This document shows, one piece after another, positions 1 through 64,000 of a stretch of 64,000 nucleotides of DNA. Within the stretch, counting starts at the first letter, position 1; each line of letters opens with the position of its first letter. The notes beneath the pieces were generated by a model, which had not been told where the DNA came from, made no database searches, and worked only from the letters and a program-made list of their open reading frames with translations. The stretch comes from Paraspadella gotoi. Lineage: Eukaryota; Animalia; Chaetognatha. The position numbers and the translations under genes were made by a program. The stretch spans positions 12,441,723-12,505,722 of the forward strand of contig CM119263.1 of the NCBI GenBank assembly GCA_051294375.1, read 5' to 3'.

Positions 1-321
1 TTTTTACCATTATTTTCATCATCATAATCGTTTCTTACCGTTTAATATTTCTATGAACTCCTCCAGTTTAATAATTAAATTCCTACTATTATATTTTTTT
101 AAGTTCTTGTTATGCCAGTAAATATAAATAAGCCGAGCAAAAGCTATTACAGTAACTACAGATTTTGCTCAAATACATTGTCATTTATAGAGCATATGTA
201 AAAATTACACAAACTAGGAATGTTAAAATAAGGGGTGGTACTTTACGATTTATAGTACAGCGTTTTGTAATGTTTGTTTCTCCAAGTTAAGTCAAACTTT
301 TCCGTCAGTTGAATTTGGAAG

Positions 322-2493
322 TCACCACTGTAAACGCGAATCTTTAGACTTAAACCACTGAAGTGCGTACAAAAGTCCTAAGGGCTTGTCAACGGCCTCG
401 TCGTTGGCCATTGCAGCGGTCTCTTCCTTTGTAAGGTGTAACACCTCGATCATCTCCCCCTCTTCTGCTAATCCTCCGCCGGTTCCTTCTCGAAGAGAGT
501 CCTTGACCTAATTCAATTTGAGGTTATTTTTAAATCAGAAAAAAAAATCTGAAAAGCGTAAGGATCGTCGCAATCGCATAACAAAAATCTGGACCCATGA
601 CAAACTTTGATACTCAAAAAATCCAATTTGATACAGGAAAACAAAGTTAAATACATGACAAATTTTGTTTAATATATAAAAAATAAAATTAGCTTAGAAG
701 TATAAAAACAAAGGGAATATCCAATTACAGTTGGACAAACAGACACAAAATTCGATAAGTAAATCGAGAGAGAAACAAGAGAAAAAAAGGAAAAAAAATT
801 TTTTAATAAAAAACTTTGTGTTCTCTTTAATAAAAAACTAAAAAAAATGAGAGGGAAAGAGGGAAAGAGAGAGAGAGAGATAGAGAGGGAGAGAAATAGA
901 GAGAAAGACGCGTAACTTTCAGCTTCAGTCGCTGCAAAGCTCAACTCGTTTTTTGACAAATCAGAACAGGCAGCGATTGAGGAAAAAAAAAAGTTTTTTT
1001 CTTATACTAAATCCAAATTAGATAAAACATTTGAAATATAACATTATCGTTTTTAAAGGACATCGATGATGAGAAGCCATATCCAAATTTTCAGCTTCAT
1101 ACAATTGCACTTTTAAAATAAGGCGATCTATAACATCGTCCCAAAATCGTCGCAAGCGCAAGCGATTGCGTCGATAAAACGGGAAAGTTGCGATGTTATA
1201 GAACGTCGCTACCTCGACAAAAAACATAGTTTGAGTGGAAGCCGCTGTTCCTACTCCTTCCTTGAAGCTGATTATCTTGGTGAGATCGGTTTCATTTACC
1301 CTATACCCTGTTTCTTCAAATACTTCAGCGCAAGCTGAATACCGAAAAAGGAGAATTTGAGAAAGAAAATTTTAGTGATCAAAACTCGTAAAACTTATAG
1401 AGTAGTGCGGGGTAATTCGGAACACTGACAAATAAAATGAAATAAAAAATTAAACAATATTTTTTAAAAAAGTTAAATGGTGCATTGAATTTCTACTTAA
1501 AAATAATTTTCTGGATTGTCCTGACCGTATTTGGAATGCGGAATGTCACTTATGAATTTTTGATTTTAAATCATTTCTACTTGCACAATTCCATCGAAAA
1601 ATTATATCCCCCTCAATCATACACTTTCCTCCCACAAACAAAATTTCATCTCAATTTTATCAATCCAATCACGAGTAATTAGTTTAATGCTTAGGTGGGA
1701 CGGACAGACAAAGAAAGACGGATGGACGAATATAGTTTTTTGTGCTTAATTTATCATAATTTGATGTTCTGAGATGATTTAACCGACAAGGTTTTGGGGT
1801 GTGACCGAAAAATCGACAAAGTCGATAATAGATTAAAAATTAAAAATCACCGACCGGGAAGATCCGAAACGGTGAATATTCAATTTTATCAGCGTTCCGA
1901 ATTACCACGCACTAGCCTAAATCAAATCTACAAATATTTTCAAATTTATCATCATTACATTATTACAACTAATTACCAACTCGCCTATCCGTTCCGGAGT
2001 TTCCTCTTTATCTATGATGCCGGCACAAAGCTCATAGGTGTAGCCCATAGCTGTTTCGCCGGGCATAGTCGAAATAAGCTTGCCCAGTGCAATACCAGCT
2101 TCTAGATCAAAGGCACGGCGCCGGGCAAAGTTTTGAATGAAGACCGGAGGACGGAATTGCCTGACGAACACGAACTTGGACGTTGAAGGGCACGAAGAAG
2201 ATTATAGTCAGTAAATGTGAGTTGGAAGTGGGAACAATGAACGGACGAAGAAAATCTTACCTTTAACTGATCTACGTTAAAAATTAAAACCGCAACCGAA
2301 TCGTGAATTTGGAGCATCTCCCTTAACATACGAAATCACGATTATAAATTTGTTAAATATATTTGAAATATTTATACAAAACTCACCATTTTTTCGAGTA
2401 GTTTCCCAATTTGTAGGACATGGTGAAGGGGCGCACGAAACGGGGAGACTCCAAGGTCCCCAACCTAATGTCAGTTATCTCAGTTTCACTCAT
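322..2493 (-). CDS. NUDT14: Nudix hydrolase, UDP-glucose pyrophosphatase-like (5 exons)
   Basis: Spliced by eye: MSETEITDIRLG..FVRPFTM; WEMLQIHDSVAVLIFN; FVFVRQFRPPVF..GYTYELCAGIIDKEETPERI|ACAEVFEETGY (Nudix box); last exon GGGLAEEGEMIEVLHL..GLLYALQWF; TGA at 322-324. Confidence 0.88.
1402..1914. mobile_element. Intronic repeat bounded by ~21-bp inverted repeats, core related to family B
   Basis: TAGTGCGGGGTAATTCGGAAC ... GTTCCGAATTACCACGCACTA; interior 1570-1830 resembles 23280-23600. Confidence 0.5.
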
Positions 2494-2919
2494 ATTTGTC
2501 TTATGAGGCGTTTTTAAAACCATTGAAGTTAACGAATTGAATCTTTTTAATACAAAAAAAAACAAAAAAAAAAAAAAACTGATGAAATCGTAACACCATT
2601 AGCTACAGTATCAATGAGCCGAGAATTGTAAATTTTGCATAAAATTACATCCGTAAAAAAAAATAAATAATGTGGGAAGACTATCACGCATAGTTTAAAG
2701 CTAAACCATAAAACTAACTTTTGATGATAGTAAGCAGAGCCGATCAAAATTAAATGCTAATGTGTACGGGGTCAAAATAATCTTTAATGCATAAAATATA
2801 GTTTTAAAATATTTTTGTAAAAAATCTTAAATGTATAGTGATCTCGCGGGACGTTTCTATCAAAGAAAATTAAAGAAAAAATTCGAAAAAAAAAGAATGA
2901 TTGATGCAATAACGAATTA

Positions 2920-3100
2920 TTGATGTAATAATAATTGATTATTAATGCGATGATAACCAATTATTGATGCAATGATAACCAAATATTGATAGGATGATAA
3001 CCAAATATTAATACGATGATAGCCAAATGATGGATACGATGATAACCAAATGATTGATGCGATGATAACCAAATGATGGATGCGATGATAATCATTCATT
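2920..3100. repeat. Degenerate ~21-bp minisatellite (GATGATAACCAAAT...)
   Basis: About 7-8 imperfect units; related inverted tract at ~22040-22230. Confidence 0.8.
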
Positions 3101-4873
3101 GACGCGATAAGTAAAATAAAATAAAACATGCGTGTATGAGTGAGCAAAAAAAAAAAAAAGAATCTGAACAGCCGCTGCAGAGCTGAACTCGTTTTTAAAA
3201 AAATCAGTAACGGAAAAAAAGAGTGACATATATTTAAAAAAGATAGTAATTCGTAGTCATTTTTACATAAATAATTATTTTGTAAATAAAACAAACAAAT
3301 ATGTGTAGCAATATAAAACATGTAAATCTAAAAGATCTTGCTGATTAGAAGCTATATCTAAATTTTTAGCTTCCTATGGTTACACACTTTTATAATTTCC
3401 AATGGTAAAAAAGCGTAATGACGATGATAACGGTTACAAAGATGCAGAAGCGATCCTATATCTCGCCCAAGTCTGGCGAGATAATTATAAACATTTAAAA
3501 CGCATATAAGATAAATCAGTAAACAGATATACCAATGAGATAAAAAAAAACTATCTCTGAGAGTACTAGTAAAATCAAAATTATCATACAAAATAAAAAA
3601 AACTTTACATCTTAAAATTTTATATTGGATACTGACAGAGTATAAAAGTTGAACAAAAAATATAATTAAAATTTAAAAAATTATTATATTTTTTTAATAA
3701 AAATTTTAAATCATTAAAAGATGATAATGGTGATATTTTCATGGTCTTACTTATTTTCGACCTACTTCACATCAAAATATTAAAAAAAGAATTATACTTT
3801 GTGTAGAAGGCTATCTGAATCTAGTCTTAAAAATAAAATGTTATCAAAAAATTGTTTTGCCGTTTCTATCTATAAATGTTTAAAATTAATTATCATGGTA
3901 TAGGGATATATACAATTTTTTTTTCTTTAAAAGTTTCCTTAAAAATATCTACATTTTTATTTGAGAAGGTACTCACTTAAAATATTTGACTCACCCCAAT
4001 GAGTCAAACTATCCCTATTCAGAGAATTCAATGGAGACCGTGTATTATGTAAAGTATATCAAAAAACAGACATACATGAATAGAAATATAAAATTTGAAT
4101 TGGTACAAAAACACTTTGATTTCAGGAGATACAATAATTATGGATCTGCGAAATGAATAAAATAGTCTGGCGAGATAAAAAAAGGCGAAGCGTTTTAAAG
4201 CTTTCTATAATGGAATTGGAATGTATACTGATCAAATAACAAATAGGAAGCTGCGTAAGTATAAGGAATTAGATTGTTCAACGTAAGGAGATGGTTGTAT
4301 ACAACCATCTCTATACCATATACCAGTAGAGTAAAACCTCCACCTAAATTCGTTACTTGCTTCACCAGATTCTCGTAAATTTTCAATTCAGATCGGTGTC
4401 TCAATTAGTATATTGTCGGAAGCATGAATTAACATCTGATTCTTAATTAAAACGAGGCAAATTAATTTTTAGCACAAGATCGTTATAAAAATAACAGCCC
4501 AGTAATAATTTTTACTAAAATTTTACATTCGCTGACAGGGATTTTCGCTTCTTATGAGTAAAAATATAAAAAAATTCATTACACAAAAAATGTAAAAGTT
4601 GGTCCGAGTTAAATGCTAATTTGCAGTGATTGAAGAGTATTGAACCAGTATTAAATCTTTTAAAACCAATTTTTAAAAAATCACCAAAAATAATAAAAAA
4701 AGAGATCATTACAACTCAATTTACCACGAAATCAAATTCCCATGCGACATAGTTCACAAAAGAAAATTTTCAGAGGTTTTAAGCGTATTTACTTAATACA
4801 AACACCGTTATCCTTCGATCAGACCAAATAGCAGCAATAATAAATATGTTATATTTAGCGATCAGAAACAACA

Positions 4874-7800
4874 TTAATTGAGCATTGAGGGCGGAAACAT
4901 GCCAAGCTGAACAAAATCGTCCAGTATATCTACTAAGCTATTTTTGGTGAGTTCAGGTTTTTTATATTCGAAGCCCAGCTCCTCCATTTTTGAACCATCA
5001 AGATGAATAGGATAGTTGTTCAATAATTCTTCGTATAAGTAAGGGTTTAATGGGGTGTTGGAAAAGCCATCGTCTCGACATAACTTTTCGGAACAAAATT
5101 TGATTAATTTCATATAATCACATAATTGCGCTCCTCAGTTGAGACTAACCGTCGCCCAAGGCACCATGTGCTTGTCATTACATTCTTCTACGAAGCCCTG
5201 TAGATCTTTATTGGCAATATTAGATAATATAAAGCCAGCATAGCCATGAGTTATACCAAAAATTTCGGAAATCAAAGTTGTAACTTTCCCTTGCGTGGTG
5301 CAACCTTTGTCCACCATATGATAAACTTCAGCGACCTGGGTAAATCGTTTAAAATTTTTGAAATAAAAAATATATCAAATAAAAGTAAAACCTGCGCAAT
5401 ATTTTAGGTACTCTCCCTCAGCATCGACTACTGCCTGCATTCGTCTGGGCATGCTCTCGTACAGCGAATTGAAGTATGATGGTAAAATATTTTTTTTAAT
5501 TTTTAACAATAATTTTTTTAACCCTGCATTTTTAAAAAAAAAGTTACAATAACACCTTTATAAAATAATTAACTTAATTTAAAAAAGAAATAACTGAATA
5601 CCAAGAATGATAAAAAACTAAATACGATTTATTTCGCCATTTTTCACTTCACTTTTCACTTCATTTTTTGCCTGTAACTTTAAACCATTTGACCTATAAA
5701 AAATAGACAAAAACTACTAAAAAGAAATAAAAACTTTTTAATTTTTTTAGAATCAAACAAGTTTTTGAATAGATATCTTCCACTAAAAATATGATGTACT
5801 TTTTGCCTACTGTCCTGTGTAAAAAAAACGCGCGACTTTATAACTTTAAATTTTAAACGCTCTATAAAGATATTTTTAAAAATATATAAGTAAATAATTT
5901 AAAAAAAAAAGGAATCAATGTGTCTAAATTATATTAAGTCAAATGATTTAAGAGATATGATTTTTTAAACTTAGGTGTTCCAAAACCAAACGGGAAAATC
6001 GACTTATTAGCACAGCTTTCTTTTAACTAAAAAAACTAAAATGAAAAAAAAGCTATCATTGTGGTTGTAAAAAAGCTTTTAATATTCTGATTGCTCAAAC
6101 ACATATTCCAATGTCTCTATATGAAAGATGAGCCAAAATTTTAAACATTTCATTTTTTTTAATAAAAATATATCTTATAATTGAAAGGTCCTATTCAAAT
6201 ACAATTAAAAAAAAACAAAAAACATTAATGAGCATTAATTAACTAAAAAAGTAAGTAAGCTGGACTATTGGGAGTTAGAAAATAAAAAACGTCAGTAATT
6301 TTTTTACCAGAAAGCAAAATCTGAAAAAGCTAGATCAGATAATTTAACCACAGTATTGGATCATTTTATTTTATCCGTTTATTTATTATTTTTATTTATT
6401 TATTATTAAAATCCGTATAAAGCTTCAGAAACATGGACCTGTCTTTCATCATATGTTTTAATGACTTATAACTTTAAGATTATTATTTAAGATCTAGGGT
6501 AATCAAATTATCCAGCTATCACTCCGGATTAAGGCGTAGTGAAAGTTACATACGAAAATTCTAAAAGTCAATTATGAACAACATACCATCAGTGAACATT
6601 AATTTGTAAAAAAAATTAATTTTATGTTTTTTAATTTTCGCAGTAGGCTATATTTATATATAGTACTATCCTTATAAAATCGAAAAATTTTAAAATAGGC
6701 CTTTTTTAATTTTTATTGCAGATTTGAATTCCTCGTCAAAAGTTGATAAAAGAAAATATAAATCATTTTTAAAAATTTTTTCATTAAGTGGGTTAAAAAT
6801 TTAAAAAACTATATTTAATATATAAATTAAATAAATAAATTAATTTTCAGCTTAAAATATAGCTTTTTCTAATTTTTGACCCACTTAATGAAGCAATTTT
6901 TCAAAAAGAGTTATATTTCTTTTTACCAACTTTTTATGACGAATCCAAATCTATAAAAAAATCTTAGAAAAAACTGTTTTGAAATTTTAACATTTATTGG
7001 TTTAGTACTAGTATAAATATGGCCTACTGCGTAAATTGTAAAATTTATTATAAATTTTTTTATTACATAAATGTTCATTAGTATAATGTTGTTCGTTCCT
7101 CACTTTTAGAATTTTAATTAAAGTTAAATTTAAAAAAATTACTGCGCCTTACTCCGGATATTCAGTATTTGCAGTAAAGTACTTCATTTAAAAAATCATT
7201 GCTCCTAAATAAATGGCCCAATTTTAATAAAATTTATGCTAAAAAAATCATCTTTCAATAAACTTTAAATCGCTTTTAAATTTTTTTACAAATTCAAATA
7301 TATAAGGTGATTTTTAAAGTCTGAATCAATTTTTTTTTTTGCACAGGACCTGTAGATGGTATGATAAACTAATTTTTATTTTGAAATTCTAAAACGAGTA
7401 AAAACTGCAAAAATAAAAACCTTACGAGCCACAAGATTATTTCTTTTCTACTTTTGGTAATTGCTATACAGGTTACAATTGTATTTTTCCCTAAACTTAC
7501 TTGGCCATATTGAGAAAGATGCCAAAGTCCGCGGACGAGATCATCAACGTGTACTGTATTCAACATCAAATCCGCCGACCACAAAAGCTTCATCTTTTCA
7601 TTCAAATATTTATAAACGGCTCCCAAAACCTTAAGAAATTAATTATGACGAAAAGGTTTCTTCCAATGGGATGCAAATGTTTCTCACCATTCTTGGAGTA
7701 AGTCCGTAACGATCTGCCTTGCCATAAACAATCGCGGGTCGAACAATGATGTAATTTAAATTTTCTATTTTAGCTAGTTCGTTTTCAACCTGAAGACAAT

Positions 7801-10800
7801 ATTCACGTCTAATGTATTTAAGGTATATCATTATATATATATATCATATCATCCATTAGTATTCAATGACAAATTGAACATTTACCTGTAATTTGTATCT
7901 CGATTCTTGGCACCACGGATTTGTATTACGATCTTCTTTGGCGGCAGCTTTGTCAGCGTGAGAAGGTGAGGTTAATCCTAAAACGAAGTCGCTCTTAAAA
8001 CAAAAATAAAAACTGACATGGCATTTATTGAACAAGACACCTTTTATGAAGTTCTTTGATTTTTCGGAACAATACATGAGTCCCGAGGAGATCTCAATGA
8101 ATCGTTTAGCTTTGGCTTTGACTGCACAACGAGCGCAATTGATACTCAATTGAAAAATGCCTTCCTATAGGGAGAAAAAATTAGGTAAAACTAAACCCGC
8201 ACGCATTATGAACGGTAGTTAAATTTTCATAAATAAGGGATGGAAAAAAAAAAAGAACAAATCTTGGAAAGTAATGATATATTGTCGCCCGAGAGAAAAC
8301 GAAACGGGTAGTGAAAAAAAAAAGAGAGAAAAAATATTAAGAGAAAAAACGAGAAACAGAAAACAAAAACAAAAGATAACGGTTGAAAAAGAAACAAAAA
8401 AAATCTTAAAAGCATAAGGATTAGACACATTTTTTTCCGCAGAAAATGTGTTCTAGAAGAGTCCAAAAAGGTGTCATTCTTTCGTATTTACACGTTCTTT
8501 TAAGAAAAAAAAACCTTGCAAAAGGACTTTTTCAAAACATCTCGCCTCTCCCAGGGGCGTCAAAGTGCCCACGAGCGTCAAATTTACGATTTTGGACAAT
8601 TATTTCTTATTTTTCTTGTGGAATCAGCCAATTTTAAATAATTTTTCAATCGACTATTTATGATTTTATTAAATTTATTCAAGGTTTAAAAAAAAATTTA
8701 TAAGTATCTTTAATCCGGAAAAAAATTCTACAGACCGGAAGTTGACTCTCAAAACAGTTATATTTCGAAATAAAAATTTCAACTTAGGAGAGGTTTGCCA
8801 AAAAAAATACCTAAAGAAAGCCTAGATAATATTGCAATTTTGTTTAATTTAAATATATATATGTTCAATGATTTTGATTCTTTTTCTAAAGGTCTTTTTT
8901 TCCTATAAATAAGAACAATGCAAACCGTCTGCCAGTCTATTATCAGAGTTTAGGTATTACAAAGAGGCTGGATCATTTTCAGAACTCCGCCGTGTTGCAC
9001 ACCTCCAAAAAGGCAGAGAATATTCTTCAGCGGCTTCTTTTCATGTATTTCTGAGTTCAATCGACAAAACAATCAAAATAAGAAAGTGCGGGCTTATAAC
9101 TGTCGCTTTTGAAGCTGACAGAATTATGGAAAACTTTGGAGATCCCGCTTCCTCTTCAATGCATTCCACTGTCAAGAAGGCAAATCCTTGCTTTACGGGA
9201 AGATCTTCATTTCTTTGCGACAAAGTTCAAGGCTGAACTGAGATTCCTACAAGAAAAAGGTTTTGCTAAAAATATACATAATTATACAAAATTGTACATA
9301 TTGCCTTTTTGATGTAACTATTTAAACCTAACAGTAATTACTCCTTTATGTACGTTGGCTTCATTTATCAAGGACTCAGCTCCTGCACGAAAAAATTCAA
9401 GAGTTCTTTGCTTTAACTATATTCTTTGACCGGCCAATGTTAGATAGAATTTGATGGGCAATATTGCTATTTTTAAGTTTCAAAAAAATCCGACATTAAA
9501 CATGAAAATATTACCAAAAATCTTCGGAAAATCACCCCTTTCTTTGGAAGATTTCGCCATTATACGAATTTTTTTCCGAAATCTGACCTCCCGGTTCTGA
9601 AAAACCTCTTAGATTTCCGTATCGTTTAGCTCCTCGTGTTTAGAATTTTACTTTAAATTAAAATTTCAGCAAAATGCTAATTCATTTAACATGATCATAT
9701 CATTAATAAATAACAAATAATGTAAAAGAAAAATTTGAGAGCCCTTTCGACATATTGCTATCAGATTCCTGAATTCTTAAGTTTATTGTAAAATGACCAA
9801 ATATACCTTAAATGCGTGCGACATTGTATTGAATTGAGAAATCCCTTTATTTTATATATTTAAAAAATTGCGTCAAAAAATATTTTCCGAGCGGACCCAG
9901 TCGGCATTTGAATCGAATGGTTCGATGTCAAAATGATGGTTATTTGGTCAAGAGAAAAAAAATGCGAGCCTTCAGATGGCAAACAGGATCGATCGAGTGT
10001 CTTTTATACAATCTATTTTTACCTGAATTTTTTTTCCCAGGCGAGGCGTTGACCATTATTTGTTAGTTCAGATTTTAACGAAAATCTCCATGAAAAGTCT
10101 TCCTCGATTTTCTAAGAACGACGTAGACTCCTATTTATTCATAATGCGCGACTTTATTTTGACGTTTACTGCGGAGACGCGCTCGAAATTCATCGCCAAA
10201 AGATGCGAAAAAGACAAAGGATGCTTCGGTCGAAGGATGCAGAATTTGTTCGATCGTCTTCGCCTTCAATTAGTTTGTAAAATTCGGAGCGGCGCGATTG
10301 GGATCATAACAATTACGATTTGACCGGACTCGCGCTTCCGAAACGATGGTAGCAAAGAGGCTCGCTCGAGAAAAAGGATCTTGATGAGAAAAAACGGTGA
10401 GACCGGATTTTCATTTTAAAGTTATTTGAAAGTATTACAATCTGTGATGGTATTATGAAATAGCATTTTTAAAAAAACTTTTTTACCAGATTAACAGGCG
10501 AATACAACAGTGCTTGCTATCCTTAGTGTCCTAAAAAGATCCAGAGGATTCGATCACTACATTATGACGATGTATGATTCAGAATGGGTCAGTCCGACGC
10601 TACAACAGTCGAAAAATGCCGGGAAAGACTATTTCGGTCCACATTAAAGCAGGCGAGAGTGGATACGGTCAGCCTCTGCGCTGCTGACTCGGGCACGTTA
10701 TCTACCGACAATCTTTTTTTCTCTTACGAGATATTCTTGTCGCGGCGGAAAGTTGACTATTGAAAACGCGTTTTTCTCTCGCTTTCGCTTATTGCCGAGA

Positions 10801-13800
10801 TACGTAGAGAAGTTCATAATCACCAAGTTAAATCTTGTAAAGGTTAAAATTTTAAAAAAAAATTAAAAAACAAAAAAATAAAAAGTTTATTAACATAATG
10901 TCTTCCTCTCCAGGAAATCTTAAATTTTCGGAAATTCTTCAAGGATTTTCTTGGATGGAAAAAAGACGGGAATGACCCAACAACTGCTTCAAAAGTGAAT
11001 GCGTGTCGTGTTGCCAGCCAGTTCGTGGGCCTGGATGGAAAATAGAAAAGTTTCTTGGAGGACACTGCAATTGCGAGAAGGGCACGGGAGTCCTTGTTTG
11101 CTGTGACGCCGTGAGATCGATTTTTCTTTTCATGGGTTTAGATTCGACAAAGTATTGCCCTAAATTACGACACTGCAAAGTGTTTAATATGGCCAGCAGT
11201 GGTATGAATAAAAAATTTCAAAACTTTTTAAATTTAGATGATAGAACAATTTAATTATTCAAATGTAGGAGCTTGTGTTGAAATTGAGACGAGGCCATAG
11301 GGAAAGCGGCTCATGTGGTGGCCCTGTCCTTCCACCATAGTTATTACTCATAATCCTGACAAATCCAGGGGGATATTTGCAGGGAATTGATATGCATCGA
11401 CGCGGGCGGGGAAAAAAACACCCCACCCCAAAGCAAAGAAGTTTTAACTTGAAAACTTGATTTTTTTTTTGTCCCATAAAACTTTTTGTTATGAACGATC
11501 AATAATTATTTTAATTTTTAAAATTTGTCTTTGCCATTTTTTCTTGTAACAATTAAATTATTAAAAGGTATTGAATCTGTGATCTCAATTTTTTCGTTTT
11601 TAGGGAAAAGTTCAAGCCAATAACTTAACTTATCGGTTTAATATATTATTAAAAAATGCCTAATAACTGTTTGAGGTTGTTTTAAATTAGATTAAATATG
11701 TTCGGGTAACTTTTAAGTATAACCAAATAATTCAAATTTCATTCTTAATTTATAATTATCTGAAAATTTTTTTTGAAAAACTCAGAGAATCGTTAAAAAC
11801 AATTATTTTGATTGACCGTAGCAACTTTAAGCTCTGGGAAATGGCGAGATATTTAAGAAAAAAATGTACTTAAAAATGCTTTTATGTTTGTATAGCTCCT
11901 AAATACGAAAAGAATGGACACCCTTTTTCCGTAACTCTATGACAATTATTCAGCGGAAAAAAAATTTCTTAAAAGGATATCGTCGTAATCGCATAAGAAA
12001 AATCTGGATTGACGACAAATTTTGATACTGTGGCAGCAAGACTTAAAGCTGCCTCACTGCTGTCCGTCCTCAGCCTCGTCTCAATGGCTGAGCAGGCTAA
12101 ATCATCTCATTCCATCCGTGCGTCCCGGGTTCATCCCTGGGTATCCGGTTCTGGCTTAAATGTGACGGTGCCGGTATAAACATGCCAGTGACAGGAGGCG
12201 GTCACTGAGGGTCCGCAGCCCCTACGCCAGTTGGTGAATACCCCGCGCCCCGGGTATCACAGGCTATCCTCCCGTTGCCATAAGTGGTGAGCCCTACTCT
12301 CGAACACGCAACTGCTGCGCACCGTGCGCTCATGCTTACGTCGCTTAGGGTATGCATATCACGCCTATGCCCTACTTCTCTGGTAACGCTCCAGACTCGC
12401 TCGCCCGCTCGCTTCACTATGGCAATGAGATCAAAACCTTCTCTCAGACATCTCCTCAGGATTGAGGCCCCTGTGGAGAAGTCTGGTGGGGGATCCTGTG
12501 GCAGCAAGACTTAAAGCTGCCTCACTGCTGTCCGTCCTCAGCCTCGTCTCAATGGCTGAGCAGGCTAAATCATCTCATTCCATCCGTGCGTCACGGGTTC
12601 AATCCCTGGGTCTCGCCGGTTCTGGCTTAAATGTGACGGTGCCGGTATAAACATGCCAGTGACAGGAGGCGGTCACTGAGGGTCCGCAGCCCCTACGCCA
12701 GTTGTGTGAGATACCCCGCGCCCCGGGTATCACAGGCTATCCTCCCGTTGCCATAATACTAAAAATAATCAAATTTGAGCAAAGAAAATTAATTTATAAA
12801 CAGAAAGAAAAAGAAAAAAACAATAAACAAAGAAAGAATAGAAAGGAAAGAAAGAATAGAAAGGAAAGAAAGAATAGAAAGGAAAGAAAGAATAGAAAGG
12901 AAAGAAAGAATAGAAAGAAAAGAAAGAAAAATAAAAAGAGTAACGAGAAGAAAGAACGATGTTGCGATAACAAAATGATAACATGCACGAATGCGATGCC
13001 TAATTTTACGAGTTCAATCCCAATTCAATTTTTTTAATAAAAACGCAGAGAGAGAGAAGCCAAATCGTTTTTGGACGAATCAGCAGGAGAAAGAGAGAAA
13101 AAGAAAGAAAGCCCCTGCAGTGCCCAAGGAATCAGCGACTGGGGAAGGAGAGAGAGCTACATATAAGAGAAAAGAGAGAGAGAGAGAAAGAGACATAAAA
13201 ATAAAAGTAGAGCAAAATTGTTTATTTTGATAAACGTAAACAAAACGTATTTAATAAACGTCCTAACACAATTTCAAGGACCTCGATGATGAGAAGCTGT
13301 ATATAAATTTTCAGCTTCATATACCCAAATTTAATCTTCAAAAAGGCGATCTATAAATTAGAACGCCGACGACGACGACACTTATGTTCAAAAGCGTTAC
13401 GAGATCGTAGCAATCGCTTTGCGTTTGCGAGGATAACAAAAAACAAGAACGCTCTTTCCAATGTGTCGCAGTAACTTTCTTACTTATTTCCATGTGATTA
13501 CATTATAATATAATTATAAAACATATAACTTATCTGCAGTTTTAACTAAAATGACTAATTATTATACAAAATATATATTATTTTTTAATACATAACCGTA
13601 GTTTTACGAAATAACGTGACTAAATAAGTAAAACATTAATAAATGCTTTTTGTACGTTTCTTATTAATTTATTAAATATAAATTAAAATTTAATATTTTA
13701 TGAATAATATAGTATAAATTTTTAGTTTATATACATACTAAAAATACCTTTTTACTAAATATAAATTTAATAAAATATTATTAAAATTATAAACATTTAA

Positions 13801-14532
13801 AACGCAAATAAGGTAAAGCAGTAAACAAGCATACCGACCGACCAAAAAGTAAGTTATAGTTACTCCGCGAGTACGCAAGAAGACTTAGTAGGCAACGGAC
13901 TGGCTGACCTTGTAAACGGAGTCGTCTTGGCCAGGACGCGTCTCCCCTGCGCAGTTAAAGACGAAATCCCAGGTCTCTCCTTCCTCGATAAGGGATTCCA
14001 CGGCTTTCGCGTTTATCAAATTGGTAGAGACGAACTCAACTTTGCTTTAACGGGGAGCAAGCGAAAAACATTCAAAACTCTTGATTGATGCTCCTATTCA
14101 AGGTCATAATAGTTTTACACTCTATAATCTATACTTAAAATGCTGACAGAAGATAGAAATTAAGAGACATTAATTGTACGGAATACGTGATAATACCGTT
14201 CAATATAAGCAGTAAAGTGCACTACCAAACTGCAAATAACAATTATTCAAACTCCTTACATAAATTTTTAATTTCATTTTATTTGTCAGTGCTCCGAATT
14301 ACCCCTTTCATAATTAGCCGGCACTACCCTACGGCCAGGGTAAATCAGTACAAAGGAGTGTCACTTACCCTATAGCGCGTTTGGCCTCCTCGTTCATCCA
14401 ACTCAGTTCGGGGGGAACTTTATCCACGACTTTGACTCGGGAACAGAGATTATTGCTTGTGAGATACTGAACCAAATGTCTTCCTATAAAACCCGTACCT
14501 CCGAAAATCAGACACGTCGGTCTTTCAGACAT
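4874..14532 (-). CDS. NAD-dependent epimerase/dehydratase (extended SDR) family protein, multi-exon
   Basis: Exon 1 MSERPTCLIFGGTGFIGRHLV (GxxGxxG); WDFVFNCAGET (~13905-14045); RFIEISSG; IIVRPAIVYG; NTVHVDDLVRG; C-terminal exon 4874-5060. Two large repeat-filled introns. Confidence 0.82.
5399..5482 (-). pseudogene. Tc1/mariner transposase C-terminal relic
   Basis: Translates to PSYFNSLYESMPRRMQAVVDAEGEYLKY, matching the Tc1 C-terminal SMPRRxxAVIxAxGxxTKY motif. Confidence 0.8.
5810..7354. mobile_element. Tc1-type non-autonomous element (related copy ~42808-44276)
   Basis: TA-flanked imperfect TIRs CTGTCCTGTGTAAAAAAA / TTTTTTTGCACAGGACCTG; same ends in the TRAM1 intron; contains a nested long-IR MITE ~6520-7160 (related copy ~54680-55070). 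Confidence 0.55.
8430..11963. mobile_element. Degenerate ~3.5-kb TIR DNA transposon, superfamily not identified
   Basis: Imperfect ~60-bp terminal inverted repeats (TTTTCCGCAGAAAAT..AAAAGGTGTCATTCTTTCGTATTT vs AAATACGAAAAGAATGGACACCCTTTT..TTATTCAGCGGAAAA); interior has decayed coding-like composition. Confidence 0.55.
12151..12230 (+). ncRNA. Putative twister ribozyme, type P5 (5' LTR, copy 1)
   Basis: P5 CTGGC/GCCAG; P2 ATGT/ACAT; GA-CGG; P1 TGCC-GGTA; T^AA; GC; P3 CAGTGAC/GTCACTG; A; P4 GGG/CCC closing loop TCCGCAGC; pseudoknots CGG:CCG and GC:GC. Predicted cut between 12177 and 12178. Confidence 0.8.
12622..12701 (+). ncRNA. Putative twister ribozyme, type P5 (3' LTR, copy 1)
   Basis: Identical 80 nt to 12151-12230; predicted cut between 12648 and 12649. 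Confidence 0.8.
12830..12917. repeat. 18-bp tandem repeat AAGAAAGAATAGAAAGGA
   Basis: About 5 units inside the family A element. Confidence 0.9.
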
Positions 14533-15651
14533 TTTTAGTAATATTTGGATTATTTAAAATCCGACAACGCTGGTATTTTTATTACAATTTTTCCTAAAAC
14601 ATTTGTATAATGAAAATAAATTTCAATTCAGTTATCTGGAACAATATAGACCAAAAAAGGCTCGATGTTTTTGAAAACTTAATAGGCTAATTTTGAAATA
14701 AAAAATAATTAGACAGTTCTAAATACATCTGACATTACTTAGTATTGGAATAGATTTTTTCATTTAAGAATTTTAACTGTTTTTTGATAGATTAATTATC
14801 AAAATCGGAAAGTAATTAGTGAATAATATCGAACATATCATTCAACATGCAACTATGGTTGCTTTAAACTAAAAGTAATACTTAACTATTGACCAGTATA
14901 AATGAGACGCTTACTACTACTTAATCACTTGGTTCATTTTTCTACATATTTCCCTCGACGGCAGATGAATCACAGAGAGAGAGAGAAATAAAAAAAATAA
15001 CTAAGAAATATTAAAGAGTGAAGGTTATGAGATGAAAATAAATATCAAAAGAAATAGGGAAGAAAAGGGAGGGACATGTGAGGTTGAAATTTGAGAAAAA
15101 GTTGAACAATTGTTACGAAGCTAAAATGTCTAGTCAAAAGCAAAAAACTGATACATGTATAAATTTAGTCTTAGAGAAACGAAACTCTTCAAACCTTCCC
15201 TCAAAAGTTACACATCCTAATAGTACCAAAGTATCTATTAGAAAACTAAGCGTTCATAACTCAAAATCATTATTCGCCAGGACTCACGAAGTAATTATAT
15301 TATATTACTATATATTGAAAATCAATACATATTGTACATCTGTACATTTCAAGGCAACCGCCCACAGAAAAATTATGTTTAATAAGGAAATCGTCGTAGC
15401 GTTTAGAAATATGTCAAATAAGCCAATTAACTTAATAAAATTACTAAAAGAGCTAAGTTTGACTAAATACTAAGAAACGGGGGGAAGTCAGATAGTACAT
15501 TAAATTAAACTCATTAAAAGGTATAGTGGTTAACCTAACTTAGTTTAACGAATTTGAAAGAAAAGGCTAATTAGCTCAAATCAAAAGATGACAAATCGTA
15601 GCATTATTTAAGGACCGACAAAGGGAAAATTAGCAGGAGAGCAAGCCTTCA

Positions 15652-16761
15652 TCATATAAGATTAGAAATTGAGTCGAAATGTTTGAAAAGCCTTCGGAGA
15701 AGCAAAACGCCAATGGCAACAGACACGAGAATCATCAGATAAAGTGACGAAGACGCCGCTTGCGCCCTCGGTTCTAACGTTATGACTTCGTCAGCGGATT
15801 GAGCGGTGGTAGAAGCGTCAGCTGTTCGGTCTGAGTCGTCCCGGGTCGAGGCGCGCAGACGTAAGCCAGTTGCTTCAGAAGACGCAGAATCTGACGTATC
15901 GGCCAGTTCTAAAGGCGGATCTCCTTGAAAGGCGGGAGTCAAGGCGGCCGGAGGCGGAGTTTTCGGCGCGTCGTCACTGAGGCTTTCCGCCATGTCTTCA
16001 GCCGCTGGTCCGCCAATTGGCGCTGTCGCAACCAAAATTTCTTTACTCTTTTCGGTAATATCTCCCTTGAATGAAATCTGTTTGGCCAAATTCTTGACCT
16101 CTCGGAGGATCGGGTCGTCGTCCTTCAAAGTGTCGGGCTCCAATAATAACCTTTCATTCTCCACTCCGCAAGCGGGACACTTCCAGTTGCGTGAACGACG
16201 AGCTAGTTTACGCCGCTCCTCTGCCGAAATAAACCAGTTCAATTTGCACAAGTCAGGGCAAAAAACCCAAAGATTAACTTACCGGGAGGGTAATCAAGAG
16301 CTCCAATAGCCCCTTTTCCGGGTGTGGGTAAAAAACCAATAATGGCCATCATAGCAGTTCTGATCGACCACGAAGGCTGCCAACTTTCGGGATGATGACC
16401 AGAGATGCTGAGACAGATTTTTTTATTAATTTCGAAGCGGCCGTTGGGCGTGAGCAGAACGATGCTTGGTGGTTTCATTGGGTAATCATTAGGGAGCATA
16501 ATGCGCCCGTGATATACCTAGGATTAAAAGTAGCCAATGAAAAGAAGGGACGAGAAAAAAAGGGAAAAGGCGCGAATGTACCCCATTTGCGAACTCGGTA
16601 TCCGCTGAACCTCGGATGGTGAAGTGCCACTCGTATAGGTTGTCCTCAAGGGGTTGTGCATGGTATAACTCCGTCGGTTTATTGAGTTCCTTGGCTTCCT
16701 GCATGAGACGTTTGACTGAAGGACTGCGTAAATTATATCTAGCTGTTGAAGATTCTCCCAT
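15652..16761 (-). CDS. UBE2J1: ER ubiquitin-conjugating enzyme E2 J1 (tail-anchored)
   Basis: YNLRSPSVKRLMQEAKEL..AQPLEDNLYEWHFTIRG; PNDYPMKPPSIVLLTPNGRFEINKKICLSISGHHPESWQPSWSIRTA; hydrophobic C-terminal helix LYLMILVSVAIGVLLLRR. Confidence 0.95.
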
Positions 16762-16859
16762 GATCAGAAATGATTGCTCTAAAATGAAACAAAATTACGA
16801 AACGAAATTGAGATAACAGTGCAATGAGTAGAAAATGAAGGCAAAAACTAAATCACGAA

Positions 16860-18971
16860 TCATTTTTCCTCCAAAATTCGGTCAACGTAATGGTAGAGCA
16901 CAAACTCTCCGATTTTTTTTCCGTCTTTATCGTAATGGTACATCAGTAGACATTTGTCGCAGTAGAAGCAAGGATCGTCAGGGTCTCTCGGAGAGTCAGA
17001 CGTCATCCATGCGGCGGTGAAAGTATTACATGCCCTGCAGGGAATTCGCACCGGACGCAAGTGGTTGACGACGACGGGGTATCGAGATCGGTCGAAACAG
17101 TCGTCGGCGTGCAAAAGTCGGGCATCAGTGAATACAAACAAATGTTCGCAGTTTCCCTAAAATATAAGAATATAGACACTATCAGCTACGAAAAAATTAG
17201 ACAACAAAAAATGCAGACATAAGACTTCGCAGTGCTAAACTTAAAAAAAATCATATGCTTTTGACAACATTAACGTATCTTTCCCCCCTCAAGGAATTTG
17301 TTTCCTTCCAGGTTTTTTTTTTATATGAATAAAACCCCTCAACTCGCCTGATGAATGTAGACGTAAGGTTGACCTAAACGGATGGTGAGATCAATAAACC
17401 GAGTTTCGGTCATGTCGGCCTTCTTGAAATCGTTCATTTTCTTTCGCTTCGCCCAATCAATGATGTTTTGGCTGTAATCGATCGAAGTAACAGCGCGAAA
17501 GTCATTGTAGAAAGTTTCTTCAATAAAGAAACAACCCGAGGGGTAGAGGTCGCGATTGTGATGATCCTTGGGAAGGTTAGGATCCGACGAAAAATCACCA
17601 GGACACACATAATCGATTTGACACTGAAACCGATCGCGAAGTTCGTGGAGGTACTGTATTAAAACAAGCAGTTAAAAATAACCGGAGACCACGAATGAGT
17701 ACCTAAAAGTATAACATCAATAACCCACCTGTGTGGACAAGACGTTGTACGAACTGTCGGTCCTCATCTTGTGAAAGAAGTTGTCGCTGGTTTTCTTTTG
17801 GCGAAACTTAAAATTTCTGTATAAAGGAAGACAGGAAGTGAAAACTCCGAACGCTTAACTCCGCCTTCAAAATGCATTCATTTAAACCTTAACATGGTGA
17901 CAGTAAGAACGACCTCCGGAGCTTCCACGCGGTTCTCAAGTTCCTCTGGAAGTGGCAGCGATGAGAAATAATTGTATAACTTGGAATCTGGGTACCGAGT
18001 CATACCGCTCCAATTCTGAGAAAAATATATACATAAATATATACCCAGAGCAGCGAAACATTATTTATGAGCCGCCTACAAGGACTTACGAATTTATCCT
18101 TAAGTTTTTTCCGGCTTTTCAGTTTAAGAAACTGCGACGTCTTAAGATTGTTTTCCGGAATTTCCTGTAGCCAGTCCATTTGCTCGTGGTACATGTCATC
18201 ACCACCTAGTGATTTGTCACCCGTCACTGCTGTTAATTCTTCTAAGACATCGTCCGAAATTCCAGTCTTACGCTGTTGTTGACAGAAGTTGTTAGTGACA
18301 GAAATTGTTAGTGACAGAACCGTTCAATATAAGCAGTCCCTGAGTTTCGGATCAGGCTGTAACACCGTGTTACAGGCGGGTTAAGCGCCCCGTCCCTCTT
18401 AACTGCAAGGCTATTACCGGGCTAGAACCCCGGACCTTTGGGTTGGGAGGCGAATGACTTGCTTCCGGCACCAATGGCCGCTGAATAACGGTTGGTGGAT
18501 TTAAGTCCTCCATAGTAGTATTGGTGATTAACATCGTTTTATGAGGAAAACGCATATTATTTTTATTTGAGCAATATATTTCGGTTAACATCGCTTAACC
18601 ATAGTTCATTTGCGTTCATTAAGCGATGTTAACCGAAATATATTGCTCAAATAAAAATAATATGCGTTTTCCTCATAAAACGATGTTAATCACCAATACT
18701 ATGTACTCATACCGCATATACGATGACTCTCAAGCAATCCATAGTAGTATGAAATCTGATGCAAAACAGGCATCAACATCATTCAAAAAATCATAAAAAC
18801 ACATCCAACCTGAATGTAGGCCTCTTCGGTCTCCTCTACTATCTTGGTGGGAAGAAAAGCTTCTGAATCCGTTGTTCCCATTTGGAATCCCCAGTCGGAC
18901 ATAATGTCTTTAATATTGACAGGATCCGATATTCCGACGAAAACGCAATCGTCAGTTTTCGACAACGCCAT
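16860..18971 (-). CDS. SNAPC3: snRNA-activating protein complex subunit 3 (SNAP50)
   Basis: DLYPSGCFFIEETFYNDFR..DYSQNIIDWA..RFIDLTIRLGQPYVYIHQ|GNCEHLFVFTD..CRAC..PDDPCFYCDKCLLMYHYDKDGKK (zf-SNAP50_C-like); the ATG at 18971 is inferred. Confidence 0.9.
18290..18510 (-). mobile_element. Diverged tRNA-head plus twister-like element (solo-LTR or SINE relic) in SNAPC3 intron 1
   Basis: Minus strand: GACTTAAA (shared with the LTR 5' part), A-box-like TGGTGCCGGAAG, B box GGTTCTAGCCC, a degenerate P5-twister fold at 18406-18333, then TTCTGTCACTAACAA tandem units. Confidence 0.6.
18516..18701. repeat. Perfect 83-bp inverted repeat with 20-bp spacer
   Basis: Arms 18516-18598 and 18619-18701 are exact reverse complements. 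Confidence 0.95.
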
Positions 18972-19340
18972 GGTTGACCCTACTGCGATTCAACACCAAT
19001 ATTGAGCAGCAATTTCATAAAATACAAAAGATTAAATAAATCTGGTGGGCACCAATACAATTTGAGCCAATGCAGAAAAAATTACGAAAACGTAATAACA
19101 TGATAACTAAATAAAATCAACATTAAATTCAGAAAAAACTTAAAATGAATTATGAAATCCTGAGGAATTGAACGGTTTCATCACGATCATTCCAAAACAA
19201 TGTATTCAAAATACAAAAGAAGTAGAAAAATAAGGATTACTCTCAACAACAATTTTTCAAAGATAGTGAGAGCAATCATTTTTCAAAGAAAAGAGAGCAA
19301 AATTTAATAAATAAGGGCATATTTTCAAATTTTAAATATA

Positions 19341-21497
19341 TCAATTCTCGAAAACGCGTGCAACGATTTGAGCAAGGACAAATTTGTCCTGGAGAATACC
19401 CATGTGGTCAACTCCTTTAACTGGTGTTCCTGTCACGTTTTGTGGCTGCTTCCCAATCCACCGGCGCCAACCTTCAAGGGAGCGATGATTGACGGTACCG
19501 TCGCCACGATCATATTTCGTATCGGGTTGATAGTCTGTATAAATAAAATGAATGTTAACCGACGAATAACCAAATATCTATCGTTAGTTACGCCGCGAGT
19601 AATCAATTAAGTTAATATTTGGTAAAATGTTATGGTACCATAAGACCTCTAATGTGCATATTAAGGCGGCCCAAAATTCAGCACTTTTTATAACTTCTAG
19701 TTCTCTCAAAAAAATTTCTTTTTTCCTTCTACTACTAAATCGATATTCCATGCAACTTTTTGAATTAATCCATTGGGTTGTTGCACTGAAGCTTTTAAAT
19801 ATTTATTAATATATAACAAATGATAAAAAAAACATATAAAAATTTTATTTTTTAAGAACTGATTCCTATAGAGTTTGAAAAGTTAAATGAAAGTTAGTAC
19901 TACATTTTTTCAAATTTTGACAATAAATTGGTTTAAAATAGAAAAAACTTTAAAAAATCATCATTATTTTATAGTTTTTTAAAAGTTTCATTAATAAAAG
20001 TAAGTTTGAATTCACCTGGAAAAGGATGCCAGAAGGAATACGTGAAGTTAGCAGGTGTAGGAACGTCGCTCCCGTAATAGCAATGAACCTCAACTCCGGG
20101 GGGAACCAAGTCAAGACCATATTTCATCTCATCCTTGTACATATTCCATCCAGTCTCCCACCCCATATCACGAAAAAGATCTTCGTACTGCTGGACGGTG
20201 TAATTGCGTTTCTGCGTCATGACCAACACTTCTTTCGGTTCCCAAAAATTAGGTTTGGGCATCAACCAAGCAACCGAAGGTAGGGTGCTAAATGAACGAA
20301 TTAAAAAAATTAATTGAAAAGTAAATGAAACTTAATCAATGGAATACATGCCACCGCTAATAAACGTCCTCACCGTTGATATTTTCGTGACTTGAATGTG
20401 TTAACGATGTAAATATTGAGGTTATCACCGGAGCTCATGACTTTGAGTGTCTTCACAGAGCCTCCCCAGGGCGGAGCCAAAGCAATCAACGACTTCACAA
20501 ATTTGTCTTTCCACGCTTGACTCTGTTAACAGAGTAATATAAAATACAAAGATTCTATCCTATTCCTTTTAAGATATTTTTTAACAAGTTTGAGCAAACA
20601 ATGTCGGATCTGCCCACGATCATTAGCGGTAATTAATTAATTCAAATTAATTAATTAGGCAATTAATTAATTTGATCCGAAATGTTTGTTTTTAGGTATT
20701 TTCATTATTGATTGATTGTTTAAATAATTAATTATTAGATAAATAAATTGCTTGTTTGAATAATTAATTAATAGATAAATAAAAAGATTGATTAATTGAC
20801 TAATTGATTCACCGTTAAAATAAAATAAATAACGGTTAAGTTAAAAACAAATTTTCACCTTTATTAACGGTTAATTTTTAACGGTTAAGGAATCTCTAGT
20901 TAAAATGATGGAAGTTAAAAAAATGATGCAAGTTAAAACAAGTTTGAGCAAACAATGTCGGATTGCTACGATAATTAATTAATTAATAGATTAATTAATT
21001 AATTAATTAATTAATAGATTAATTATTTAATTAATTTTAATAATTAATTATAATTTATATTCAGCTTGTCATCATCGATGTCCTTAAAATTGAGTCAGTA
21101 CAGTTATTAAATGTTTTGTTACATTTTATCAAAACAAACATTATCCTCTATTATCGAGCCAGGCGGGCAAAGCCCGTCCTGGCTAGATTTTGATTCGGTT
21201 TAGCTTTCGGTCACGCTTTTTTGCAATCATGGCTTCTGAAAGTGTGATATCATAGGGAGTTGAAATTCATATATGGCTTCAAAGATCAAGATCTTTAAAA
21301 TTCTCATGTTTCATATCAATATTCGTATTTGTTTATGTTTTATTTACAAAACAAAAACGTTTTAATTATATGTCGCTCTCTCTCTCTCTTTCTTTTAAAT
21401 ATATGTCGCTCTCTCTCTCTCTCTCTCTCTTTTTTCTCCGTCACTGCTTCTCTTGATTTGTCTAAAAACGAGTTGGCTCTGCAGCGTCTGTCCAGCT

Positions 21498-21567
<70 letters not shown>

Positions 21568-22398
21568 AGATATAATGTGGGCTCAATAATGTAAAAAACG
21601 ATGCCGCGAACAGGGTGCGAACCCGGGTCCTTTGGGTAGAGAAGAGCTCACGCTACGTCCGGCGCCATAGGTACTGCTGATTCTTTAACGAGTAAAGGGG
21701 CTCTAGAGCTTCTCTCTCTCTCTTTTAATTATTATATATCGCTCTTTCTCTCTCTCTTTTTCTCTGCAGCGGCTGTCTGTTTCTCTCTTTTTCTCTCTGT
21801 GTGTGTATGTCCCCCTCTGTCCGATCTCTTGCGTGATCGTTGTTTTTTGAAAAATTCTGATTATTTTTTTCCTTCTAAAAACTTTTTATTATTACATTTA
21901 TTCCGCGCTTTTTTCAATACAAAATCCCATATTTTCATCCGAGATTTTCGGGGATTTATTCTCTTTCTTTCTCTCTCTCTCTCTCTCACTTTCTCTCTCT
22001 CTCCTCTCTTTCACTCATACACGCATTTGTTGTTTTATTGACTATCATCGCATCAATGAATGACAATCATCGCATCAGTGAATGACTATCATCACAGCAG
22101 TGAATTACTATCATCGCATCAATAATGATTATCATCGAATCAATAATCAATTCCTATTACATAAATAAATTACTATTACATCAATCAATTAGTATTACCT
22201 CAATCAATTACTATTACATCAATAATTCGTTATCGCATGATTTATTCGTTTTTTTCCCGGGTTTTTTCATTAATTTTCTTTGATAGTGGGCTCTGGCTCG
22301 ATCTTGAGTCTTTTAAGATTTTTTTATTTTATGTCTCCTTCTCTCTCTCTCTCTCTCTCACTCTCTCTCTCTCTTACTCTCTCTCTTCTCTCCTCACT

Positions 22399-22429
<31 letters not shown>

Positions 22430-23429
22430 TTTTATGCAATAGCGACGATCCTTATGCTTTTAAGATTTTTTTACTTGCATCATTTTTTCAACTTGCATCA
22501 TTTTTTCAACTTGCATTCCGTTAAAAACTTTATATCTAGCTTCTTCACTCACTTTCCTACTGGCTCACAAAATTTCATCTCAATATTATGGGTTAAAATA
22601 AATAAAAAGATTCAAGTAAATGTGACTCATATTTTTTTCATTTAAACTCATTTCCACTGGTATGTTTCCACTGAAACTTTATATCAAGCTTCGTCACACA
22701 TTTTCCTACCCACACACAAAATTTCAACTCAATCTATCCATCCAATTATGATTAATTAGAGTATTTATTGGTTAAAATAAGTAAAAAGATTTTAGTAAAT
22801 TCGACTTATGTTTTTTCCATTTAAACTAATTTCCACTCACACGATTCCATCGAAACTTTATATCCAGCTTTATCACACACTTTCCTACTCACACACAAAA
22901 TTTAATTCCAATCCAACAGCCAATCACGAGTTATTGGAGCTTTTTGCTAAGATGGGACGGATGGACGGATTGATTGACTAATTAATTAATTATTGATTAA
23001 TTTATTTACTAATTGATTTTAACTGATTAATTATTTGATTTATTAATACATCCTGCATATACATTTAATATAAAAGGAAAAAGAAGCATAATCAATTAGT
23101 AAAACAGGTTTTTTGTTTTTTTTCCATTTAAATCATTTCCACTCAAACTATTCCATCGAAACTTGATTTCCTGTTCAATCACACACTTTCCTTCCCACAT
23201 ACAAAATTCCAGGTCAATCAGCCCATCCACTCATGAGCAATTGTGTTCAAATAGTGAATATATTTTTTTTGTTTTTTCCATTTAAACTCATTTCCACTCA
23301 AACTATTCCATCGAAACTTCATATCCAGCTCAATCAAACACTTACCATCCTCACACAAAATTTCATTTAAATCCATCCATCCAATCACGATTAATTGGTG
23401 TTTTTTGCTAAGTGGGACGGCGACGGACG

Positions 23430-23484
<55 letters not shown>

Positions 23485-24741
23485 GACAGACGACGGACAT
23501 CATTTTTTTTTGCATAATTTATCATAATTCGATGTTCTGACATGATATAAGTGTGTGCCCGACAATATTGTGGGGGCGGACCGACGGACCGACAAAGTGA
23601 GTTATAGAGTCGGGATTTGCTGATAAGCAGATCCGACTAAAAAAAGTATTATTAGTGCCGCATTAACAGATCAGTTTAAGCCCTTGAAAGCGATTTACAT
23701 GTATTAGCGCAGTTAACGATGACAATGTAAAGCACGACGTCACTCAAAGAGATCTAATTCATACATAATCCTACCCAAGCCTGATAGGTTATATGGAAAG
23801 CACTTGCCTGTTGAGTGAGGAAGTAATGTGCCAGTGGGTTACCCATAGAATGCCCGACGAGTACTACTTTCCGGTTGGAATTGATCGAATAAGTTTCTTC
23901 TATGAGCTTCTTCAAATCTAGATTTACCAAATACGTAATGAAAGATGAGAGTAAACACAAAGTATCCGATATTATCACAAATTTTTTTTATATTAAAATT
24001 TATGTTAATAATAATGGTAGCATTAAGTCGGGTTTCCAGTTTTGTCACGAGACAATAGGCTGCATATACCTCCAAAAAATTCAGTGGACAGTTGAGAAGG
24101 ACCTTTGCGAAAGTCGAAAGGTGCGCCTCGTAAAGACTCGCCCCTCTTTAGTCCCGCCTTGACCAAAGCATCGGAGATTGACTGAAAGTACACCGAGTAA
24201 CCGAGACGGCTGCAGCATTAGAATCGACAACCGAATCAATTAGTAACAAAGTTCTACTATTTATTTGCATTATAAATGTTTTGACCTACCTAGGATCTAG
24301 ATAGTCTATTGTTGTTGTGTTACCGAAACCGGGAAATCGTGTTAGGACGCCAGCAGGGCTGTGAGACTTGTGGGTCACAACGTTGTACTCGAGACGCATG
24401 TTGTCGATAAAGCAATCAAGAAAAAACGGGGCGAGAAGCTCCGCATTAACCCAGAGGTCAAACCTTATCAAGAGAAAAGCCTAAAATACCTAGTAATTTG
24501 TAAAATTTGATGTACTCTGGCCTAGTTACCAATAGTCGGTCTTTCGTGAGCAGAAAATGTGGGGGGCGGAGGTTTTGTTGAGTTTGGCTTCGACCTGACT
24601 TCCTCCATCGCCGGGGAGCAGAATTACCGGGTGGGGTATTCCGCTCGAGGTGGCCAAAGGCCAAACGATGAGGATCAATGTAAAAACACCAATCGATGTT
24701 AGCAATGAATCACCCTCGTTTATTTTTTGCGGCCAAAACAT
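19341..24741 (-). CDS. PLA2G15: Lysosomal phospholipase A2 / LCAT-like acyltransferase
   Basis: Hydrophobic N-terminal segment; HPVILLPGDGGSQVEAKL; CFIDNMRLEYN; nucleophile elbow VGHSMG; SQAWKDKFV..APPWGG; PPGVEVHCYYG; GDGTVNHRSL; DHMGIL; TGA at 19341. Confidence 0.9.
20582..23639. mobile_element. Helentron/HINE-like composite element, family B, in PLA2G15 intron
   Basis: Start TAACAAGTTTGAGCAAACAATGTCGGATCTGC (also at ~20937 and 29112), internal tandem ~170-bp units (22520-23400), (GACG/GACA)n at ~23415-23498, end hairpin AGTCGGGATTTGCT-GATA-AGCAGATCCGACT inverted to the start motif. Confidence 0.68.
21601..21675 (-). pseudogene. tRNA-like/SINE-head sequence embedded in family B element
   Basis: Minus strand TGGCGCCGGACGTAGC...CCCAAAGGACCCGGGTTCGCACCCTG followed by TTTTTT; resembles the head at 18411-18480; no complete cloverleaf. 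Confidence 0.5.
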
Positions 24742-24877
24742 TTTTGTGGGTTTTTTTATGTTTTTTTTTATGCAAAGTCTATCATCCGTACAGAATTGGG
24801 TTTTACACGTCTAATTTTATTTTTAAATATAAAGAAAGAAACGTAAAAAACAAATCAATTTAAACAAAAATTAGTTT

Positions 24878-26549
24878 TTATTCTGAATTAGTTTTTGGAA
24901 GGTTGATAATTCCATCATCAAAGTTGACGCGCTTGATTTCTTCCCCTCTGGCTGCCAGAATCTCCTCGATATTTTTTTCAGAGTCCCTGTCGATAAGACA
25001 TAAGCCATTAGGTGAATAATTATAATCGAAATTAAACGGAAAATAATAAAAATAATCCTATTTCTAAGAGAAAAATCTTAAAAGCATAAGGATCGTCGCA
25101 ATCGCATAAGAAAAATCTGGATTGACGACAAATTTTGACACTAAAAAAATTAAATTTTAGAAAGAAAATTAATTTATAAACAGAAAGAAAAAGAAAAAAA
25201 AAGAATAATAAATATAAAACAGTAAAATAACTTATTTTCGAGTTTAATTTTAAGCAAGTGCTAAGTCTGGAAAGACATTATTGAAGGTACTTTTGTTTTA
25301 CTTTTAGCCCGCATAAGCGAGGAGTTTGATCGAATGCAACCTCTCTAAACACTGTCAACATTCCCAGACAAAAGACAAAGTGAAACTCGAATCAGTCTGA
25401 CGAAGTGAAGTAAAGACTATAGACTATAGTGAAGTAAAATGAAGTAAAGTAAAATAAAATAATAAAGTAAATATATATTGAAAAAAAAATATTATTCTGA
25501 TTGATATTTAGAATATTTAGGAAAAAAAATCCACAAAAATCTCGGATGTAAATTTGGGAATAAATGGCGATAATAAAGTTTTTAGAGGGAAAAAATTATT
25601 CAGAGAGAGAAAGAGAAAGAAATAAATCAAAAGGCAGCAGCAGAAGCAGCAGGAGAAAAGAGAGAAAAAGAATAAGCCCTGCAGAGTCAGCTGCAGACTC
25701 AAAAGGCAGCAGCAGAAGCAGCAGGAGAAAATAGAAAAAGAATAAGCCCCTGCAGAGCCAGCTGCAGACTCGTTTTTTTTCCCTATGAATCAGTGACTAG
25801 GGAAAAGAGAGAGGGAGAGAGACATGTCATTAAAAGAGAAAAGAGAGAGAGAAATATAAAAATAAAAGAGAGAAAACTTGTTTGTTTTGATAAAACGTAA
25901 TCAAAACATATTTAATAACTGTCCAGACTCAATTTTAAGCACATCGATGATGAGAAGCTGTATATAAATTTTCAGCTTCATACACCCAAATTTAATCATA
26001 AAAAGGCGATCTATAATTTGGAAAGATCTATAATTTGGAAAGACAACGACGACGCCACTTATGCGCAAAAGCGTTACAATATCGTCGCAAACGCTAAGCG
26101 ATTGCGTCGATTAAAAGTTTGAAGATATTCTGAACAAACATCGCTTTGTCTTTCTTAATTTTATTTTCTATACTTAATTTTATTGTGTTAAATTACCTGA
26201 ACCACCCGAGATTGTCGGCGATAAGATGACGATTTTCGCAACCGTCACAAAGCACGATAACAACGCCCTTCTCGTATGAGTTCTTATTAATGAATTTCTC
26301 AACCCGAGAGCCACACACTTTACAGGTGAACCCGAGAAAAAGTTTTCCTTGGATTTTCGCTAGGGGTATCGGGGTAGAGTTGTAGAGGGTGGAGAACGAT
26401 TGAAAGGATCGAGACGATTTCAAGAAAGACGAAGCAGCGATCGATGAAATCAATTGCACGCCGGAACGCGTTTGCCCGATCTTATATGAGAAGTTCACGA
26501 AATGACGAGACCCCACCCCACGCAAAACGCGAATCAAACCGACAGACAT
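24878..26549 (-). CDS. DNLZ: DNL-type zinc finger protein (mitochondrial Hsp70 escort, Hep1/Tim15), 2 exons (26549-26197, 24986-24878)
   Basis: Arg/Ser-rich presequence, then FTCKVCGSR..SYEKGVVIVLCDGCENRHLIADNLGWF|RDSEKNIEEILAARGE. Confidence 0.95.
25071..26112. mobile_element. Helentron/HINE-like non-autonomous repeat, family A (other copies 544-1176, 8400-13433 interrupted, 43425-44056; ends at 31251-31353 and 36142-36200; inverted fragment ~22437-22470)
   Basis: Shared start AAAATCTTAAAAGCATAAGGATCGTCGCAATCGC, (GA)n-rich core and terminal hairpin ATCGTCGCAAACGCTAAGCGATTGCGTCGAT, whose arm is inverted to the start motif; sits in A/T runs with no TSD seen. Confidence 0.7.
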
Positions 26550-26564
26550 TTTGTTGTAGCCGAA

Positions 26565-27698
26565 TCACTTGCGGAGCTTAAAGTCCCTTGCTAATACGAA
26601 TATTTCCGAAGAATCGGTTCGACTGGATTCGGGTTTTACGATATTGACTCTTGAAAAGTTTGTTGTTAATCCTAAAAATAATTGTCAAAACAGCAAGATA
26701 TCCGTTAGGTTAAAAAAAAAATCTAGCTCACCACGAACCACAGCGTCGGTGTGGTAGCCGTCCCACAACTTGAAGAGAAGTATTCCCCCCGGCTTGAGAA
26801 AGTGACGCGCGAGGGAAAAAGCGGATTTTGCCAGGTGACCAATGACAACTTGATCGTGTTCAGCAACGCCGGTGCTGTTGGGAGCCATGTCGCTTAAGAC
26901 GACGTCGATGCATCGCGGATTGAGCTGATGTTCTTTGCGGAGAAACTGTCGGGTGTATTCCCCGAGAACCTCCGTTATCTTCGCTCGAGTGTCGTCCGCA
27001 TTTATGTCAGTATGGGACAGGAAAAGGGCCCCTTTGAGGGGAGCTATGGCGTTAAGGTCGAAGCCAATGACGATTCCCGATTCGGGCGACTCGGCAAAGC
27101 TCAAAATCTCCGACTCTTCAAAGCCGACGGGGCGTTTGTGGAAGTTAAGTAGCTGCCTGCAAAATGACAGTGGTTATTAATGAAGTACAAGCAAACTATA
27201 AAATTACACAAACGAACAAACTTATGATAGTCCGCCATAAATGCCAAACAGACAGGACCAACTATCTCCTATTCAGTCTCCTCTAGTTAGGTCCTAAGTA
27301 CTGACCGAACGGATTGAGGTTTTTCCCCAATGTGTCTTCCCCTTGTTCTCTGAACCGCGACTTGAGACCAAGATCCAGGAGCTGCACCGCAATCGAGAAT
27401 GATCTGTCCTCGGGAAAAGATAGCGTGCTTATCGTCAATCTCAAGCAGCTTGAAGGCACTTCGGGCGCGGTAGTTTAGCTTTGCAGAGGCCTGACGACGA
27501 ATGAGGACAACAGTTTCTACGAGGAAAACGTCATGTTTACGGACTGATCTCCAAACGAACCTTGACGTATGGGTCACGTTTCTGCCGCTCCAGCCATAAA
27601 CTGCTACTTTGTGATTTTTTCCGTAAAGAGGAAATCCATAGGAATCTCGTTATTTTAAGATCGAAAGAAAGGATATTAAACTTCGTGGTTAAAACCAT
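26565..27698 (-). CDS. MRM2: Mitochondrial rRNA 2'-O-methyltransferase (FtsJ/RrmJ family)
   Basis: [16 protein letters not shown]|[34 protein letters not shown]; [13 protein letters not shown]; [15 protein letters not shown]; last exon [20 protein letters not shown]; TGA at 26565-26567. Confidence 0.92.
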
Positions 27699-27979
27699 CT
27701 GTCGAAATTGTTCGTGATTAAAAACATCTCTCAGGTAAATAAAGATTTTTTTTGCCGTAAATTGAAATAAAAAAAAACTAATTGTAAATTGTAGAATGGC
27801 ATAAAAACGTAGAAATAACAAATCTTGAACACAAATTCGTCCTTAACATTAACATGAAAGAAAATAACGGTAATAGGCTTACTCAATTGGTAATGAAATG
27901 ATCAAGAGCAGCTTTATCAAATTCCGGTTAGCTGAAATAAAGATTAAATGAACCCAAAATCAGCATTTAGCATTCGGTA

Positions 27980-30900
27980 TCAAATTCCCATTTTCTCGGC
28001 CAGTTCTTCTATTTGCTTCAGGACGACGTTTCCGTAGGCGACTGGCTCGAACTTCTTCGCTTCGTAAACTGTGGTCTTCAAGCGAGCCTCGTCGTTGTAC
28101 GTCTCCTAATTAAATTTAGCGTTTAGAAATACGTCGAATTGCTTCACATTTCAAAATAAGATTATAAGTGTATTTTTATAAAACGGACCTCCTTAGCTCT
28201 CATTCGAAAAGTGAATGGTTTAAAATTGACGTCAGCAATGACGTTGTCGTACTCGGTGGGATTGTCTTCTTTAAGTTTTCCGAGCTGATCGGCCGAGACG
28301 TTTAGCAAAACCTCTCCGCTTTCTTGAAACAAAGTCGCCCAACAATTGTCAGAAAAATCGGCTAAATTGACCTTAAATAATTGATAAACGCATAAAATAA
28401 TAAATCGTTCTTTATATTTTTTTCGCGTAATAGGCCAAACCTGCAACATCATGCGCCACTTGAAATTGTCAATTTCTTTTTGGCATTTCTCGCACCTGAA
28501 AACAAAAGAGGAAAATGGCTTTAAATTACAGGGACTTCAATCTGACCGATACGAAAAGACTTGATTAAATTCGTAATTCTTTCACTGTATATTGTTTTTA
28601 TAACATTTATTAGTTAGAAAACTATTTGACATTTATGTTGGCCTAAAAAAGGTAACATTTCTAATAGTATAATCACATTGGCTCTCAAGCTCTCAAGCGC
28701 GTAATCACTTTTCTTCATCAAAATTTTAATAGTTTTATCAATTTAACAATTTTTAATACCGATTATGAATTTAATATGTAAAAATAAAAAAAAATAGTAA
28801 TAAAAAGTCAGTTTGGTAATTTGTTATTACAAAAAAATTTCGTATAAAACCTAACTTATTTAATATTATTTATCAACAAAGTTGTCTTTCGTAATTTTTT
28901 TCCCCACGCTGAAATTTTTATTTTTAATAGATTTTAAAGGGAAATTGTGATGATTATTATCAAGTATTATTCATATTATAATTTTTTTTAAATATTCTGG
29001 TTCGTAATACATTTACTACAATATCTTATTAATCATAAAAATTAAGCACGAAAATTTTTTTTATTGTTTTAATAGAAACTGAAGAATTGATAGAAAGATC
29101 CACTTTTAAAATAACAAGTTTGAGCAAACAATGTCGGATCTGCCTACGAAAATGAATTAATTAATGAATTAATTTTAATATTTAATAATTAATTATAAAT
29201 TTATATACAGCTTAACATCATCATCAGGACAGTTATTAAATATGTTTTGTTTACATTTTATCAAAACAAACAAATATCCTCAATTTTATTTTATGTCTCC
29301 TTTTCTTTCTTTTTCTCTCTCTTAAATTTTGAGATAAGAAGGAGATTTAATTTATTTATGTAACATGAAAGAAATTAAGAAAAAAGAATAATAATATAGA
29401 ATACGAGTAAAATTAACGGTTATTTTGCGAGTTTGTAATTGTTAAGTTTGCAGAGGTGCTTAAGGTCTTGGATAATATGACCATTTTATTGTGAAGGTAA
29501 GCTTTTTGCTTTTACTTTTAGCTCGCTGCATAAGTGCCGAGGAGTTTTGATGGCGATATGAACCTTCTCTTAAACACACTAGTCAATCATTCCAGACAAT
29601 AAGTACAATGTGATAAACTCGAATCAGTCTGACGAGAGTGAGTAAAGACTATAATGACTATATGTTGAAAGTAAAATAGTAAGAGTAAAATAAAATATAA
29701 TAAAAGTAATATATAGGTAAATTGAAAAAAAATATTATCTGATGTGATATTTAGTAATAGTTTAGTGGAAAAAAAATGCCAAGCAAAAATCTCGGATGTA
29801 AATTTGGGTGAAAATGGCGATAATAAAGTTTTTAGATTGGGAAAAATATTATTCAGAGAGAGAAAGAGAAAGAAATAAATCAATAAGTGCTAGGCAGCAG
29901 AAGCAGCAGTAGAAAAGTAGACAGAAAGAATAAGGCCTGCTTAGGTGGTAGTCAGTTTGCTGTGTGCATGATCTGCAATTAAGGTGCAGCAGCAGAATGT
30001 CTAGGCATGTGTTATATAGATTAAGAGTTTAGAGAAAGGAGAATAGAGGTCTCTGCTGCCTCGAGATGCACTATGTCTGTCAGACTCGTTTTTTCCCTAT
30101 GATATCAAGTGCTTAGGGAAAAGAGAGAGGGAGAGAGACATGTATTAAAGAGAGAGAAAAGAGAGAGAGAGAAATATAAAAATAAAAGAGAGAAAATTGT
30201 TTGTTTGATAAAACGTAATCAAAACATATTTAATAACTGCCCCAGACTCAATTTTAAGCACATCGATGATGAGAAGTGTATATAAATTTTCAGCTTCATA
30301 CACCCAAATTTAATCATAAAAAGGCGATCTATAATTTGGAAAGATCTATAATTTGGAAAGGACAACGACGACGCCACTTATGCGCAAAAGCGTTACAATA
30401 TCGTCCGCAAACGCTAAGCGATTGCGTCGATTAATAAAGTTTGAAGATATTTCTGAACAAACATCGCTTTGTCTTTTCTTAATTTTATTTTTCTATACTT
30501 AATTTTATTGTGTTAAATTACCTGGAACCACCCGAGATTGTCGGCGATAAGATGACGATTTTCGGCAACCGTCACAAAAGCACGATAACACGCCTCTTCC
30601 GTATGAGTTTCTTATTAATGAATTTCTCACCCGAGAGCCACCACTTTTGCAGGTGAACCCGAGAAAAAGTTTTTTCCTTGATTTTCGTCTAGGGATATCG
30701 GGGTAGAGTTTGTAGAGGGTGGAGAACGATTGAAAGGATCGAGACGATTTCAAGAAAGACGAAGCAGTCGATCGATGAAATCAATTGCTACGCGCGAAGC
30801 GTTTTGCCGCGATCTTATATGAGAAGTTCACGAAATGACGAGAACCCCACCCACGCAAAACGCGAATCAAACCGGACAGACATTTTGTTGTTAGCCCGAA

Positions 30901-33900
30901 TCACTTGCGGAGCTTAAAGTTCCCTTGCTAATACGAATATTTCCGAAGAATTCGGTTCGACTGGATTTCGGGTTTTACGATATTGACTCTTGAAAAGTTT
31001 GTTTGTTAATTCCTAAAAAATATTGTCAAAACAGCAAGATATCTCGTTAGGTTAAAAAAAAAATCTAGCTCACGCACGAACCACAGCGTCGGTGTGGTAG
31101 GCCGTCCACAACTTGAAGAGAAGTATTCCGCCCGGCTTGAGAAAGTGACGCGCGAGGGAAAAAGCGGATTTTGTTGCCAAGGTGACAAGATTGAACTGTT
31201 GTAATCGTGGTTTTCTCTAGTGTCAATCGCCGGGTGGCTGTTGGAGCTCATCTTAAAAGCATAAGGATCGTCGCAATTGCATAAGAAAAATCTGGATTGA
31301 CGACAAATTTTGATACTAAAAAAAATCAATTTAAAAAAAAAAAATTTATAAACAAAAAAGAAAAAGAAAAACCAAGTGGATCAATAATAATAATAATATT
31401 AAAAATTTTACCCGATAAAGCAATTAGGCATTCTGAAAAAAAAGTCAAACAAAAACAAGCAACTATTTAATATATATAGTACCTGCGAATACTTCTTTGT
31501 TCCTCCCGCTCCGGGAGCCTCCGTAGCATTGCAGCGCGTAACGCGTAGAATAGTGTTTGGCCGGATTTCATCGTTGTCAACGACTTGATTGTAAGTACTG
31601 TTCAGCATCGCGCTGGAAAGGTTGATAAAAAATATTGACGCTATGAAAAAAGCCCTCAATGTTTTTCTGTTAAGAAACAGAATACATACAGAATGCTTCT
31701 ACTTATATTATATTATAAACTTATGCTCGCCCGTTTTATCGATCAGAAAATCGTTTTCGACCAAATTACTGATCCAAATGCAATGAAATTTCGTATAACG
31801 TATCGTATTGGCTATAGAAATTGGAATATCGAGGAGATTTTTAAAATTCCACCAAAAGCCGAGATATGGGCTCCGAAGTTGTCAGCATGGCGGAAAGTGG
31901 CATAATTTAAAAAAAAAGGGGAAAAAATCCAGTTGGAACAGTTGCAGGAATGTTTGCTTGCTCATAAAAAAATATTTTAGCTTTATTTGCATGTCATGTC
32001 AGCTTTCATGTGGCGAGCAAAAATTCGAGGTAAAATGATGGATCATGCATGTTTCAAGAAAAAAATTCCTACAGTTAATAAAAATTGGTTTTTTAAAGAG
32101 CTTTCTTTTTTTTTACAAACGTTTGAACGTAAATGATCAAGAAAAAAAATTTTCGTTAATTTTATGCCCCTATGGCCCTGTATCTCGGCTCAGGGGTAAA
32201 CAAAAAAAGAGTCGATAATCCCATTTGGTTTAATAGTTGGACGAGAAGTCATTCTCGATCAACAAACTCGGGAGAACATTTTCTAATATTAACTTATGTA
32301 TTTGACTTAGCCACAATATTATATAATATATATATCCTACTTAGAAGAAGAGTGAACGCCGTCATGCATAAGAACTCTGTATCTGCCATTGACGTTCTTG
32401 CAGGCTGTAACTTGGATGACGAATTCACGACCGTCATAGTTGCCAGTACACAACTCCGCGACAATGCCTGGAGTCAATCGCGGTTCCATCAGTCTTACAA
32501 AAGAAAATTTAAAGCAAACGAACTGAGCAAAAATAGAAAACATAACAATACAAATAATCAAAAACTTTATAATTATATGTCGACTTTTTCTATGAGCGAG
32601 GGAGAATCTTCAATGATTTTACTGCTTTCTTGCGTATCGTCAAGGGGTTCCGGGTCTTGCCAATTCGTTGCTCACCAGCTACATCTACAGCTACAGTCTC
32701 GTCTATCTCGATGGGAATGTGAGCGATCAGATCATTCCGAATCGATTCTGGGGTCTTCGACATTATCTCTCGCTTTTTCCTCTTTTCTAGTCTCACTCTC
32801 TTGTCAAACTCTTTTCGTTTGACTAAATCACTAAGAAGGGTCTCGTCGTCTTCTGGCAATTCCGTTTTCCTAGTTCGTTTTTTCGTCTTCACTCCTCTTT
32901 CGATCCTCTCTGATCTACGCTCAAAGGTCCCTCCGAGTCGTTTGGCGCTTGATACCCGACGATGCAGTCATCAATTACGTCGCGAGATAGAAGAACGAAG
33001 AAGGCGGGAAGAACATCATTTCTTAGTTGGTTAACAGGCTCGGTAGTGGCCTGGTTAACTTGATAAAGGTCCCGAACCAGCTTCTTCGTCAACTCGGCAC
33101 AGGCGATCACTTTAGATACAGCGTCGCCACGTCCTTTCCAAAGGATTTGGTGAACCGATGAATCGGCCAGGCGATTCACCGCATACTAAAAATAATTTTT
33201 GTATAAAATTATATGAAATCCTTGGACAAGAAAGAAAAATTTTCCACCTAATAATTCGACAACCGAATATTACGTGAATTCGAGTTCTTGCCTTGACTAG
33301 GGATTTGACATTACTCTTTTCCTTGACGTTCATAACGAGGGCGTTGGGGCTGAGACATTCTACGGGAGTTAACATCTCCGTCATGGCATTTCACTGGTTA
33401 AACGGATTGAAAATAAAAAACTAGAGAAGCTACTTGATTAAATAAAACGGGTCTAATAATTCGTTCTATATCTCCATAACCTAAACAACAATAGGATTTA
33501 CATTCGTAACTTAGCTAGAAACTGCTAAAATTGAATTTTTAATTAATGTTTACAATTTTTACATATTTGTAGAGCAGAGGAGCACGTTTTTCATCGACCC
33601 CATAATGGATGAGCAATCTCAATAAAACTTATCGGGGAAGAAAAGCGGTAAAATTTCATAAAACAAGATCCATCCATCCATTGTGTTGCGCCGCAGTGAC
33701 TTTATTTCATGTGTATTTCTCGTAACATGACATGAGGCGATATGACTACAACTTCCTTAGCCTGTATATTTATGACACGCACTGCCTAGAAATTCCGTCT
33801 TTTATTCTTTAAAGTTTTAGGATTTCCTAAAGGGGGCGCTAGCAGTCCCTTAGATTTGAAGTTTTTTTCTGTCTTAACAAATGAACATCAATAAACAAAT

Positions 33901-36863
33901 TATGTGCATTTTTAACGTTAGTGGGACAGACCGACGAACAGACATACCGACCGACAAGTAATTTATAGAGTTGCTCCGCTAGTACTCGCGGCGCAACTAA
34001 AAAAATTTAAGATGAAACTACAAGATTTTGGAATATAACCAATTCTGTAAGAAAAGTTAGTTCTTCAATTCACGTCTAAATTGACTTCGTGTATTATTTC
34101 GATGGTTAGCAGATTAGCAAATTTGAGGAGATAGTATTGGAGGAATGTGTTGTCTAGTTAAGTAACAAAAATGCGTCGTTACTTAACGCCGAATTCTGAA
34201 AACAGCACAATACATACATTTACCATTTGTAAAAAGAATGGAAGCTAATGATTTTAACAAATGATGTATCTGAAAAAAACAAGTGATCCATTTTTCAATT
34301 ATTTCGTCAGATCTGGTCTTACGCCAACGGCTTTTGGAATAAAAACCTTGGCGTACTATTATTCAGCAACTTATCTAAAATGACTAGATATCTCCGAATG
34401 CATAAAATTAATCTGGTTTACAATCCTAAAATGATATGACCGCGTTATTGATTTTAAAAGTTTCTTTTCGTACATTATTCACTTGACCTAATTAAAATCG
34501 AAATCTTCCAAGGGATTTCAAAATTTCTAGAAAGGATCGCCGAGATATGACACTCAAAAAAAATTAACGAGTGTTCCCACAACACTAAAATTCCAGCGTG
34601 CTCATTTCGATTTTTTGTTTTTGATCTGCTGTTGGTCGGCTTCCGGCAAATCATCATATTCCTTCTTTTTGAGGTTCTTGAGCGAGACGTTGGCCGAACG
34701 CAGACCTGTTTTCTTCTTGCTCGAAAATTCTACGCTGTACTCTCGACGACGCCGGAGATGAAAAGTGATAAAGGTCCACATCAGCTTCGCCTAAAAATTA
34801 GAAAAAGTAGTAAACCAGTTAGAATCTTGTGGAGTTCTTCACAATAAAAAATAAAACCCAAAAATACCTGCATCAGACAAATAGCCGTTAGGCAGTTGAT
34901 CCTAATAATTTGAATGTTGTAATTTCCTTCGGCCGTGTTAAGCGTTCCGGCGCTCGGGGACAGCGGGAGCCCATACCAAAAAGTGAGGATAGCCAGAGTG
35001 AAAGACAGAAACCGCGCAATGACGAAGAGGGTGTTGTACCCATAAAAGACGAACTTGGCGACCGTGGGCTGCTCAGCAAAATACAGGAGTCGCCCGACGT
35101 GGCGAAACGCCTCAACCAAATATTGGGAGAGCAACAGGCAGAGCGTGATCCGAGAGAAGTTAAGAGCGTAACCCACTACGGTAAAGATCAGGTAGAAAGC
35201 GGCGTATTGCACTCGGGAAGACAATTCGTCCTTCTTCACTTTCTGGAAGTAAAGTTCTGGGAAACAGTGCAGCCAGTAGGCGAATTTGAATGATGAAGAA
35301 GAACTTGGATACGAAAGGCATGGAGACGTGCTCGGTAGGGTAGCCAACCCAAAGATTAGACAGGTCCCAAACGAGATGCTCCGACAACATGATGTCTACA
35401 CCCCAAACGATAGAAACCAAGTAAAAGACAATCAACTGTCCGGATTCGTTAAATTTGGAATGCTTCAGTTTGGAAAGGTGCATCCGGCGGTTGATTTTAT
35501 CTGCAGCAAAGGAGGAAAAGTTAGTAACTGTGCAAAAAAAAAGGGCGCCACTTTATAACTTTAAATTCCAAACACTAAAAAAATATTTTTTTAAATTATA
35601 GAAAAAATAAATTTTAAAAAAAATTTATGTATATATTATATACATAAATTTTTTTTAAATTTATTTTTTCTATAATTTAAAAAAATATTTTTTTTAGTGT
35701 TTGGAATTTAAAGTTATATAAACTATTACTATCCTTCCGGTATATATATATATATTATATATATTTTTATATTGGTTGTACCAATTTCATAAAAGTCAGC
35801 TCCTTGTATTTTGATGCTAGTGCGGAGTACAATAAGTATTCCCCGATCTAATACTTAAGGGAGTGGTTCTTTTCATACAATTGAAACATTCTTTGAAATA
35901 TTTTCACTTCATTGATAGGAAGCCAGGTACTCTGGGAGTGAATAAATGGGACTGTGAGAGAGTCTTGGTTGAAAAGCTTGCAGGGACCTGCTATGTAATT
36001 ATCTTGTAAAGTGATGGAGGCCTTAAACCACCAAAAGCCTGTCCAAAGTCAGGGGCAAGATAGCTTATTTATTAAATGAATGGATAATTTTTATTTTGGT
36101 TGTACCAATTTCATATATATATATTTTATTTTTAATCTATTACGCCACTTATGCGCAAAAGTGTTACAATATCGTCGCAAACACTTAGCGATTGCGACGA
36201 GAAAAACTTCTTCAGAAATTTACCCTCTGAGGAAAATGTTTATAACTTAGCAACTATCCTAGCTAGAATGTTACGAATTGATGGGAAAAAAGTCAAATAT
36301 ATTTTTATTAGTACAAAAAAATTTTACAAACCGAATGCTCTTCGTTTCGATTATATTACAAGTTTTTTCGTATCACTCCAGGTTGAAGTCCCTATATAAA
36401 CTAGAGAAAACCTCCCTAAGACTAAGTATTGAAAATCTTGACACACAAATTGTGTGTCACAATACCTCCACTTCCCACTTCCGAGGTCGTTGACCTTCTT
36501 GTTACATTTTTCCTGGTTGCACGCTGGGTAGAGCGCGTTGTCTTTTTTCGTGAACACAACGCTTGCTTTAACAGAGTAGTAATCAGGTTTCTCTCCACGG
36601 CCAAGTTTTTCTAGAGTCGTCTGCTTGAAGCACTTCCAGTTAGAACCGATATCGCCGTCTTTGCGTGAGGAGCCCGTCGACAAAGAAGAGAAATCTTGGG
36701 CGTGAACTCCTTCGTTCTCCCACCAACCTCTTAAATTAAAAACGCAAGAATGAACAAGAGTAATACAATTTACTTCATCATACACGTACGTGCATACCTA
36801 CATACATAATACATATTGCACTTTTATTATTAGAGTTAAAACAGGGACAAAATTAGCGATGTT

Positions 36864-36902
<39 letters not shown>

Positions 36903-39767
36903 ATTTTTGCAAACAAATATTTAATAATATAATATATTTGAATTTGGTCGCTAACCCTAATTGAATCAAATATGAAACAACTTTAAAATTAAAATAAAAA
37001 TTAACTTTTAAAATAAAATAATAACTTTAGGTTAACCAACCTAATGATATAAATTTTAAAAAAGAATAACAGTTTTTAAATCAACTTATTAGAAGCTATA
37101 CAAATCTGCCATATAAAATAATATAATATAATAAAATAAAATATTTAAAAATTCAGTTTTTTTAGGATAAAGGGCAGTTTTAAAACCATGCACTTTATAA
37201 ATATTCGGCCTTGAAAACTAGCCCTCACAATTGAAAAACTCACGACGGGTTTGCAAATGGCAGTTTCTTTCTAGCGGCGGGTTTTAAATTGTCACCATGT
37301 ACTTTATGTACGAGAGTATTTAAGAATAAGTTGAATATATTGTTCACACACCAATTTAAAGAAATAATTTTCTGGATCAGCAGAGGTTTCTAAACTACAT
37401 AGAAAATATTACTTAACAACCTGAGTTGGTTAACTTCGTCTATCTCTGGATCATCTAGGAACAACTTGGAACTTTGAAGGGTCGACAAATTCTTGCCTTG
37501 AAAATCACCAATCCTGACGCCGCGCGCAGCCAAAACTACAGAACGGTTAAGCTCCGACGGAAAGTCAATTGCCTAGTTTAAGTAGAAAAAAGAGGCCATA
37601 ACTGAAAATATTATATCCTAAATAATCGAAGGAACGAAAATTTAACAAAATTAAATGACAAACTAGTATTGGTATAATTGTATGAAACAAACTTACCTGC
37701 TGTCCCCAAAGTGTAAGGCTGACCATCTTTTTACTGCGGTCAACGATCTGTAAATCACGCTTCGTCAATTCACGCGAATCTTTTCGTGAGATTAAAGTTG
37801 CGACTTCTCCGCAAAGCTTGACAACACCTAATACATGCATAAATAAGATGTCAGCCCACTATAGGTTCAACAAAATTATAAATCCTAATAAGTTTCCAAT
37901 TACCCACGACATCGATGACCTCTCCAACATCGATGGTCTCTATTTCGGAAATGCTCCGGAAATCGAAACGAATTTTAGGTAAGTCTCGATCGTCTTCGCA
38001 TAACTCGACAATCGACTCCCGCTGAAGGGTCAATTCGTATTGGGCATCCGTTTTGTTGAAGCTAAAACGATTGCCGTTACAGAACGAGTAAAGTAAAGAC
38101 CAGAATCCGAGCTTTCCTTTCAATTCTCACCGAGAGTCCTTGGGTTTGAGCGTTCCTTTTTGAATGTAGTAGACCTTTCCCTCTTTAATAACGTCAAAAA
38201 ATTTAGTGCATTCCTCTTTGAAGGCGGTAACCTTCATTGTACTCGACTCATCTTGTATCTCAAAGGAAAAGAGCGTTCCTTCGCCCCGGGCGTTGCTCCA
38301 AGTTCTCTTGTCGTTCTTTACGACGACCCGAGCTTTGATCATCCATTTGTTCTGATATGGATTCAGCGCTTTGATGGGATGAACGTTAGGACGAGCGTGA
38401 CCATTGTTGTTTTCTTTGGATGGTCTGGGAGGCGGCGGTTTAGCTGCGGTGTTAGTTGTCCGCGGGGCCATATAGTCGGAGCGGGGAGCGACAGGTTCCC
38501 TGGCCGATGGATTAGCCGGTGTTGACGATGCATTATCGGCGGAATCTGCAAATTTTGTCGGATTTCCGATGCGAGATTCACATTGCTTTAAGATCTCCAC
38601 CTCGACGAGTACTGCGGGGCGGGCAGAGGAAAAAAGAAAAAGAAAAACCAAGTGGATCAATAATAATAATAATATTAAAAATTTTACCCGATAAAGCAAT
38701 TAGGCATTCTGAAAAAAAAGTCAAACAAAAACAAGCAACTATTTAATATATATAGTACCTGCGAAATACTTCTTTGTTCCTCCCGCTCCGGGAGCCTCCG
38801 TAGCATTGCAGCGCGTAACGCGTAGAATAGTGTTTGGCCGGATTTCATCGTTGTCAACGACTTGATTGTAAGTACTGTTCAGCATCGCGCTGGAAAGGTT
38901 GATAAAAAATATTGACGCTATGAAAAAAGCCCTCAATGTTTTTCTGTTAAGAAACAGAATACATACAGAATGCTTCTACTTATATTATATTATAAACTTA
39001 TGCTCGCCCGTTTTATCGATCAGAAAATCGTTTTCGACCAAATTACTGATCCAAATGCAATGAAATTTCGTATAACGTATCGTATTGGCTATAGAAATTG
39101 GAATATCGAGGAGATTTTTAAAATTCCACCAAAAGCCGAGATATGGGCTCCGAAGTTGTCAGCATGGCGGAAAGTGGCATAATTTAAAAAAAAGGGGAAA
39201 AAATCCCAGTTGGAACAGTTGCAGGAATGTTTGCTTGCTCATAAAAAATATTTTAGCTTTATTTGCATGTCATGTCAGCTTTCATGTGGCGAGCAAAAAT
39301 TCGAGGTAAAATGATGGATCATGCATGTTTCAAGAAAAAAAATTCCTACAGTTAATAAAAATTGGTTTTTAAAGAGCTTTCTTTTTTTTTTACAAACGTT
39401 TGAACGTAAATGATCAAGAAAAAAAATTTTCGTTAATTTTATGCCCCTATGGCCCTGTATCTCGGCTCAGGGGTAAAACAAAAAAAGAGTCGATAATCCC
39501 ATTTGGTTTAATAGTTGGACGAGAAGTCATTCTCGATCAACAAACTCGGGAGAACATTTTCTAATATTAACTTATGTATTTGACTTAGCCACAATATTAT
39601 ATAATATATATATCCTACTTAGAAGAAGAGTGAACGCCGTCATGCATAAGAACTCTGTATCTGCCATTGACGTTCTTGCAGGCTGTAACTTGGATGACGA
39701 ATTCACGACCGTCATAGTTGCCAGTACACAACTCCGCGACAATGCCTGGAGTCAATCGCGGTTCCAT
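27980..39767 (-). CDS. RPA1: Replication protein A 70 kDa subunit (~10 exons; 8-kb intron at ~28497-36473)
   Basis: MEPRLTPG..RYRVLMHDG; HPIKALNPYQNKWMIKARV..WSNARGEGTLFSFEIQDES; LTKRDLQIVDRS..LTLWG; YPACNQEKCNKKV..WR|CEKC; VNLADFSDNCWATLF; ETYNDEARLK; TGA at 27980. Confidence 0.93.
29370..31250 (+). repeat. Insertion-riddled copy of ~25190-26886 (DNLZ intron and exon 1, MRM2 3' end)
   Basis: Colinear with the source but peppered with 1-2-bp insertions; DNLZ frame broken (ORF 30505-30753). Confidence 0.9.
32573..33384 (-). pseudogene. Frameshifted duplicate of the RPP25/Alba gene within the duplicated block
   Basis: Near-identical to 39851-40665, but the ORF is split (32889-33179, 32590-32892) by single-base indels; may be consensus error. 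Confidence 0.5.
34602..35502 (-). pseudogene. Partial duplicate of TRAM1 3' exons (no 5' exons, 1-bp insertion near 35283)
   Basis: Near-identical to 41883-42782; the reading frame is split into ORFs 35160-35483 and 34781-35347. Confidence 0.5.
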
Positions 39768-39850
39768 CAGTCTTACAAAAGAAAATTTAAAGCAAACGAA
39801 CTGAGCAAAAATAGAAAACATAACAATACAAATAATCAAAAACTTTATAA

Positions 39851-40665
39851 TTATATGTCGACTTTTTCTATGAGCGAGGGAGAATCTTCAATGATTTTAC
39901 TGCTTTCTTGCGTATCGTCAAGGGGTTCCGGGGTCTTGCCAATTCGTTGCTCACCAGCTACATCTACAGCTACAGTCTCGTCTATCTCGATGGGAATGTG
40001 AGCGATCAGATCATTCCGAATCGATTCTGGGGTCTTCGACATTATCTCTCGCTTTTTCCTCTTTTCTAGTCTCACTCTCTTGTCAAACTCTTTTCGTTTG
40101 ACTAAATCACTAAGAAGGGTCTCGTCGTCTTCTGGCAATTCCGTTTTCCTAGTTCGTTTTTTCGTCTTCACTCCTCTTTCGATCCTCTCTGATCTACGCT
40201 CAAAGAGTCCCTCCGAGTCGTTTGGCGCTTGATACCCGACGATGCAGTCATCAATTACGTCGCGAGATAGAAGAACGAAGAAGGCGGGAAGAACATCATT
40301 TCTTAGTTGGTTAACAGGCTCGGTAGTGGCCTGGTTAACTTGATAAAGGTCCCGAACCAGCTTCTTCGTCAACTCGGCACAGGCGATCACTTTAGATACA
40401 GCGTCGCCACGTCCTTTCCAAAGGATTTGGTGAACCGATGAATCGGCCAGGCGATTCACCGCATACTAAAAATAATTTTTTGTATAAAATTATATGAAAT
40501 CCTTGGACAAGAAAGAAAAATTTTCCACCTAATAATTCGACAACCGAATATTACGTGAATTCGAGTTCTTGCCTTGACTAGGGATTTGACATTACTCTTT
40601 TCCTTGACGTTCATAACGAGGGCGTTGGGGCTGAGACATTCTACGGGAGTTAACATCTCCGTCAT
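39851..40665 (-). CDS. RPP25: Alba-domain RNase P/MRP subunit p25-like protein
   Basis: MNVKEKSNVKSLVK|YAVNRL..ILWKGRGDAVSKVIACAELTKK..LYQV..LPAFFVLLSRD..GYQAP (Alba/Rpp25 pattern) with a basic/acidic tail. Confidence 0.8.
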
Positions 40666-41882
40666 GGCATTTCACTGGTTAAACGGATTGAAAATAAAAA
40701 ACTAGAGAAGCTACTTGATTAAATAAAACGGGTCTAATAATTCGTTCTATATCTCCATAACCTAAACAACAATAGGATTTACATTCGTAACTTAGCTAGA
40801 AACTGCTAAAATTGAATTTTTAATTAATGTTTACAATTTTTACATATTTGTAGAGCAGAGGAGCACGTTTTTCATCGACCCCATAATGGATGAGCAATCT
40901 CAATAAAACTTATCGGGGAAGAAAAGCGGTAAAATTTCATAAAACAAGATCCATCCATCCATTGTGTTGCGCCGCAGTGACTTTATTTTCATGTGTATTT
41001 CTCGTAACATGACATGAGGCGATATGACTACAACTTCCTTAGCCTGTATATTTATGACACGCACTGCCTAGAAATTCCGTCTTTTATTCTTTAAAGTTTT
41101 AGGATTTCCTAAAGGGGGCGCTAGCAGTCCCTTAGATTTGAAGTTTTTTTCTGTCTTAACAAATGAACATCAATAAACAAATTATGTGCATTTTTAACGT
41201 TAGTGGGACAGACCGACGAACAGACATACCGACCGACAAGTAATTTATAGAGTTGCTCCGCTAGTACTCGCGGCGCAACTAAAAAAATTTAAGATGAAAC
41301 TACAAGATTTTGGAATATAACCAATTCTGTAAGAAAAGTTAGTTCTTCAATTCACGTCTAAATTGACTTCGTGTATTATTTCGATGGTTAGCAGATTAGC
41401 AAATTTGAGGAGATAGTATTGGAGGAATGTGTTGTCTAGTTAAGTAACAAAAATGCGTCGTTACTTAACGCCGAATTCTGAAAACAGCACAATACATACA
41501 TTTACCATTTGTAAAAAGAATGGAAGCTAATGATTTTAACAATGATGTATCTGAAAAAACAAGTGATCCATTTTTCAATTATTTCGTCAGATCTGGTCTT
41601 ACGCCAACGGCTTTTGGAATAAAAACCTTGGCGTACTATTATTCAGCAACTTATCTAAAATGACTAGATATCTCCGAATGCATAAAATTAATCTGGTTTA
41701 CAATCCTAAAATGATATGACCGCGTTATTGATTTTAAAAGTTTCTTTTCGTACATTATTCACTTGACCTAATTAAAATCGAAATCTTCCAAGGGATTTCA
41801 AAATTTCTAGAAAGGATCGCCGAGATATGACACTCAAAAAAAATTAACGAGTGTTCACCACAACACTAAAATTCCAGCGTGC

Positions 41883-44904
<3,022 letters not shown>

Positions 44905-45041
44905 CTATTTTACCAACGAAACTACAAGAATAAAAGTATCACTTGGATACACTTCTCTCAACTAAATCTGGAAAGCAAATACGGCGCAGCAATATTAGTA
45001 ATTAACACTGTCATAGAGGTTTTACAAAAGGCAGTTCTTAT

Positions 45042-46622
45042 TCAATCATTATACCAATCCAAAAACAATAGAGAGAAAGTCATCACTACTAAAAAGAAAA
45101 GAATCCAAACTCGAAAACCGGCATTATTTTTTATTGCGTCTCTGATCTGCTCATTGGCCATTTGAATATTGTCCGTTGTTCCCATCAAATTCTCTCCAAT
45201 TCTATTGATGTCGCCAGCTTGCTCCAGAATCTTCTCAGAGAAGATTTCCTGTACGGGCAAAAATTATAGCGAAATAAATTTAAGAAATTGGAAAACTTTA
45301 AAAAAAAAATAATTTACAGTTAGAATAAAACAGTTCAATAGCGTACATGAACGTTACGTCGCCACAGTGCGTCCATTACAAAGCTTGGACGCACATCTTA
45401 GCCAATACTAACCTGCAGTCGGGCAATTTCAATGACTTTTCCTTCGATTTTCTTGACGTCATCCGTAGTTTCCTGTAACTCTTGATAAAGAGATACGTTT
45501 TCCTGCTCAAACATTTGGAGTTCTTCGGGGGAGAGGCTTTCGGAGAGATGAACGGCTCGAGGGTCGTCGTCTTCGTCGAAGGACGAGGAAGCCCACGTCA
45601 TGTTTCGTTCTGAGGGAGCGTCGTTCTGCGACGTCGGTAGCGGGGAAGATGGCGGCGAAGGCCCAGAATCTGTTGTGAATAAAGATGAATGTGAAACATA
45701 TCCACAATACTTTTAAGTAATTAAAGGAGGTATTAAGCCCAATAAAAACGTTTACAAACATTTCTCTATCAAATAAAAAAAACATTAGGTTTATCTCTAG
45801 ACAGTAAACCACAGCAATGATTTCATTTGTATCACGGAGTAATTAGTATCTTTTCAACTTTCAATTTAACCTGGTTTCCCATTGTGTTGGGTAACAACGC
45901 CTGCCGCAACATTTCCCGGTGGCGTAGACTCATCGGCCATTACGGGGCCATTCACGCCAACCCGCTCCCCATCGAAGACGACTTTTCCCGATCCGTCAGA
46001 TCCAAAAGTTTCCTTCGATTCTCCCCCGATGCGGGATAGCCGTTTACGATCCAGGACACGTTTCACGCGCACAGCTAAATAAAAATGAATTTGTCTAGTG
46101 TTTCGCCCCATCGTCTAGTAGCATACAATGTTAAAGCCAACCTTTCATCTCGGAATAAATTTTGCAAACGATTCTCATATACTGATCGATGCTAGCGAGC
46201 ATAAGCACGCGATGCTCCTCAATTTGACGCGATATATTTTGACGAGCCAACTCTATCCTCATGTTCTTAATATCCTCGCCACAAGATCTCATCACTGCTT
46301 GGGCGTTGCTGTCCACTTGGTCCCTTTCCGTATCACTCATGGATCGTACTTTGTCAAAAATTAAATGGTTGTGGATGTTGATGTAATCAATTCGATGTCG
46401 AAGCAAGAAGTCACGAAGTTTAGTGATTTTGGCAACAATTTCTTTGGCGCGAACGATAAATTCCGACTTAGCATGTTTGTTCGTTTTGTGCATAGAGGGA
46501 ACAGAAAGGCCAAGGAATTCCTGAGATTGACTTGATCCTTCGCGGTAAATTCGTCCCAAAGCTTTGTTACGTGTTTGAATTGTTTTTAAAGTTGCCTTGT
46601 AGATATGAGTTATGTCAGCCAT
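45042..46622 (-). CDS. STX18: Syntaxin-18
   Basis: [41 protein letters not shown]; [25 protein letters not shown]|[48 protein letters not shown]. Confidence 0.95.
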
Positions 46623-46644
46623 GTTGATTACAGAAATAAAATTC

Positions 46645-47189
46645 TTAAGATGGCAGGTTAGGACCCCCCGACATAAAATCGCCAGTTATATCCGAATTGC
46701 TAAAGTCGAATCCCGGGTGGCTGAAAGCGAAGCGTTGCAGTGTCAATTTCTTTTCCATTTCATTTTTTGTAAATGGGTCGGCGATGAACTAAATTAGAAA
46801 AGAGTTGTAAGTATATTTAAGTTAAAATTTTTTTAAGAGCGAAAAATAAATACTGATCGTACTTGATCGACTAGTAATCCGGGCCAGCAACACTCTTTAC
46901 TCGTTGGATCTGAAATAGTCTTCAACAGTTGGATTCTAACAGTTTGATTGTCTTCCAATGTCCATACACACTCGTCAGCCAGAACTTTTTTGTTAAGAAT
47001 ACCACAAATAATTTTTTTGTCTTCTAAATAGACTGAAAGTCTGTCAGGTTTTATTCCAATTCGAAGCTGCTTAGCAATTGTTCCCTTTGGCACGTCAATT
47101 AAAACGTAAACTTCCTCAACAGTTTGATACCAATGTCCCCAAGGTGTTAAACACAATACGCTCCCGGAAGTTTCGTCAAAATGAGTCAT
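46645..47189 (-). CDS. NUDCD2: NudC domain-containing protein 2 (2 exons)
   Basis: MTHFDETSGSVLCLTPWGHWYQTVEEV..DECVWTLED..WPGLLVDQ|FIADPFTKNEMEKKLTLQRFAFSHPGFDFSNSDITGDFMSGGPNLPS*; TAA at 46645-46647. Confidence 0.93.
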
Positions 47190-47469
47190 ATTTCTCGACA
47201 AGAAGTATCATTCTTATTCGAATTAGTAACCTTTAAAATTTAAGGCGGCAATGGTTTCATTTAAACAGTAATTAACCGTAATTAACCGACACTGTCGGCG
47301 ACAGGGATTATGGGGTATTTAGAATTTAGGGTAGTTTATGGGTGGTTAAGGCTAAGAGAGTTCAGTCTTAGGATAATTAGGTAATAATTTTTTAATTTTT
47401 TAATTTTTAAGTGATTTTTCAAAAGACGCCAAAACCCTGGTCGGCCAAAATAAAATTTTATCTATTTTT

Positions 47470-48240
47470 TTAAGTTCTTGATAATACAAGCCACCCAATG
47501 ATGAAATAAAAAAGAAATATAGGATATAACCCCATTGCTTTCTTCATGGGCGGAATAGACGATGAGAGAAATACTGTACTCGCAAAAGTTGACCAGGACA
47601 ATGAAACTACTACAGCTATAAGCCTAATAGCAAACGATATTTCCCACATGTGAATGCTTACAAGCACAAGCCTGCAAACAATTAATGACAGTGCAAGAGG
47701 TAAAACACAGTATCCTAAAATACACACACACTGAAAAAAAGATATCCGCCCTCCTAAAAGTTTAGAATTAAGAGTGACGATTGTGGAGCCGATCCAAAAA
47801 ATCACAAAAACCTCCGCAAACTCAGGTTGACCATCTGATTCGGCGTCATAACCTGAAAGTAAAAAATCCAAATAAACTAGTTTCTTTGCAAATTTGTTTT
47901 TAAAAAATATCATATGTATCAATTAAAAACCTTGAAGAAGGAATGACAATATCACACAAATAAGTAAAGGGCCCCATAAATCCCAATCTTTTAACAAGTG
48001 CTGCCGAGATTGCTTCGGGAAGAAGACGTGTTTAAACTTAGATCCGATTGCTCGGGCGTCTCGCAAAATAGTTTCCTTGATTGGTTCATCCAAAGTTGAC
48101 TTATTATGGGTCTCAACTTGTTGAGAATGTGCGATTTCTCCTTCTAAATTCAGTTCCTGTAATATTACAGGATCGGCGGCAATAGTATTGTTAAATTCAT
48201 CCGAAGGTAAGCTTGAAAACGAAGTCGTAGCCATCTTCAT
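47470..48240 (-). CDS. YIPF6: Yip1-domain Golgi protein YIPF6 (2 exons)
   Basis: STLDEPIKETILRDARAIGSKFKHVFFPK..LLKDWDLWGPLLICV; PEFAEVFVIFWIGSTIVTLNSKLLGGRISFFQCVCILGYCVLPL; YPIFLFYFIIGWLV. Confidence 0.95.
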
Positions 48241-48774
48241 TAAATACCTATATTCTATAACAAAAATTTAGAAATCGATATATAGCCATAAACTTACACG
48301 AAATAAGTTTGCTATAAGCGAGAGCCAATATCACACACGTTGCAAAGTTCGATACTTTAATGTACACGTTGAAATGTGACGAATAACGGACACGTTAAAG
48401 CATTTTGTTTTCAAAAAAGATAATTAATCTTTATTCATATCTTGGGAGATGGGATTAAATATAGGATAAACGAAAAGTGAAGATCGGTTTCCGTGCAACT
48501 ACAGTAAGAAATGATCAATAAATAATAGATTTCAGTTGCAGGAAAAAAACGGAAATAATTCAGAATCGCGCTTTCGATGGTGCTCCAAAGGGATCCAGAG
48601 GGCGCATCTAAACTAATTACATATCATCAATGCGATGTCTAAAAAATAAGCAGAAGCAAAGCAACAGGCTAATAGAGGCTAAAATATAAGGGTGTGTCAT
48701 CACTCTTTAACAAAAATTATTTCAAGAATAATGTCGTAAAAGGAAACTTGAAACAGTTTTTATGAAAACAAAAA
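48241..48774. promoter_or_regulatory. Probable bidirectional promoter between the 13-gene cluster and R-Ras
   Basis: 534 bp between divergent ATGs; three ACACGTT motifs (48335, 48364, 48390) and a CCAAT at 48325. Confidence 0.45.
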
Positions 48775-49996
48775 ATGCATTCTACGGATTTAACCTACAG
48801 CGCAAACTACAAATTAGTAGTTGTGGGAGGAGGAGGAGTAGGAAAAAGTGCTTTAACAATTCAATTTATAAATGTAAATATTATGATACCGATTAACTAT
48901 GTTAATAAAACAAAAAAACCAAAAAAAATTAAAAATCATCTTTTTCGGTTCAGTCTTACTTCGTCACCGACTACGATCCAACAATTGAAGATGCGTATCA
49001 AAAACAATGTGTCATCGACGACAAAGTTGCCAAGCTCGACAGTAAGTTAATCAATTAATCTACCTAAAACCACTTTTATCTTAAAAAAAGAAAAACTATA
49101 TTACAGTTTTAGATACTGCTGGACAAGAAGAGTTTTCTGCGATGCGAGAACAATACATGAGGACGGGAGAGGGGTTCCTATTGATTTATTCAGTGGCAGA
49201 CAAATCATCATTCGAAGAGATTTTTAAATTCCACAAACAAATTCTCCGAGTCAAGGATCGAGATGAATTTCCAATGATCCTTGTCGCTAATAAAGCAGAT
49301 CTGGAAGAAAGTCGGCAGGCAAGTTTTTAAAAAAATTCCGAAATTAGGGTGCTTCCAAAACTTCGTCCGAAACTACGAAATTTTATTATTAAAAATTAAA
49401 ATAGGTTTCAACAGAAGAGGGACAAGAACTAGCGCGTCAGTTACACATTCCCTACATAGAAGCATCCGCCAAAGTTAGAATGAACGTGGACCAAGCTTTT
49501 CATGAACTCGTAAGAGTCGTAAGGTAAAAAAGTGACGACGAGCCTTTCCTATTGTAATTATTGGTAGTTGTCAGTTTTCACGAAGTGTAAAACCATTTTA
49601 CTTCATAATATAATTTTGAAGCTTGAAGCAATGAAAATCAACAAATGATAAAATTTTTAGGGTTAATTTTACTTTCGCCATCCGTGGTTAGGGGGGTTTA
49701 GGGTTAAGGGTGGTTAGCGTTAAGAGGGTTAGGGTAATTGGGTAAAAAATTTTTTTTAATATTTTTGAAATATTAATATTAAATATAATTTTTTTTTAAA
49801 TAGTTTTTTCAAAAAACGCCAAAACCCCGGTCGGCGAAAGTAAAATTTTTCCAATATTCACATTTTCCTGAAAACTGAAACCATATATTTTAACAATTAA
49901 AACCCAGAATAACTTTTTTCCAGGCGTTTTCAAGAAGCTGAACGTCCCAAAGTTCAATATCAAAAGAAAAAGAAGACACTGTGCAAGATTTTATAG
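48775..49996 (+). CDS. RRAS2: Ras-related small GTPase, R-Ras/R-Ras2 type (5 exons)
   Basis: [20 protein letters not shown]; [13 protein letters not shown]; [23 protein letters not shown]; [22 protein letters not shown]; [19 protein letters not shown]; polybasic tail and CAAX CKIL*; TAG at 49994-49996. Confidence 0.9.
49665..49847. mobile_element. MITE with 15-bp TIRs and internal TTAGGG-like repeats (decayed copy ~47295-47459)
   Basis: AATTTTACTTTCGCC...GGCGAAAGTAAAATT; interior GGTTAGGGGGGTTAGGGTTAAGGGTGGTTAGCGTTAAGAGGGTTAGGG. Confidence 0.65.
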
Positions 49997-52021
49997 ACAG
50001 AACCCCATGTTTAAACATAAAATCCTAATATCCGTCCCTTAAGTCATTTTAAAACAGATATCAGTATCTATTTCTAAAATATATTTGATAGCAGTTGGAA
50101 AATATAAAATAGTACAGGGATCAAAAAATTTCCTAATTCTTGTTCTAGCCTGAAGAAAAATAGAATTAAAATTAAATTAAAAAAAAAAAAAATTAAATCA
50201 GTACGAAATGCTTACAAAGAACCCAGTTCCTTAATATTCCTGGGCTGTAAAATAATCAGTTATGCCTCATAGGCAACCAAAAAATTAACCATTTGCTGTG
50301 ATTTGAAGTTTAAAGCTTTAGTTTTTTTTAAAGTCAAATGCATATATAATAGCAACCGGGGATAGCCTAAAACTATAAAGAATATTGCATATCTGAGTTC
50401 CTATATAACAATTTTGATTAAAAAAATAGCTTTTAAGCTTTAATCTTTCTCAAAGGGAAAGTGGTTTCAAATGTTGTTTCGATTTGAGAACTTATTAAAA
50501 ACTTCCGATTATAGGCTCCCTCAGAAGGATTTTAAATTTTTAATATCCAAAGAGTGCTTTGTTACCACAATCCACACGAGATCCACTTCATCATTCATTC
50601 TCATTTCATGAATTTAGATAAATCGATTATTTTTACAGTTGTCTACATTATATGCATGAAAAGACTATTCAACAGCCTTAGTATTGTTGCTTTAACGACG
50701 GGTTTGTGCTAACACAATAGTTGTTTGATTACTATATTAGTTATAGAAAAATCATTATTTTAAAAAATATTTGTTCATGTCTTCTGCCCAGTTTAATATA
50801 ATAGATATTTACAATTCTAAAAATGATAATTAAAAATTTTGACCGTAAAGTTCTATACAAACGAGGTAGTACTTTATTTTTAAATTAGAACTTAGCTAGC
50901 TTTATAATCGCAAAACTATATGATGTACTAACAATTTAATTCTTTCAGAATTTTCAGTCATGAATAAGAAACTATAAAAAAATCCGTATTATAATCACTG
51001 CCATTCATAGGTAAAACAATGATTGTCTTGAATGTTCCCAACATGCACAACATAAAAAGGCAAAAAAGGAATATTCCATGGCAAAGAACGAATAAAGCAA
51101 TAGCTTGTTCTAATTGTTGTTAATTAAAAACAAAATCTGTCCCATGTATAAAACATAGCGAGAGGAGTCAAATAGAAAGTTCATGAACACGAAGTACAAA
51201 GCCGCATTCAGCTTAGAACAAAAAAATAAAGGAAGGCAGGATACGATAATTTGGGTTGGCAATATAAAAATAGGAGCTATTAAAATGTAAAAAACTCGGA
51301 TAGGACTGAACGCCTATTATAATACATGCGATCATCAAGTTATATAAATAATAACAGCAATTTACCTCTAGATTTATATTAATGGGTTGCTGATAATATA
51401 TTTAAAACATTTTATAGCACAAAGAAACGATATAAGAGTTTTAATGATGAAAAATATGCTCTACCCAAAAAATATTTTCCTTAATGAGTATATATTTTAA
51501 AATGATTTTTTAGCTCACCAATATACGTACATTAAAAATGTTTTAAATTTAACATTCTTTGGCAAAGGAATTAAATCAAAAAAAGAATGAAGATATTAGA
51601 TATATAATAGAAGAGCTACATGATTTTTCAAAAATTTTTACTCAGTAAAAGGTATAAAAATAAAATTGTAACCCATTTTGCAAGATCAATTTTCTTTATG
51701 AAGCATCTGTTTATGAATGATGCCTAAGGATTGTTTTAATAGCAACAAAACAAATTATTTATTAGCAATTATGTCAGTAGTCATTTTTTTTTACCTAATT
51801 GTTATTCACAAAGTTCGGAATAAAACTTCTAGCAAATTATCATTCAAAAACAGACACTCGAATTTTCAACGAAAGTTATAATATCATCAACTAAAAAATG
51901 GTAAAAAAATTATTAATTTACCTTTGGTAGAATTTGATTAAAATAAAGAAAAAAAAGTACTCATGGATGGAATTTATTTTGGTACCAATCAGTTGCAATG
52001 CAATTAACAAATCCACTGGTT

Positions 52022-55000
52022 TCAAACGTCCGTCTCGAGATGGGGATTAGTCGGAACACATGACGTATCCCCTTCCCCTTCGGAATATACGAGTTCTCCT
52101 CTGGCATCATCCAAAGTTCGATCAACTTCTTCTCGCTCCAAAGTTTTTAAGACATCTTTAAAGAGAAAAAGAAAACCATTAAAAATTAGACTTAAAAATT
52201 TACAAATATATATTTAAAATAAAAATCAAGCGTAAATAAGATAAAACAAGGAAAGAAGAGCGAGGTGAATAGTGCGCTGTAACTACGAAACAAAGCAAAA
52301 ACTAACTTTACCTTCGTACTAAACAAAAGAGTACTAGTAACTCCATTTTTTTAATTTTGGAGCCCTGAGTAGATTGTAAAAACATAAAAAAAAAAAAATT
52401 AAAACTGATTTAAAAACTAAAATAAAATAAAAAGTGGTTAAAAACAGAATACACTATAAAATTGTAATGCTTACCCATCGCTCCATTAGGACCCGATCCC
52501 TGGGTAACAATGTTTGGTTCGTTTCCCTCTTGATTTGCATCCGAATTCATTTCAGAATTATCATCTATCAAAAAAAATCCCATTGACAGTTTACTTTTTG
52601 TTAATTAACTCAACGGGCACTCTTTGCCTTACCTGTGAGCGTGCCGACAAGATGGGCGTCGGTGGGATGATGTGCATGGAGGGTATAATCATAGACTGTC
52701 TCCTCGGCAATTTTTAGCCATCGCTTCGTCGCTGCAGACTCCAGATTTAGCGAATCCTTTTCATTCTCCCGATTGTATGTGAGCAACGCAATTACGGCGG
52801 GGTGTGGAATGGGCTGTGGTACCTGAACAAAAGTCGTAAAAATTTTTGAAGATACTTTTTTCGTAGACTAGAGAATTTATAACATTTCTTGGTAATCTTT
52901 TATAACTATATAGGGATTAAGTAGTATGTACTGAACTTATAACTACTTATACTTAACAATTAACACCTGCAAAGGAATTATTTCGGCAGTTGAGGTGGTT
53001 GATCTGCCGCTGACCATTGACCGTCGTGATTTTCGACGGGATGTTGATTCTTGACTGGAAGGGTGAAGGGCCGGGGTGCGTCCATTGGGATCGAAGGCTG
53101 ATGGGTCCAGAAATGGCATGGCAATGGCCAGATTGCCTTTGGGTGTATGAATCACAGACACCTAAGTGTACGATAAAGCCGTTCATTCTCCGAGACTACA
53201 AATTTAGATTACATCGTGACTATTTGAAACCCGCCTCTGTAAAAAATTCCTTATACAAAAACACGAAGAGATTTTAATATTTCGAAAAAAGATATTTAAA
53301 GGGAAGACATTCATTTTTGATGTATAAATTTATGATAATTGATTTTGTTTTGAGGTAACGAATTTCAGGTAACGAATTTCTTTCATTTCTGATTAAAAAG
53401 CTAGAATTTGCTCTTTAACTTTTTCGCTCATTACGCTTTTTAATCAGAAATGAAAGAAATTCGTTACCTGAAATTCATGGCTCTATTAAACAATCATAAT
53501 TACACTAATTTGTGCTCATATGGGTGTATTACAACTCCCAAAAACAGGTAGTTTTAAACATTTATCATTTTAATAATTATAAAAATCATAGCTTTGTAAT
53601 GGATAACCACGTATTAACCATATTTACATTAATAATCTAACTGATGGGTAGGTCCATCATCTCTATCTCTCTATGAGTAAAGTCAAAGGAAAAGTCCAAA
53701 AAATAGGCAAAAAAAGTATATTCTCTGAGAGGGAGCTCGCGAGCTGAAGTAGAACCCAAGACAGAACTAGAATCTCTCTCTTTGCTCCTTCTGTCGTCGC
53801 TCGATGAGGAGGAAGGGAAAGGGAGGAAAAGAGGCGGAAAAAGAAAAGGTGTCTCGAGCGAGAATGGGGAAGATAAATGGGGGAATCCAGTGAAATATAC
53901 TCATCCCTCTATCTGATAATTTTTTTCCCATGAATATTATTCAGTTATAATATCTTTCATTTAAAAAAAAAATTAACTCGATTTATTTTCATGTTTTTGG
54001 TCGTTTTTTTTTTGTCTTAAAATATCTTTTTTCAAAATATTAAAATCTTAACACATTTTAGTTTGGTTAATTTTTTCTAGGGGCGGGTTTAAAATGGTTG
54101 CCATGTAATAAATGTCTGCTTTGTATTTTTTAAATAAAATCATAAAATAATTTAAATACTAGGAGAAAAACCAAGTTGAAATTTTAGTCGTTCATTTCCT
54201 GAAAGCTTCGCTTATGTTTACCATGTCCATGTCGTCGTTTAGCTCCGTAGCGGCGAGCATAGCAACGTATTTTGAGAGGTTCACATGTTGCACTTCTAAG
54301 CGGAATCCATAATCCGTCGGCTCAAGCGGTGTTAAAAAAGACGGCGAAAAGATCTCGGAAAACAAGCGACCGGCAAGTCCTTTCCAGTCACAAGTCTCAA
54401 GATTACGCCTGAAACGTCAAATTAAAAAGCGTTGCGATTTAAATTATTTATGATAAGATTAAAACCCCGTCTATGATTATGAAATCGGTACAATACGTAT
54501 AAAATTATCCATTCACTCAACAACCAGGCTATCTTGCCCCCGACTATGGACACTGGACAGTAGAGTGATGTGAAAATGATAAAATTTTAGAAAATTAAAA
54601 TTTAGCATATAAAACGTGAAAATAAAAACCATTTAAAATACTTTGGTAAATTTATTTTTTAATTTCATACATTAGTGGGTACCAGTGAGCTACATTTATA
54701 TATAGTAATAAGTATATAATGGCTAAAATTTCAAAATACAAATTTTTAAATTTTAAGATCGGATTTGGATTCCTTACAAAAAGTTAATATAAGAAAGTAT
54801 AATTCTTTTTTAAAAATTCTTTTATTAAGTTGGTCAAAAATCGAAAAAATTATGTTTAAGATAACGATTTTTAATTTTGAGCTTAAAAATATAGTTTTTT
54901 GTAATTGTAACCTACTTAATGACATAATTTTTTAAAAAGATTTATATTTTCTTTTATCAATTTTTAATAAGGAATCTGAATCTGTTCTCAGAATTTAAAA

Positions 55001-58000
55001 AAAACTATTTTGAAATTTTGACATTATATAAGGGTAGTACTATATACAAAATAAGCTGACTGGGCTACTATATTTATAAAAAAAGAAAAATAACTATAGA
55101 TTAGTATTCATTAATATAATAGTTTTCAAGATATAACTGCTAAATTTTGATTCCAAACTTTCACTTCACCCTACTGGACAGGCTATATTCTTGGTTATAG
55201 CCTCCATCCTTCTTACAGCATGCAAACTTTCAACTCACTGAGTACCTGGCTTCTCAATAAATGAAATGAAATATTATTTTCATTCTATTGTACAAAAGGA
55301 CCACTCCTTTTTAATGTTGTTTTAAGTTTGATATTACATTTTTTAAATAATCAAGTTTGTAACCCATTAAAGACTCCCAAGATAACAATAAACAGTAATG
55401 AAAAGAGATAACTTTACCCCACCTCTCAAAAAACTCTTCCACAGAGATGCCTTGACGATTAGTCACGTGGAGAGGGTAAAAGACTTCTAAAATTTTACTG
55501 GAATGTGCAAGGGTGAGCTTGAGGTCTCTGGCGGGCATTCTTATCTTTTCTTTGACAACGTCGTCCAGACCCAATTGTAATTTCTTTTTTCGACTCTCGA
55601 TCTTCGCGTGAAGTTGCATGTTCAATTTTCTGAATTAAAAAAAAAATTCAAAATTGAGTTTATGAAAAAGATACAATACAATACCAAAACAAATACCATA
55701 TTTATTATGTAAGGTATATGTAAAAGGCTGGTTTCATAGGGCGACAGAGGTAGTAGGCTGGTTCAGATACTATCTAGGAAAAAAGTATATAACATAATTA
55801 AATTTATTCAATAAAAAGTATACAAAATATGGGTAAAACATTTTCAATATTTGGTATGCCTTTCCTCGGCATCAACTACTGCCTACATTTGTCTGGGTAT
55901 GCTCTCATATAGCAAATTGAGGTATGACAGTGAAATATTTTTCAACATCTTTAACACAATTCTTTTCAAACCCAATATTGATGTTACATGTTTTTACATT
56001 TTTAAAAGGTATAATAGCATTTTTTTGAACCAAAAAGAGGTATAAAGGCTTTAGCATTGCCAAATTAAAAAAATAACTTTATTTAAAATAAAAATAAATA
56101 ACTAAAAATAAAAATTAAATATAATTTTTTTCGCCATTTTTTATTTGAAGTAACAATATTTTTTAGCCTGTAACTTCTAAACGATTTGACCGACAAAAAA
56201 ATAGAAGGAAGCTACTGAAAACAAATTCAATATAAATCCGGAAATATTCTAATTTTTTTAAAATCAAACAAGTTTTCGAATAGATATCTTTTATTAAAAA
56301 TGTTATATACTTTTTTCCTAGATAGTAGTTCAGAGCTATGGCCTAGTAGCAGCATAATTGTTTCTACACGATAACTTCAGGTCTCGAACCAGGAACGCAT
56401 GGTGCTGTTGCGCTGCGAAAATTACAGCCTTAATACTTTTGCATTGAAATATCCACCAGAACGTAATACATGTATATATAATATAGAGTTACATTTAATA
56501 TTATGTACCATCTAAGCAAAAGAATATAACGAATAAGTGAGGATAACTTTGAAAAAATTATTTGTTTAAAAAAAAAATTTAATTACATTAAATTAAACTA
56601 TATCTTAATTTCAAATTAACTTTACTTTTTTTTGGTCAAAGAGTTATAATGATAACTTGATAATCAAAGAAAGGTACTTGGATATTACAAAAAGTATCAA
56701 AAAAAAAAAAAAAAATAACAATTCTAAAAAAAAAAATTACCAGAAGAGTATTTAGCCTGATGTCCAATTCTCCTCTTCCTTTTCTTCTTCTTTCCTCCTC
56801 CTCCTGCCCCTCAGTATATTTTGTCTAGCGATACATTCTCTCGTTTCTACTCTTCGCGAAATATACCATTATTTTCCCTCCATTTCTTCACACCTTCAAT
56901 ACCCCTCAAGATTACATAAAATAAAAGTTAAAAAAAATAAAAATTTATAATTATTATTGTCTCTTCGGAGGCGTGGATTCAAATCTCACGGCTGATACCA
57001 CAGGGATTTCTCGGCGATTCTTATGAAAACAGACAAAATAGACAGTTGTGGCAGCAAGACTTAAACCTGCCTCACTGCTGTCCGTCCTCAGCCTCGTCTC
57101 AATGGCTGAGCAGGCTACATCATCTCATTCCATCCGTGCGTCCGGGTTCAATCCCTGGGTATCCCGGTTCTGGCTTAAATGTGACGGTGCCGGTATAAAC
57201 ATGCCAGTGACAGGAGGCGGTCACTGAGGGTCCGCAGCCCCTACGCCAGTTGGTGAGATACCCGCGCCCCGGGTATCACAGGCTATCCTCCCGTTGCCAT
57301 AAGTGGTGAGTCCTACTCTCGAACACGCAACCGCTGCGCACCGTGCGCCCACGCTTACGTCGCTTAGGGTATGCATATCACGCCTATGCCCTACTTCTCT
57401 GGTAACGCTCCAGACTCGCTCGCTCGCTCGCCGCTCGCTCTCACTATGGCAATGAGATCAAAACCTTCTCTCAGACATCTCCTCAGGATTGAGGCCCCTG
57501 TGGAGAAGTCTGGTGGGGGATCCTGTGGCAGCAAGACTTAAAGCTGCCTCACTGCTGTCCGTCCTCAGCCTCGTCTCAATGGCTGAGCAGGCTAAATCAT
57601 CTCATTCCATCCATGCGTCCCGGGTTCAATCCCTGGGTATCCGGTTCTGGCTTAAATGTGACGGTGCCGGTATAAACATGCCAGTGACAGGAGGCGGTCA
57701 CTGAGGGTCCGCAGCCCCTACGCCAGTTGGTGAGATACCCCGCGCCCCGGGTATCACAGGCTATCCTCCCGTTGCCATACAGTGTCAATTTTGAGGCAGA
57801 GTGAAATCAGACAGAAACGTTGGCTATTTAGTATTTATACAATTTGAATCGGATCCGAGGTAAGAGCATTCTCCGCAGGCAGATGGAAGCCAGTGCCATC
57901 ATTGGCCGGTGTCATTGGTGGTTCGACCAATGAGAGAGTCGTTTATTAAACTTCTTATTTTGCTCATATTTTCTGAACGGTTTCCGCTAAGAGCGTAGGA

Positions 58001-61000
58001 GTATGACACAACGTGAGGTAGCTCATAAAAATATTTAATATATATGTACAGGATTTAAAAAATTACAATTTTTTTAATGAAATAATTTTTGGGTAAAATG
58101 CCTCACTTTTGTTAATATGGTGATACGCTTTTTGCTTAGATGGTAATTTTATTGCAATCACGAACCTAGCTTCATCCTCGAGTTGGCTGTAAACACCCTC
58201 CTTTTTCAAATTTGCGCAGAAAGGATCAAAGACCTGGGTGACGAAGTTGATAAGCTCTTGCTGGGGGGCGTTAATTAGAGACTCCGTCTCCGTCTTGTAA
58301 GCCATTAGTTCGTCCATTTCCAGCCTAGATTCGAACGCTGCCAACGCCTTTGAAAAAGAATTAACAGGTGCAGTAGTTTAAGGGGAAAGTAGATTGCGAA
58401 AGGCTTAAAAAATAACCTGTTCCGGAGTAATTTGGTAAAAGAAATTAGAGGCAAGTCCGGGACCTTCAGTTCTTCGAGCAACGAACGAATCAGCGGAAGG
58501 AACGCGACCGAACCTTTTGATCACTGCACAGAAATTTAAGGTTGGATATTGGATAATAAGAATAACACATTTTTCCGATTACCGAATCTTACCCAAATGA
58601 AATAAGAGAGTGTCCCAAAGAGCCCTGATTCCCCTCCGGCAGAGGGCAAAAACAGCGAGCGTGATGGAAGCCAGCGGACAAAGGAGAGAGCCGACGATCA
58701 AGGCGAGCAAAGGCTGCAATATAATCGATAGTAATCTTTAAATAAATAATGATAAATAATGTATAATATAATATATATATAAGATAATGATACTCAAAAA
58801 ATATATTATAATAATTAATCCTTAATAGCCCCAAAAATTATCCATTCCCCCGCTTTTTGTTCGTCCTTGTAGATATTATGAGTTTCTCATTAATGATTTT
58901 CCAACAGGAATGATGTACAATATCTATTAGAAAACTGGAACAAAGTAATCTAACCTTGTGTAGAAACTGTAGATGCACCGTCTATTTCCAGAAGACAACA
59001 CTAACTACCCCAAGTCCCCATCCCAAACAGATAAATAATATGATAAATAATAGTTATTTTTAAATCTAAAAAAATAAAGAGAGTGAAACAAGTAATTTTG
59101 CAACTTTAATAATGATAAGTAAATGAAATATTCACGCTTTCATCACCTGAACAACACCAAGGGCTACACCATGCCACAACAACGCTTCGAATACGATGAA
59201 CCAACGATTTCGATCCTCGGATGGAGAATCGATGTCGTATACGAAGACGGAAAACAACGACGTCGCTAACGTAACTAAAAAAATTAAAGCGAGTCTGGCA
59301 TCATGGCGATATTTAATTCGTTTAAAATAAAATTATATAAATGGATCCCAGCACCTACCTATTGGGACCCAGATGGGTGCGGTCATGGCTAAGCAACTAG
59401 ATAACAAGCAGGTCAATAAGCAAGCTAAAGGATACAACAATAGCAAAAAGAATGTGCCGAAGGCGCCTTTGAGGACAAAGTTCCAAGTCCGGTTCAAGTG
59501 TCGAGAAAAACCTGCAAATTTTTTTATTTTCTCTCAGGATCGGCAACAACACTTGCAGAGTAAATTAACAAAAAGTAAATTGTTGATAATTTATTATAAA
59601 ATTTGAACCTTATAAACATATGAAACGAGTTCCTACCTTTTCCAAGAAAGCCCGAATCGCTTTCCGCCTCAAACTGATCTCGAGCAAGTTTAACGTGCAT
59701 CCAGAGAGCGTGCAGCCGCGAAACGAGCGTGTGCGTGCGCGACCTCAATTTTGGGCAGACCCCGCCATTCACGGGATTAAGGTCGTAATCTGGATTGGAA
59801 ATGAACTTTTACGCATTTATTACCATATTAAATTCAAATTTTTAAGATAAACCGACCTGGAATGAAAGGATGGTTCGAACAAAGAGCACGCAGGGAGAGG
59901 GGAGACAGCCAGGGAATGACGACAGCGAAAAAATAAATTGCGTCGATGGTTAAGGTCCAAGTTCTCATCATGAAGCATGTCCATCGCCAAAGAGGATACT
60001 TAGTTGATGAATTGAGGATATGGTGTCGACTTAGTGAGTACTAATGGTAATAATATTATAGTACTATGTGCAATTGTTTGGAACGAAATCATAATGCAAA
60101 TACCTGAGATTGCGAGAGGCCGGGATTATGACTAAAATCTTCGTCGGCAAGAGGAGTGTCAAGAACTGTCGTAGGAATTATTTCCGGTCTTCCTGCGAAC
60201 GTCCGGGTAACAACCCAGTCTGAGGGAAACCAGATTCGACGTTTCCACACGAATGAACGAGTAGGGTGTTGCACTGTGAGGGGATGATTGATAACTACCA
60301 CTTGTCTCACAATTATTATAAAATATAATAATATATAGGGAAATTTATTAAATTTTTCTATTTATTTTTTGAGAATTGACAAAGTTTTTGTTTGCAACGA
60401 ATTTTATTTATAGTTGAACAGACATGTTTCGACTTGTTTTACAAGCCTTCATCCGCGTTTTGACAGATTGGTTTGAAATTTGTACATAAGAAGAGAGAGA
60501 GAGAGAGAGAGAATAGGGTAAAAGTTTTCCAACAAAGTGGTGAGACAGAATAGTGGTCAGATGAGAGGACAGGTCAAGGTGAGGACAGATTGAATAAGTT
60601 GTGAAAAAGAAGTGAAACTTAGAGAGCGAGAGAGAGAACAGGGATAAATAAATAATAAATGATACATTGTGCAATGTACAACAAAGATAAATGGTTTGAA
60701 ACTAAAATTAGTGAAATTTAACAATTGTCTAATGGATAAATAATTAACTAAGGGATAGAAAGTGAAAAATGAAATGAAATTTGTGAAAAATGAAATATGA
60801 GAATTTTTAAGAGTTAAGTAAATGATTAAAATGAAATTTAAGGAGTAAGAAAGAGCTCAAAATGAGCTGGCCCCCCTTGGTTTATGCAAATGAAGGGCAT
60901 GGACGATGGTGACGGGTCATTGGCGCGTCAGTGGCTGAGAGGAGAGTGCGACTGAACCGGTAAATTCTGTACCGGGGATTGTACCAGGCGGAAAACTTCC

Positions 61001-64000
61001 CAATGCCACTCTTATGTCTCTCTGACCTGATACACCTGCCGGCTGCCCTGTTCTCGCCTGCTGGCGAGGCGGGCGATTGTCTATTTTTGCCGCTTTTGCA
61101 ACAGGAATGATAGACTCCTCTCCTTCCTCTTGAAGCCATCGTTTTGGGCGGCGCCCAGTCCACAGAGAAAGGGGCTGAGTTGCTGCATTTGAAGGAGAGG
61201 CATCGTTTGCCCATTGCCTGCATAAGGGTCTCCGCCTGTCTCGTTGAGTGGAGACAGGGAAATCATTGTGCGGGCGTGGTGGCGGCGGGGCCTGCACCAC
61301 GCTTTTGATAAGCGAATCATAGCTTGGAGGGAGGTCGAATCGTCCTCCATCACGGTTCAAAGAGGGCTCAAGGGCTTTGATGTAGACTGCCTCTCTAATA
61401 CCTCTTGAGAACCAGTTTGGGTCATGGGACAGCACGAAACAGTCTGAATCTCTGAACAAATGGCCTGTTTCTGCTGAATGCTCAGCTATTGCGGACAAGT
61501 AGTGACCTCGTGCATTACGGTAAAGCTTTTTGTGTTGCTGGAAACGATCTGTAAGAGATTTGCCTGTCTCGCCCACATATGCTGCTGTACAGGCTTGGTT
61601 ACCCGCCCCTCTCTCTAAGTTTCACTTCTTTTTCACAACTTATTCAATCTGTCCTCACCTTGACCTGTCCTCTCATCTGACCACTATTCTGTCTCACCAC
61701 TTTGTTGGAAAACTTTTACCCTATTCTCTCTCTCTCTTCTTATGCACAAATTTCAAACCAATCTGTCAAAACGCTGATGAAGGCTTGTAAAACAAGTCGA
61801 AACATGTCTGTTCAACTATAAATATAATTCGTTGCAAACAAAAACTTTGTCAATTCTCTAATTAATAGTAACAACGAAAAAGAAAGGATTACTTCAATAT
61901 ATTTCTTTTAAAATTTTTAATAAAAAAATTTTAAGTAATTTAGTAAAACAAGTAAACTTGCAATTTTTCATAGTATATACGATTACCTTTGCCCAGCTCT
62001 TTTCGTAGCACAGGTTCTTGATCTCTGAGAAACATCAGGTCTCGCTGAAGGAAATAAGCTCCTTGAACTAAGCTTTGTTCTCGGCACTGATTAACCGCTT
62101 CCTCGTGGGCTGACCACTGGTGCTCTTGACGAAAAATCTCTTGTGCCTGAAATAATAAAGGTAAGTATGTACATACAGAAGGCTTTATATTAGAAAAAGC
62201 TCTTTCGCCTTTTCGAACTGGGAATCAGTTTTAACCAAATCACTGAACCAAATTTGATACGATTTTGCGTACAGTATCCCAATGGCCGTACAAATGGGAC
62301 TATCAGATTCGAGGCGATTTTCGATATTTTACCCCTGAGCCATGGGTGGTCACCCCAGGGGGGAAAATGACTTTTTTTTTTAAAAGAAAAGTTTTCGTGG
62401 GATCATTTGCATTAATGAATTAAATTTGTAGAAAAACCATTTTAAAACGAATTTTCAAAAATTTATATTGATTTTTTTCCTTTTGAACATTGTTAGTCAA
62501 TCATTTTAGATATAATTTTGTTCCCCTAACGAAAGCTGGTATGAACCTGGAAATTGAGCAAAAATTTCCTTTTCACAATAATAGATTTACTTTTCGGGAT
62601 GAAAAATTAACAAAATTTGAAAAAAAACTGTTCATTTTTTGCACACCTGGGCTGACCTGTTAGGGGCCCATATTTCGGGTCATAGGTCAAATTTCAAAAA
62701 TCCCCTTGATACTCCCATTTCTATTGCCCAATACTATAGTAGGGGTGGCCTATTTCAGTTGGTTAGGTCAAAAATTTTAATTGAGCTCAAACCAAAATTT
62801 ATACATTTCTTAAAAAATTAAGATAGACAAAAAAATTTTAACATGACTCTATACCGTATATATTAATTTTTAAATATTTATTTATAGATAGGAATGGCTA
62901 AAGATTTTTTAAAGATTTTTTTAATTTTTAAGATCAGATTCAGAGCCTTAGCCCGTCTGGCGAGATAAAAAGCATTCTCCCCCCACCATTTTATATCGAA
63001 TTACTTGTTGTAATTTCTGTTTCATCCAAGGATCGATTTTGGAACATATTGGATAGTGCTCTTTCAAATAGTTTTGCGCTTCAACCTGATGCAACTTCAT
63101 GTTTTTGCACACTAAATCTGTTGCACCAAGAAGTATTTGAGACAATTTGGCCTGAAAAATTTGAAAAAAACCTAAAACTTAAAATATAATAATCAGAAAA
63201 TATAATGAACTTTGCACAATAGTTAATAACTACCTGTTCGACAAGCAATTTTCCCATTCCGGGTGACATTTTTTCTAATTCATCATTCATGATGACGGCT
63301 TCAAAAACTCGTTTTAAGTACTCGCTCATCAAGGCTTCATTAACCTATGGTAAAAAAAAATAATATAAGATGAAAGAATCTTTAAAATTTTTAATAAGGG
63401 CAAACTGTCACTGGCGCGGTCTACGTACGTAAAGTTGAATAAATCACATAATTTTCATTCAGTACTAATGAATTTTTAAATGAATTTATCACATTTTCCA
63501 TTCTCCCGAGTAAACCTGTCAACTAGTGAAGTTGCACTCACTTGAACCGTAATCTCTTCGTCGTTGTATCCAAGACCTTTTAATTCCGAGATCAACCTGG
63601 ATCGATACTGAGTGTACCAACCCTTGGGTTCTTTGTAAGTGATCGCAGTCAATATTGGAATAGCACGAGACATCAGATCCTTGTTCCAAATTCGCAGGTC
63701 TATGTCTATGCTCGTAGGAGCATGAGGCGTATGGTAGAGGTACGGGATTGGAGGAGGACGTTCTTGCAGCTAGAGGAAGTTATAGGGATATCTTGAGTGG
63801 CGAGTAAGTATTAGTCATGATTTGTCCTTTAAATATACCTGATCTCCGTTGAGCATCGGCGCGCAGTCTTTGACCCGAACCTGCAAAAATTCCGCGTATT
63901 TACGCCACTGCGGTTTTTGGGACCTTTCCACGACCAATTCGGCTACGAGGTAGTTCTTGTGAGCGTCCTGAATCTTGGCTTCGAGTGAACCGGGCCGCGT
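52022..64000 (-). CDS. Large multi-exon uncharacterised protein with central hydrophobic (probably multipass) region; 5' end beyond window
   Basis: Chain of GC-richer exons with GT-AG borders (e.g. 63500-63770, 60103-60308 PTRSFVWKRRIWFPSDWVV, 59636-59800 THTLVSRLHALW..DSGFLGK, 59358-59510 hydrophobic, 58108-58350, 55418-55630, 54218-54410, 52966-53238). Last exon ends PHLETDV* with TGA at 52022. Confidence 0.7.
53360..53476. repeat. Perfect 42-bp inverted repeat with 33-bp spacer
   Basis: Arms 53360-53401 and 53435-53476; adjacent 14-bp tandem duplication AGGTAACGAATTTC. Confidence 0.9.
55844..55930 (-). pseudogene. Tc1/mariner transposase C-terminal relic, second copy
   Basis: LSYLNLLYESIPRQM*AVVDAEERHTKY*; flank to ~56320 is similar to 5480-5810. 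Confidence 0.75.
56959..57000 (+). pseudogene. 3' half of tRNA-Leu ending in CCA
   Basis: GTCTCTTCGGAGGCGTGGATTCAAATCTCACGGCTGATACCA resembles the variable arm, T-arm and 3' acceptor strand of animal tRNA-Leu; no 5' half. Confidence 0.7.
57170..57249 (+). ncRNA. Putative twister ribozyme, type P5 (5' LTR, copy 2)
   Basis: Identical 80 nt; predicted cut between 57196 and 57197. Confidence 0.8.
57573..57636 (+). promoter_or_regulatory. tRNA-derived internal Pol III promoter in the LTR (also at ~12078-12140, ~12546-12609, ~57096-57158)
   Basis: A box TGGCTGAGCAGG and B box GGTTCAATCCC at tRNA spacing; T-arm CCGGG-TTCAATC-CCTGG pairs; no acceptor stem. Confidence 0.72.
57647..57726 (+). ncRNA. 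Putative twister ribozyme, type P5 (3' LTR, copy 2)
   Basis: Identical 80 nt; predicted cut between 57673 and 57674. Confidence 0.8.
60917..61600 (-). pseudogene. Penelope GIY-YIG endonuclease fragment (RT and GIY half missing)
   Basis: CTAAYVGETGKSLTDRFQQH..SAIAEHSAETGH..RGIREAVYIKALEPSLNRDGG, the typical PLE endonuclease pattern; truncated at the inversion breakpoint ~61610. Confidence 0.88.
61770..61812 (+). ncRNA. Minimal type I hammerhead ribozyme in Penelope pLTR
   Basis: AACG-CTGATGA-A-GGCTTGT(AAA)ACAAGTC-GAAA-CAT-GTC^TGTT; palindromic stem III ACATGT. The other copy (60417-60459, minus) reads CGGATGA. Confidence 0.85.

Follow-up and report, generated by a model that had tools for sequence, protein, structure and literature searches.

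A head-to-tail run of thirteen closely spaced genes that probably comprises a few operons resolved by spliced-leader trans-splicing

Trans-splicing and operons are both documented in Chaetognatha (PMC2481426 and the accessible part of PMC12460157). The accessible part of the Paraspadella gotoi survey reports 10,197 trans-spliced genes and places 18% of genes in operons; these operons are enriched for nitrogen and protein metabolism, and the longest, under a 250-bp rule, has nine genes (PMC12460157). In the RPS14-PCNA operon of Spadella cephaloptera, 3 nt separate the poly(A) site from the acceptor (PMC2481426); the gene terms that we searched in three supplements of that paper gave no matches. 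Here we analyze a window, meaning the whole 64,000-nt stretch of DNA, in which 13 genes follow one another with very short spacing. We consider it likely (probability of about 0.8) that these genes are co-transcribed as a few operons and cut into single mRNAs by spliced-leader (SL) trans-splicing at unpaired AGs before most of the ATGs. This mechanism is probably correct but no novelty, since SL-resolved operons are already documented in chaetognaths. The initial annotation of the locus named nematodes, tunicates, and flatworms but omitted chaetognaths, and so overstated the surprise.

All 13 genes lie head to tail on the minus strand, and each forms a single open frame from ATG to stop once introns are removed, which bears out the number and orientation claimed in the initial annotation. 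The exon models were fitted in the present analysis for an open frame. They remove 46 introns (45 GT-AG and one GC-AG; median 89 nt, with 32 of 46 no longer than 200 nt), 11 of which are independently visible as CT..AC joints in RNA-derived contigs. The run opens with a Yip1-domain gene (YIPF6-like; 47470-48240, 2 exons, 230 aa, PF04893), which lies partly on a 2500-nt contig. It continues with a CS-domain gene (NUDCD2-like; 46645-47189, 2 exons, 156 aa), syntaxin 18 (STX18; 45042-46622, 4 exons, 382 aa), TRAM1 (41883-44901, 4 exons, 378 aa), an Alba-domain gene (RPP25-like; 39851-40665, 2 exons, 241 aa), and RPA1 (27980-39767, 10 exons, 627 aa). These are followed by an FtsJ-family methyltransferase (MRM2-like; 26565-27698, 4 exons, 281 aa), a DNL zinc-finger protein (DNLZ; 24878-26549, 2 exons, 153 aa), an LCAT-family lipase (19341-24741, 7 exons, 427 aa), SNAPC3 (16860-18971, 6 exons, 387 aa), and a membrane-tailed ubiquitin-conjugating enzyme (UBE2J1-like; 15652-16761, 3 exons, 327 aa). 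The last two genes encode an NAD-dependent epimerase/3-beta-HSD-family SDR (4874-14532, 8 exons, 380 aa) and a Nudix hydrolase (NUDT14-like; 322-2493, 5 exons, 226 aa). Pfam backs the family assignment of the first 12 genes; the orthologue-level names MRM2, UBE2J1, and RPP25 come from the initial annotation, with Pfam support at family level. The thirteenth gene matches NUDT14 structures weakly (E = 0.004), with a TIGR00052 score below cut-off, and the run may extend past the window edge beyond it.

Upstream, the run is bounded by a plus-strand Ras-family GTPase gene (48775-49997, 3' end approximate). The divergent intergenic region between them (48241-48774) is, judging by its position, presumed to hold the promoter(s) of the cluster and of the Ras-like gene. 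A test of 24 ORFs taken from the introns and gaps of the cluster gave no sign of an opposite-strand gene (best Pfam E = 0.039), and no Rfam family reached gathering score in the window, which thus holds no known SL RNA or snRNA gene.

With random orientation, a set of 21,000 genes should yield about 2.6 co-oriented runs of 13; co-orientation by itself is unremarkable, and the unusual feature is the spacing. The stop-to-ATG gaps are 280, 22, 140, 1217, and 83 nt in order from YIPF6 to RPA1, and 281, 15, 136, 369, 98, 1119, and 2380 nt from RPA1 to the NUDT14-like gene, with all 12 recomputed values identical to those originally given. Nine of the 12 gaps are shorter than 400 nt and six are shorter than 250 nt.

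An assembly artefact is an extremely improbable cause of the tight packing, although two error-rich duplicates mark the assembly as locally unreliable. Both duplicates, which the initial annotation overlooked, lie within RPA1 intron 7. The segment at 31354-36142 is 99.4% identical to 38630-43424, from which it differs by 30 one-base indels (26 next to the same base) and no substitutions, and is a probable assembly duplicate. A noisier probable duplicate at 29349-31173 is 82-94% identical to 25167-26830 and rich in indels; within it, 30077-31173 repeats 25762-26830. The duplicates hold frameshifted copies of parts of TRAM1, RPP25, RPA1, MRM2, and DNLZ and leave the gene count unaffected. About 6 kb of the RPA1 intron probably stems from assembly duplication. 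Against an artefactual origin of the packing, RNA-derived contigs agree with the primary copies without a difference while spanning two gaps, the tight MRM2-DNLZ junction is found in both copies, and relatives suggest the same NUDCD2-STX18 linkage.

A 35-row TRAM1 tree groups the window with L001/P0001 (L001 being a TRAM1 contig) at 98/95, inside a nine-row clade at 100/100 that stands apart from 20 named animals; this is a single-gene tree that lacks named chaetognath and nematode rows. Four of the 80 TRAM1 loci were entered, and L001 alone falls in the clade of the window. Bases 1-17 of L001 are identical to the 3' end of SL2.0 (17/17; reference in Table 3 of PMC2481426) and lie 31 nt before the ATG. 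This is the only one of the 80 loci to carry that sequence, and none of the 80 carries any of the other 12 cluster genes. The window itself contains no SL2.0 match at up to two mismatches. The tree of this single gene and the one contig with a leader make chaetognath placement and SL use of the lineage likely. Nematode, acanthocephalan, annelid, and other meiofaunal origins were weighed at first and set aside after the leader match; the tree itself speaks only against the named groups included in it.

We observed an acceptor-like AG within 70 nt upstream of the ATG for 10 of the 12 internal genes, compared with 44-52% of control windows. The excess gave p = 0.007-0.07 across the 12 settings tried, with window size and score threshold chosen within the present analysis, and looks genuine but modest to weak. 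The top AG of the NUDCD2-like gene lies 41 nt before the ATG (score 6.7), and TRAM1 has AGs at 66, 60, and 20 nt, the RPP25-like gene at 9 nt, RPA1 at 33 and 4 nt, SNAPC3 at 8 nt, and the UBE2J1-like gene at 17 nt. The AG of the MRM2-like gene immediately precedes its ATG (score 4.4), and the SDR gene is also preceded by an acceptor-like AG. The AGs that the initial annotation quoted just before ATGs are present in the sequence. The two internal genes lacking a good acceptor are STX18 and LCAT; none of the AGs in the 136-nt gap preceding LCAT is acceptor-like (best score -0.2).

Run X1, one of four sequencing runs in contig form, supplied contigs that are tentatively taken to derive from RNA and that are assembled contigs rather than single molecules. 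A 2500-nt contig spans 44983-48066 with all five introns removed, no differences, and both gaps retained, bridging YIPF6-NUDCD2-STX18. A bridging transcript had been proposed as a check on the operon claim; this contig goes part of the way, a contig not being equivalent to one transcript. An 11,251-nt contig is anchored in RPA1 and has 9750 nt downstream of window position 36464. With all gaps kept and coding introns removed, this contig would end at 3387, which lies 29 nt within a dispersed repeat (3157-3416); it fits RPA1 through SDR on the basis of length alone. Three other contig ends were predicted exactly by this way of counting. Two of the 12 gaps are thus crossed directly and six more by length. 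Contig depths ranged from 210 to 620, and no gene ranking was based on them. Run X2, which has a share of 0.07 and covers pieces of TRAM1 and NUDCD2 at a depth of 2-7, was excluded from the evidence.

Could all 13 genes form one transcription unit starting in 48241-48774? Contig cover reaches, mostly by length, into each of the three longest gaps: 990 of the 1217 nt between TRAM1 and RPP25 (681 by a placed contig, the remainder by length), the whole 1119-nt gap, and 1487 of the 2380 nt, the latter two by the length of the 11-kb contig. Acceptor-like AGs ahead of RPP25 and the SDR gene also fit this reading. Long 3' UTRs, however, would account equally for that cover, AATAAA occurs inside the long gaps, and no contig among those examined was seen to cross STX18-TRAM1, TRAM1-RPP25, RPP25-RPA1, or SDR-NUDT14. 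Such a unit would also exceed every operon in the chaetognath, flatworm, and tunicate literature compared. We regard it as doubtful. Of the one or a few long operons that the initial annotation proposed, a few are the likely reading; operons of four and seven genes fit the published rule.

Another reading, which we judge improbable, treats each gene as a transcription unit of its own within a compact genome, with promoters in the last exon or 3' UTR of the neighbor, overlapping UTRs that merge contigs, and leaders that only trim outrons. It is favored by the lack of a leader on all three contigs examined at 44640-48900, where the initial annotation had proposed looking for a common 5' leader; this check was made on assembled contigs, which cannot show starts. 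A leader was likewise absent from the six inspected of about 390 loose X1 contig ends. According to the accessible part of the survey, trans-splicing affects only about half of the genes in P. gotoi, and many of the genes that undergo it lie outside operons (PMC12460157). The three gaps above 1 kb, all of which contain AATAAA and which hold 20-34 ATGs, could contain promoters. However, the six gaps of 15-140 nt are too small for a 3' UTR, a poly(A) signal, a promoter, and a 5' UTR, and eight of the nine gaps below 400 nt lack AATAAA, as short gaps often do by chance. Operons exist in the lineage, and independent transcription is plausible at the three long gaps only. Operon-like co-transcription with SL resolution, as initially suggested, is still the best reading, being documented in Chaetognatha and in line with the leader on the relative's TRAM1 and the contig bridging the first three genes.

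Several contig boundaries lie close to acceptors. The contig of RPP25 stops at 39801, on the G of the AG preceding RPA1, and that of TRAM1 begins 3 nt past the AG at 44968; the starts of the Ras-like and RPA1 contigs disagree with the best acceptors. Contig ends near top acceptors and the uncovered stretches (44965-44982, 39747-39800, 40975-41201, and 48067-48463) come from one study and are not counted as evidence.

Neither of the two shortest gaps contains an AG, a feature that the initial annotation overlooked. For the 22-nt NUDCD2-STX18 gap (46623-46644), which is crossed by the spliced contig, the one AG close by shares bases with the stop codon of NUDCD2 (TAA-G), and its score of 1.7 is lower than the 10th percentile for true acceptors; an acceptor-like AG at 46720 (score 4.9) lies inside the NUDCD2 coding region. 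The 15-nt MRM2-DNLZ gap (26550-26564) consists of five sense codons, which leaves the ATG of DNLZ in frame with the stop of MRM2, and the best acceptor-like AG for DNLZ, at 26590 (score 5.9), falls within the coding sequence of MRM2. Stop read-through from MRM2 into DNLZ was rejected, as an in-frame spacer is a 1-in-3 chance and nothing else supports it. Because neither gap contains an acceptor, a leader would be joined at or inside the upstream coding end, giving one gene per precursor molecule, or the pair would stay joined.

A joined pair would imply a dicistronic mature mRNA for NUDCD2-STX18, and perhaps for MRM2-DNLZ and DNLZ-LCAT, with reinitiation after a 15-22-nt spacer and trans-splicing at the other junctions only. 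We consider this possible, while leaning against it. Beyond the missing AGs and the contig across the 22-nt gap, it draws on contig sizes in relatives. For four of six full-length sequences, the longest STX18 contig equals in nucleotides the longest contig of a full-length NUDCD2 (1742, 2199, 2172, and 2164 nt; three species-level clusters). All six full-length STX18 relatives lie on contigs of at least 1742 nt, which leaves room for both ORFs. In a jittered null, the mean was 0.11-0.24 matches, and four were reached in none of 20,000 trials. Two further size matches are attributed to chance (569 nt is too small for both ORFs, and 2172 nt is also a TRAM1 contig size). The relative's TRAM1 contig, in contrast, begins with a leader. 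These matching sizes hint at a conserved, possibly dicistronic NUDCD2-STX18 mRNA. However, size matching is indirect, assemblers merge overlapping mRNAs and precursors, and the NUDCD2 stop as well as both upstream coding regions offer usable AGs. The fuller proposal, that a conserved, spliced, dicistronic NUDCD2-STX18 (and MRM2-DNLZ) mRNA arises within an SL-resolved operon of 12-13 genes and that its second ORF is translated by reinitiation across the 15-22-nt spacer, seems rather unlikely. An operon that mixes resolved and joined genes is without precedent in the literature compared.

For the preferred reading, a few operons resolved by trans-splicing, we propose that Pol II would start in 48241-48774 and transcribe YIPF6-NUDCD2-STX18-TRAM1 at the least. 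RPP25-RPA1-MRM2-DNLZ-LCAT-SNAPC3-UBE2J1, and perhaps the SDR gene, would belong either to a second unit or to this one. A 36-nt leader would be joined at AGs such as those at 47230, 44967, 40674, 39800, 27698, 18979, and 16778, and the upstream mRNAs would terminate close to these acceptors, as in Spadella (3 nt) and Ciona (0 nt).

An operon cluster is expected in Chaetognatha, and the main addition here would be a wider size range. The locus also illustrates how long operons can be broken up and undercounted when distance rules are applied or an assembly contains duplicates. The cluster also offers a test case for SL operon resolution where two coding regions lie too close together to accommodate a 3' UTR plus an acceptor. 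If NUDCD2-STX18 were a conserved dicistron, two essential, unrelated housekeeping proteins would come from one mature animal mRNA, with bacterial-style translation of housekeeping pairs in an animal operon.

The locus resembles chaetognath SL operons in its co-oriented, unrelated housekeeping genes with very short spacing (PMC2481426; PMC12460157, accessible part) and in the SL2 form on the relative's TRAM1. It differs in its two gaps that lack an acceptor between stop and ATG, and in a run of 13 genes compared with a maximum of nine in the available text of the P. gotoi survey (PMC12460157). As in Ciona and C. elegans SL1-type operons, the upstream 3' end and the acceptor would nearly coincide and expression may be mutually exclusive per precursor, and, as in Ciona, AATAAA is mostly missing from short gaps (PMC1488885, in the portion consulted); Ciona operons, however, are mostly dicistronic, with up to six or seven genes (PMC7986045, accessible portion). 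In Drosophila, stoned and Adh-Adhr each have a spliced mRNA on which a short spacer separates two ORFs, the arrangement proposed here for NUDCD2-STX18, but trans-splicing is absent from Drosophila and the paired genes there are often related, whereas NUDCD2 and STX18 are unrelated and would sit in an SL-resolved operon (PMC2776167, available excerpt). Gaps near 100 nt, T-rich spacers, and housekeeping genes recall C. elegans SL2-type operons. Unlike in that system, chaetognaths have no operon-specific leader according to the accessible survey text (PMC12460157), and the leader sequence does not place the window with nematodes, a group absent from the TRAM1 tree.

In gene models built from the sequence, each of the 13 genes (in transcription order YIPF6, NUDCD2, STX18, TRAM1, RPP25, RPA1, MRM2, DNLZ, LCAT, SNAPC3, UBE2J1, SDR, and NUDT14) has an uninterrupted minus-strand reading frame, bearing out the co-oriented run proposed in the initial annotation and reproducing its 12 stop-to-ATG gaps to the base. 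Pfam provides family support for 12 of the 13; the NUDT14 likeness of the last gene is weak. A plus-strand Ras-family gene starting at 48775 bounds one end, and 13 is a lower bound, as the opposite end coincides with the window edge. None of 24 ORFs taken from the introns and gaps of the cluster reached the Pfam cut-off. Approximately 2.6 co-oriented runs of 13 are expected per 21,000 genes; the unusual signal is the gaps of 15, 22, 83, 98, 136, and 140 nt, and the run alone is not rare.

Probable GC–AG introns occur in SNAPC3 (17343–17348, used in the fitted model) and NUDT14 (1970–1985), where the GC donor would restore Nudix box spacing and the fitted model took a nearby GT. SNAPC3 intron 1 contains a long inverted repeat, seen by eye (18470–18700). 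SDR intron 2 (8913–11254) holds several 60–107-aa open frames of coding-like composition, without a Pfam match above cut-off; these could represent a decayed gene or transposon. A minus-strand multi-exon gene at 52022–63769, four exons of which match PF25228 "Lips" (E = 1e-5 to 6e-13), is convergent with the Ras-like gene and extends past the window edge. At 60371–61858, an ORF fragment of 234 aa without a Pfam match lies between inverted repeats of 256 nt (95.7%); it looks like a Penelope-type retroelement's GIY-YIG tail. Two copies (96.6% alike) of a GC-rich, possibly LTR-derived element of ~735 nt lie at 12024–12756 and 57047–57784; the element includes a direct repeat of ~260 nt.

The RNA data comprise assembled contigs of one run, taken as RNA by guess; their CT..AC joints show spliced minus-strand RNA. 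Three contigs aligned to 44640–48900. One runs from STX18 through NUDCD2 into YIPF6, most of which it covers; it retains the 22- and 280-nt gaps between these genes and lacks all five introns. TRAM1 lies on a contig of its own, which stays collinear to its end and carries no leader. Graph assemblers often prune short leader branches, so this absence is uninformative. An 11,251-nt contig carries RPA1 exons at contig positions 9751–10297, and its remainder would fit RPA1-MRM2-DNLZ-LCAT-SNAPC3-UBE2J1-SDR by length, with gaps kept and introns out, ending at 3387, just within a dispersed repeat. Contigs bridging genes do not prove single transcripts. Within RPA1 intron 7, two segments duplicate adjacent DNA, forming ~6 kb of error-rich copies of flanking genes (28496–36465). 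The larger (4.8 kb) has 30 one-base indels and no substitutions, and the second (~1.8 kb) is noisier. Both carry frameshifts, and RNA contigs fit the primary copies without a gap. The copies are probably uncorrected long-read fill or a gap-fill artefact, and would disrupt gene models and raise duplicate counts.

Exon searches returned four STX18 and eight NUDCD2 clusters in relatives. Among the longest contigs (10 for STX18 and 12 for NUDCD2), five lengths are identical. Four of these (1742, 2199, 2172, and 2164) can hold both full ORFs, and 569 cannot. A jittered null gave 0.11–0.24 matches; in a control with 43 TRAM1 lengths, one matched by chance. In the 1742-nt contig the ORFs need 1635 nt, leaving ~107 nt for UTRs and gap. 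These matching lengths hint at conservation of the close NUDCD2-STX18 spacing, which would then occur in spliced RNA from three or more further clusters at species level. The contigs of two NUDCD2 relatives, P0179 and P0180 (2643 and 2422 nt), have room for YIPF6, NUDCD2, and STX18 together.

The closest TRAM1 relatives match at 63–73% over the exon, and named animals at 60% or less. In a 35-row tree, the window's copy falls within a nine-row clade (100/100) and pairs with the relative's contig L001 (protein P0001; 98/95). The first 17 bases of L001, 31 nt upstream of the ATG, equal the 3′ end of chaetognath leader SL2.0 in the available Table 3 of PMC2481426, a motif absent from the rest of 80 TRAM1 loci and from the window. 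Chaetognath leaders are described in the available text as like those of no other phylum (PMC2481426), so the window likely comes from a chaetognath, and TRAM1 is likely trans-spliced in this relative.

An AG scoring matrix built from the cluster's 46 introns was applied upstream of each ATG. An AG that outscores the lowest quarter of true acceptors lies within 70 nt of the ATG in 10 of 12 internal genes versus 44–52% of control windows (p = 0.007 to 0.07 across 12 settings); LCAT has no good acceptor in this range. Neither the NUDCD2-STX18 gap (46623–46644) nor the MRM2-DNLZ gap (26550–26564) contains an AG. The sole STX18 AG (score 1.7) straddles the end of the NUDCD2 stop and the base after it, and a good DNLZ AG is found within the MRM2 coding region, 25 nt from its end. 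Both starts look genuine, since relatives share the STX18 N-terminal sequence and no other methionine precedes the DNLZ zinc finger. Leader addition at the end of the upstream coding region, or just within it, would leave one gene per precursor. That a tight pair instead remains dicistronic is a tentative alternative, to be weighed against these upstream AGs and alongside the contig crossing the 22-nt gap. The MRM2 stop and DNLZ ATG are in the same frame, five sense codons apart, and read-through would fuse the two proteins, whose families are mitochondrial.

The most likely reading (probability roughly 0.8) is that transcription of the region yields a few polycistronic precursors, which are then resolved by leader addition. 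The spliced-leader operon class proposed initially is retained, given the contig across two gaps and the leader on the relative's TRAM1; of "one or a few long operons," a few precursors are favoured, and a single 13-gene unit is possible but less likely. Under a 250-bp rule between gene models (available text of PMC12460157), with UTRs assumed to fill part of the 280-, 281-, and 369-nt gaps, the cluster reads as a four-gene and a seven-gene operon plus two loosely attached genes.

Our literature search, with coverage largely short of subscription papers, found no paper on the cluster or on a NUDCD2-STX18 operon; the P. gotoi gene and operon table of PMC12460157 may already list this cluster. 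The feature is real and of a kind already known in Chaetognatha; its length and, above all, two acceptor-less junctions with possibly conserved linkage are noteworthy. Four- and seven-gene operons are inside the known size range: the accessible portions of the sources give, for P. gotoi, 10,197 trans-spliced genes and 18% of genes in operons, the longest of nine (PMC12460157), and a nine-gene maximum for flatworms (PMC12582326). They also describe abutting cistrons (PMC1488885) and, for the RPS14-PCNA operon of Spadella, a poly(A) site 3 nt from the acceptor (PMC2481426). One gene per precursor, one of the two options here at the tight junctions, is likewise discussed for Ciona operons in the available part of PMC1488885.

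Follow-up and report, generated by a model that had tools for sequence, protein, structure and literature searches.

The described systems closest to the locus considered here are the Helenus/TRIMp3 elements and the retrozymes. The former are short non-coding TRIMs, 311-1263 bp in length, whose LTRs contain tRNA-like Pol III boxes and which, in animals, show a 4-bp TSD (PMC10886601, Kojima 2024); multiple origins have been proposed for them in the same source. The plant LTR retrozymes have units of 600-1000 nt, with a type III hammerhead in the LTR and a tRNA-Met PBS. In Metazoa, retrozymes are stated to be devoid of LTRs, PBS and PPT (PMC7761336), and insect elements with type III hammerheads are mentioned in that source as work in preparation. 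Additionally, dimer-dependent hammerheads with palindromic stems have been described in Penelope-like elements (PMC6765202).

The element reported here, non-coding and 727 or 733 bp long, with two LTRs, A and B boxes, a PBS, a PPT and a 4-bp TSD, resembles Helenus on these points, and its Trp-type PBS is like that of Helenus-2_SyJa. It differs in its TG..TA ends and in the possession of a ribozyme motif: the word 'twister' does not occur in PMC10886601, where the hammerhead appears only in a reference. With the plant LTR retrozymes it shares a candidate self-cleaving motif that is identically placed in both LTRs, the PBS and PPT, the 4-bp TSD and the lack of an ORF, as well as a predicted double cut without an R region and a ribozyme predicted to be blocked in the circle (PMC4918200). 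Unlike them, it carries a twister rather than a type III hammerhead, occurs in an animal, has a shorter unit of 471-477 nt and a Trp-like PBS, and it alone has tRNA-type Pol III boxes and a predicted dimer gate. The Penelope-like hammerheads are comparable in their short palindromic stem needing two tandem copies (PMC6765202), and the animal non-LTR retrozymes in the formation of circles from tandem ribozymes (PMC7761336, bioRxiv 10.64898/2026.07.22.740005), which for the present element is a prediction; however, both use hammerheads and are non-LTR elements without PBS, PPT or 4-bp TSD. Likewise, the Perere-3 T-variants of Schistosoma (PMC8501958) provide a case of a twister in an animal retroelement, and the Sm-alpha SINE-like hammerhead repeats (PMC6765202) one of a promoter followed by a ribozyme, but these are non-LTR, with a single 5'-end cut or tandem repeats and no LTR pair.

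To the initial annotation of this DNA, no described animal LTR element with twisters was known. The backbone belongs to the described Helenus/TRIMp3 class; neither an animal LTR retrozyme nor a twister in a true LTR was found in the full-text literature searched, a scope outside which lie Repbase, Dfam and subscription journals. Having no hammerhead, the element stands outside the retrozyme family as defined, and we infer that it would nonetheless work like an LTR retrozyme.

Architecture and Helenus-type backbone

The window, i.e., the whole 64-kb stretch of DNA analysed, contains two copies of the element, at 12029-12755 (727 bp) and 57047-57779 (733 bp), which are 96.6% identical and lie on the + strand. 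Copy 1 consists of a 5' LTR (12029-12282, 254 bp, ends TG..TA, with a 9-nt terminal inverted match containing 2 mismatches), a non-coding internal region (12283-12496, 214 bp) and a 3' LTR (12497-12755, 259 bp), flanked by the TSD ATAC at 12025-12028 and 12756-12759. In copy 2 the LTRs span 57047-57301 (255 bp) and 57524-57779 (256 bp) around an internal part of 222 bp, and the TSD is CAGT; hence, a 4-bp TSD accompanies both copies and is different at each site. The previously noted layout of two non-coding copies with LTRs of about 255 bp, PBS, PPT and 4-bp TSD is thereby confirmed, the LTRs measuring 254-259 bp. The ends of the LTRs are TG..TA and not TG..CA, and the empty-site joint agrees with this: two contigs of sequencing run X1 join 12024 directly to 12756 and are 731 nt shorter, i.e., 727+4, which supports both these ends and the 4-bp TSD of copy 1. 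A reading with TG..CA ends and a 6-bp TSD was ruled out, as the TA is absent from the empty site. Within one copy the LTR pairs differ by 2-3 substitutions plus 3-5 gap columns, and the small number of substitutions indicates that the copies are recent. Copy 1 is inserted within another repeat.

The longest Met-started frame over the whole element encodes 60 aa in copy 1 and 56 aa in copy 2, and no autonomous helper element was found within the 64-kb window. The GC content of the element is 57-58% as against 36% for the window, which is compact and gene-rich. Protein matches for TRAM point to an invertebrate animal as the host; the best of them reach 61-71%, and those with a named source reach no more than 59%, spread over molluscs, chelicerates, myriapods and annelids. 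The putative PBS of copy 1 (12285-12297, + strand) was compared by hand and is tRNA-Trp-like: over the first 13 nt, 11 agree with the complement to the end of honeybee tRNA-Trp as given in Kojima's Fig. S2 (PMC10886601), a tRNA that may not be that of the host. A PPT-like, purine-rich tract occupies 12475-12493 (+ strand), and its terminal G5A run stops 3 nt short of the 3' LTR; the tract is G-rich and imperfect, with 3 pyrimidines plus one T.

Every LTR contains a tRNA-like A box upstream of the ribozyme motif and, 43 nt further on, a B box (GGTTC) in a T-arm-like hairpin that is predicted to fold. In the 5' LTR of copy 1 the A box lies at 12085-12096 and the hairpin at 12124-12141, with the B box at 12128-12137 (all + strand); in the 3' LTR of the same copy the boxes are at 12553-64 and 12596-606 (+ strand). 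By the box patterns taken from PMC10886601 (TRGCY and YGG; GGTTC), the 12085 box has TRGCY and ends in AGG rather than YGG. The B box is one A short solely in the 5' LTR of copy 1, being intact in the other three LTRs, and in run X9 the A in question is carried by 1694 of 1703 depth units. The pair of boxes appears in 39 of 20,000 shuffles. ARAGORN calls no tRNA in the LTR, so that a functional tRNA was ruled out, and the absence of a T4 terminator was dropped as evidence, as 18,031 of 20,000 shuffles also lack one. By these stated features of its sequence the element fits the animal Helenus class, for which transcription by Pol III is a prediction in the source paper too. Comparison by eye revealed neither likeness to a listed Helenus family nor a twister in the published Helenus consensus sequences, as far as these were available.

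The candidate twister in the LTRs

A stretch of 89 nt (12145-12233) is identical in all four LTRs; the identity that the initial annotation had reported thus stands, its length of 80 nt being too short. Within it lies a P5-permuted twister motif, which in the 5' LTR of copy 1 spans 12151-12230 (+ strand) with a predicted cut at 12177/12178. Its helices are P5 (12151-55/12226-30, 5 bp), P2 (12160-63/12180-83, 4 Watson-Crick pairs), P3 (12186-92/12201-07, 7 pairs) and P4 (12208-11/12220-23, 4 pairs), and its pseudoknots are T1 (12166-68/12213-15, CCG:CGG) and T2 (12184-85/12218-19, GC:GC); G12164, at the general-base position, is followed by A12165. Each pair in P2, P3, P4, T1 and T2 is Watson-Crick and in P5 order, so that all of the pairs named earlier, T1 as CCG:CGG included, are present, in addition to the 5-bp P5. 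The equivalent motifs are found at 12622-12701 in the 3' LTR of copy 1 (predicted cut 12648/12649) and at 57170-57249 and 57647-57726 in copy 2 (predicted cuts 57196/57197 and 57673/57674), all on the + strand. No hammerhead core was found in the element. As in type-P5 twisters (RF02684), the order is P2'-GA-T1'-P1-UAA-P2-GC-P3-P4-L4-P4', with both pseudoknots and the catalytic G and A (PMC5408937); unlike them, the motif has a palindromic P1 in place of the 8-bp hairpin, both P3 and P5 are present, and A28 is replaced by C.

The statistical support comes from a descriptor and from two models. The proposed check against the Rfam twister models returned no match at the gathering level, none on 12000-12800 and, up to E 10, none to P5. 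The best match to the motif is a partial twister-P1 at 14.2 bits (E 1.1, cut-off 67.2), and the motif falls below the RF02684 (twister-P5) gathering score of 37.6; matches to ZFAT-AS1_3 and sR1 were dismissed as chance. The strict form of the descriptor, which was composed after the sequence was seen and leaves position 28 free, matches none of 20,000 dinucleotide shuffles of the 471-nt unit, and the loose form matches 1 in 5,000 (both strands); across the window (128 kb over both strands) it picks out the four LTR sites and nothing else. A more independent line of evidence is model R2, built from five canonical phage P5 twisters picked without the variant seen in the element, in which the four LTR sites rank first at 21.6 bits (E 0.0015), the next match scoring 8.7 bits. 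Model R1, built from eight phage rows of which three were found via a pattern derived from the element itself, scores the LTR sites at 31.7 bits (E 1e-5) as compared with 15.4 bits for the next; the E-values of both models are rough. In the pattern-based gathering of phage twisters, 6/120 and 8/48 fit the full descriptor among the matches listed, and none of 120 viral loci and none of 120 prokaryote loci did so, again among the matches listed. Of the eight phage twisters checked against Rfam, six pass Twister-P5, the other two (L153 and L166) being of the P1 type and excluded from both models. No exact 25-nt match to the element was present in the metagenome contigs scanned.

The motif departs from the canonical twister at two points, namely the swapped T1 pair and A28C. 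The first of these recurs in phage twisters that pass the Rfam P5 model (L019 at 47.9 and L087 at 43.5 bits, cut-off 37.6), while no P5 twister with C at position 28 occurs among the matches listed, an uninformative result. In the mutational scan of the rice twister, four positions were intolerant of any change, G13, G30, A46 and G48 (PMC5113685), and the equivalents of all four are kept in the LTR motif, as are the cut-site and general-base positions. Further, the relative activities in that study, with the matrix read by hand, are 0.86 for C27G+G47C, 0.13 for C27G alone and 1.00 for A28C (PMC5113685). Hence, the departures are tolerated as measured singly, the triple change (T1 swap together with A28C) having no value in the same source. 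It might be argued that the likeness is fortuitous, or that an ordinary TRIM carries a catalytically dead fold, given that Rfam does not recognise the motif, that the 80-nt core folds no better than its shuffles (z -0.37) and that its P1 forms no hairpin. However, such a view has to contend with the 0/20,000 shuffles, the E of 0.0015 from the independent model, the tolerated substitutions and the spontaneous dimer fold (see below), and we regard it as improbable. Conversely, the motif is very probably a real and active twister; the earlier assignment to the twisters holds computationally, as do the cut sites and the layout resembling that of retrozymes, by the descriptor as well as by models R1 and R2.

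Part of the element is contained in 13 of 17 public sequencing runs, 8 of the 17 having been compared as contigs; none is recorded as RNA, X9 and X10 being RNA by conjecture. The contigs point to a family of multiple copies, some nearly identical and others diverged, run X8 yielding only 3 contigs of the element. The summed depth over the core in run X4, about 5-7 x 10^5 as compared with 76-97 for long diverged contigs, is not a copy number and suggests a high-copy family. Near-identical contigs also occur at low depth in the runs of three other organisms and in a biofilm metagenome, which may be carry-over and do not count here as host range. In a 106-nt stretch in run X4, A12176, in the outer P1 pair, is the only position varying in at least 1%. 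Of the eight listed variant rows, one is a mismatch in P3, and the others affect P1, the U of the cut site or the P3 loop, or lead to G-U pairs. In a diverged contig of run X11 the changes include G12167, where no substitution is tolerated, together with G12168 and T12169. T12169A in run X1 reaches 15,191 of 174,651 in depth, and the table lists no partner change for it; being filtered and unlinked, the variant tables speak neither for nor against covariation of helix pairs.

Predicted folding of one and two copies

The most unusual part of the motif is P1 (12169-12176, + strand), a self-complementary segment of 8 nt whose predicted partner is its twin at 12640-12647 in the other LTR. As a hairpin P1 would not be viable, having two pairs at +5.0 kcal/mol, while the predicted duplex between two copies reaches -10.9 kcal/mol; P1 has been reported to be dispensable in one twister (PMC5408937). 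In predictions for a single core, P2 has a probability of 0.00-0.01 and the twister fold lies 6.5 kcal/mol above the MFE, as compared with 0.76-0.98 and 2.5-4.0 kcal/mol in five phage controls. When two 80-nt cores are co-folded without constraint, P5, P2, a long P1, P3 and P4 are predicted in both, with the T1/T2 loop left open. In the two-LTR transcript the 5' half of one LTR is predicted to combine with the 3' half of the other, both ways and fully nested, and over the whole transcript this swapped fold beats two separate folds by 13.3 kcal/mol in copy 1 and 11.6 kcal/mol in copy 2. The swapped P1/P2 pairs attain a probability of about 0.3 in the unconstrained two-LTR transcript, the swapped fold lying 8.0-9.9 kcal/mol above the MFE in energies that leave out pseudoknots.

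As a control, 600 of the 1,680 possible orders of the 8-nt segment were sampled. The native order is within the top 25 of the 600 for dimer energy (p about 0.04); P2 and P4 also appear together in the dimer MFE of 215 of the 600 permutations, and in the monomer of 152 of the 600, but not with the native order. These predictions are suggestive of a ribozyme gated by the pairing of two LTR copies, in the form of a half-swapped dimer. No natural twister dimer was found by title or abstract in the literature searched.

In the circle that would result from cutting, P2 at the junction is predicted with a probability of 0.0, with a 5-bp hairpin across the junction at 0.5-0.6. The ribozyme is thus predicted to be blocked in the circle as well as in a single copy. 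The predicted circle MFE has a z of -2.4 and -2.3 for the two copies, 0 and 2 of 60 shuffles being as good, and 62-63% of the circle is predicted to be paired, as compared with the more than 70% cited for plant retrozymes (PMC4918200).

Proposed replication cycle and its alternatives

Taken together, these features allow a replication cycle to be proposed. Pol III would start near 12075 and read through both LTRs; the two ribozyme copies would then swap halves and pair via the palindromic P1, and both paired cores would cut (12177/12178 and 12648/12649) to release a monomer. The predicted spacing of the cuts is 471 nt in copy 1 and 477 nt in copy 2, which bears out the monomer lengths of the initial annotation. 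One of the swapped cores would be the very ribozyme that spans the junction of the future circle, with the ends predicted to be close together, and the monomer, having no terminal redundancy, would close. RtcB would be a candidate for this ligation. A Gypsy-type helper might then reverse-transcribe the circle from the PBS, rebuild two LTRs and integrate. The circle would allow both LTRs to be rebuilt because the double cut leaves no terminal redundancy (PMC4918200), and the helper is taken to be of the Gypsy type because of the 4-bp TSD and Kojima's PBS comparisons (PMC10886601). Among the points that count against this chain are that the first 8 bases of the PBS are paired in the predicted circle and that an uncut read-through RNA might be copied through the usual strand transfer. 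We assign a probability of about 0.5 to the reading of the element as a Helenus-type retrozyme, with Pol III read-through, paired LTRs, double cut, monomer, circle and Gypsy-type reverse transcription.

An active twister could also serve more modestly, by forming 3' ends in a leaky manner where a Pol III terminator would otherwise act, with linear templates and with circles as by-products or absent. A cut in the 3' LTR alone would leave a terminal redundancy of about 100 nt, from the Pol III start to 12177, and for Cassandra a start in the 5' LTR and an end in the 3' LTR have been described, which gives a short redundancy. The ribozyme directly follows the B box on its 3' side, a position at which a T-run is seen by eye in many of the available Helenus LTRs; this would suit the role, and the attenuated fold of one copy would make for slow cutting. 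However, the two ribozymes do not differ in sequence and are predicted to act jointly in the active form, which leaves a cut in the 3' LTR alone without a basis, and by simple arithmetic independent and equal cutting caps that class of product at a quarter. We consider a leaky end former unlikely.

Alternatively, the twister might be real yet a mere passenger, acquired from a Penelope-like element, an RTE or a SINE, with the element moving as a normal Helenus TRIM via uncut read-through RNA and the motif being intact owing to the youth of the family. Consistent with this, the copies are very recent, no ribozyme was seen by eye in most of the Helenus families available for comparison, RTE-type elements in Schistosoma begin with twisters (PMC8501958), and T1 is altered in some diverged contigs. 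Against it, the helices, the two pseudoknots and the palindrome are intact all at once, none of the eight listed variant rows falls at catalytic or T1/T2 positions, and in the wasp Helenus-2 a ribozyme of another class is seen by eye in this slot. Moreover, an active double cut without ligation destroys the template, so that an active ribozyme with no use should be lost. The passenger reading accordingly strikes us as somewhat unlikely.

If the retrozyme reading is correct, a twister-bearing LTR element in an animal would break both the rule that LTR retrozymes are confined to plants and hammerheads and the rule that animal retrozymes have no LTRs. The ribozyme class would then be interchangeable, the retrozymes would be linked to the Pol III TRIMs, and the P5 twister would gain a biological role. 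If true, the half-swapped twister dimer would be a naturally occurring sensor of complete two-LTR transcripts and, as such, a new control device. Additionally, the 470-nt unit makes the still-inferred step from circle to DNA in retrozymes testable through the switch points between LTR alleles.

The element may not be the sole case of its kind. A broader reading, which we hold tentatively and at somewhat less than even odds, is that animals have LTR retrozymes, in the form of Pol III TRIMs that recruited ribozymes behind the tRNA-like head more than once, and that in the present family the twister is a two-copy switch, active only if one transcript contains both LTRs and releasing a unit-length circle for a Gypsy helper to integrate. 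The ribozymes in question are the twister of the present LTR element and a type III hammerhead in the wasp Helenus-2. The latter was recognised by eye in the LTRs of Helenus-2_SyJa and Helenus-2_SyUm, both of them Trp-primed families, and goes unremarked in the available part of PMC10886601. It lies just 3' of the B box, in the same slot as the twister, and has a GUC site, three stems, a core of CUGAUGA and GAAA, and complementary loops.

Candidate hammerheads in wasp Helenus-2 elements

Visual inspection of the available sequences in DataS1.fa, the supplement of the paper describing the Helenus class of short non-coding LTR elements with Pol III boxes (PMC10886601), picked out a type III hammerhead motif in the wasp entries Helenus-2_SyJa-LTR and Helenus-2_SyUm-LTR; it looks complete, its loops are complementary to each other, and in each entry it is situated directly 3' of the tRNA-like B box. 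The hammerhead goes unmentioned in that paper, and a full-text search for hammerheads in Synergus yielded no other publication. On the basis of their sequences, both elements can be regarded as candidate animal LTR retrozymes that are already in print.

Twister comparisons and LTR divergence

Among the phage loci collected as reference twisters, the CCG:CGG variant of the T1 pseudoknot seen in the Paraspadella element recurs in the P5-type twisters of L019, L072, L087, L095, L101 and L115, and both scanned phage twisters with this variant pass the Rfam cut-off. L153 (40-139) and L166 (20-119) each contain two back-to-back twister-P1 matches scoring below the gathering score. Within the window, the second-best match of both our phage-derived twister models (18335-18436; E-values 0.062 and 1.8) lies near an inverted repeat and is probably due to chance. 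The repeat itself (18516-18701) is perfect, with 83-nt arms and a 20-nt spacer.

The first copy of the element is inserted into a dispersed repeat (11960-12028), further copies of which lie near 539, 25071, 31251 and 43433. Small indels between the LTRs are concentrated at short runs on either side of the identical ribozyme block (12128-12145 and 12233-12245), and some of these may be sequencing errors.

Other features of the window

A tandem duplication (about 31488-35700 and 38765-43000; 7.28-kb spacing, 99-100% identity) spans RPA-like OB-fold, Alba and TRAM genes, and represents either an assembly artefact or a recent duplication. A Penelope-like fragment (60368-61861), whose inverted arms measure 137 and 127 nt, contains a 234-aa minus-strand frame (60917-61621) which lacks a Pfam match and by eye resembles a GIY-YIG tail, and a minimal hammerhead core (61774-61802).

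Follow-up and report, generated by a model that had tools for sequence, protein, structure and literature searches.

The question raised by this locus is how a twister ribozyme with only eight nucleotides at its P1 position could form this helix, and with which partner. In the window (the whole stretch of 64,000 nucleotides from the chaetognath Paraspadella gotoi that was analyzed), positions 12164-12183 read GACGG, TGCCGGTA, TAA, and ACAT, and a sequence-only reading had described the eight nucleotides between GACGG and TAA as self-complementary with G-U pairs. This description was borne out: TGCCGGTA (12169..12176, plus strand), located where a type-P5 twister fold has its P1, is self-complementary over its whole length, with U-A, G-U, C-G, and C-G pairs and no loop, and is identical in all four LTR copies of the window. 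Sequence comparison and folding models both favor a P1 that probably forms in trans between the two LTR ribozymes, and this part of the earlier proposal stands; its claim that the two must dimerize to cut goes too far, given that P1 is dispensable in published twisters.

A non-coding LTR element with a twister fold in each LTR

The segment lies in E1 (12029..12755, plus strand), a non-coding LTR retroelement of TRIM- or retrozyme-like type that spans 727 bp with 57% GC, ends in TG...TA, and is flanked by the 4-bp TSD ATAC (12025-12028 and 12756-12759). Its 5′ LTR (12029..12282, plus strand, 254 bp) and 3′ LTR (12497..12755, plus strand, 259 bp) are 97% identical and enclose an internal region (12283..12496) in which a PBS-like site that begins with TGG (12285-12299) and a purine-rich stretch resembling a PPT (12485-12493) stand at the expected places, with no tRNA gene in the window as a primer match. 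The longest ATG ORFs are 51 and 60 aa, and none exceeds 60 aa. A second copy, E2 (57047..57779, plus strand, 733 bp, TSD CAGT), is 96.6% identical to E1. In the predicted fold, the LTR end and PBS-like site (12270-12295) pair with internal positions 12400-12430, which could mask the PBS or prime copying. A neighboring TRAM1 gene, whose best matches among named proteins come from molluscs at 57-59% identity, points to an invertebrate host.

Each LTR also carries Pol III-type boxes a short way upstream of its ribozyme, which lie at 12085-12096 (A box) and 12128-12137 (B box) in the E1 5′ LTR and at 12553-12564 (A box) and 12596-12606 (B box) in the E1 3′ LTR; the B box is one base short in the E1 5′ LTR and complete in the remaining three LTRs of E1 and E2. 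A pattern built on the Pol III A/B box consensus at tRNA spacing matched three places in the 64-kb window, all of them inside LTRs. With regard to a tRNA origin of these boxes, Rfam returned no tRNA match, and ARAGORN at default settings reported no tRNA gene in the window. TTTT is absent from the element, which is not significant (P = 0.33). Contigs from sequencing runs indicate that the family is multi-copy, with junction and internal contigs exceeding flank-anchored ones in depth roughly 100-fold (an approximate ratio, not a copy number), and the junction of the predicted circle has the sequence of the LTR.

The twister fold of the E1 5′ LTR (12151..12230, plus strand) comprises P5 (12151-55/12226-30), P2 (12160-63/12180-83), GACGG (12164-68), T2 (12184-85), P3 (12186-92/12201-07), P4 (12209-11/12220-22), and L4 (12212-19), with a predicted cut between 12177 and 12178. 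The UAA of the cut site (12177-12179) and the GA (12164-12165), which hold the catalytic A and G in L1, are present, and so are both pseudoknots (T1 CGG/CCG and T2 GC/GC), which covary across twister classes (UGG/CCA with AC/GU in a third class of the window; GGG/CCC in phage). By sequence, P2 has 4 bp, P4 has 3 bp, and P5 has 5 bp, P2 and P4 forming in models only as a two-copy fold. The E1 3′ LTR twister (12622-12701, plus strand) has its P1 at 12640-12647 and its predicted cut between 12648 and 12649, giving a predicted cut-to-cut unit of 471 nt; the E2 twisters (57170-57249 and 57647-57726, plus strand; P1 57188-57195 and 57665-57672) give a predicted unit of 477 nt. With element order, UAA, GA, both pseudoknots, P2, and P4, the fold resembles type-P5 twisters (RF02684) and phage examples, from which it differs by its CGG/CCG T1 and by a loop-less P1 (6-8 nt across the window, against hairpins of 15-26 nt). 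The stable closed P1 hairpin of type-P5 is absent, and this does not exclude activity because P1 has been reported as dispensable. Also in contrast to RF02684, the usually conserved L4 A that takes part in the trans A-A pair is replaced by C, which twisters are reported to tolerate (PMC11662667), and the Rfam twister models gave no match to 12029-12300 at E ≤ 10. Overall, element order, cut site, catalytic G, and both pseudoknots fit a type-P5 twister that would be expected to cleave.

Known systems share parts of this architecture. Like the LTR retrozymes of plants, E1 and E2 are non-coding, with a ribozyme in each LTR, a 4-bp TSD, PBS- and PPT-like ends, and GC above 55%, and unlike them they carry a twister rather than a type III hammerhead, reside in an animal host, have Pol III-type boxes, and yield a predicted unit well short of the roughly 700 nt in plants (PMC4918200). 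The ribozymes of plant LTR retrozymes cut from a single-LTR construct (PMC4918200), and LTR retrozymes have been described as plant hammerhead elements (PMC4918200, PMC7229834, PMC7761336, bioRxiv 10.64898/2026.07.22.740005). With Helenus/TRIMp3, the elements share the format of an animal TRIM below 1 kb and a 4-bp TSD, and their Pol III-type boxes resemble the tRNA-type A and B boxes of Helenus LTRs; in contrast to E1/E2, the sections of that report drawn on here describe no ribozyme in Helenus, and a search of its supplement for twister motifs gave two matches, neither in a twister context, in a text where line breaks can hide matches (PMC10886601). The T-variant twisters of Schistosoma Perere-3 likewise have a degraded P1 and are borne by a retroelement, and unlike E1/E2 they are type-P1 twisters at the 5′ end of a non-LTR element whose P1 is completed by the target site; the sections consulted mention neither dimers nor palindromes for them (PMC8501958). 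Full-text literature searches, whose reach ended at subscription journals, returned no natural dimeric twister (a dimer in the rice twister crystal is regarded as an artefact; PMC5408937), no LTR-borne twister, and no animal LTR retrozyme, and the consulted parts of PMC10085705 and bioRxiv 10.1101/2022.07.19.500677 added nothing on dimeric twisters.

Palindromic P1 segments in three twister classes

A twister descriptor that left P1 free at 0-30 nt, written after the sequences had been seen, found seven sites in the window belonging to three sequence classes, with TGCCGGTA (four sites), AGGCCT (two), or GGCGCT (one) at P1. All three descriptor-found classes have a loop-less palindromic P1 of 6-8 nt, their cores differ (CCGG, GGCC, and GCGC), and the classes further differ in T1, T2, P2, and P4. 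In 20 shuffled windows the descriptor gave 38 matches (about two per window), none of which had a palindromic P1. A single palindrome is weak evidence, as 192 of the 1,680 orderings of the TGCCGGTA letters (11%) are palindromic; given composition, the joint chance for the three classes is 0.114 × 0.133 × 0.40 = 0.006. A looser descriptor was rejected, its extra matches lying at background level (26 versus 8-21 in shuffles), and MAFFT produced no useful alignment of the twister classes.

The GGCGCT palindrome had also been pointed out in the earlier reading and was confirmed at 18389-18384 (minus strand), in the P1 of a decayed type-P5 twister of a separate class (18333..18406, minus strand) whose T2 is unpaired. 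Directly before it lies a tRNA-like head (about 18479-18408, minus strand), detected by ARAGORN at a relaxed threshold only, at which spurious matches occur too; tRNA-like head and decayed twister (18479-18333) together form a SINE-like promoter-plus-ribozyme unit, whose 3′ end recurs at 14187-14213 and downstream of which lie exons that, from their translation, we take to resemble SNAPC3. Inverted-repeat elements resembling MITEs or DNA transposons were observed at 60368-61861, 18516-18701, 6555-7115, and 53208-54109, and an Rfam MIR9563 match (53361-53475) is probably the hairpin of one such element.

The third class, which is without P3, was found at 36001..36059 (plus strand; P1 AGGCCT at 36018-36023, T1 UGG/CCA, T2 AC/GU), with a copy at 43284..43341 (plus strand; P1 AGGCCT at 43301-43306) in a 7.28-kb duplication, both being weak Rfam Twister-P5 matches under the gathering score (E = 0.36 and E = 0.32, respectively). 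Direct repeats of 29 bp, spaced 324 bp apart, delimit the unit of this class (35763-36115 and 43032-43424), which resembles slightly more than a full turn around a circular RNA and is a candidate twister-bearing non-LTR retrozyme. A decayed copy (55195..55208, minus strand), missed by the descriptor, has AGGCTA with a mismatched outer pair at the P1 position (55203-55198), and an insert of roughly 600 bp splits its ribozyme; this AT-rich insertion (54560-55170) contains inverted repeats and has a short duplicated stretch on either side. The near-identical duplicated regions (about 31500-38700 and 38765-43400) contain TRAM1-like, Alba, and RPA1-like coding stretches and represent either a recent duplication or an assembly artefact. 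The relic and third classes are not in LTR elements and have one ribozyme per unit, without a partner in cis.

These single-ribozyme units, together with the 11% chance of one palindrome, fit the most credible of the alternatives, which we nevertheless regard as unlikely, namely that the twister of each LTR cuts on its own, the eight bases serving as a short tether or as a 2-bp stem with a tetraloop and the palindrome being a by-product of a shrunken hairpin. A cis geometry of 2 bp or 1 bp with a tetraloop is possible, a twister without P1 cuts at near wild-type rate, and the P1 of the env22 crystal has only two Watson-Crick pairs (PMC5408937). Likewise, P1 imperfections were without effect in a survey of about 2,600 twister candidates, the main text of which, in the parts consulted, contains no data on a tethered type-P5 P1 (PMC11662667). 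Against cutting by single copies stand the three different self-complementary cores of the three classes and the comparison with solitary prokaryotic type-P5 twisters, none of which was found in our scans with a P1 below 12 nt.

In this comparison, a type-P5 scan of viral contigs gave 46 loci, from which 23 distinct P1s passed a P2 filter (4/4 pairs, or 3/4 with P1 above 10 nt) that dropped six sequence types (L169, L177, L182, L188, L194, and L195, the last with a non-palindromic 8-nt spacer) and alternative registers in two loci. All 23 phage P1s are hairpins of 15-26 nt (−8.3 to −22.9 kcal/mol), and loop-less palindromes number 0/23. A genome scan for P1s of 2-13 nt yielded eight loci (one plausible at 12 nt, four chance type-P1 twisters, and three unconvincing), and a viral scan aimed at short P1s with P2 fixed yielded 10 loci with one plausible at 14 nt, the patterns of these scans covering the commonest T1 and P4 only and the comparison set being prokaryotic and viral. 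The shortest plausible P1s of this set, L210:701 (minus strand, 12 nt) and L214:301 (14 nt), have similar 6-nt loops. A loose pattern in viral contigs gave 120 chance matches, in none of which P2 and P4 occurred together, and even-length spacers of 4-10 nt were palindromic in 2 of 41. One metagenome scan (35 loci) contained no family members and no convincing twisters, and both loci of a type-P3 scan were unconvincing. By sequence comparison, the short P1 of the LTR twister is unusual, lying far below any phage type-P5 P1 found.

Variation within the family, obtained from summed contig depth in four runs and reported here for the 40 of 52 variants listed, also argues against cutting by each copy alone, in that it affects the pair of the cis stem while the nucleotides that would form the loop are spared. 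The most variable ribozyme sites listed (run X1) are those of the outer P1 pair, which is the pair that a cis hairpin requires (12169 T>A at 11.8%; 12176 A>C at 5.8% and A>T at 2.3%), while 12170 G>A (1.7%) turns G-U into A-U. In the CCGG core, the maximum among the variants listed is 1.2% (12172 C>T), with none listed at 12173-12175, and this conservation partly reflects age since most copies are young. Elsewhere in the ribozyme, the listed family variants at or above 1% preserve pairs or lie in loops. Summed depth at each site points to a possible subfamily whose outer P1 pair is mismatched; it would have no cis stem and a 6-bp duplex of −8.9 kcal/mol. One related copy has a different perfect palindrome, GACCGGTC, and the palindrome is broken in three decayed relatives in all, comprising the AGGCTA copy and two diverged relatives, one carrying C>A at 12171 and the other having the 12-nt segment GAACGGTTTACG. 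A genomic relative in runs X8 and X9 that covers 12179-12232 only starts one base past the predicted cut; this single case may represent the insertion of cleaved RNA.

Predicted folds of one and two ribozyme copies

The folding models ignore both pseudoknots, which could rescue the cis fold and to that extent leave room for cutting by single copies. Within the models, TGCCGGTA as a cis hairpin would have 2 bp and a CCGG tetraloop at +5.0 kcal/mol, and its self-duplex is predicted at −10.9 kcal/mol, with an estimated Kd of about 40 nM for the P1 duplex alone. In a lone LTR ribozyme, the predicted probability of P2 is 0.01, against 0.36-0.99 (median 0.96) in 23 phage twisters, and a competing 5-bp hairpin across the cut site (12173-12186) has a probability of 0.66-0.92. 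Folding two ribozyme copies without constraint yields the swapped twister secondary structure as the fold of minimum energy. Two-LTR transcripts gave a cross-LTR P1 probability of 0.15-0.37 over eight start choices, with cis P2 at or below 0.001, and in full transcripts the computed advantage of the swapped scaffold over two cis scaffolds is 7.6 and 6.7 kcal/mol. The swapped scaffold lies 8-12 kcal/mol above the free ensemble, and both scaffold types together range from 8 to 19 kcal/mol above it.

When the P1 letters were reordered in the two-LTR transcript, a predicted cross-P2 of at least 0.3 was reached by 1 of the 45 orders that are not palindromic and by 4 of the 25 that are (natural value, 0.33), and in two-copy folding the natural swapped-P2 value was matched by 50 of 250 reorderings and the energy gain by 13 of 250. 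Phage monomers gain 3-17 kcal/mol in two-copy folding, and the dimer-minus-monomer energy was rejected as evidence because they gain as much. Swapped P2 is not predicted to form in the relic and third classes (0.01 and 0.00), and in a circular unit with one palindrome the modeled P2 probability is at or below 0.001.

Taken together, the palindromic P1s in three classes, the contrast with phage, and the folding models make a swapped double twister the best reading, to which we assign a probability of roughly 0.6: TGCCGGTA would pair with its twin in the other LTR, and cleavage would be favored in the dimer over either copy alone. Each active site of this swapped structure would combine P5, a P2 strand, and GACGG from the 5′ half of one ribozyme with UAA, P2, T2, P3, and P4 from the 3′ half of its partner, a single 8-bp duplex holding the two copies together.

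Dimer-dependent cleavage is known for viroid hammerheads, and the E1 ribozyme differs from dimeric hammerheads in being a twister, whose shrunken helix, P1, is dispensable in published examples. Hammerhead stem III, unlike twister P1, is not known to be dispensable. Among retroelements, dimer-dependent cleavage is likewise known for hammerheads (PMC7229834), and the sequence-only reading had cited minimal hammerheads with a palindromic stem as working in dimers; those with 1 bp and a palindromic tetraloop cut much better in that form (PMC7229834, PMC6765202). E1 resembles the minimal, dimeric type I hammerheads found in Penelope-like elements and in the non-LTR retrozymes of amphibians, whose cut-site helix has 1-2 bp and a palindromic tetraloop (PMC7229834, PMC6765202, PMC7761336). 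It shares with them the two copies per transcript, and by analogy a weak monomer and a stronger dimer would be expected here.

A stricter form of dimerization, in which two-LTR transcripts alone are cut and single LTRs stay silent, appears improbable, although cis P2 is predicted at or below 0.001 in both single-LTR and full-length folds and the hairpin competes over the cut site. Its hammerhead analogues from axolotl, with 1 or 2 bp and a tetraloop, retain monomer cleavage of 6% and 22% in an hour (PMC7229834), and P1 is not needed for catalysis in published twisters; moreover, at the estimated Kd separate transcripts could pair via P1. On these grounds, the statements that solo LTRs are silent and that only full-length transcripts are processed were overstated, and the dimer is probably an accelerator and a switch rather than an absolute requirement, with a P1 duplex between two separate RNAs also a possibility.

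Retroviral kissing loops are dimer-linkage signals, and G/C-rich palindromes of 6-8 nt are typical of them. It is highly improbable that the palindrome is such a signal for helper packaging or reverse transcription, unrelated to catalysis, or that the twisters are inactive: the palindrome type and the absent Rfam match would fit, but a palindrome occupies the same P1 position in two non-LTR twister classes, the catalytic G, UAA, T1, and T2 are intact, and listed variants at or above 1% elsewhere in the ribozyme keep pairs or hit loops.

A proposed route from a two-LTR transcript to a circular RNA

The element, its LTRs and TSDs, the twister core, and the palindromes are read from sequence, and the misfolding and swapped preference are computed; the steps that would follow are inferred. 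Pol III transcription from the 5′ LTR boxes would read through both ribozymes, both U-A sites would be cut, and a piece of 471-477 nt would be released. A host ligase, as shown for hammerhead retrozymes (PMC7229834), could close this unit to a circle, which would bear one palindrome and could serve as a template for the reverse transcriptase of a helper LTR element. Such a circle would be expected to resist re-cutting because it has only one palindrome and P2 does not form in the models. The likelier purpose of the palindromic P1 is the joint cutting at both ends together with a circle that resists re-cutting.

At somewhat short of even odds, and thus tentatively, we propose that a natural domain-swapped double twister, having evolved in parallel with the double hammerhead, occurs in at least three unrelated retroelement types of this genome. 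On this view, E1 and E2 would represent the first animal LTR retrozyme and a Helenus-type element driven by Pol III, in which the double twister would control the making of circular RNA, efficient cutting being limited to two-LTR transcripts and the circle not reopening. E1 and E2 unite features known from separate systems, namely the LTR retrozyme format of plants, where the ribozyme is a hammerhead, the tRNA-type promoter of the ribozyme-less Helenus TRIMs, and the twisters of non-LTR elements. Because Rfam misses twisters with a short P1, the class may be widespread and overlooked, and the dimer idea is testable on an RNA of 80 nt. If true, it would provide a function for P1, a helix thought dispensable, and dimer-dependent cleavage by a second, unrelated ribozyme would point to a general solution for a circle that spares itself.

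Follow-up and report, generated by a model that had tools for sequence, protein, structure and literature searches.

A tRNA-like head joined to a type-P5 twister fold in a high-copy repeat within intron 1 of SNAPC3 in the chaetognath Paraspadella gotoi

Results

SNAPC3 intron 1 and its two insertions

The window, by which we mean the whole 64,000-nucleotide stretch of Paraspadella gotoi DNA that was analysed, carries SNAPC3 on its minus strand, with Pfam PF12251 on one exon. Homolog searches placed the host among animals, the best named matches being 53-64% identical and coming from several phyla. Intron 1 of the gene (18273-18809, minus strand) is 537 nt long and runs from GT to AG. Contigs of five of the eleven listed runs (X2, X5, X7, X8 and X9) provided the family data described below, and X9 is presumed to be an RNA run. 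The acceptor at 18273 is in use, since an X9 contig joins 18272 to 18810 across the intron; the earlier note on this DNA had placed an acceptor at about this position. One X9 contig spans five skipped introns, and the joined exons stay open to the stop. The fifth intron (17157-17347, minus strand) appears to be GC-AG, judging from the X9 joint and the open frame.

Two insertions account for most of intron 1, which measures 68 nt without them; three of the other four introns are 71-75 nt long and one is 191. The first is the repeat element that is the subject of this study. The second is a nested 229-nt insertion (18509-18750) whose arms (18516-18598 / 18619-18701) form a perfect 83-bp hairpin. 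A 13-bp direct repeat flanks it and takes in the first six bases of the element; the hairpin insertion is likely the later of the two, and further copies of it turn up in the DNA runs. In X5, X7 and X8, contigs extend from exon 2 across the tail of the element as far as 18332 with no differences, which places the 3' part of the insertion, at the least, in all three individuals examined. The earlier note had the tail run into the exon acceptor; the AG itself more probably belongs to the host. A candidate target duplication just before the AG matches in 4/5 letters (3/4), and weakly suggests that the element inserted two bases 5' of the host AG with a short duplication.

Other repeats are scattered over the window. 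Long palindromic repeats lie at 6555-7115, 54593-55152, 35554-35718, 42833-43000 and 53360-53476. There are also two duplications, one of 4.8 kb at 99.4% identity (31354-36142 / 38630-43424), which may be recent or an assembly artefact, and one of 1.8 kb at 86% (25167-26830 / 29349-31173).

A repeat with a leader, a tRNA-like head and a twister fold

The element (18275-18514, minus strand, ~240 nt, delimited by the family boundaries in contigs) is a decayed copy of a high-copy family that combines a tRNA-like head with a twister fold. The earlier note had assigned it to 18290-18510; the element is indeed there, with its start corrected to 18514 and its end to ~18275. It is sense to SNAPC3, as had been claimed, both being on the minus strand. 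A 33-nt leader (18482-18514), containing a small hairpin round an 8-mer (18507-18500), precedes the tRNA-like head (18410-18481), which has an A-box-like motif (18473-18462), a B-box-like motif (18429-18419) and acceptor-stem-like ends. The type-P5 twister fold follows (18333-18406), a 74-nt core parsed by its motifs. The tail (18273-18332) consists of three imperfect 16-nt units, with branch-point-like motifs ~20 and 36 nt before the intron closes at its acceptor AG (18274-18273). Both box motifs were thus found ahead of the twister string that the earlier note had quoted, and the string itself sits exactly at 18406-18333.

The acceptor-stem-like ends of the head form 4 of 7 pairs in this copy and all 7 with the family majority letters; three of the eight copy-specific changes disrupt this helix. 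ARAGORN at its normal threshold called no tRNA in the head, and Rfam likewise found none. A call of the head by ARAGORN at relaxed threshold was dropped as uninformative, because 171 such calls were made across the same window. Elsewhere, a tRNA-like stretch at 21610-21680 (minus strand) is 68% similar to the head over 72 columns and is followed by a T run, without a ribozyme.

The twister core

Read 5' to 3' on the minus strand, the core opens with one strand of P5, the 3' strand of P2 (18398-18395), G-A (18394-18393), one strand of T1 (18392-18390) and a 6-nt linker. It continues with UAA (18383-18381), a 3-nt P2 strand (18380-18378), GC (18377-18376) and P3, and ends with P4 round its loop (18351-18344) and the second P5 strand. 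This is the permuted type-P5 order, with the termini in P5 and with both P4 and P5 paired. The pairing helices are P3 (8 bp), P4 (4 bp), P5 (5-6 bp) and the pseudoknot T1 (3 bp), which joins 18392-18390, within the G-A plus T1 stretch 18394-18390, to 18350-18348. The L1 residues of the twister class (UAA; G-A) are present, as are the catalytic-type residues, G at 18394 and A at 18382; the predicted cut site lies between 18383 and 18382. P4 is closed by an A-U pair, not by a G-C pair; in the sister LTR family described below, G-C closes P4. The pairing that the earlier note gave for P3, P4 and P5 is borne out, but P1, which it also counted as paired, cannot be a normal stem, consisting of one G-U pair round four bases.

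A lax type-P5 descriptor, composed with the element already in view, matches five sites in the window (the element and four LTR copies) versus three in 60 dinucleotide-shuffled windows, a chance rate of 0.05 per shuffled window. The fold of the 74-nt core has a z score of -2.53, with 3 of 200 shuffles equally good. Elsewhere, the core pattern with the short P2 gave 66 matches (2 viral, 64 in metagenome contigs), none of them with a 4-pair P4, and the pattern with a 4-nt P2 gave 107 viral matches, none with the helices. ViennaRNA, whose folds ignore pseudoknots, places a rival helix between the linker and the P2/T2 strand at -27.4 kcal/mol, versus -16.4 kcal/mol for the pseudoknot-free twister secondary structure; its two-strand optimum (-68.3 kcal/mol) is not the twister dimer (-44.5 kcal/mol).

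Rfam gave no match at gathering score over the 64-kb window. At E<=5, region 18100-18800 returned 16 matches, mostly miRNA models on the adjacent hairpin, with neither twister nor tRNA among them; at E<=10, the element itself returned two chance matches and no twister. This silence weighs little, because the sister LTR, with its near-canonical twister, was missed too, giving no match at E up to 10. The earlier note had named a single-copy sequence with no significant covariance-model score as evidence against the fold: the element has no Rfam twister score, and it is not single-copy. We regard the fold as almost certainly a real twister derivative.

A sister LTR family in the same window

Two full elements of a sister family lie on the plus strand at 12029-12755 and 57047-57779, the first consisting of two LTRs, each with a tRNA-like head and a twister, together with PBS-like and PPT-like stretches; both are flanked by 4-bp target duplications. 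The sister elements share paired LTRs of ~255 nt, PBS-like and PPT-like stretches, TG...TA ends and a near-canonical type-P5 twister in each LTR. The 8-mer of the SNAPC3-intron leader recurs in the four sister LTRs, at 12040, 12508, 57058 and 57535, with two more matches elsewhere in the window, where 5.5 would be expected by chance over its whole length. Both families begin with T-R-T-G-G, and the 8-mer hairpin lies at most 20 nt from the start.

Pairs between the two families were matched by hand from motifs, since MAFFT aligned them wrongly; the ambiguous register of P1 and P5 kept these two stems out of the comparison. In this single hand-set comparison of two families, 11 of the 19 pairs in P2, P3, P4, T1 and T2 are identical, 6 are changed on both sides and 2 are broken. 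These six compensatory pairs uphold the proposal that the element belongs to a homologous second family with the element order and pseudoknot of the LTR twister. They imply long, not necessarily recent, selection on the fold. An old relic at 14141-14235 (minus strand), in an intron of another gene, retains the P5 arms and the 3' tail without the twister core, which is replaced by a 14-nt loop; the match, from a comparison of four sequences, is 70% over 73 nt with E 3e-6. Either the core was deleted or the relic predates the twister.

A B-box-like stretch ending in CCA (~56955-57000, plus strand), shortly before the second full LTR element, resembles the 3' half of a tRNA. At 60368-61861, a remnant ORF without a Pfam match lies between 259-bp inverted ends, and we take it to resemble a GIY-YIG/Penelope-type end. 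A link between the twister family and this Penelope-like remnant was rejected, as a relaxed scan requiring the L4 GC found no twister motif there.

A copy-specific lesion and a family-wide short P2

The SNAPC3-intron copy carries a lesion in the pseudoknot T2 at 18345 (minus strand), equivalent to G30 of the rice twister: it has A where the family has G. L4 therefore reads AC at 18345-18344, and T2 keeps one of its two pairs. In the family, 18345 is G in 98.9-99.9% of depth in all five runs, and the 2-bp T2 is restored in the majority, which answers the earlier question whether the family has the L4 GC. In the rice twister, G30 is among four positions where each substitution left relative activity <0.2 (PMC5113685), and passages of PMC11662667 report that a single T2 defect in natural twisters took mean cleavage from 0.76 down to 0.53. 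Because of this base change and the published T2/G30 data, the copy, already suspected to be dead, is probably inactive or much impaired.

P2 (18378-18398, minus strand) has a 3-nt 5' strand (18380-18378) facing 4 nt (18398-18395). The earlier note was right that P2 is one base short; as a sign of decay in this copy the shortness does not stand, since the family shares the 3-nt strand. For the P2 region, no insertion or indel is listed at the 1% level of family depth, so P2 is not restored in the family and the short P2 is a family trait; a variant that gives three straight P2 pairs makes up 1.7% of depth in X2. According to passages of PMC11662667, P2 defects and most P4 defects are tolerated among natural twisters; a G-C closing pair of P4 is described in part of PMC5408937 as essentially invariant. 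Eight clear sites separate this copy from the family majority, and the chance that such changes hit a critical base is 0.14-0.38; selection for inactivation in a sense intron thus lacks statistical support, being indistinguishable from chance. Judged by its sequence, the family itself is somewhat more probably catalytically active than dead.

Abundance, boundaries and variants of the family

That the element is multi-copy is confirmed by a very abundant family in the contigs of the five runs. Its summed contig depth relative to the single-copy flank is ~1.7e4x in X2 and 3.8e4x in X5, and 530-1,230x across four DNA runs after division by 31 for contig overlap; neither ratio is a copy count. At the 5' boundary (18514), at least 54 X2 contigs exit into unlike flanks. 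On the 3' side, the sequence is shared by the family down to 18306, and 18274-18295 is at single-copy depth; past 18306-18308, at least 74, 54 and 19 X2 contigs enter a common end of ~25 nt that is missing from the SNAPC3-intron copy. The family boundary begins with TA-TG, and the conserved end is CA by the loose-end consensus. At least 1 of 9,115 X2 contigs holds a two-copy joint, in which the start of one copy leads into the end of a second. The loose ends listed for this family include neither a PBS nor a PPT, and none of those listed lies at the predicted cleavage site; the joints listed for X9 include no go-back joint.

The common non-CpG variants sit at the end of a helix or the margin of a loop (18407, 18368), and internal core deletions are seen in single contigs. 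Enrichment of family contigs in X9 over the neighbouring hairpin repeat is clear versus X2 and absent versus X5; as a sign of expression it was set aside, since it depends on which DNA run is compared. The scarcity of CpG-type variants in X9 was set aside as well, since contigs drop rare variants.

A self-complementary P1 linker

The P1 linker (18384-18389, minus strand) consists of six fully self-complementary bases, that is, one G-U pair and a palindromic tetraloop. Its hairpin is calculated at +5.6 kcal/mol and its 6-bp self-duplex at -8.3 kcal/mol. The P1 linker of the sister family (57188-57195) is also fully self-complementary; over both families, the hairpins range from +5.0 to +5.6 kcal/mol, with self-duplexes of -8.3 and -10.9 kcal/mol. 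Self-complementary linkers are thus found in 2/2 families, against a background of 5% of 6-mers and 2% of 8-mers.

Discussion

The best explanation, to which we give about an even chance, is that the SNAPC3-intron element is a decayed copy, probably a solo LTR, of an abundant non-coding retroelement, with a tRNA-like head that is likely a Pol III promoter and a type-P5 twister that would process two-copy transcripts. Intact members should, on this prediction, cleave themselves, whereas the one T2 base change has likely inactivated this copy. In the proposed cycle, Pol III would start in the head of one LTR and read through the second LTR, and cleavage by the twisters at U^A in both LTRs would release a unit RNA. 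As in hammerhead retrozymes, this unit RNA could then close into a circle, and a borrowed reverse transcriptase would copy it back. The LTR reading is favoured because the leader lies upstream of the transcription start of an internal promoter: the 5' boundary of the family is sharp and lies 33 nt before the tRNA part, and an internal Pol III promoter would not be expected to transcribe this 33-nt leader. Length and layout are similar to those of the sister paired LTRs, and the leader motif is shared. The conserved CA end, the two-copy contig and the candidate 4-5-bp target duplication may be LTR-like as well. It counts against an LTR that the SNAPC3-intron copy lacks both the family 3' end and a clean target duplication, and no paired LTRs of this family were seen in the contigs examined.

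In a tRNA-derived SINE the tRNA part comes first, an A-rich or simple-repeat tail closes the element, and the flanking duplication spans 7-20 bp. Alternatively, the family may be a tRNA-derived SINE-like element or tandem non-LTR retrozyme, similar to Sm-alpha except that a twister replaces the hammerhead, in which monomers are freed from multimeric transcripts. The high abundance, the intronic single copies and the copy-specific tandem tail would suit such an element, as would the loose ends without PBS or PPT, and the head-to-tail contig fits a tandem pair equally well; however, dispersed copies end sharply at a leader whose motif recurs in a proven LTR family, and the matches listed include no loose end at the predicted cleavage site. 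The precedent is Sm-alpha, tRNA-derived and present in >10,000 copies, with a promoter followed by a hammerhead (passages of PMC2770079, PMC6765202). Here, the 5' flank and 18240-18310 share no long target duplication, the longest common stretch being 7 nt and in the exon, and the family consensus lacks a poly(A) or simple-repeat tail, in loose ends of 30 letters that do not fix the true 3' end. We consider this alternative unlikely, though it deserves to be taken seriously, and the LTR reading distinctly the more probable of the two.

A somewhat more doubtful possibility is that the twister is dead in the master copy of the family, and an ordinary SINE or solo LTR spreads a fossil fold. The family-wide short P2, the A-U closing pair of P4 and the stronger rival helix could be seen as traces of decay; yet natural twisters tolerate P2 defects and most P4 defects (passages of PMC11662667), and the majority keeps T1, T2 and the two catalytic-type residues intact. 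The core deletions, in single contigs and in the relic 14141-14235, and the lack of an Rfam score would also be expected of a fossil, whereas the common non-CpG variants fall where a helix ends or at a loop edge (18407, 18368), and the six compensatory changes speak for long selection on the fold, maybe not recent. A chance arrangement in a G+C-rich repeat is hardly credible: it could appeal to the missing covariance-model match and to a descriptor written with the element in view, but it faces 0.05 descriptor matches per shuffled window, 0/66 and 0/107 matches elsewhere with the helices, and six compensatory pairs against an independent family.

If the processing of two-copy transcripts by an LTR-borne twister is accepted, the P1 linker suggests how it may be controlled. 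This linker is probably too short to fold well alone, and two self-complementary copies could pair into a 6-bp P1. If one transcript held two repeats, these would exchange strands, complete P1 and cut. Such a need for a dimer would favour the cutting of two-copy transcripts, and would largely spare solo copies in host introns and unit circles. In the axolotl, a hammerhead that has a single pair plus a palindromic tetraloop cleaves weakly alone and well as a dimer (PMC7229834). Pairing of two copies may, however, be unneeded, because P1 is dispensable in other twisters (passages of PMC5408937, PMC11662667). Provided that the family is active, we put a dimer gate a little short of even. The boldest reading comprises at least two families of Pol III-driven twister LTR retrozymes that are naturally dimer-gated, cut only with two repeats per RNA or in trans, so that unit circles and hundreds or thousands of intronic solo copies stay uncut; taken as a whole, we find it improbable.

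The type-P5 twister was reportedly described by Roth et al. in 2014. The present fold agrees with it in the termini within P5, the UAA loop, G-A followed by a 3-bp T1, the GC-GC T2 (in the family majority), P3 and P4 (passages of PMC5408937), and the base of P3 looks, by eye, like that of the S. mansoni twisters (PMC8501958, Table 1). It differs in having a 6-nt self-complementary linker as P1, a 3-nt 5' strand of P2, an A-U pair closing P4 and no Rfam match, with cleavage predicted only. A documented twister in an animal retroelement, likewise with a weak P1, is that of the T variant of the Perere-3 LINE; it is of type P1 and at the 5' end of an autonomous LINE, whereas here it is internal, of type P5 and in a non-coding element (passages of PMC8501958).

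Among tRNA-bearing LTRs, Helenus TRIMs ('TRIMp3') have a leader, a tRNA-like region with A and B boxes and a short non-coding repeat, with solo copies and thousands of LTRs (passages of PMC10886601). Their LTRs carry the leader ahead of the tRNA part (passages of the PMC10886601 supplement), and the 4-bp duplications of the sister family match those of animal Helenus (passages of PMC10886601). The SNAPC3-intron family is like Helenus at the motif level, with A and B boxes behind a leader; paired LTRs with PBS-like and PPT-like stretches were seen in the sister family. The main text of PMC10886601 holds no mention of twister and has 'ribozyme' just in one reference, and a motif search of passages of its supplement found no twister loop in any LTR. 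Two wasp LTRs in passages of that supplement, Helenus-2_SyJa-LTR and Helenus-2_SyUm-LTR, show by eye, immediately after the B box of the tRNA part, a type III hammerhead core whose loops are complementary; the text of the paper makes no ribozyme claim for them.

Retrozymes, of the LTR type in plants and the non-LTR type in animals, are also small non-coding retroelements with a self-cleaving motif in each repeat, and amphibian hammerheads likewise have a weak helix and a palindromic loop that needs a partner (PMC7229834, PMC4918200). They use a hammerhead, in contrast to the twister fold and tRNA-type promoter read from sequence here. Sm-alpha and Sj-alpha place a tRNA-derived head before a self-cleaving ribozyme at very high copy (passages of PMC2770079, PMC6765202); again the ribozyme is a hammerhead, unlike the present combination of a twister, an LTR-like leader and a sister family with paired LTRs. 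Titles and abstract openings surveyed included no twister in a tRNA-headed or LTR element and no natural dimeric twister, with subscription papers and the supplements of twister surveys (PMC11662667, Roth et al. 2014) outside this coverage.

We know of no role for most eukaryotic twisters, and the Perere-3 LINE is the documented retroelement twister that we found. A twister in tRNA-promoter repeats would join two groups that were described separately, the Helenus TRIMs and the hammerhead retrozymes. The SNAPC3-intron copy has no evident effect on the gene beyond a longer intron 1 and an altered sequence before the acceptor. The family provides a short twister substrate that suits a test of gating by two-copy pairing, and such gating would explain how many self-cleaving motifs are tolerated in sense introns. 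If the reading with two dimer-gated families is true, then, together with the hammerhead-like cores of the wasp Helenus LTRs, it would mean that LTRs combining a tRNA promoter with a ribozyme arose repeatedly, with different ribozyme classes.
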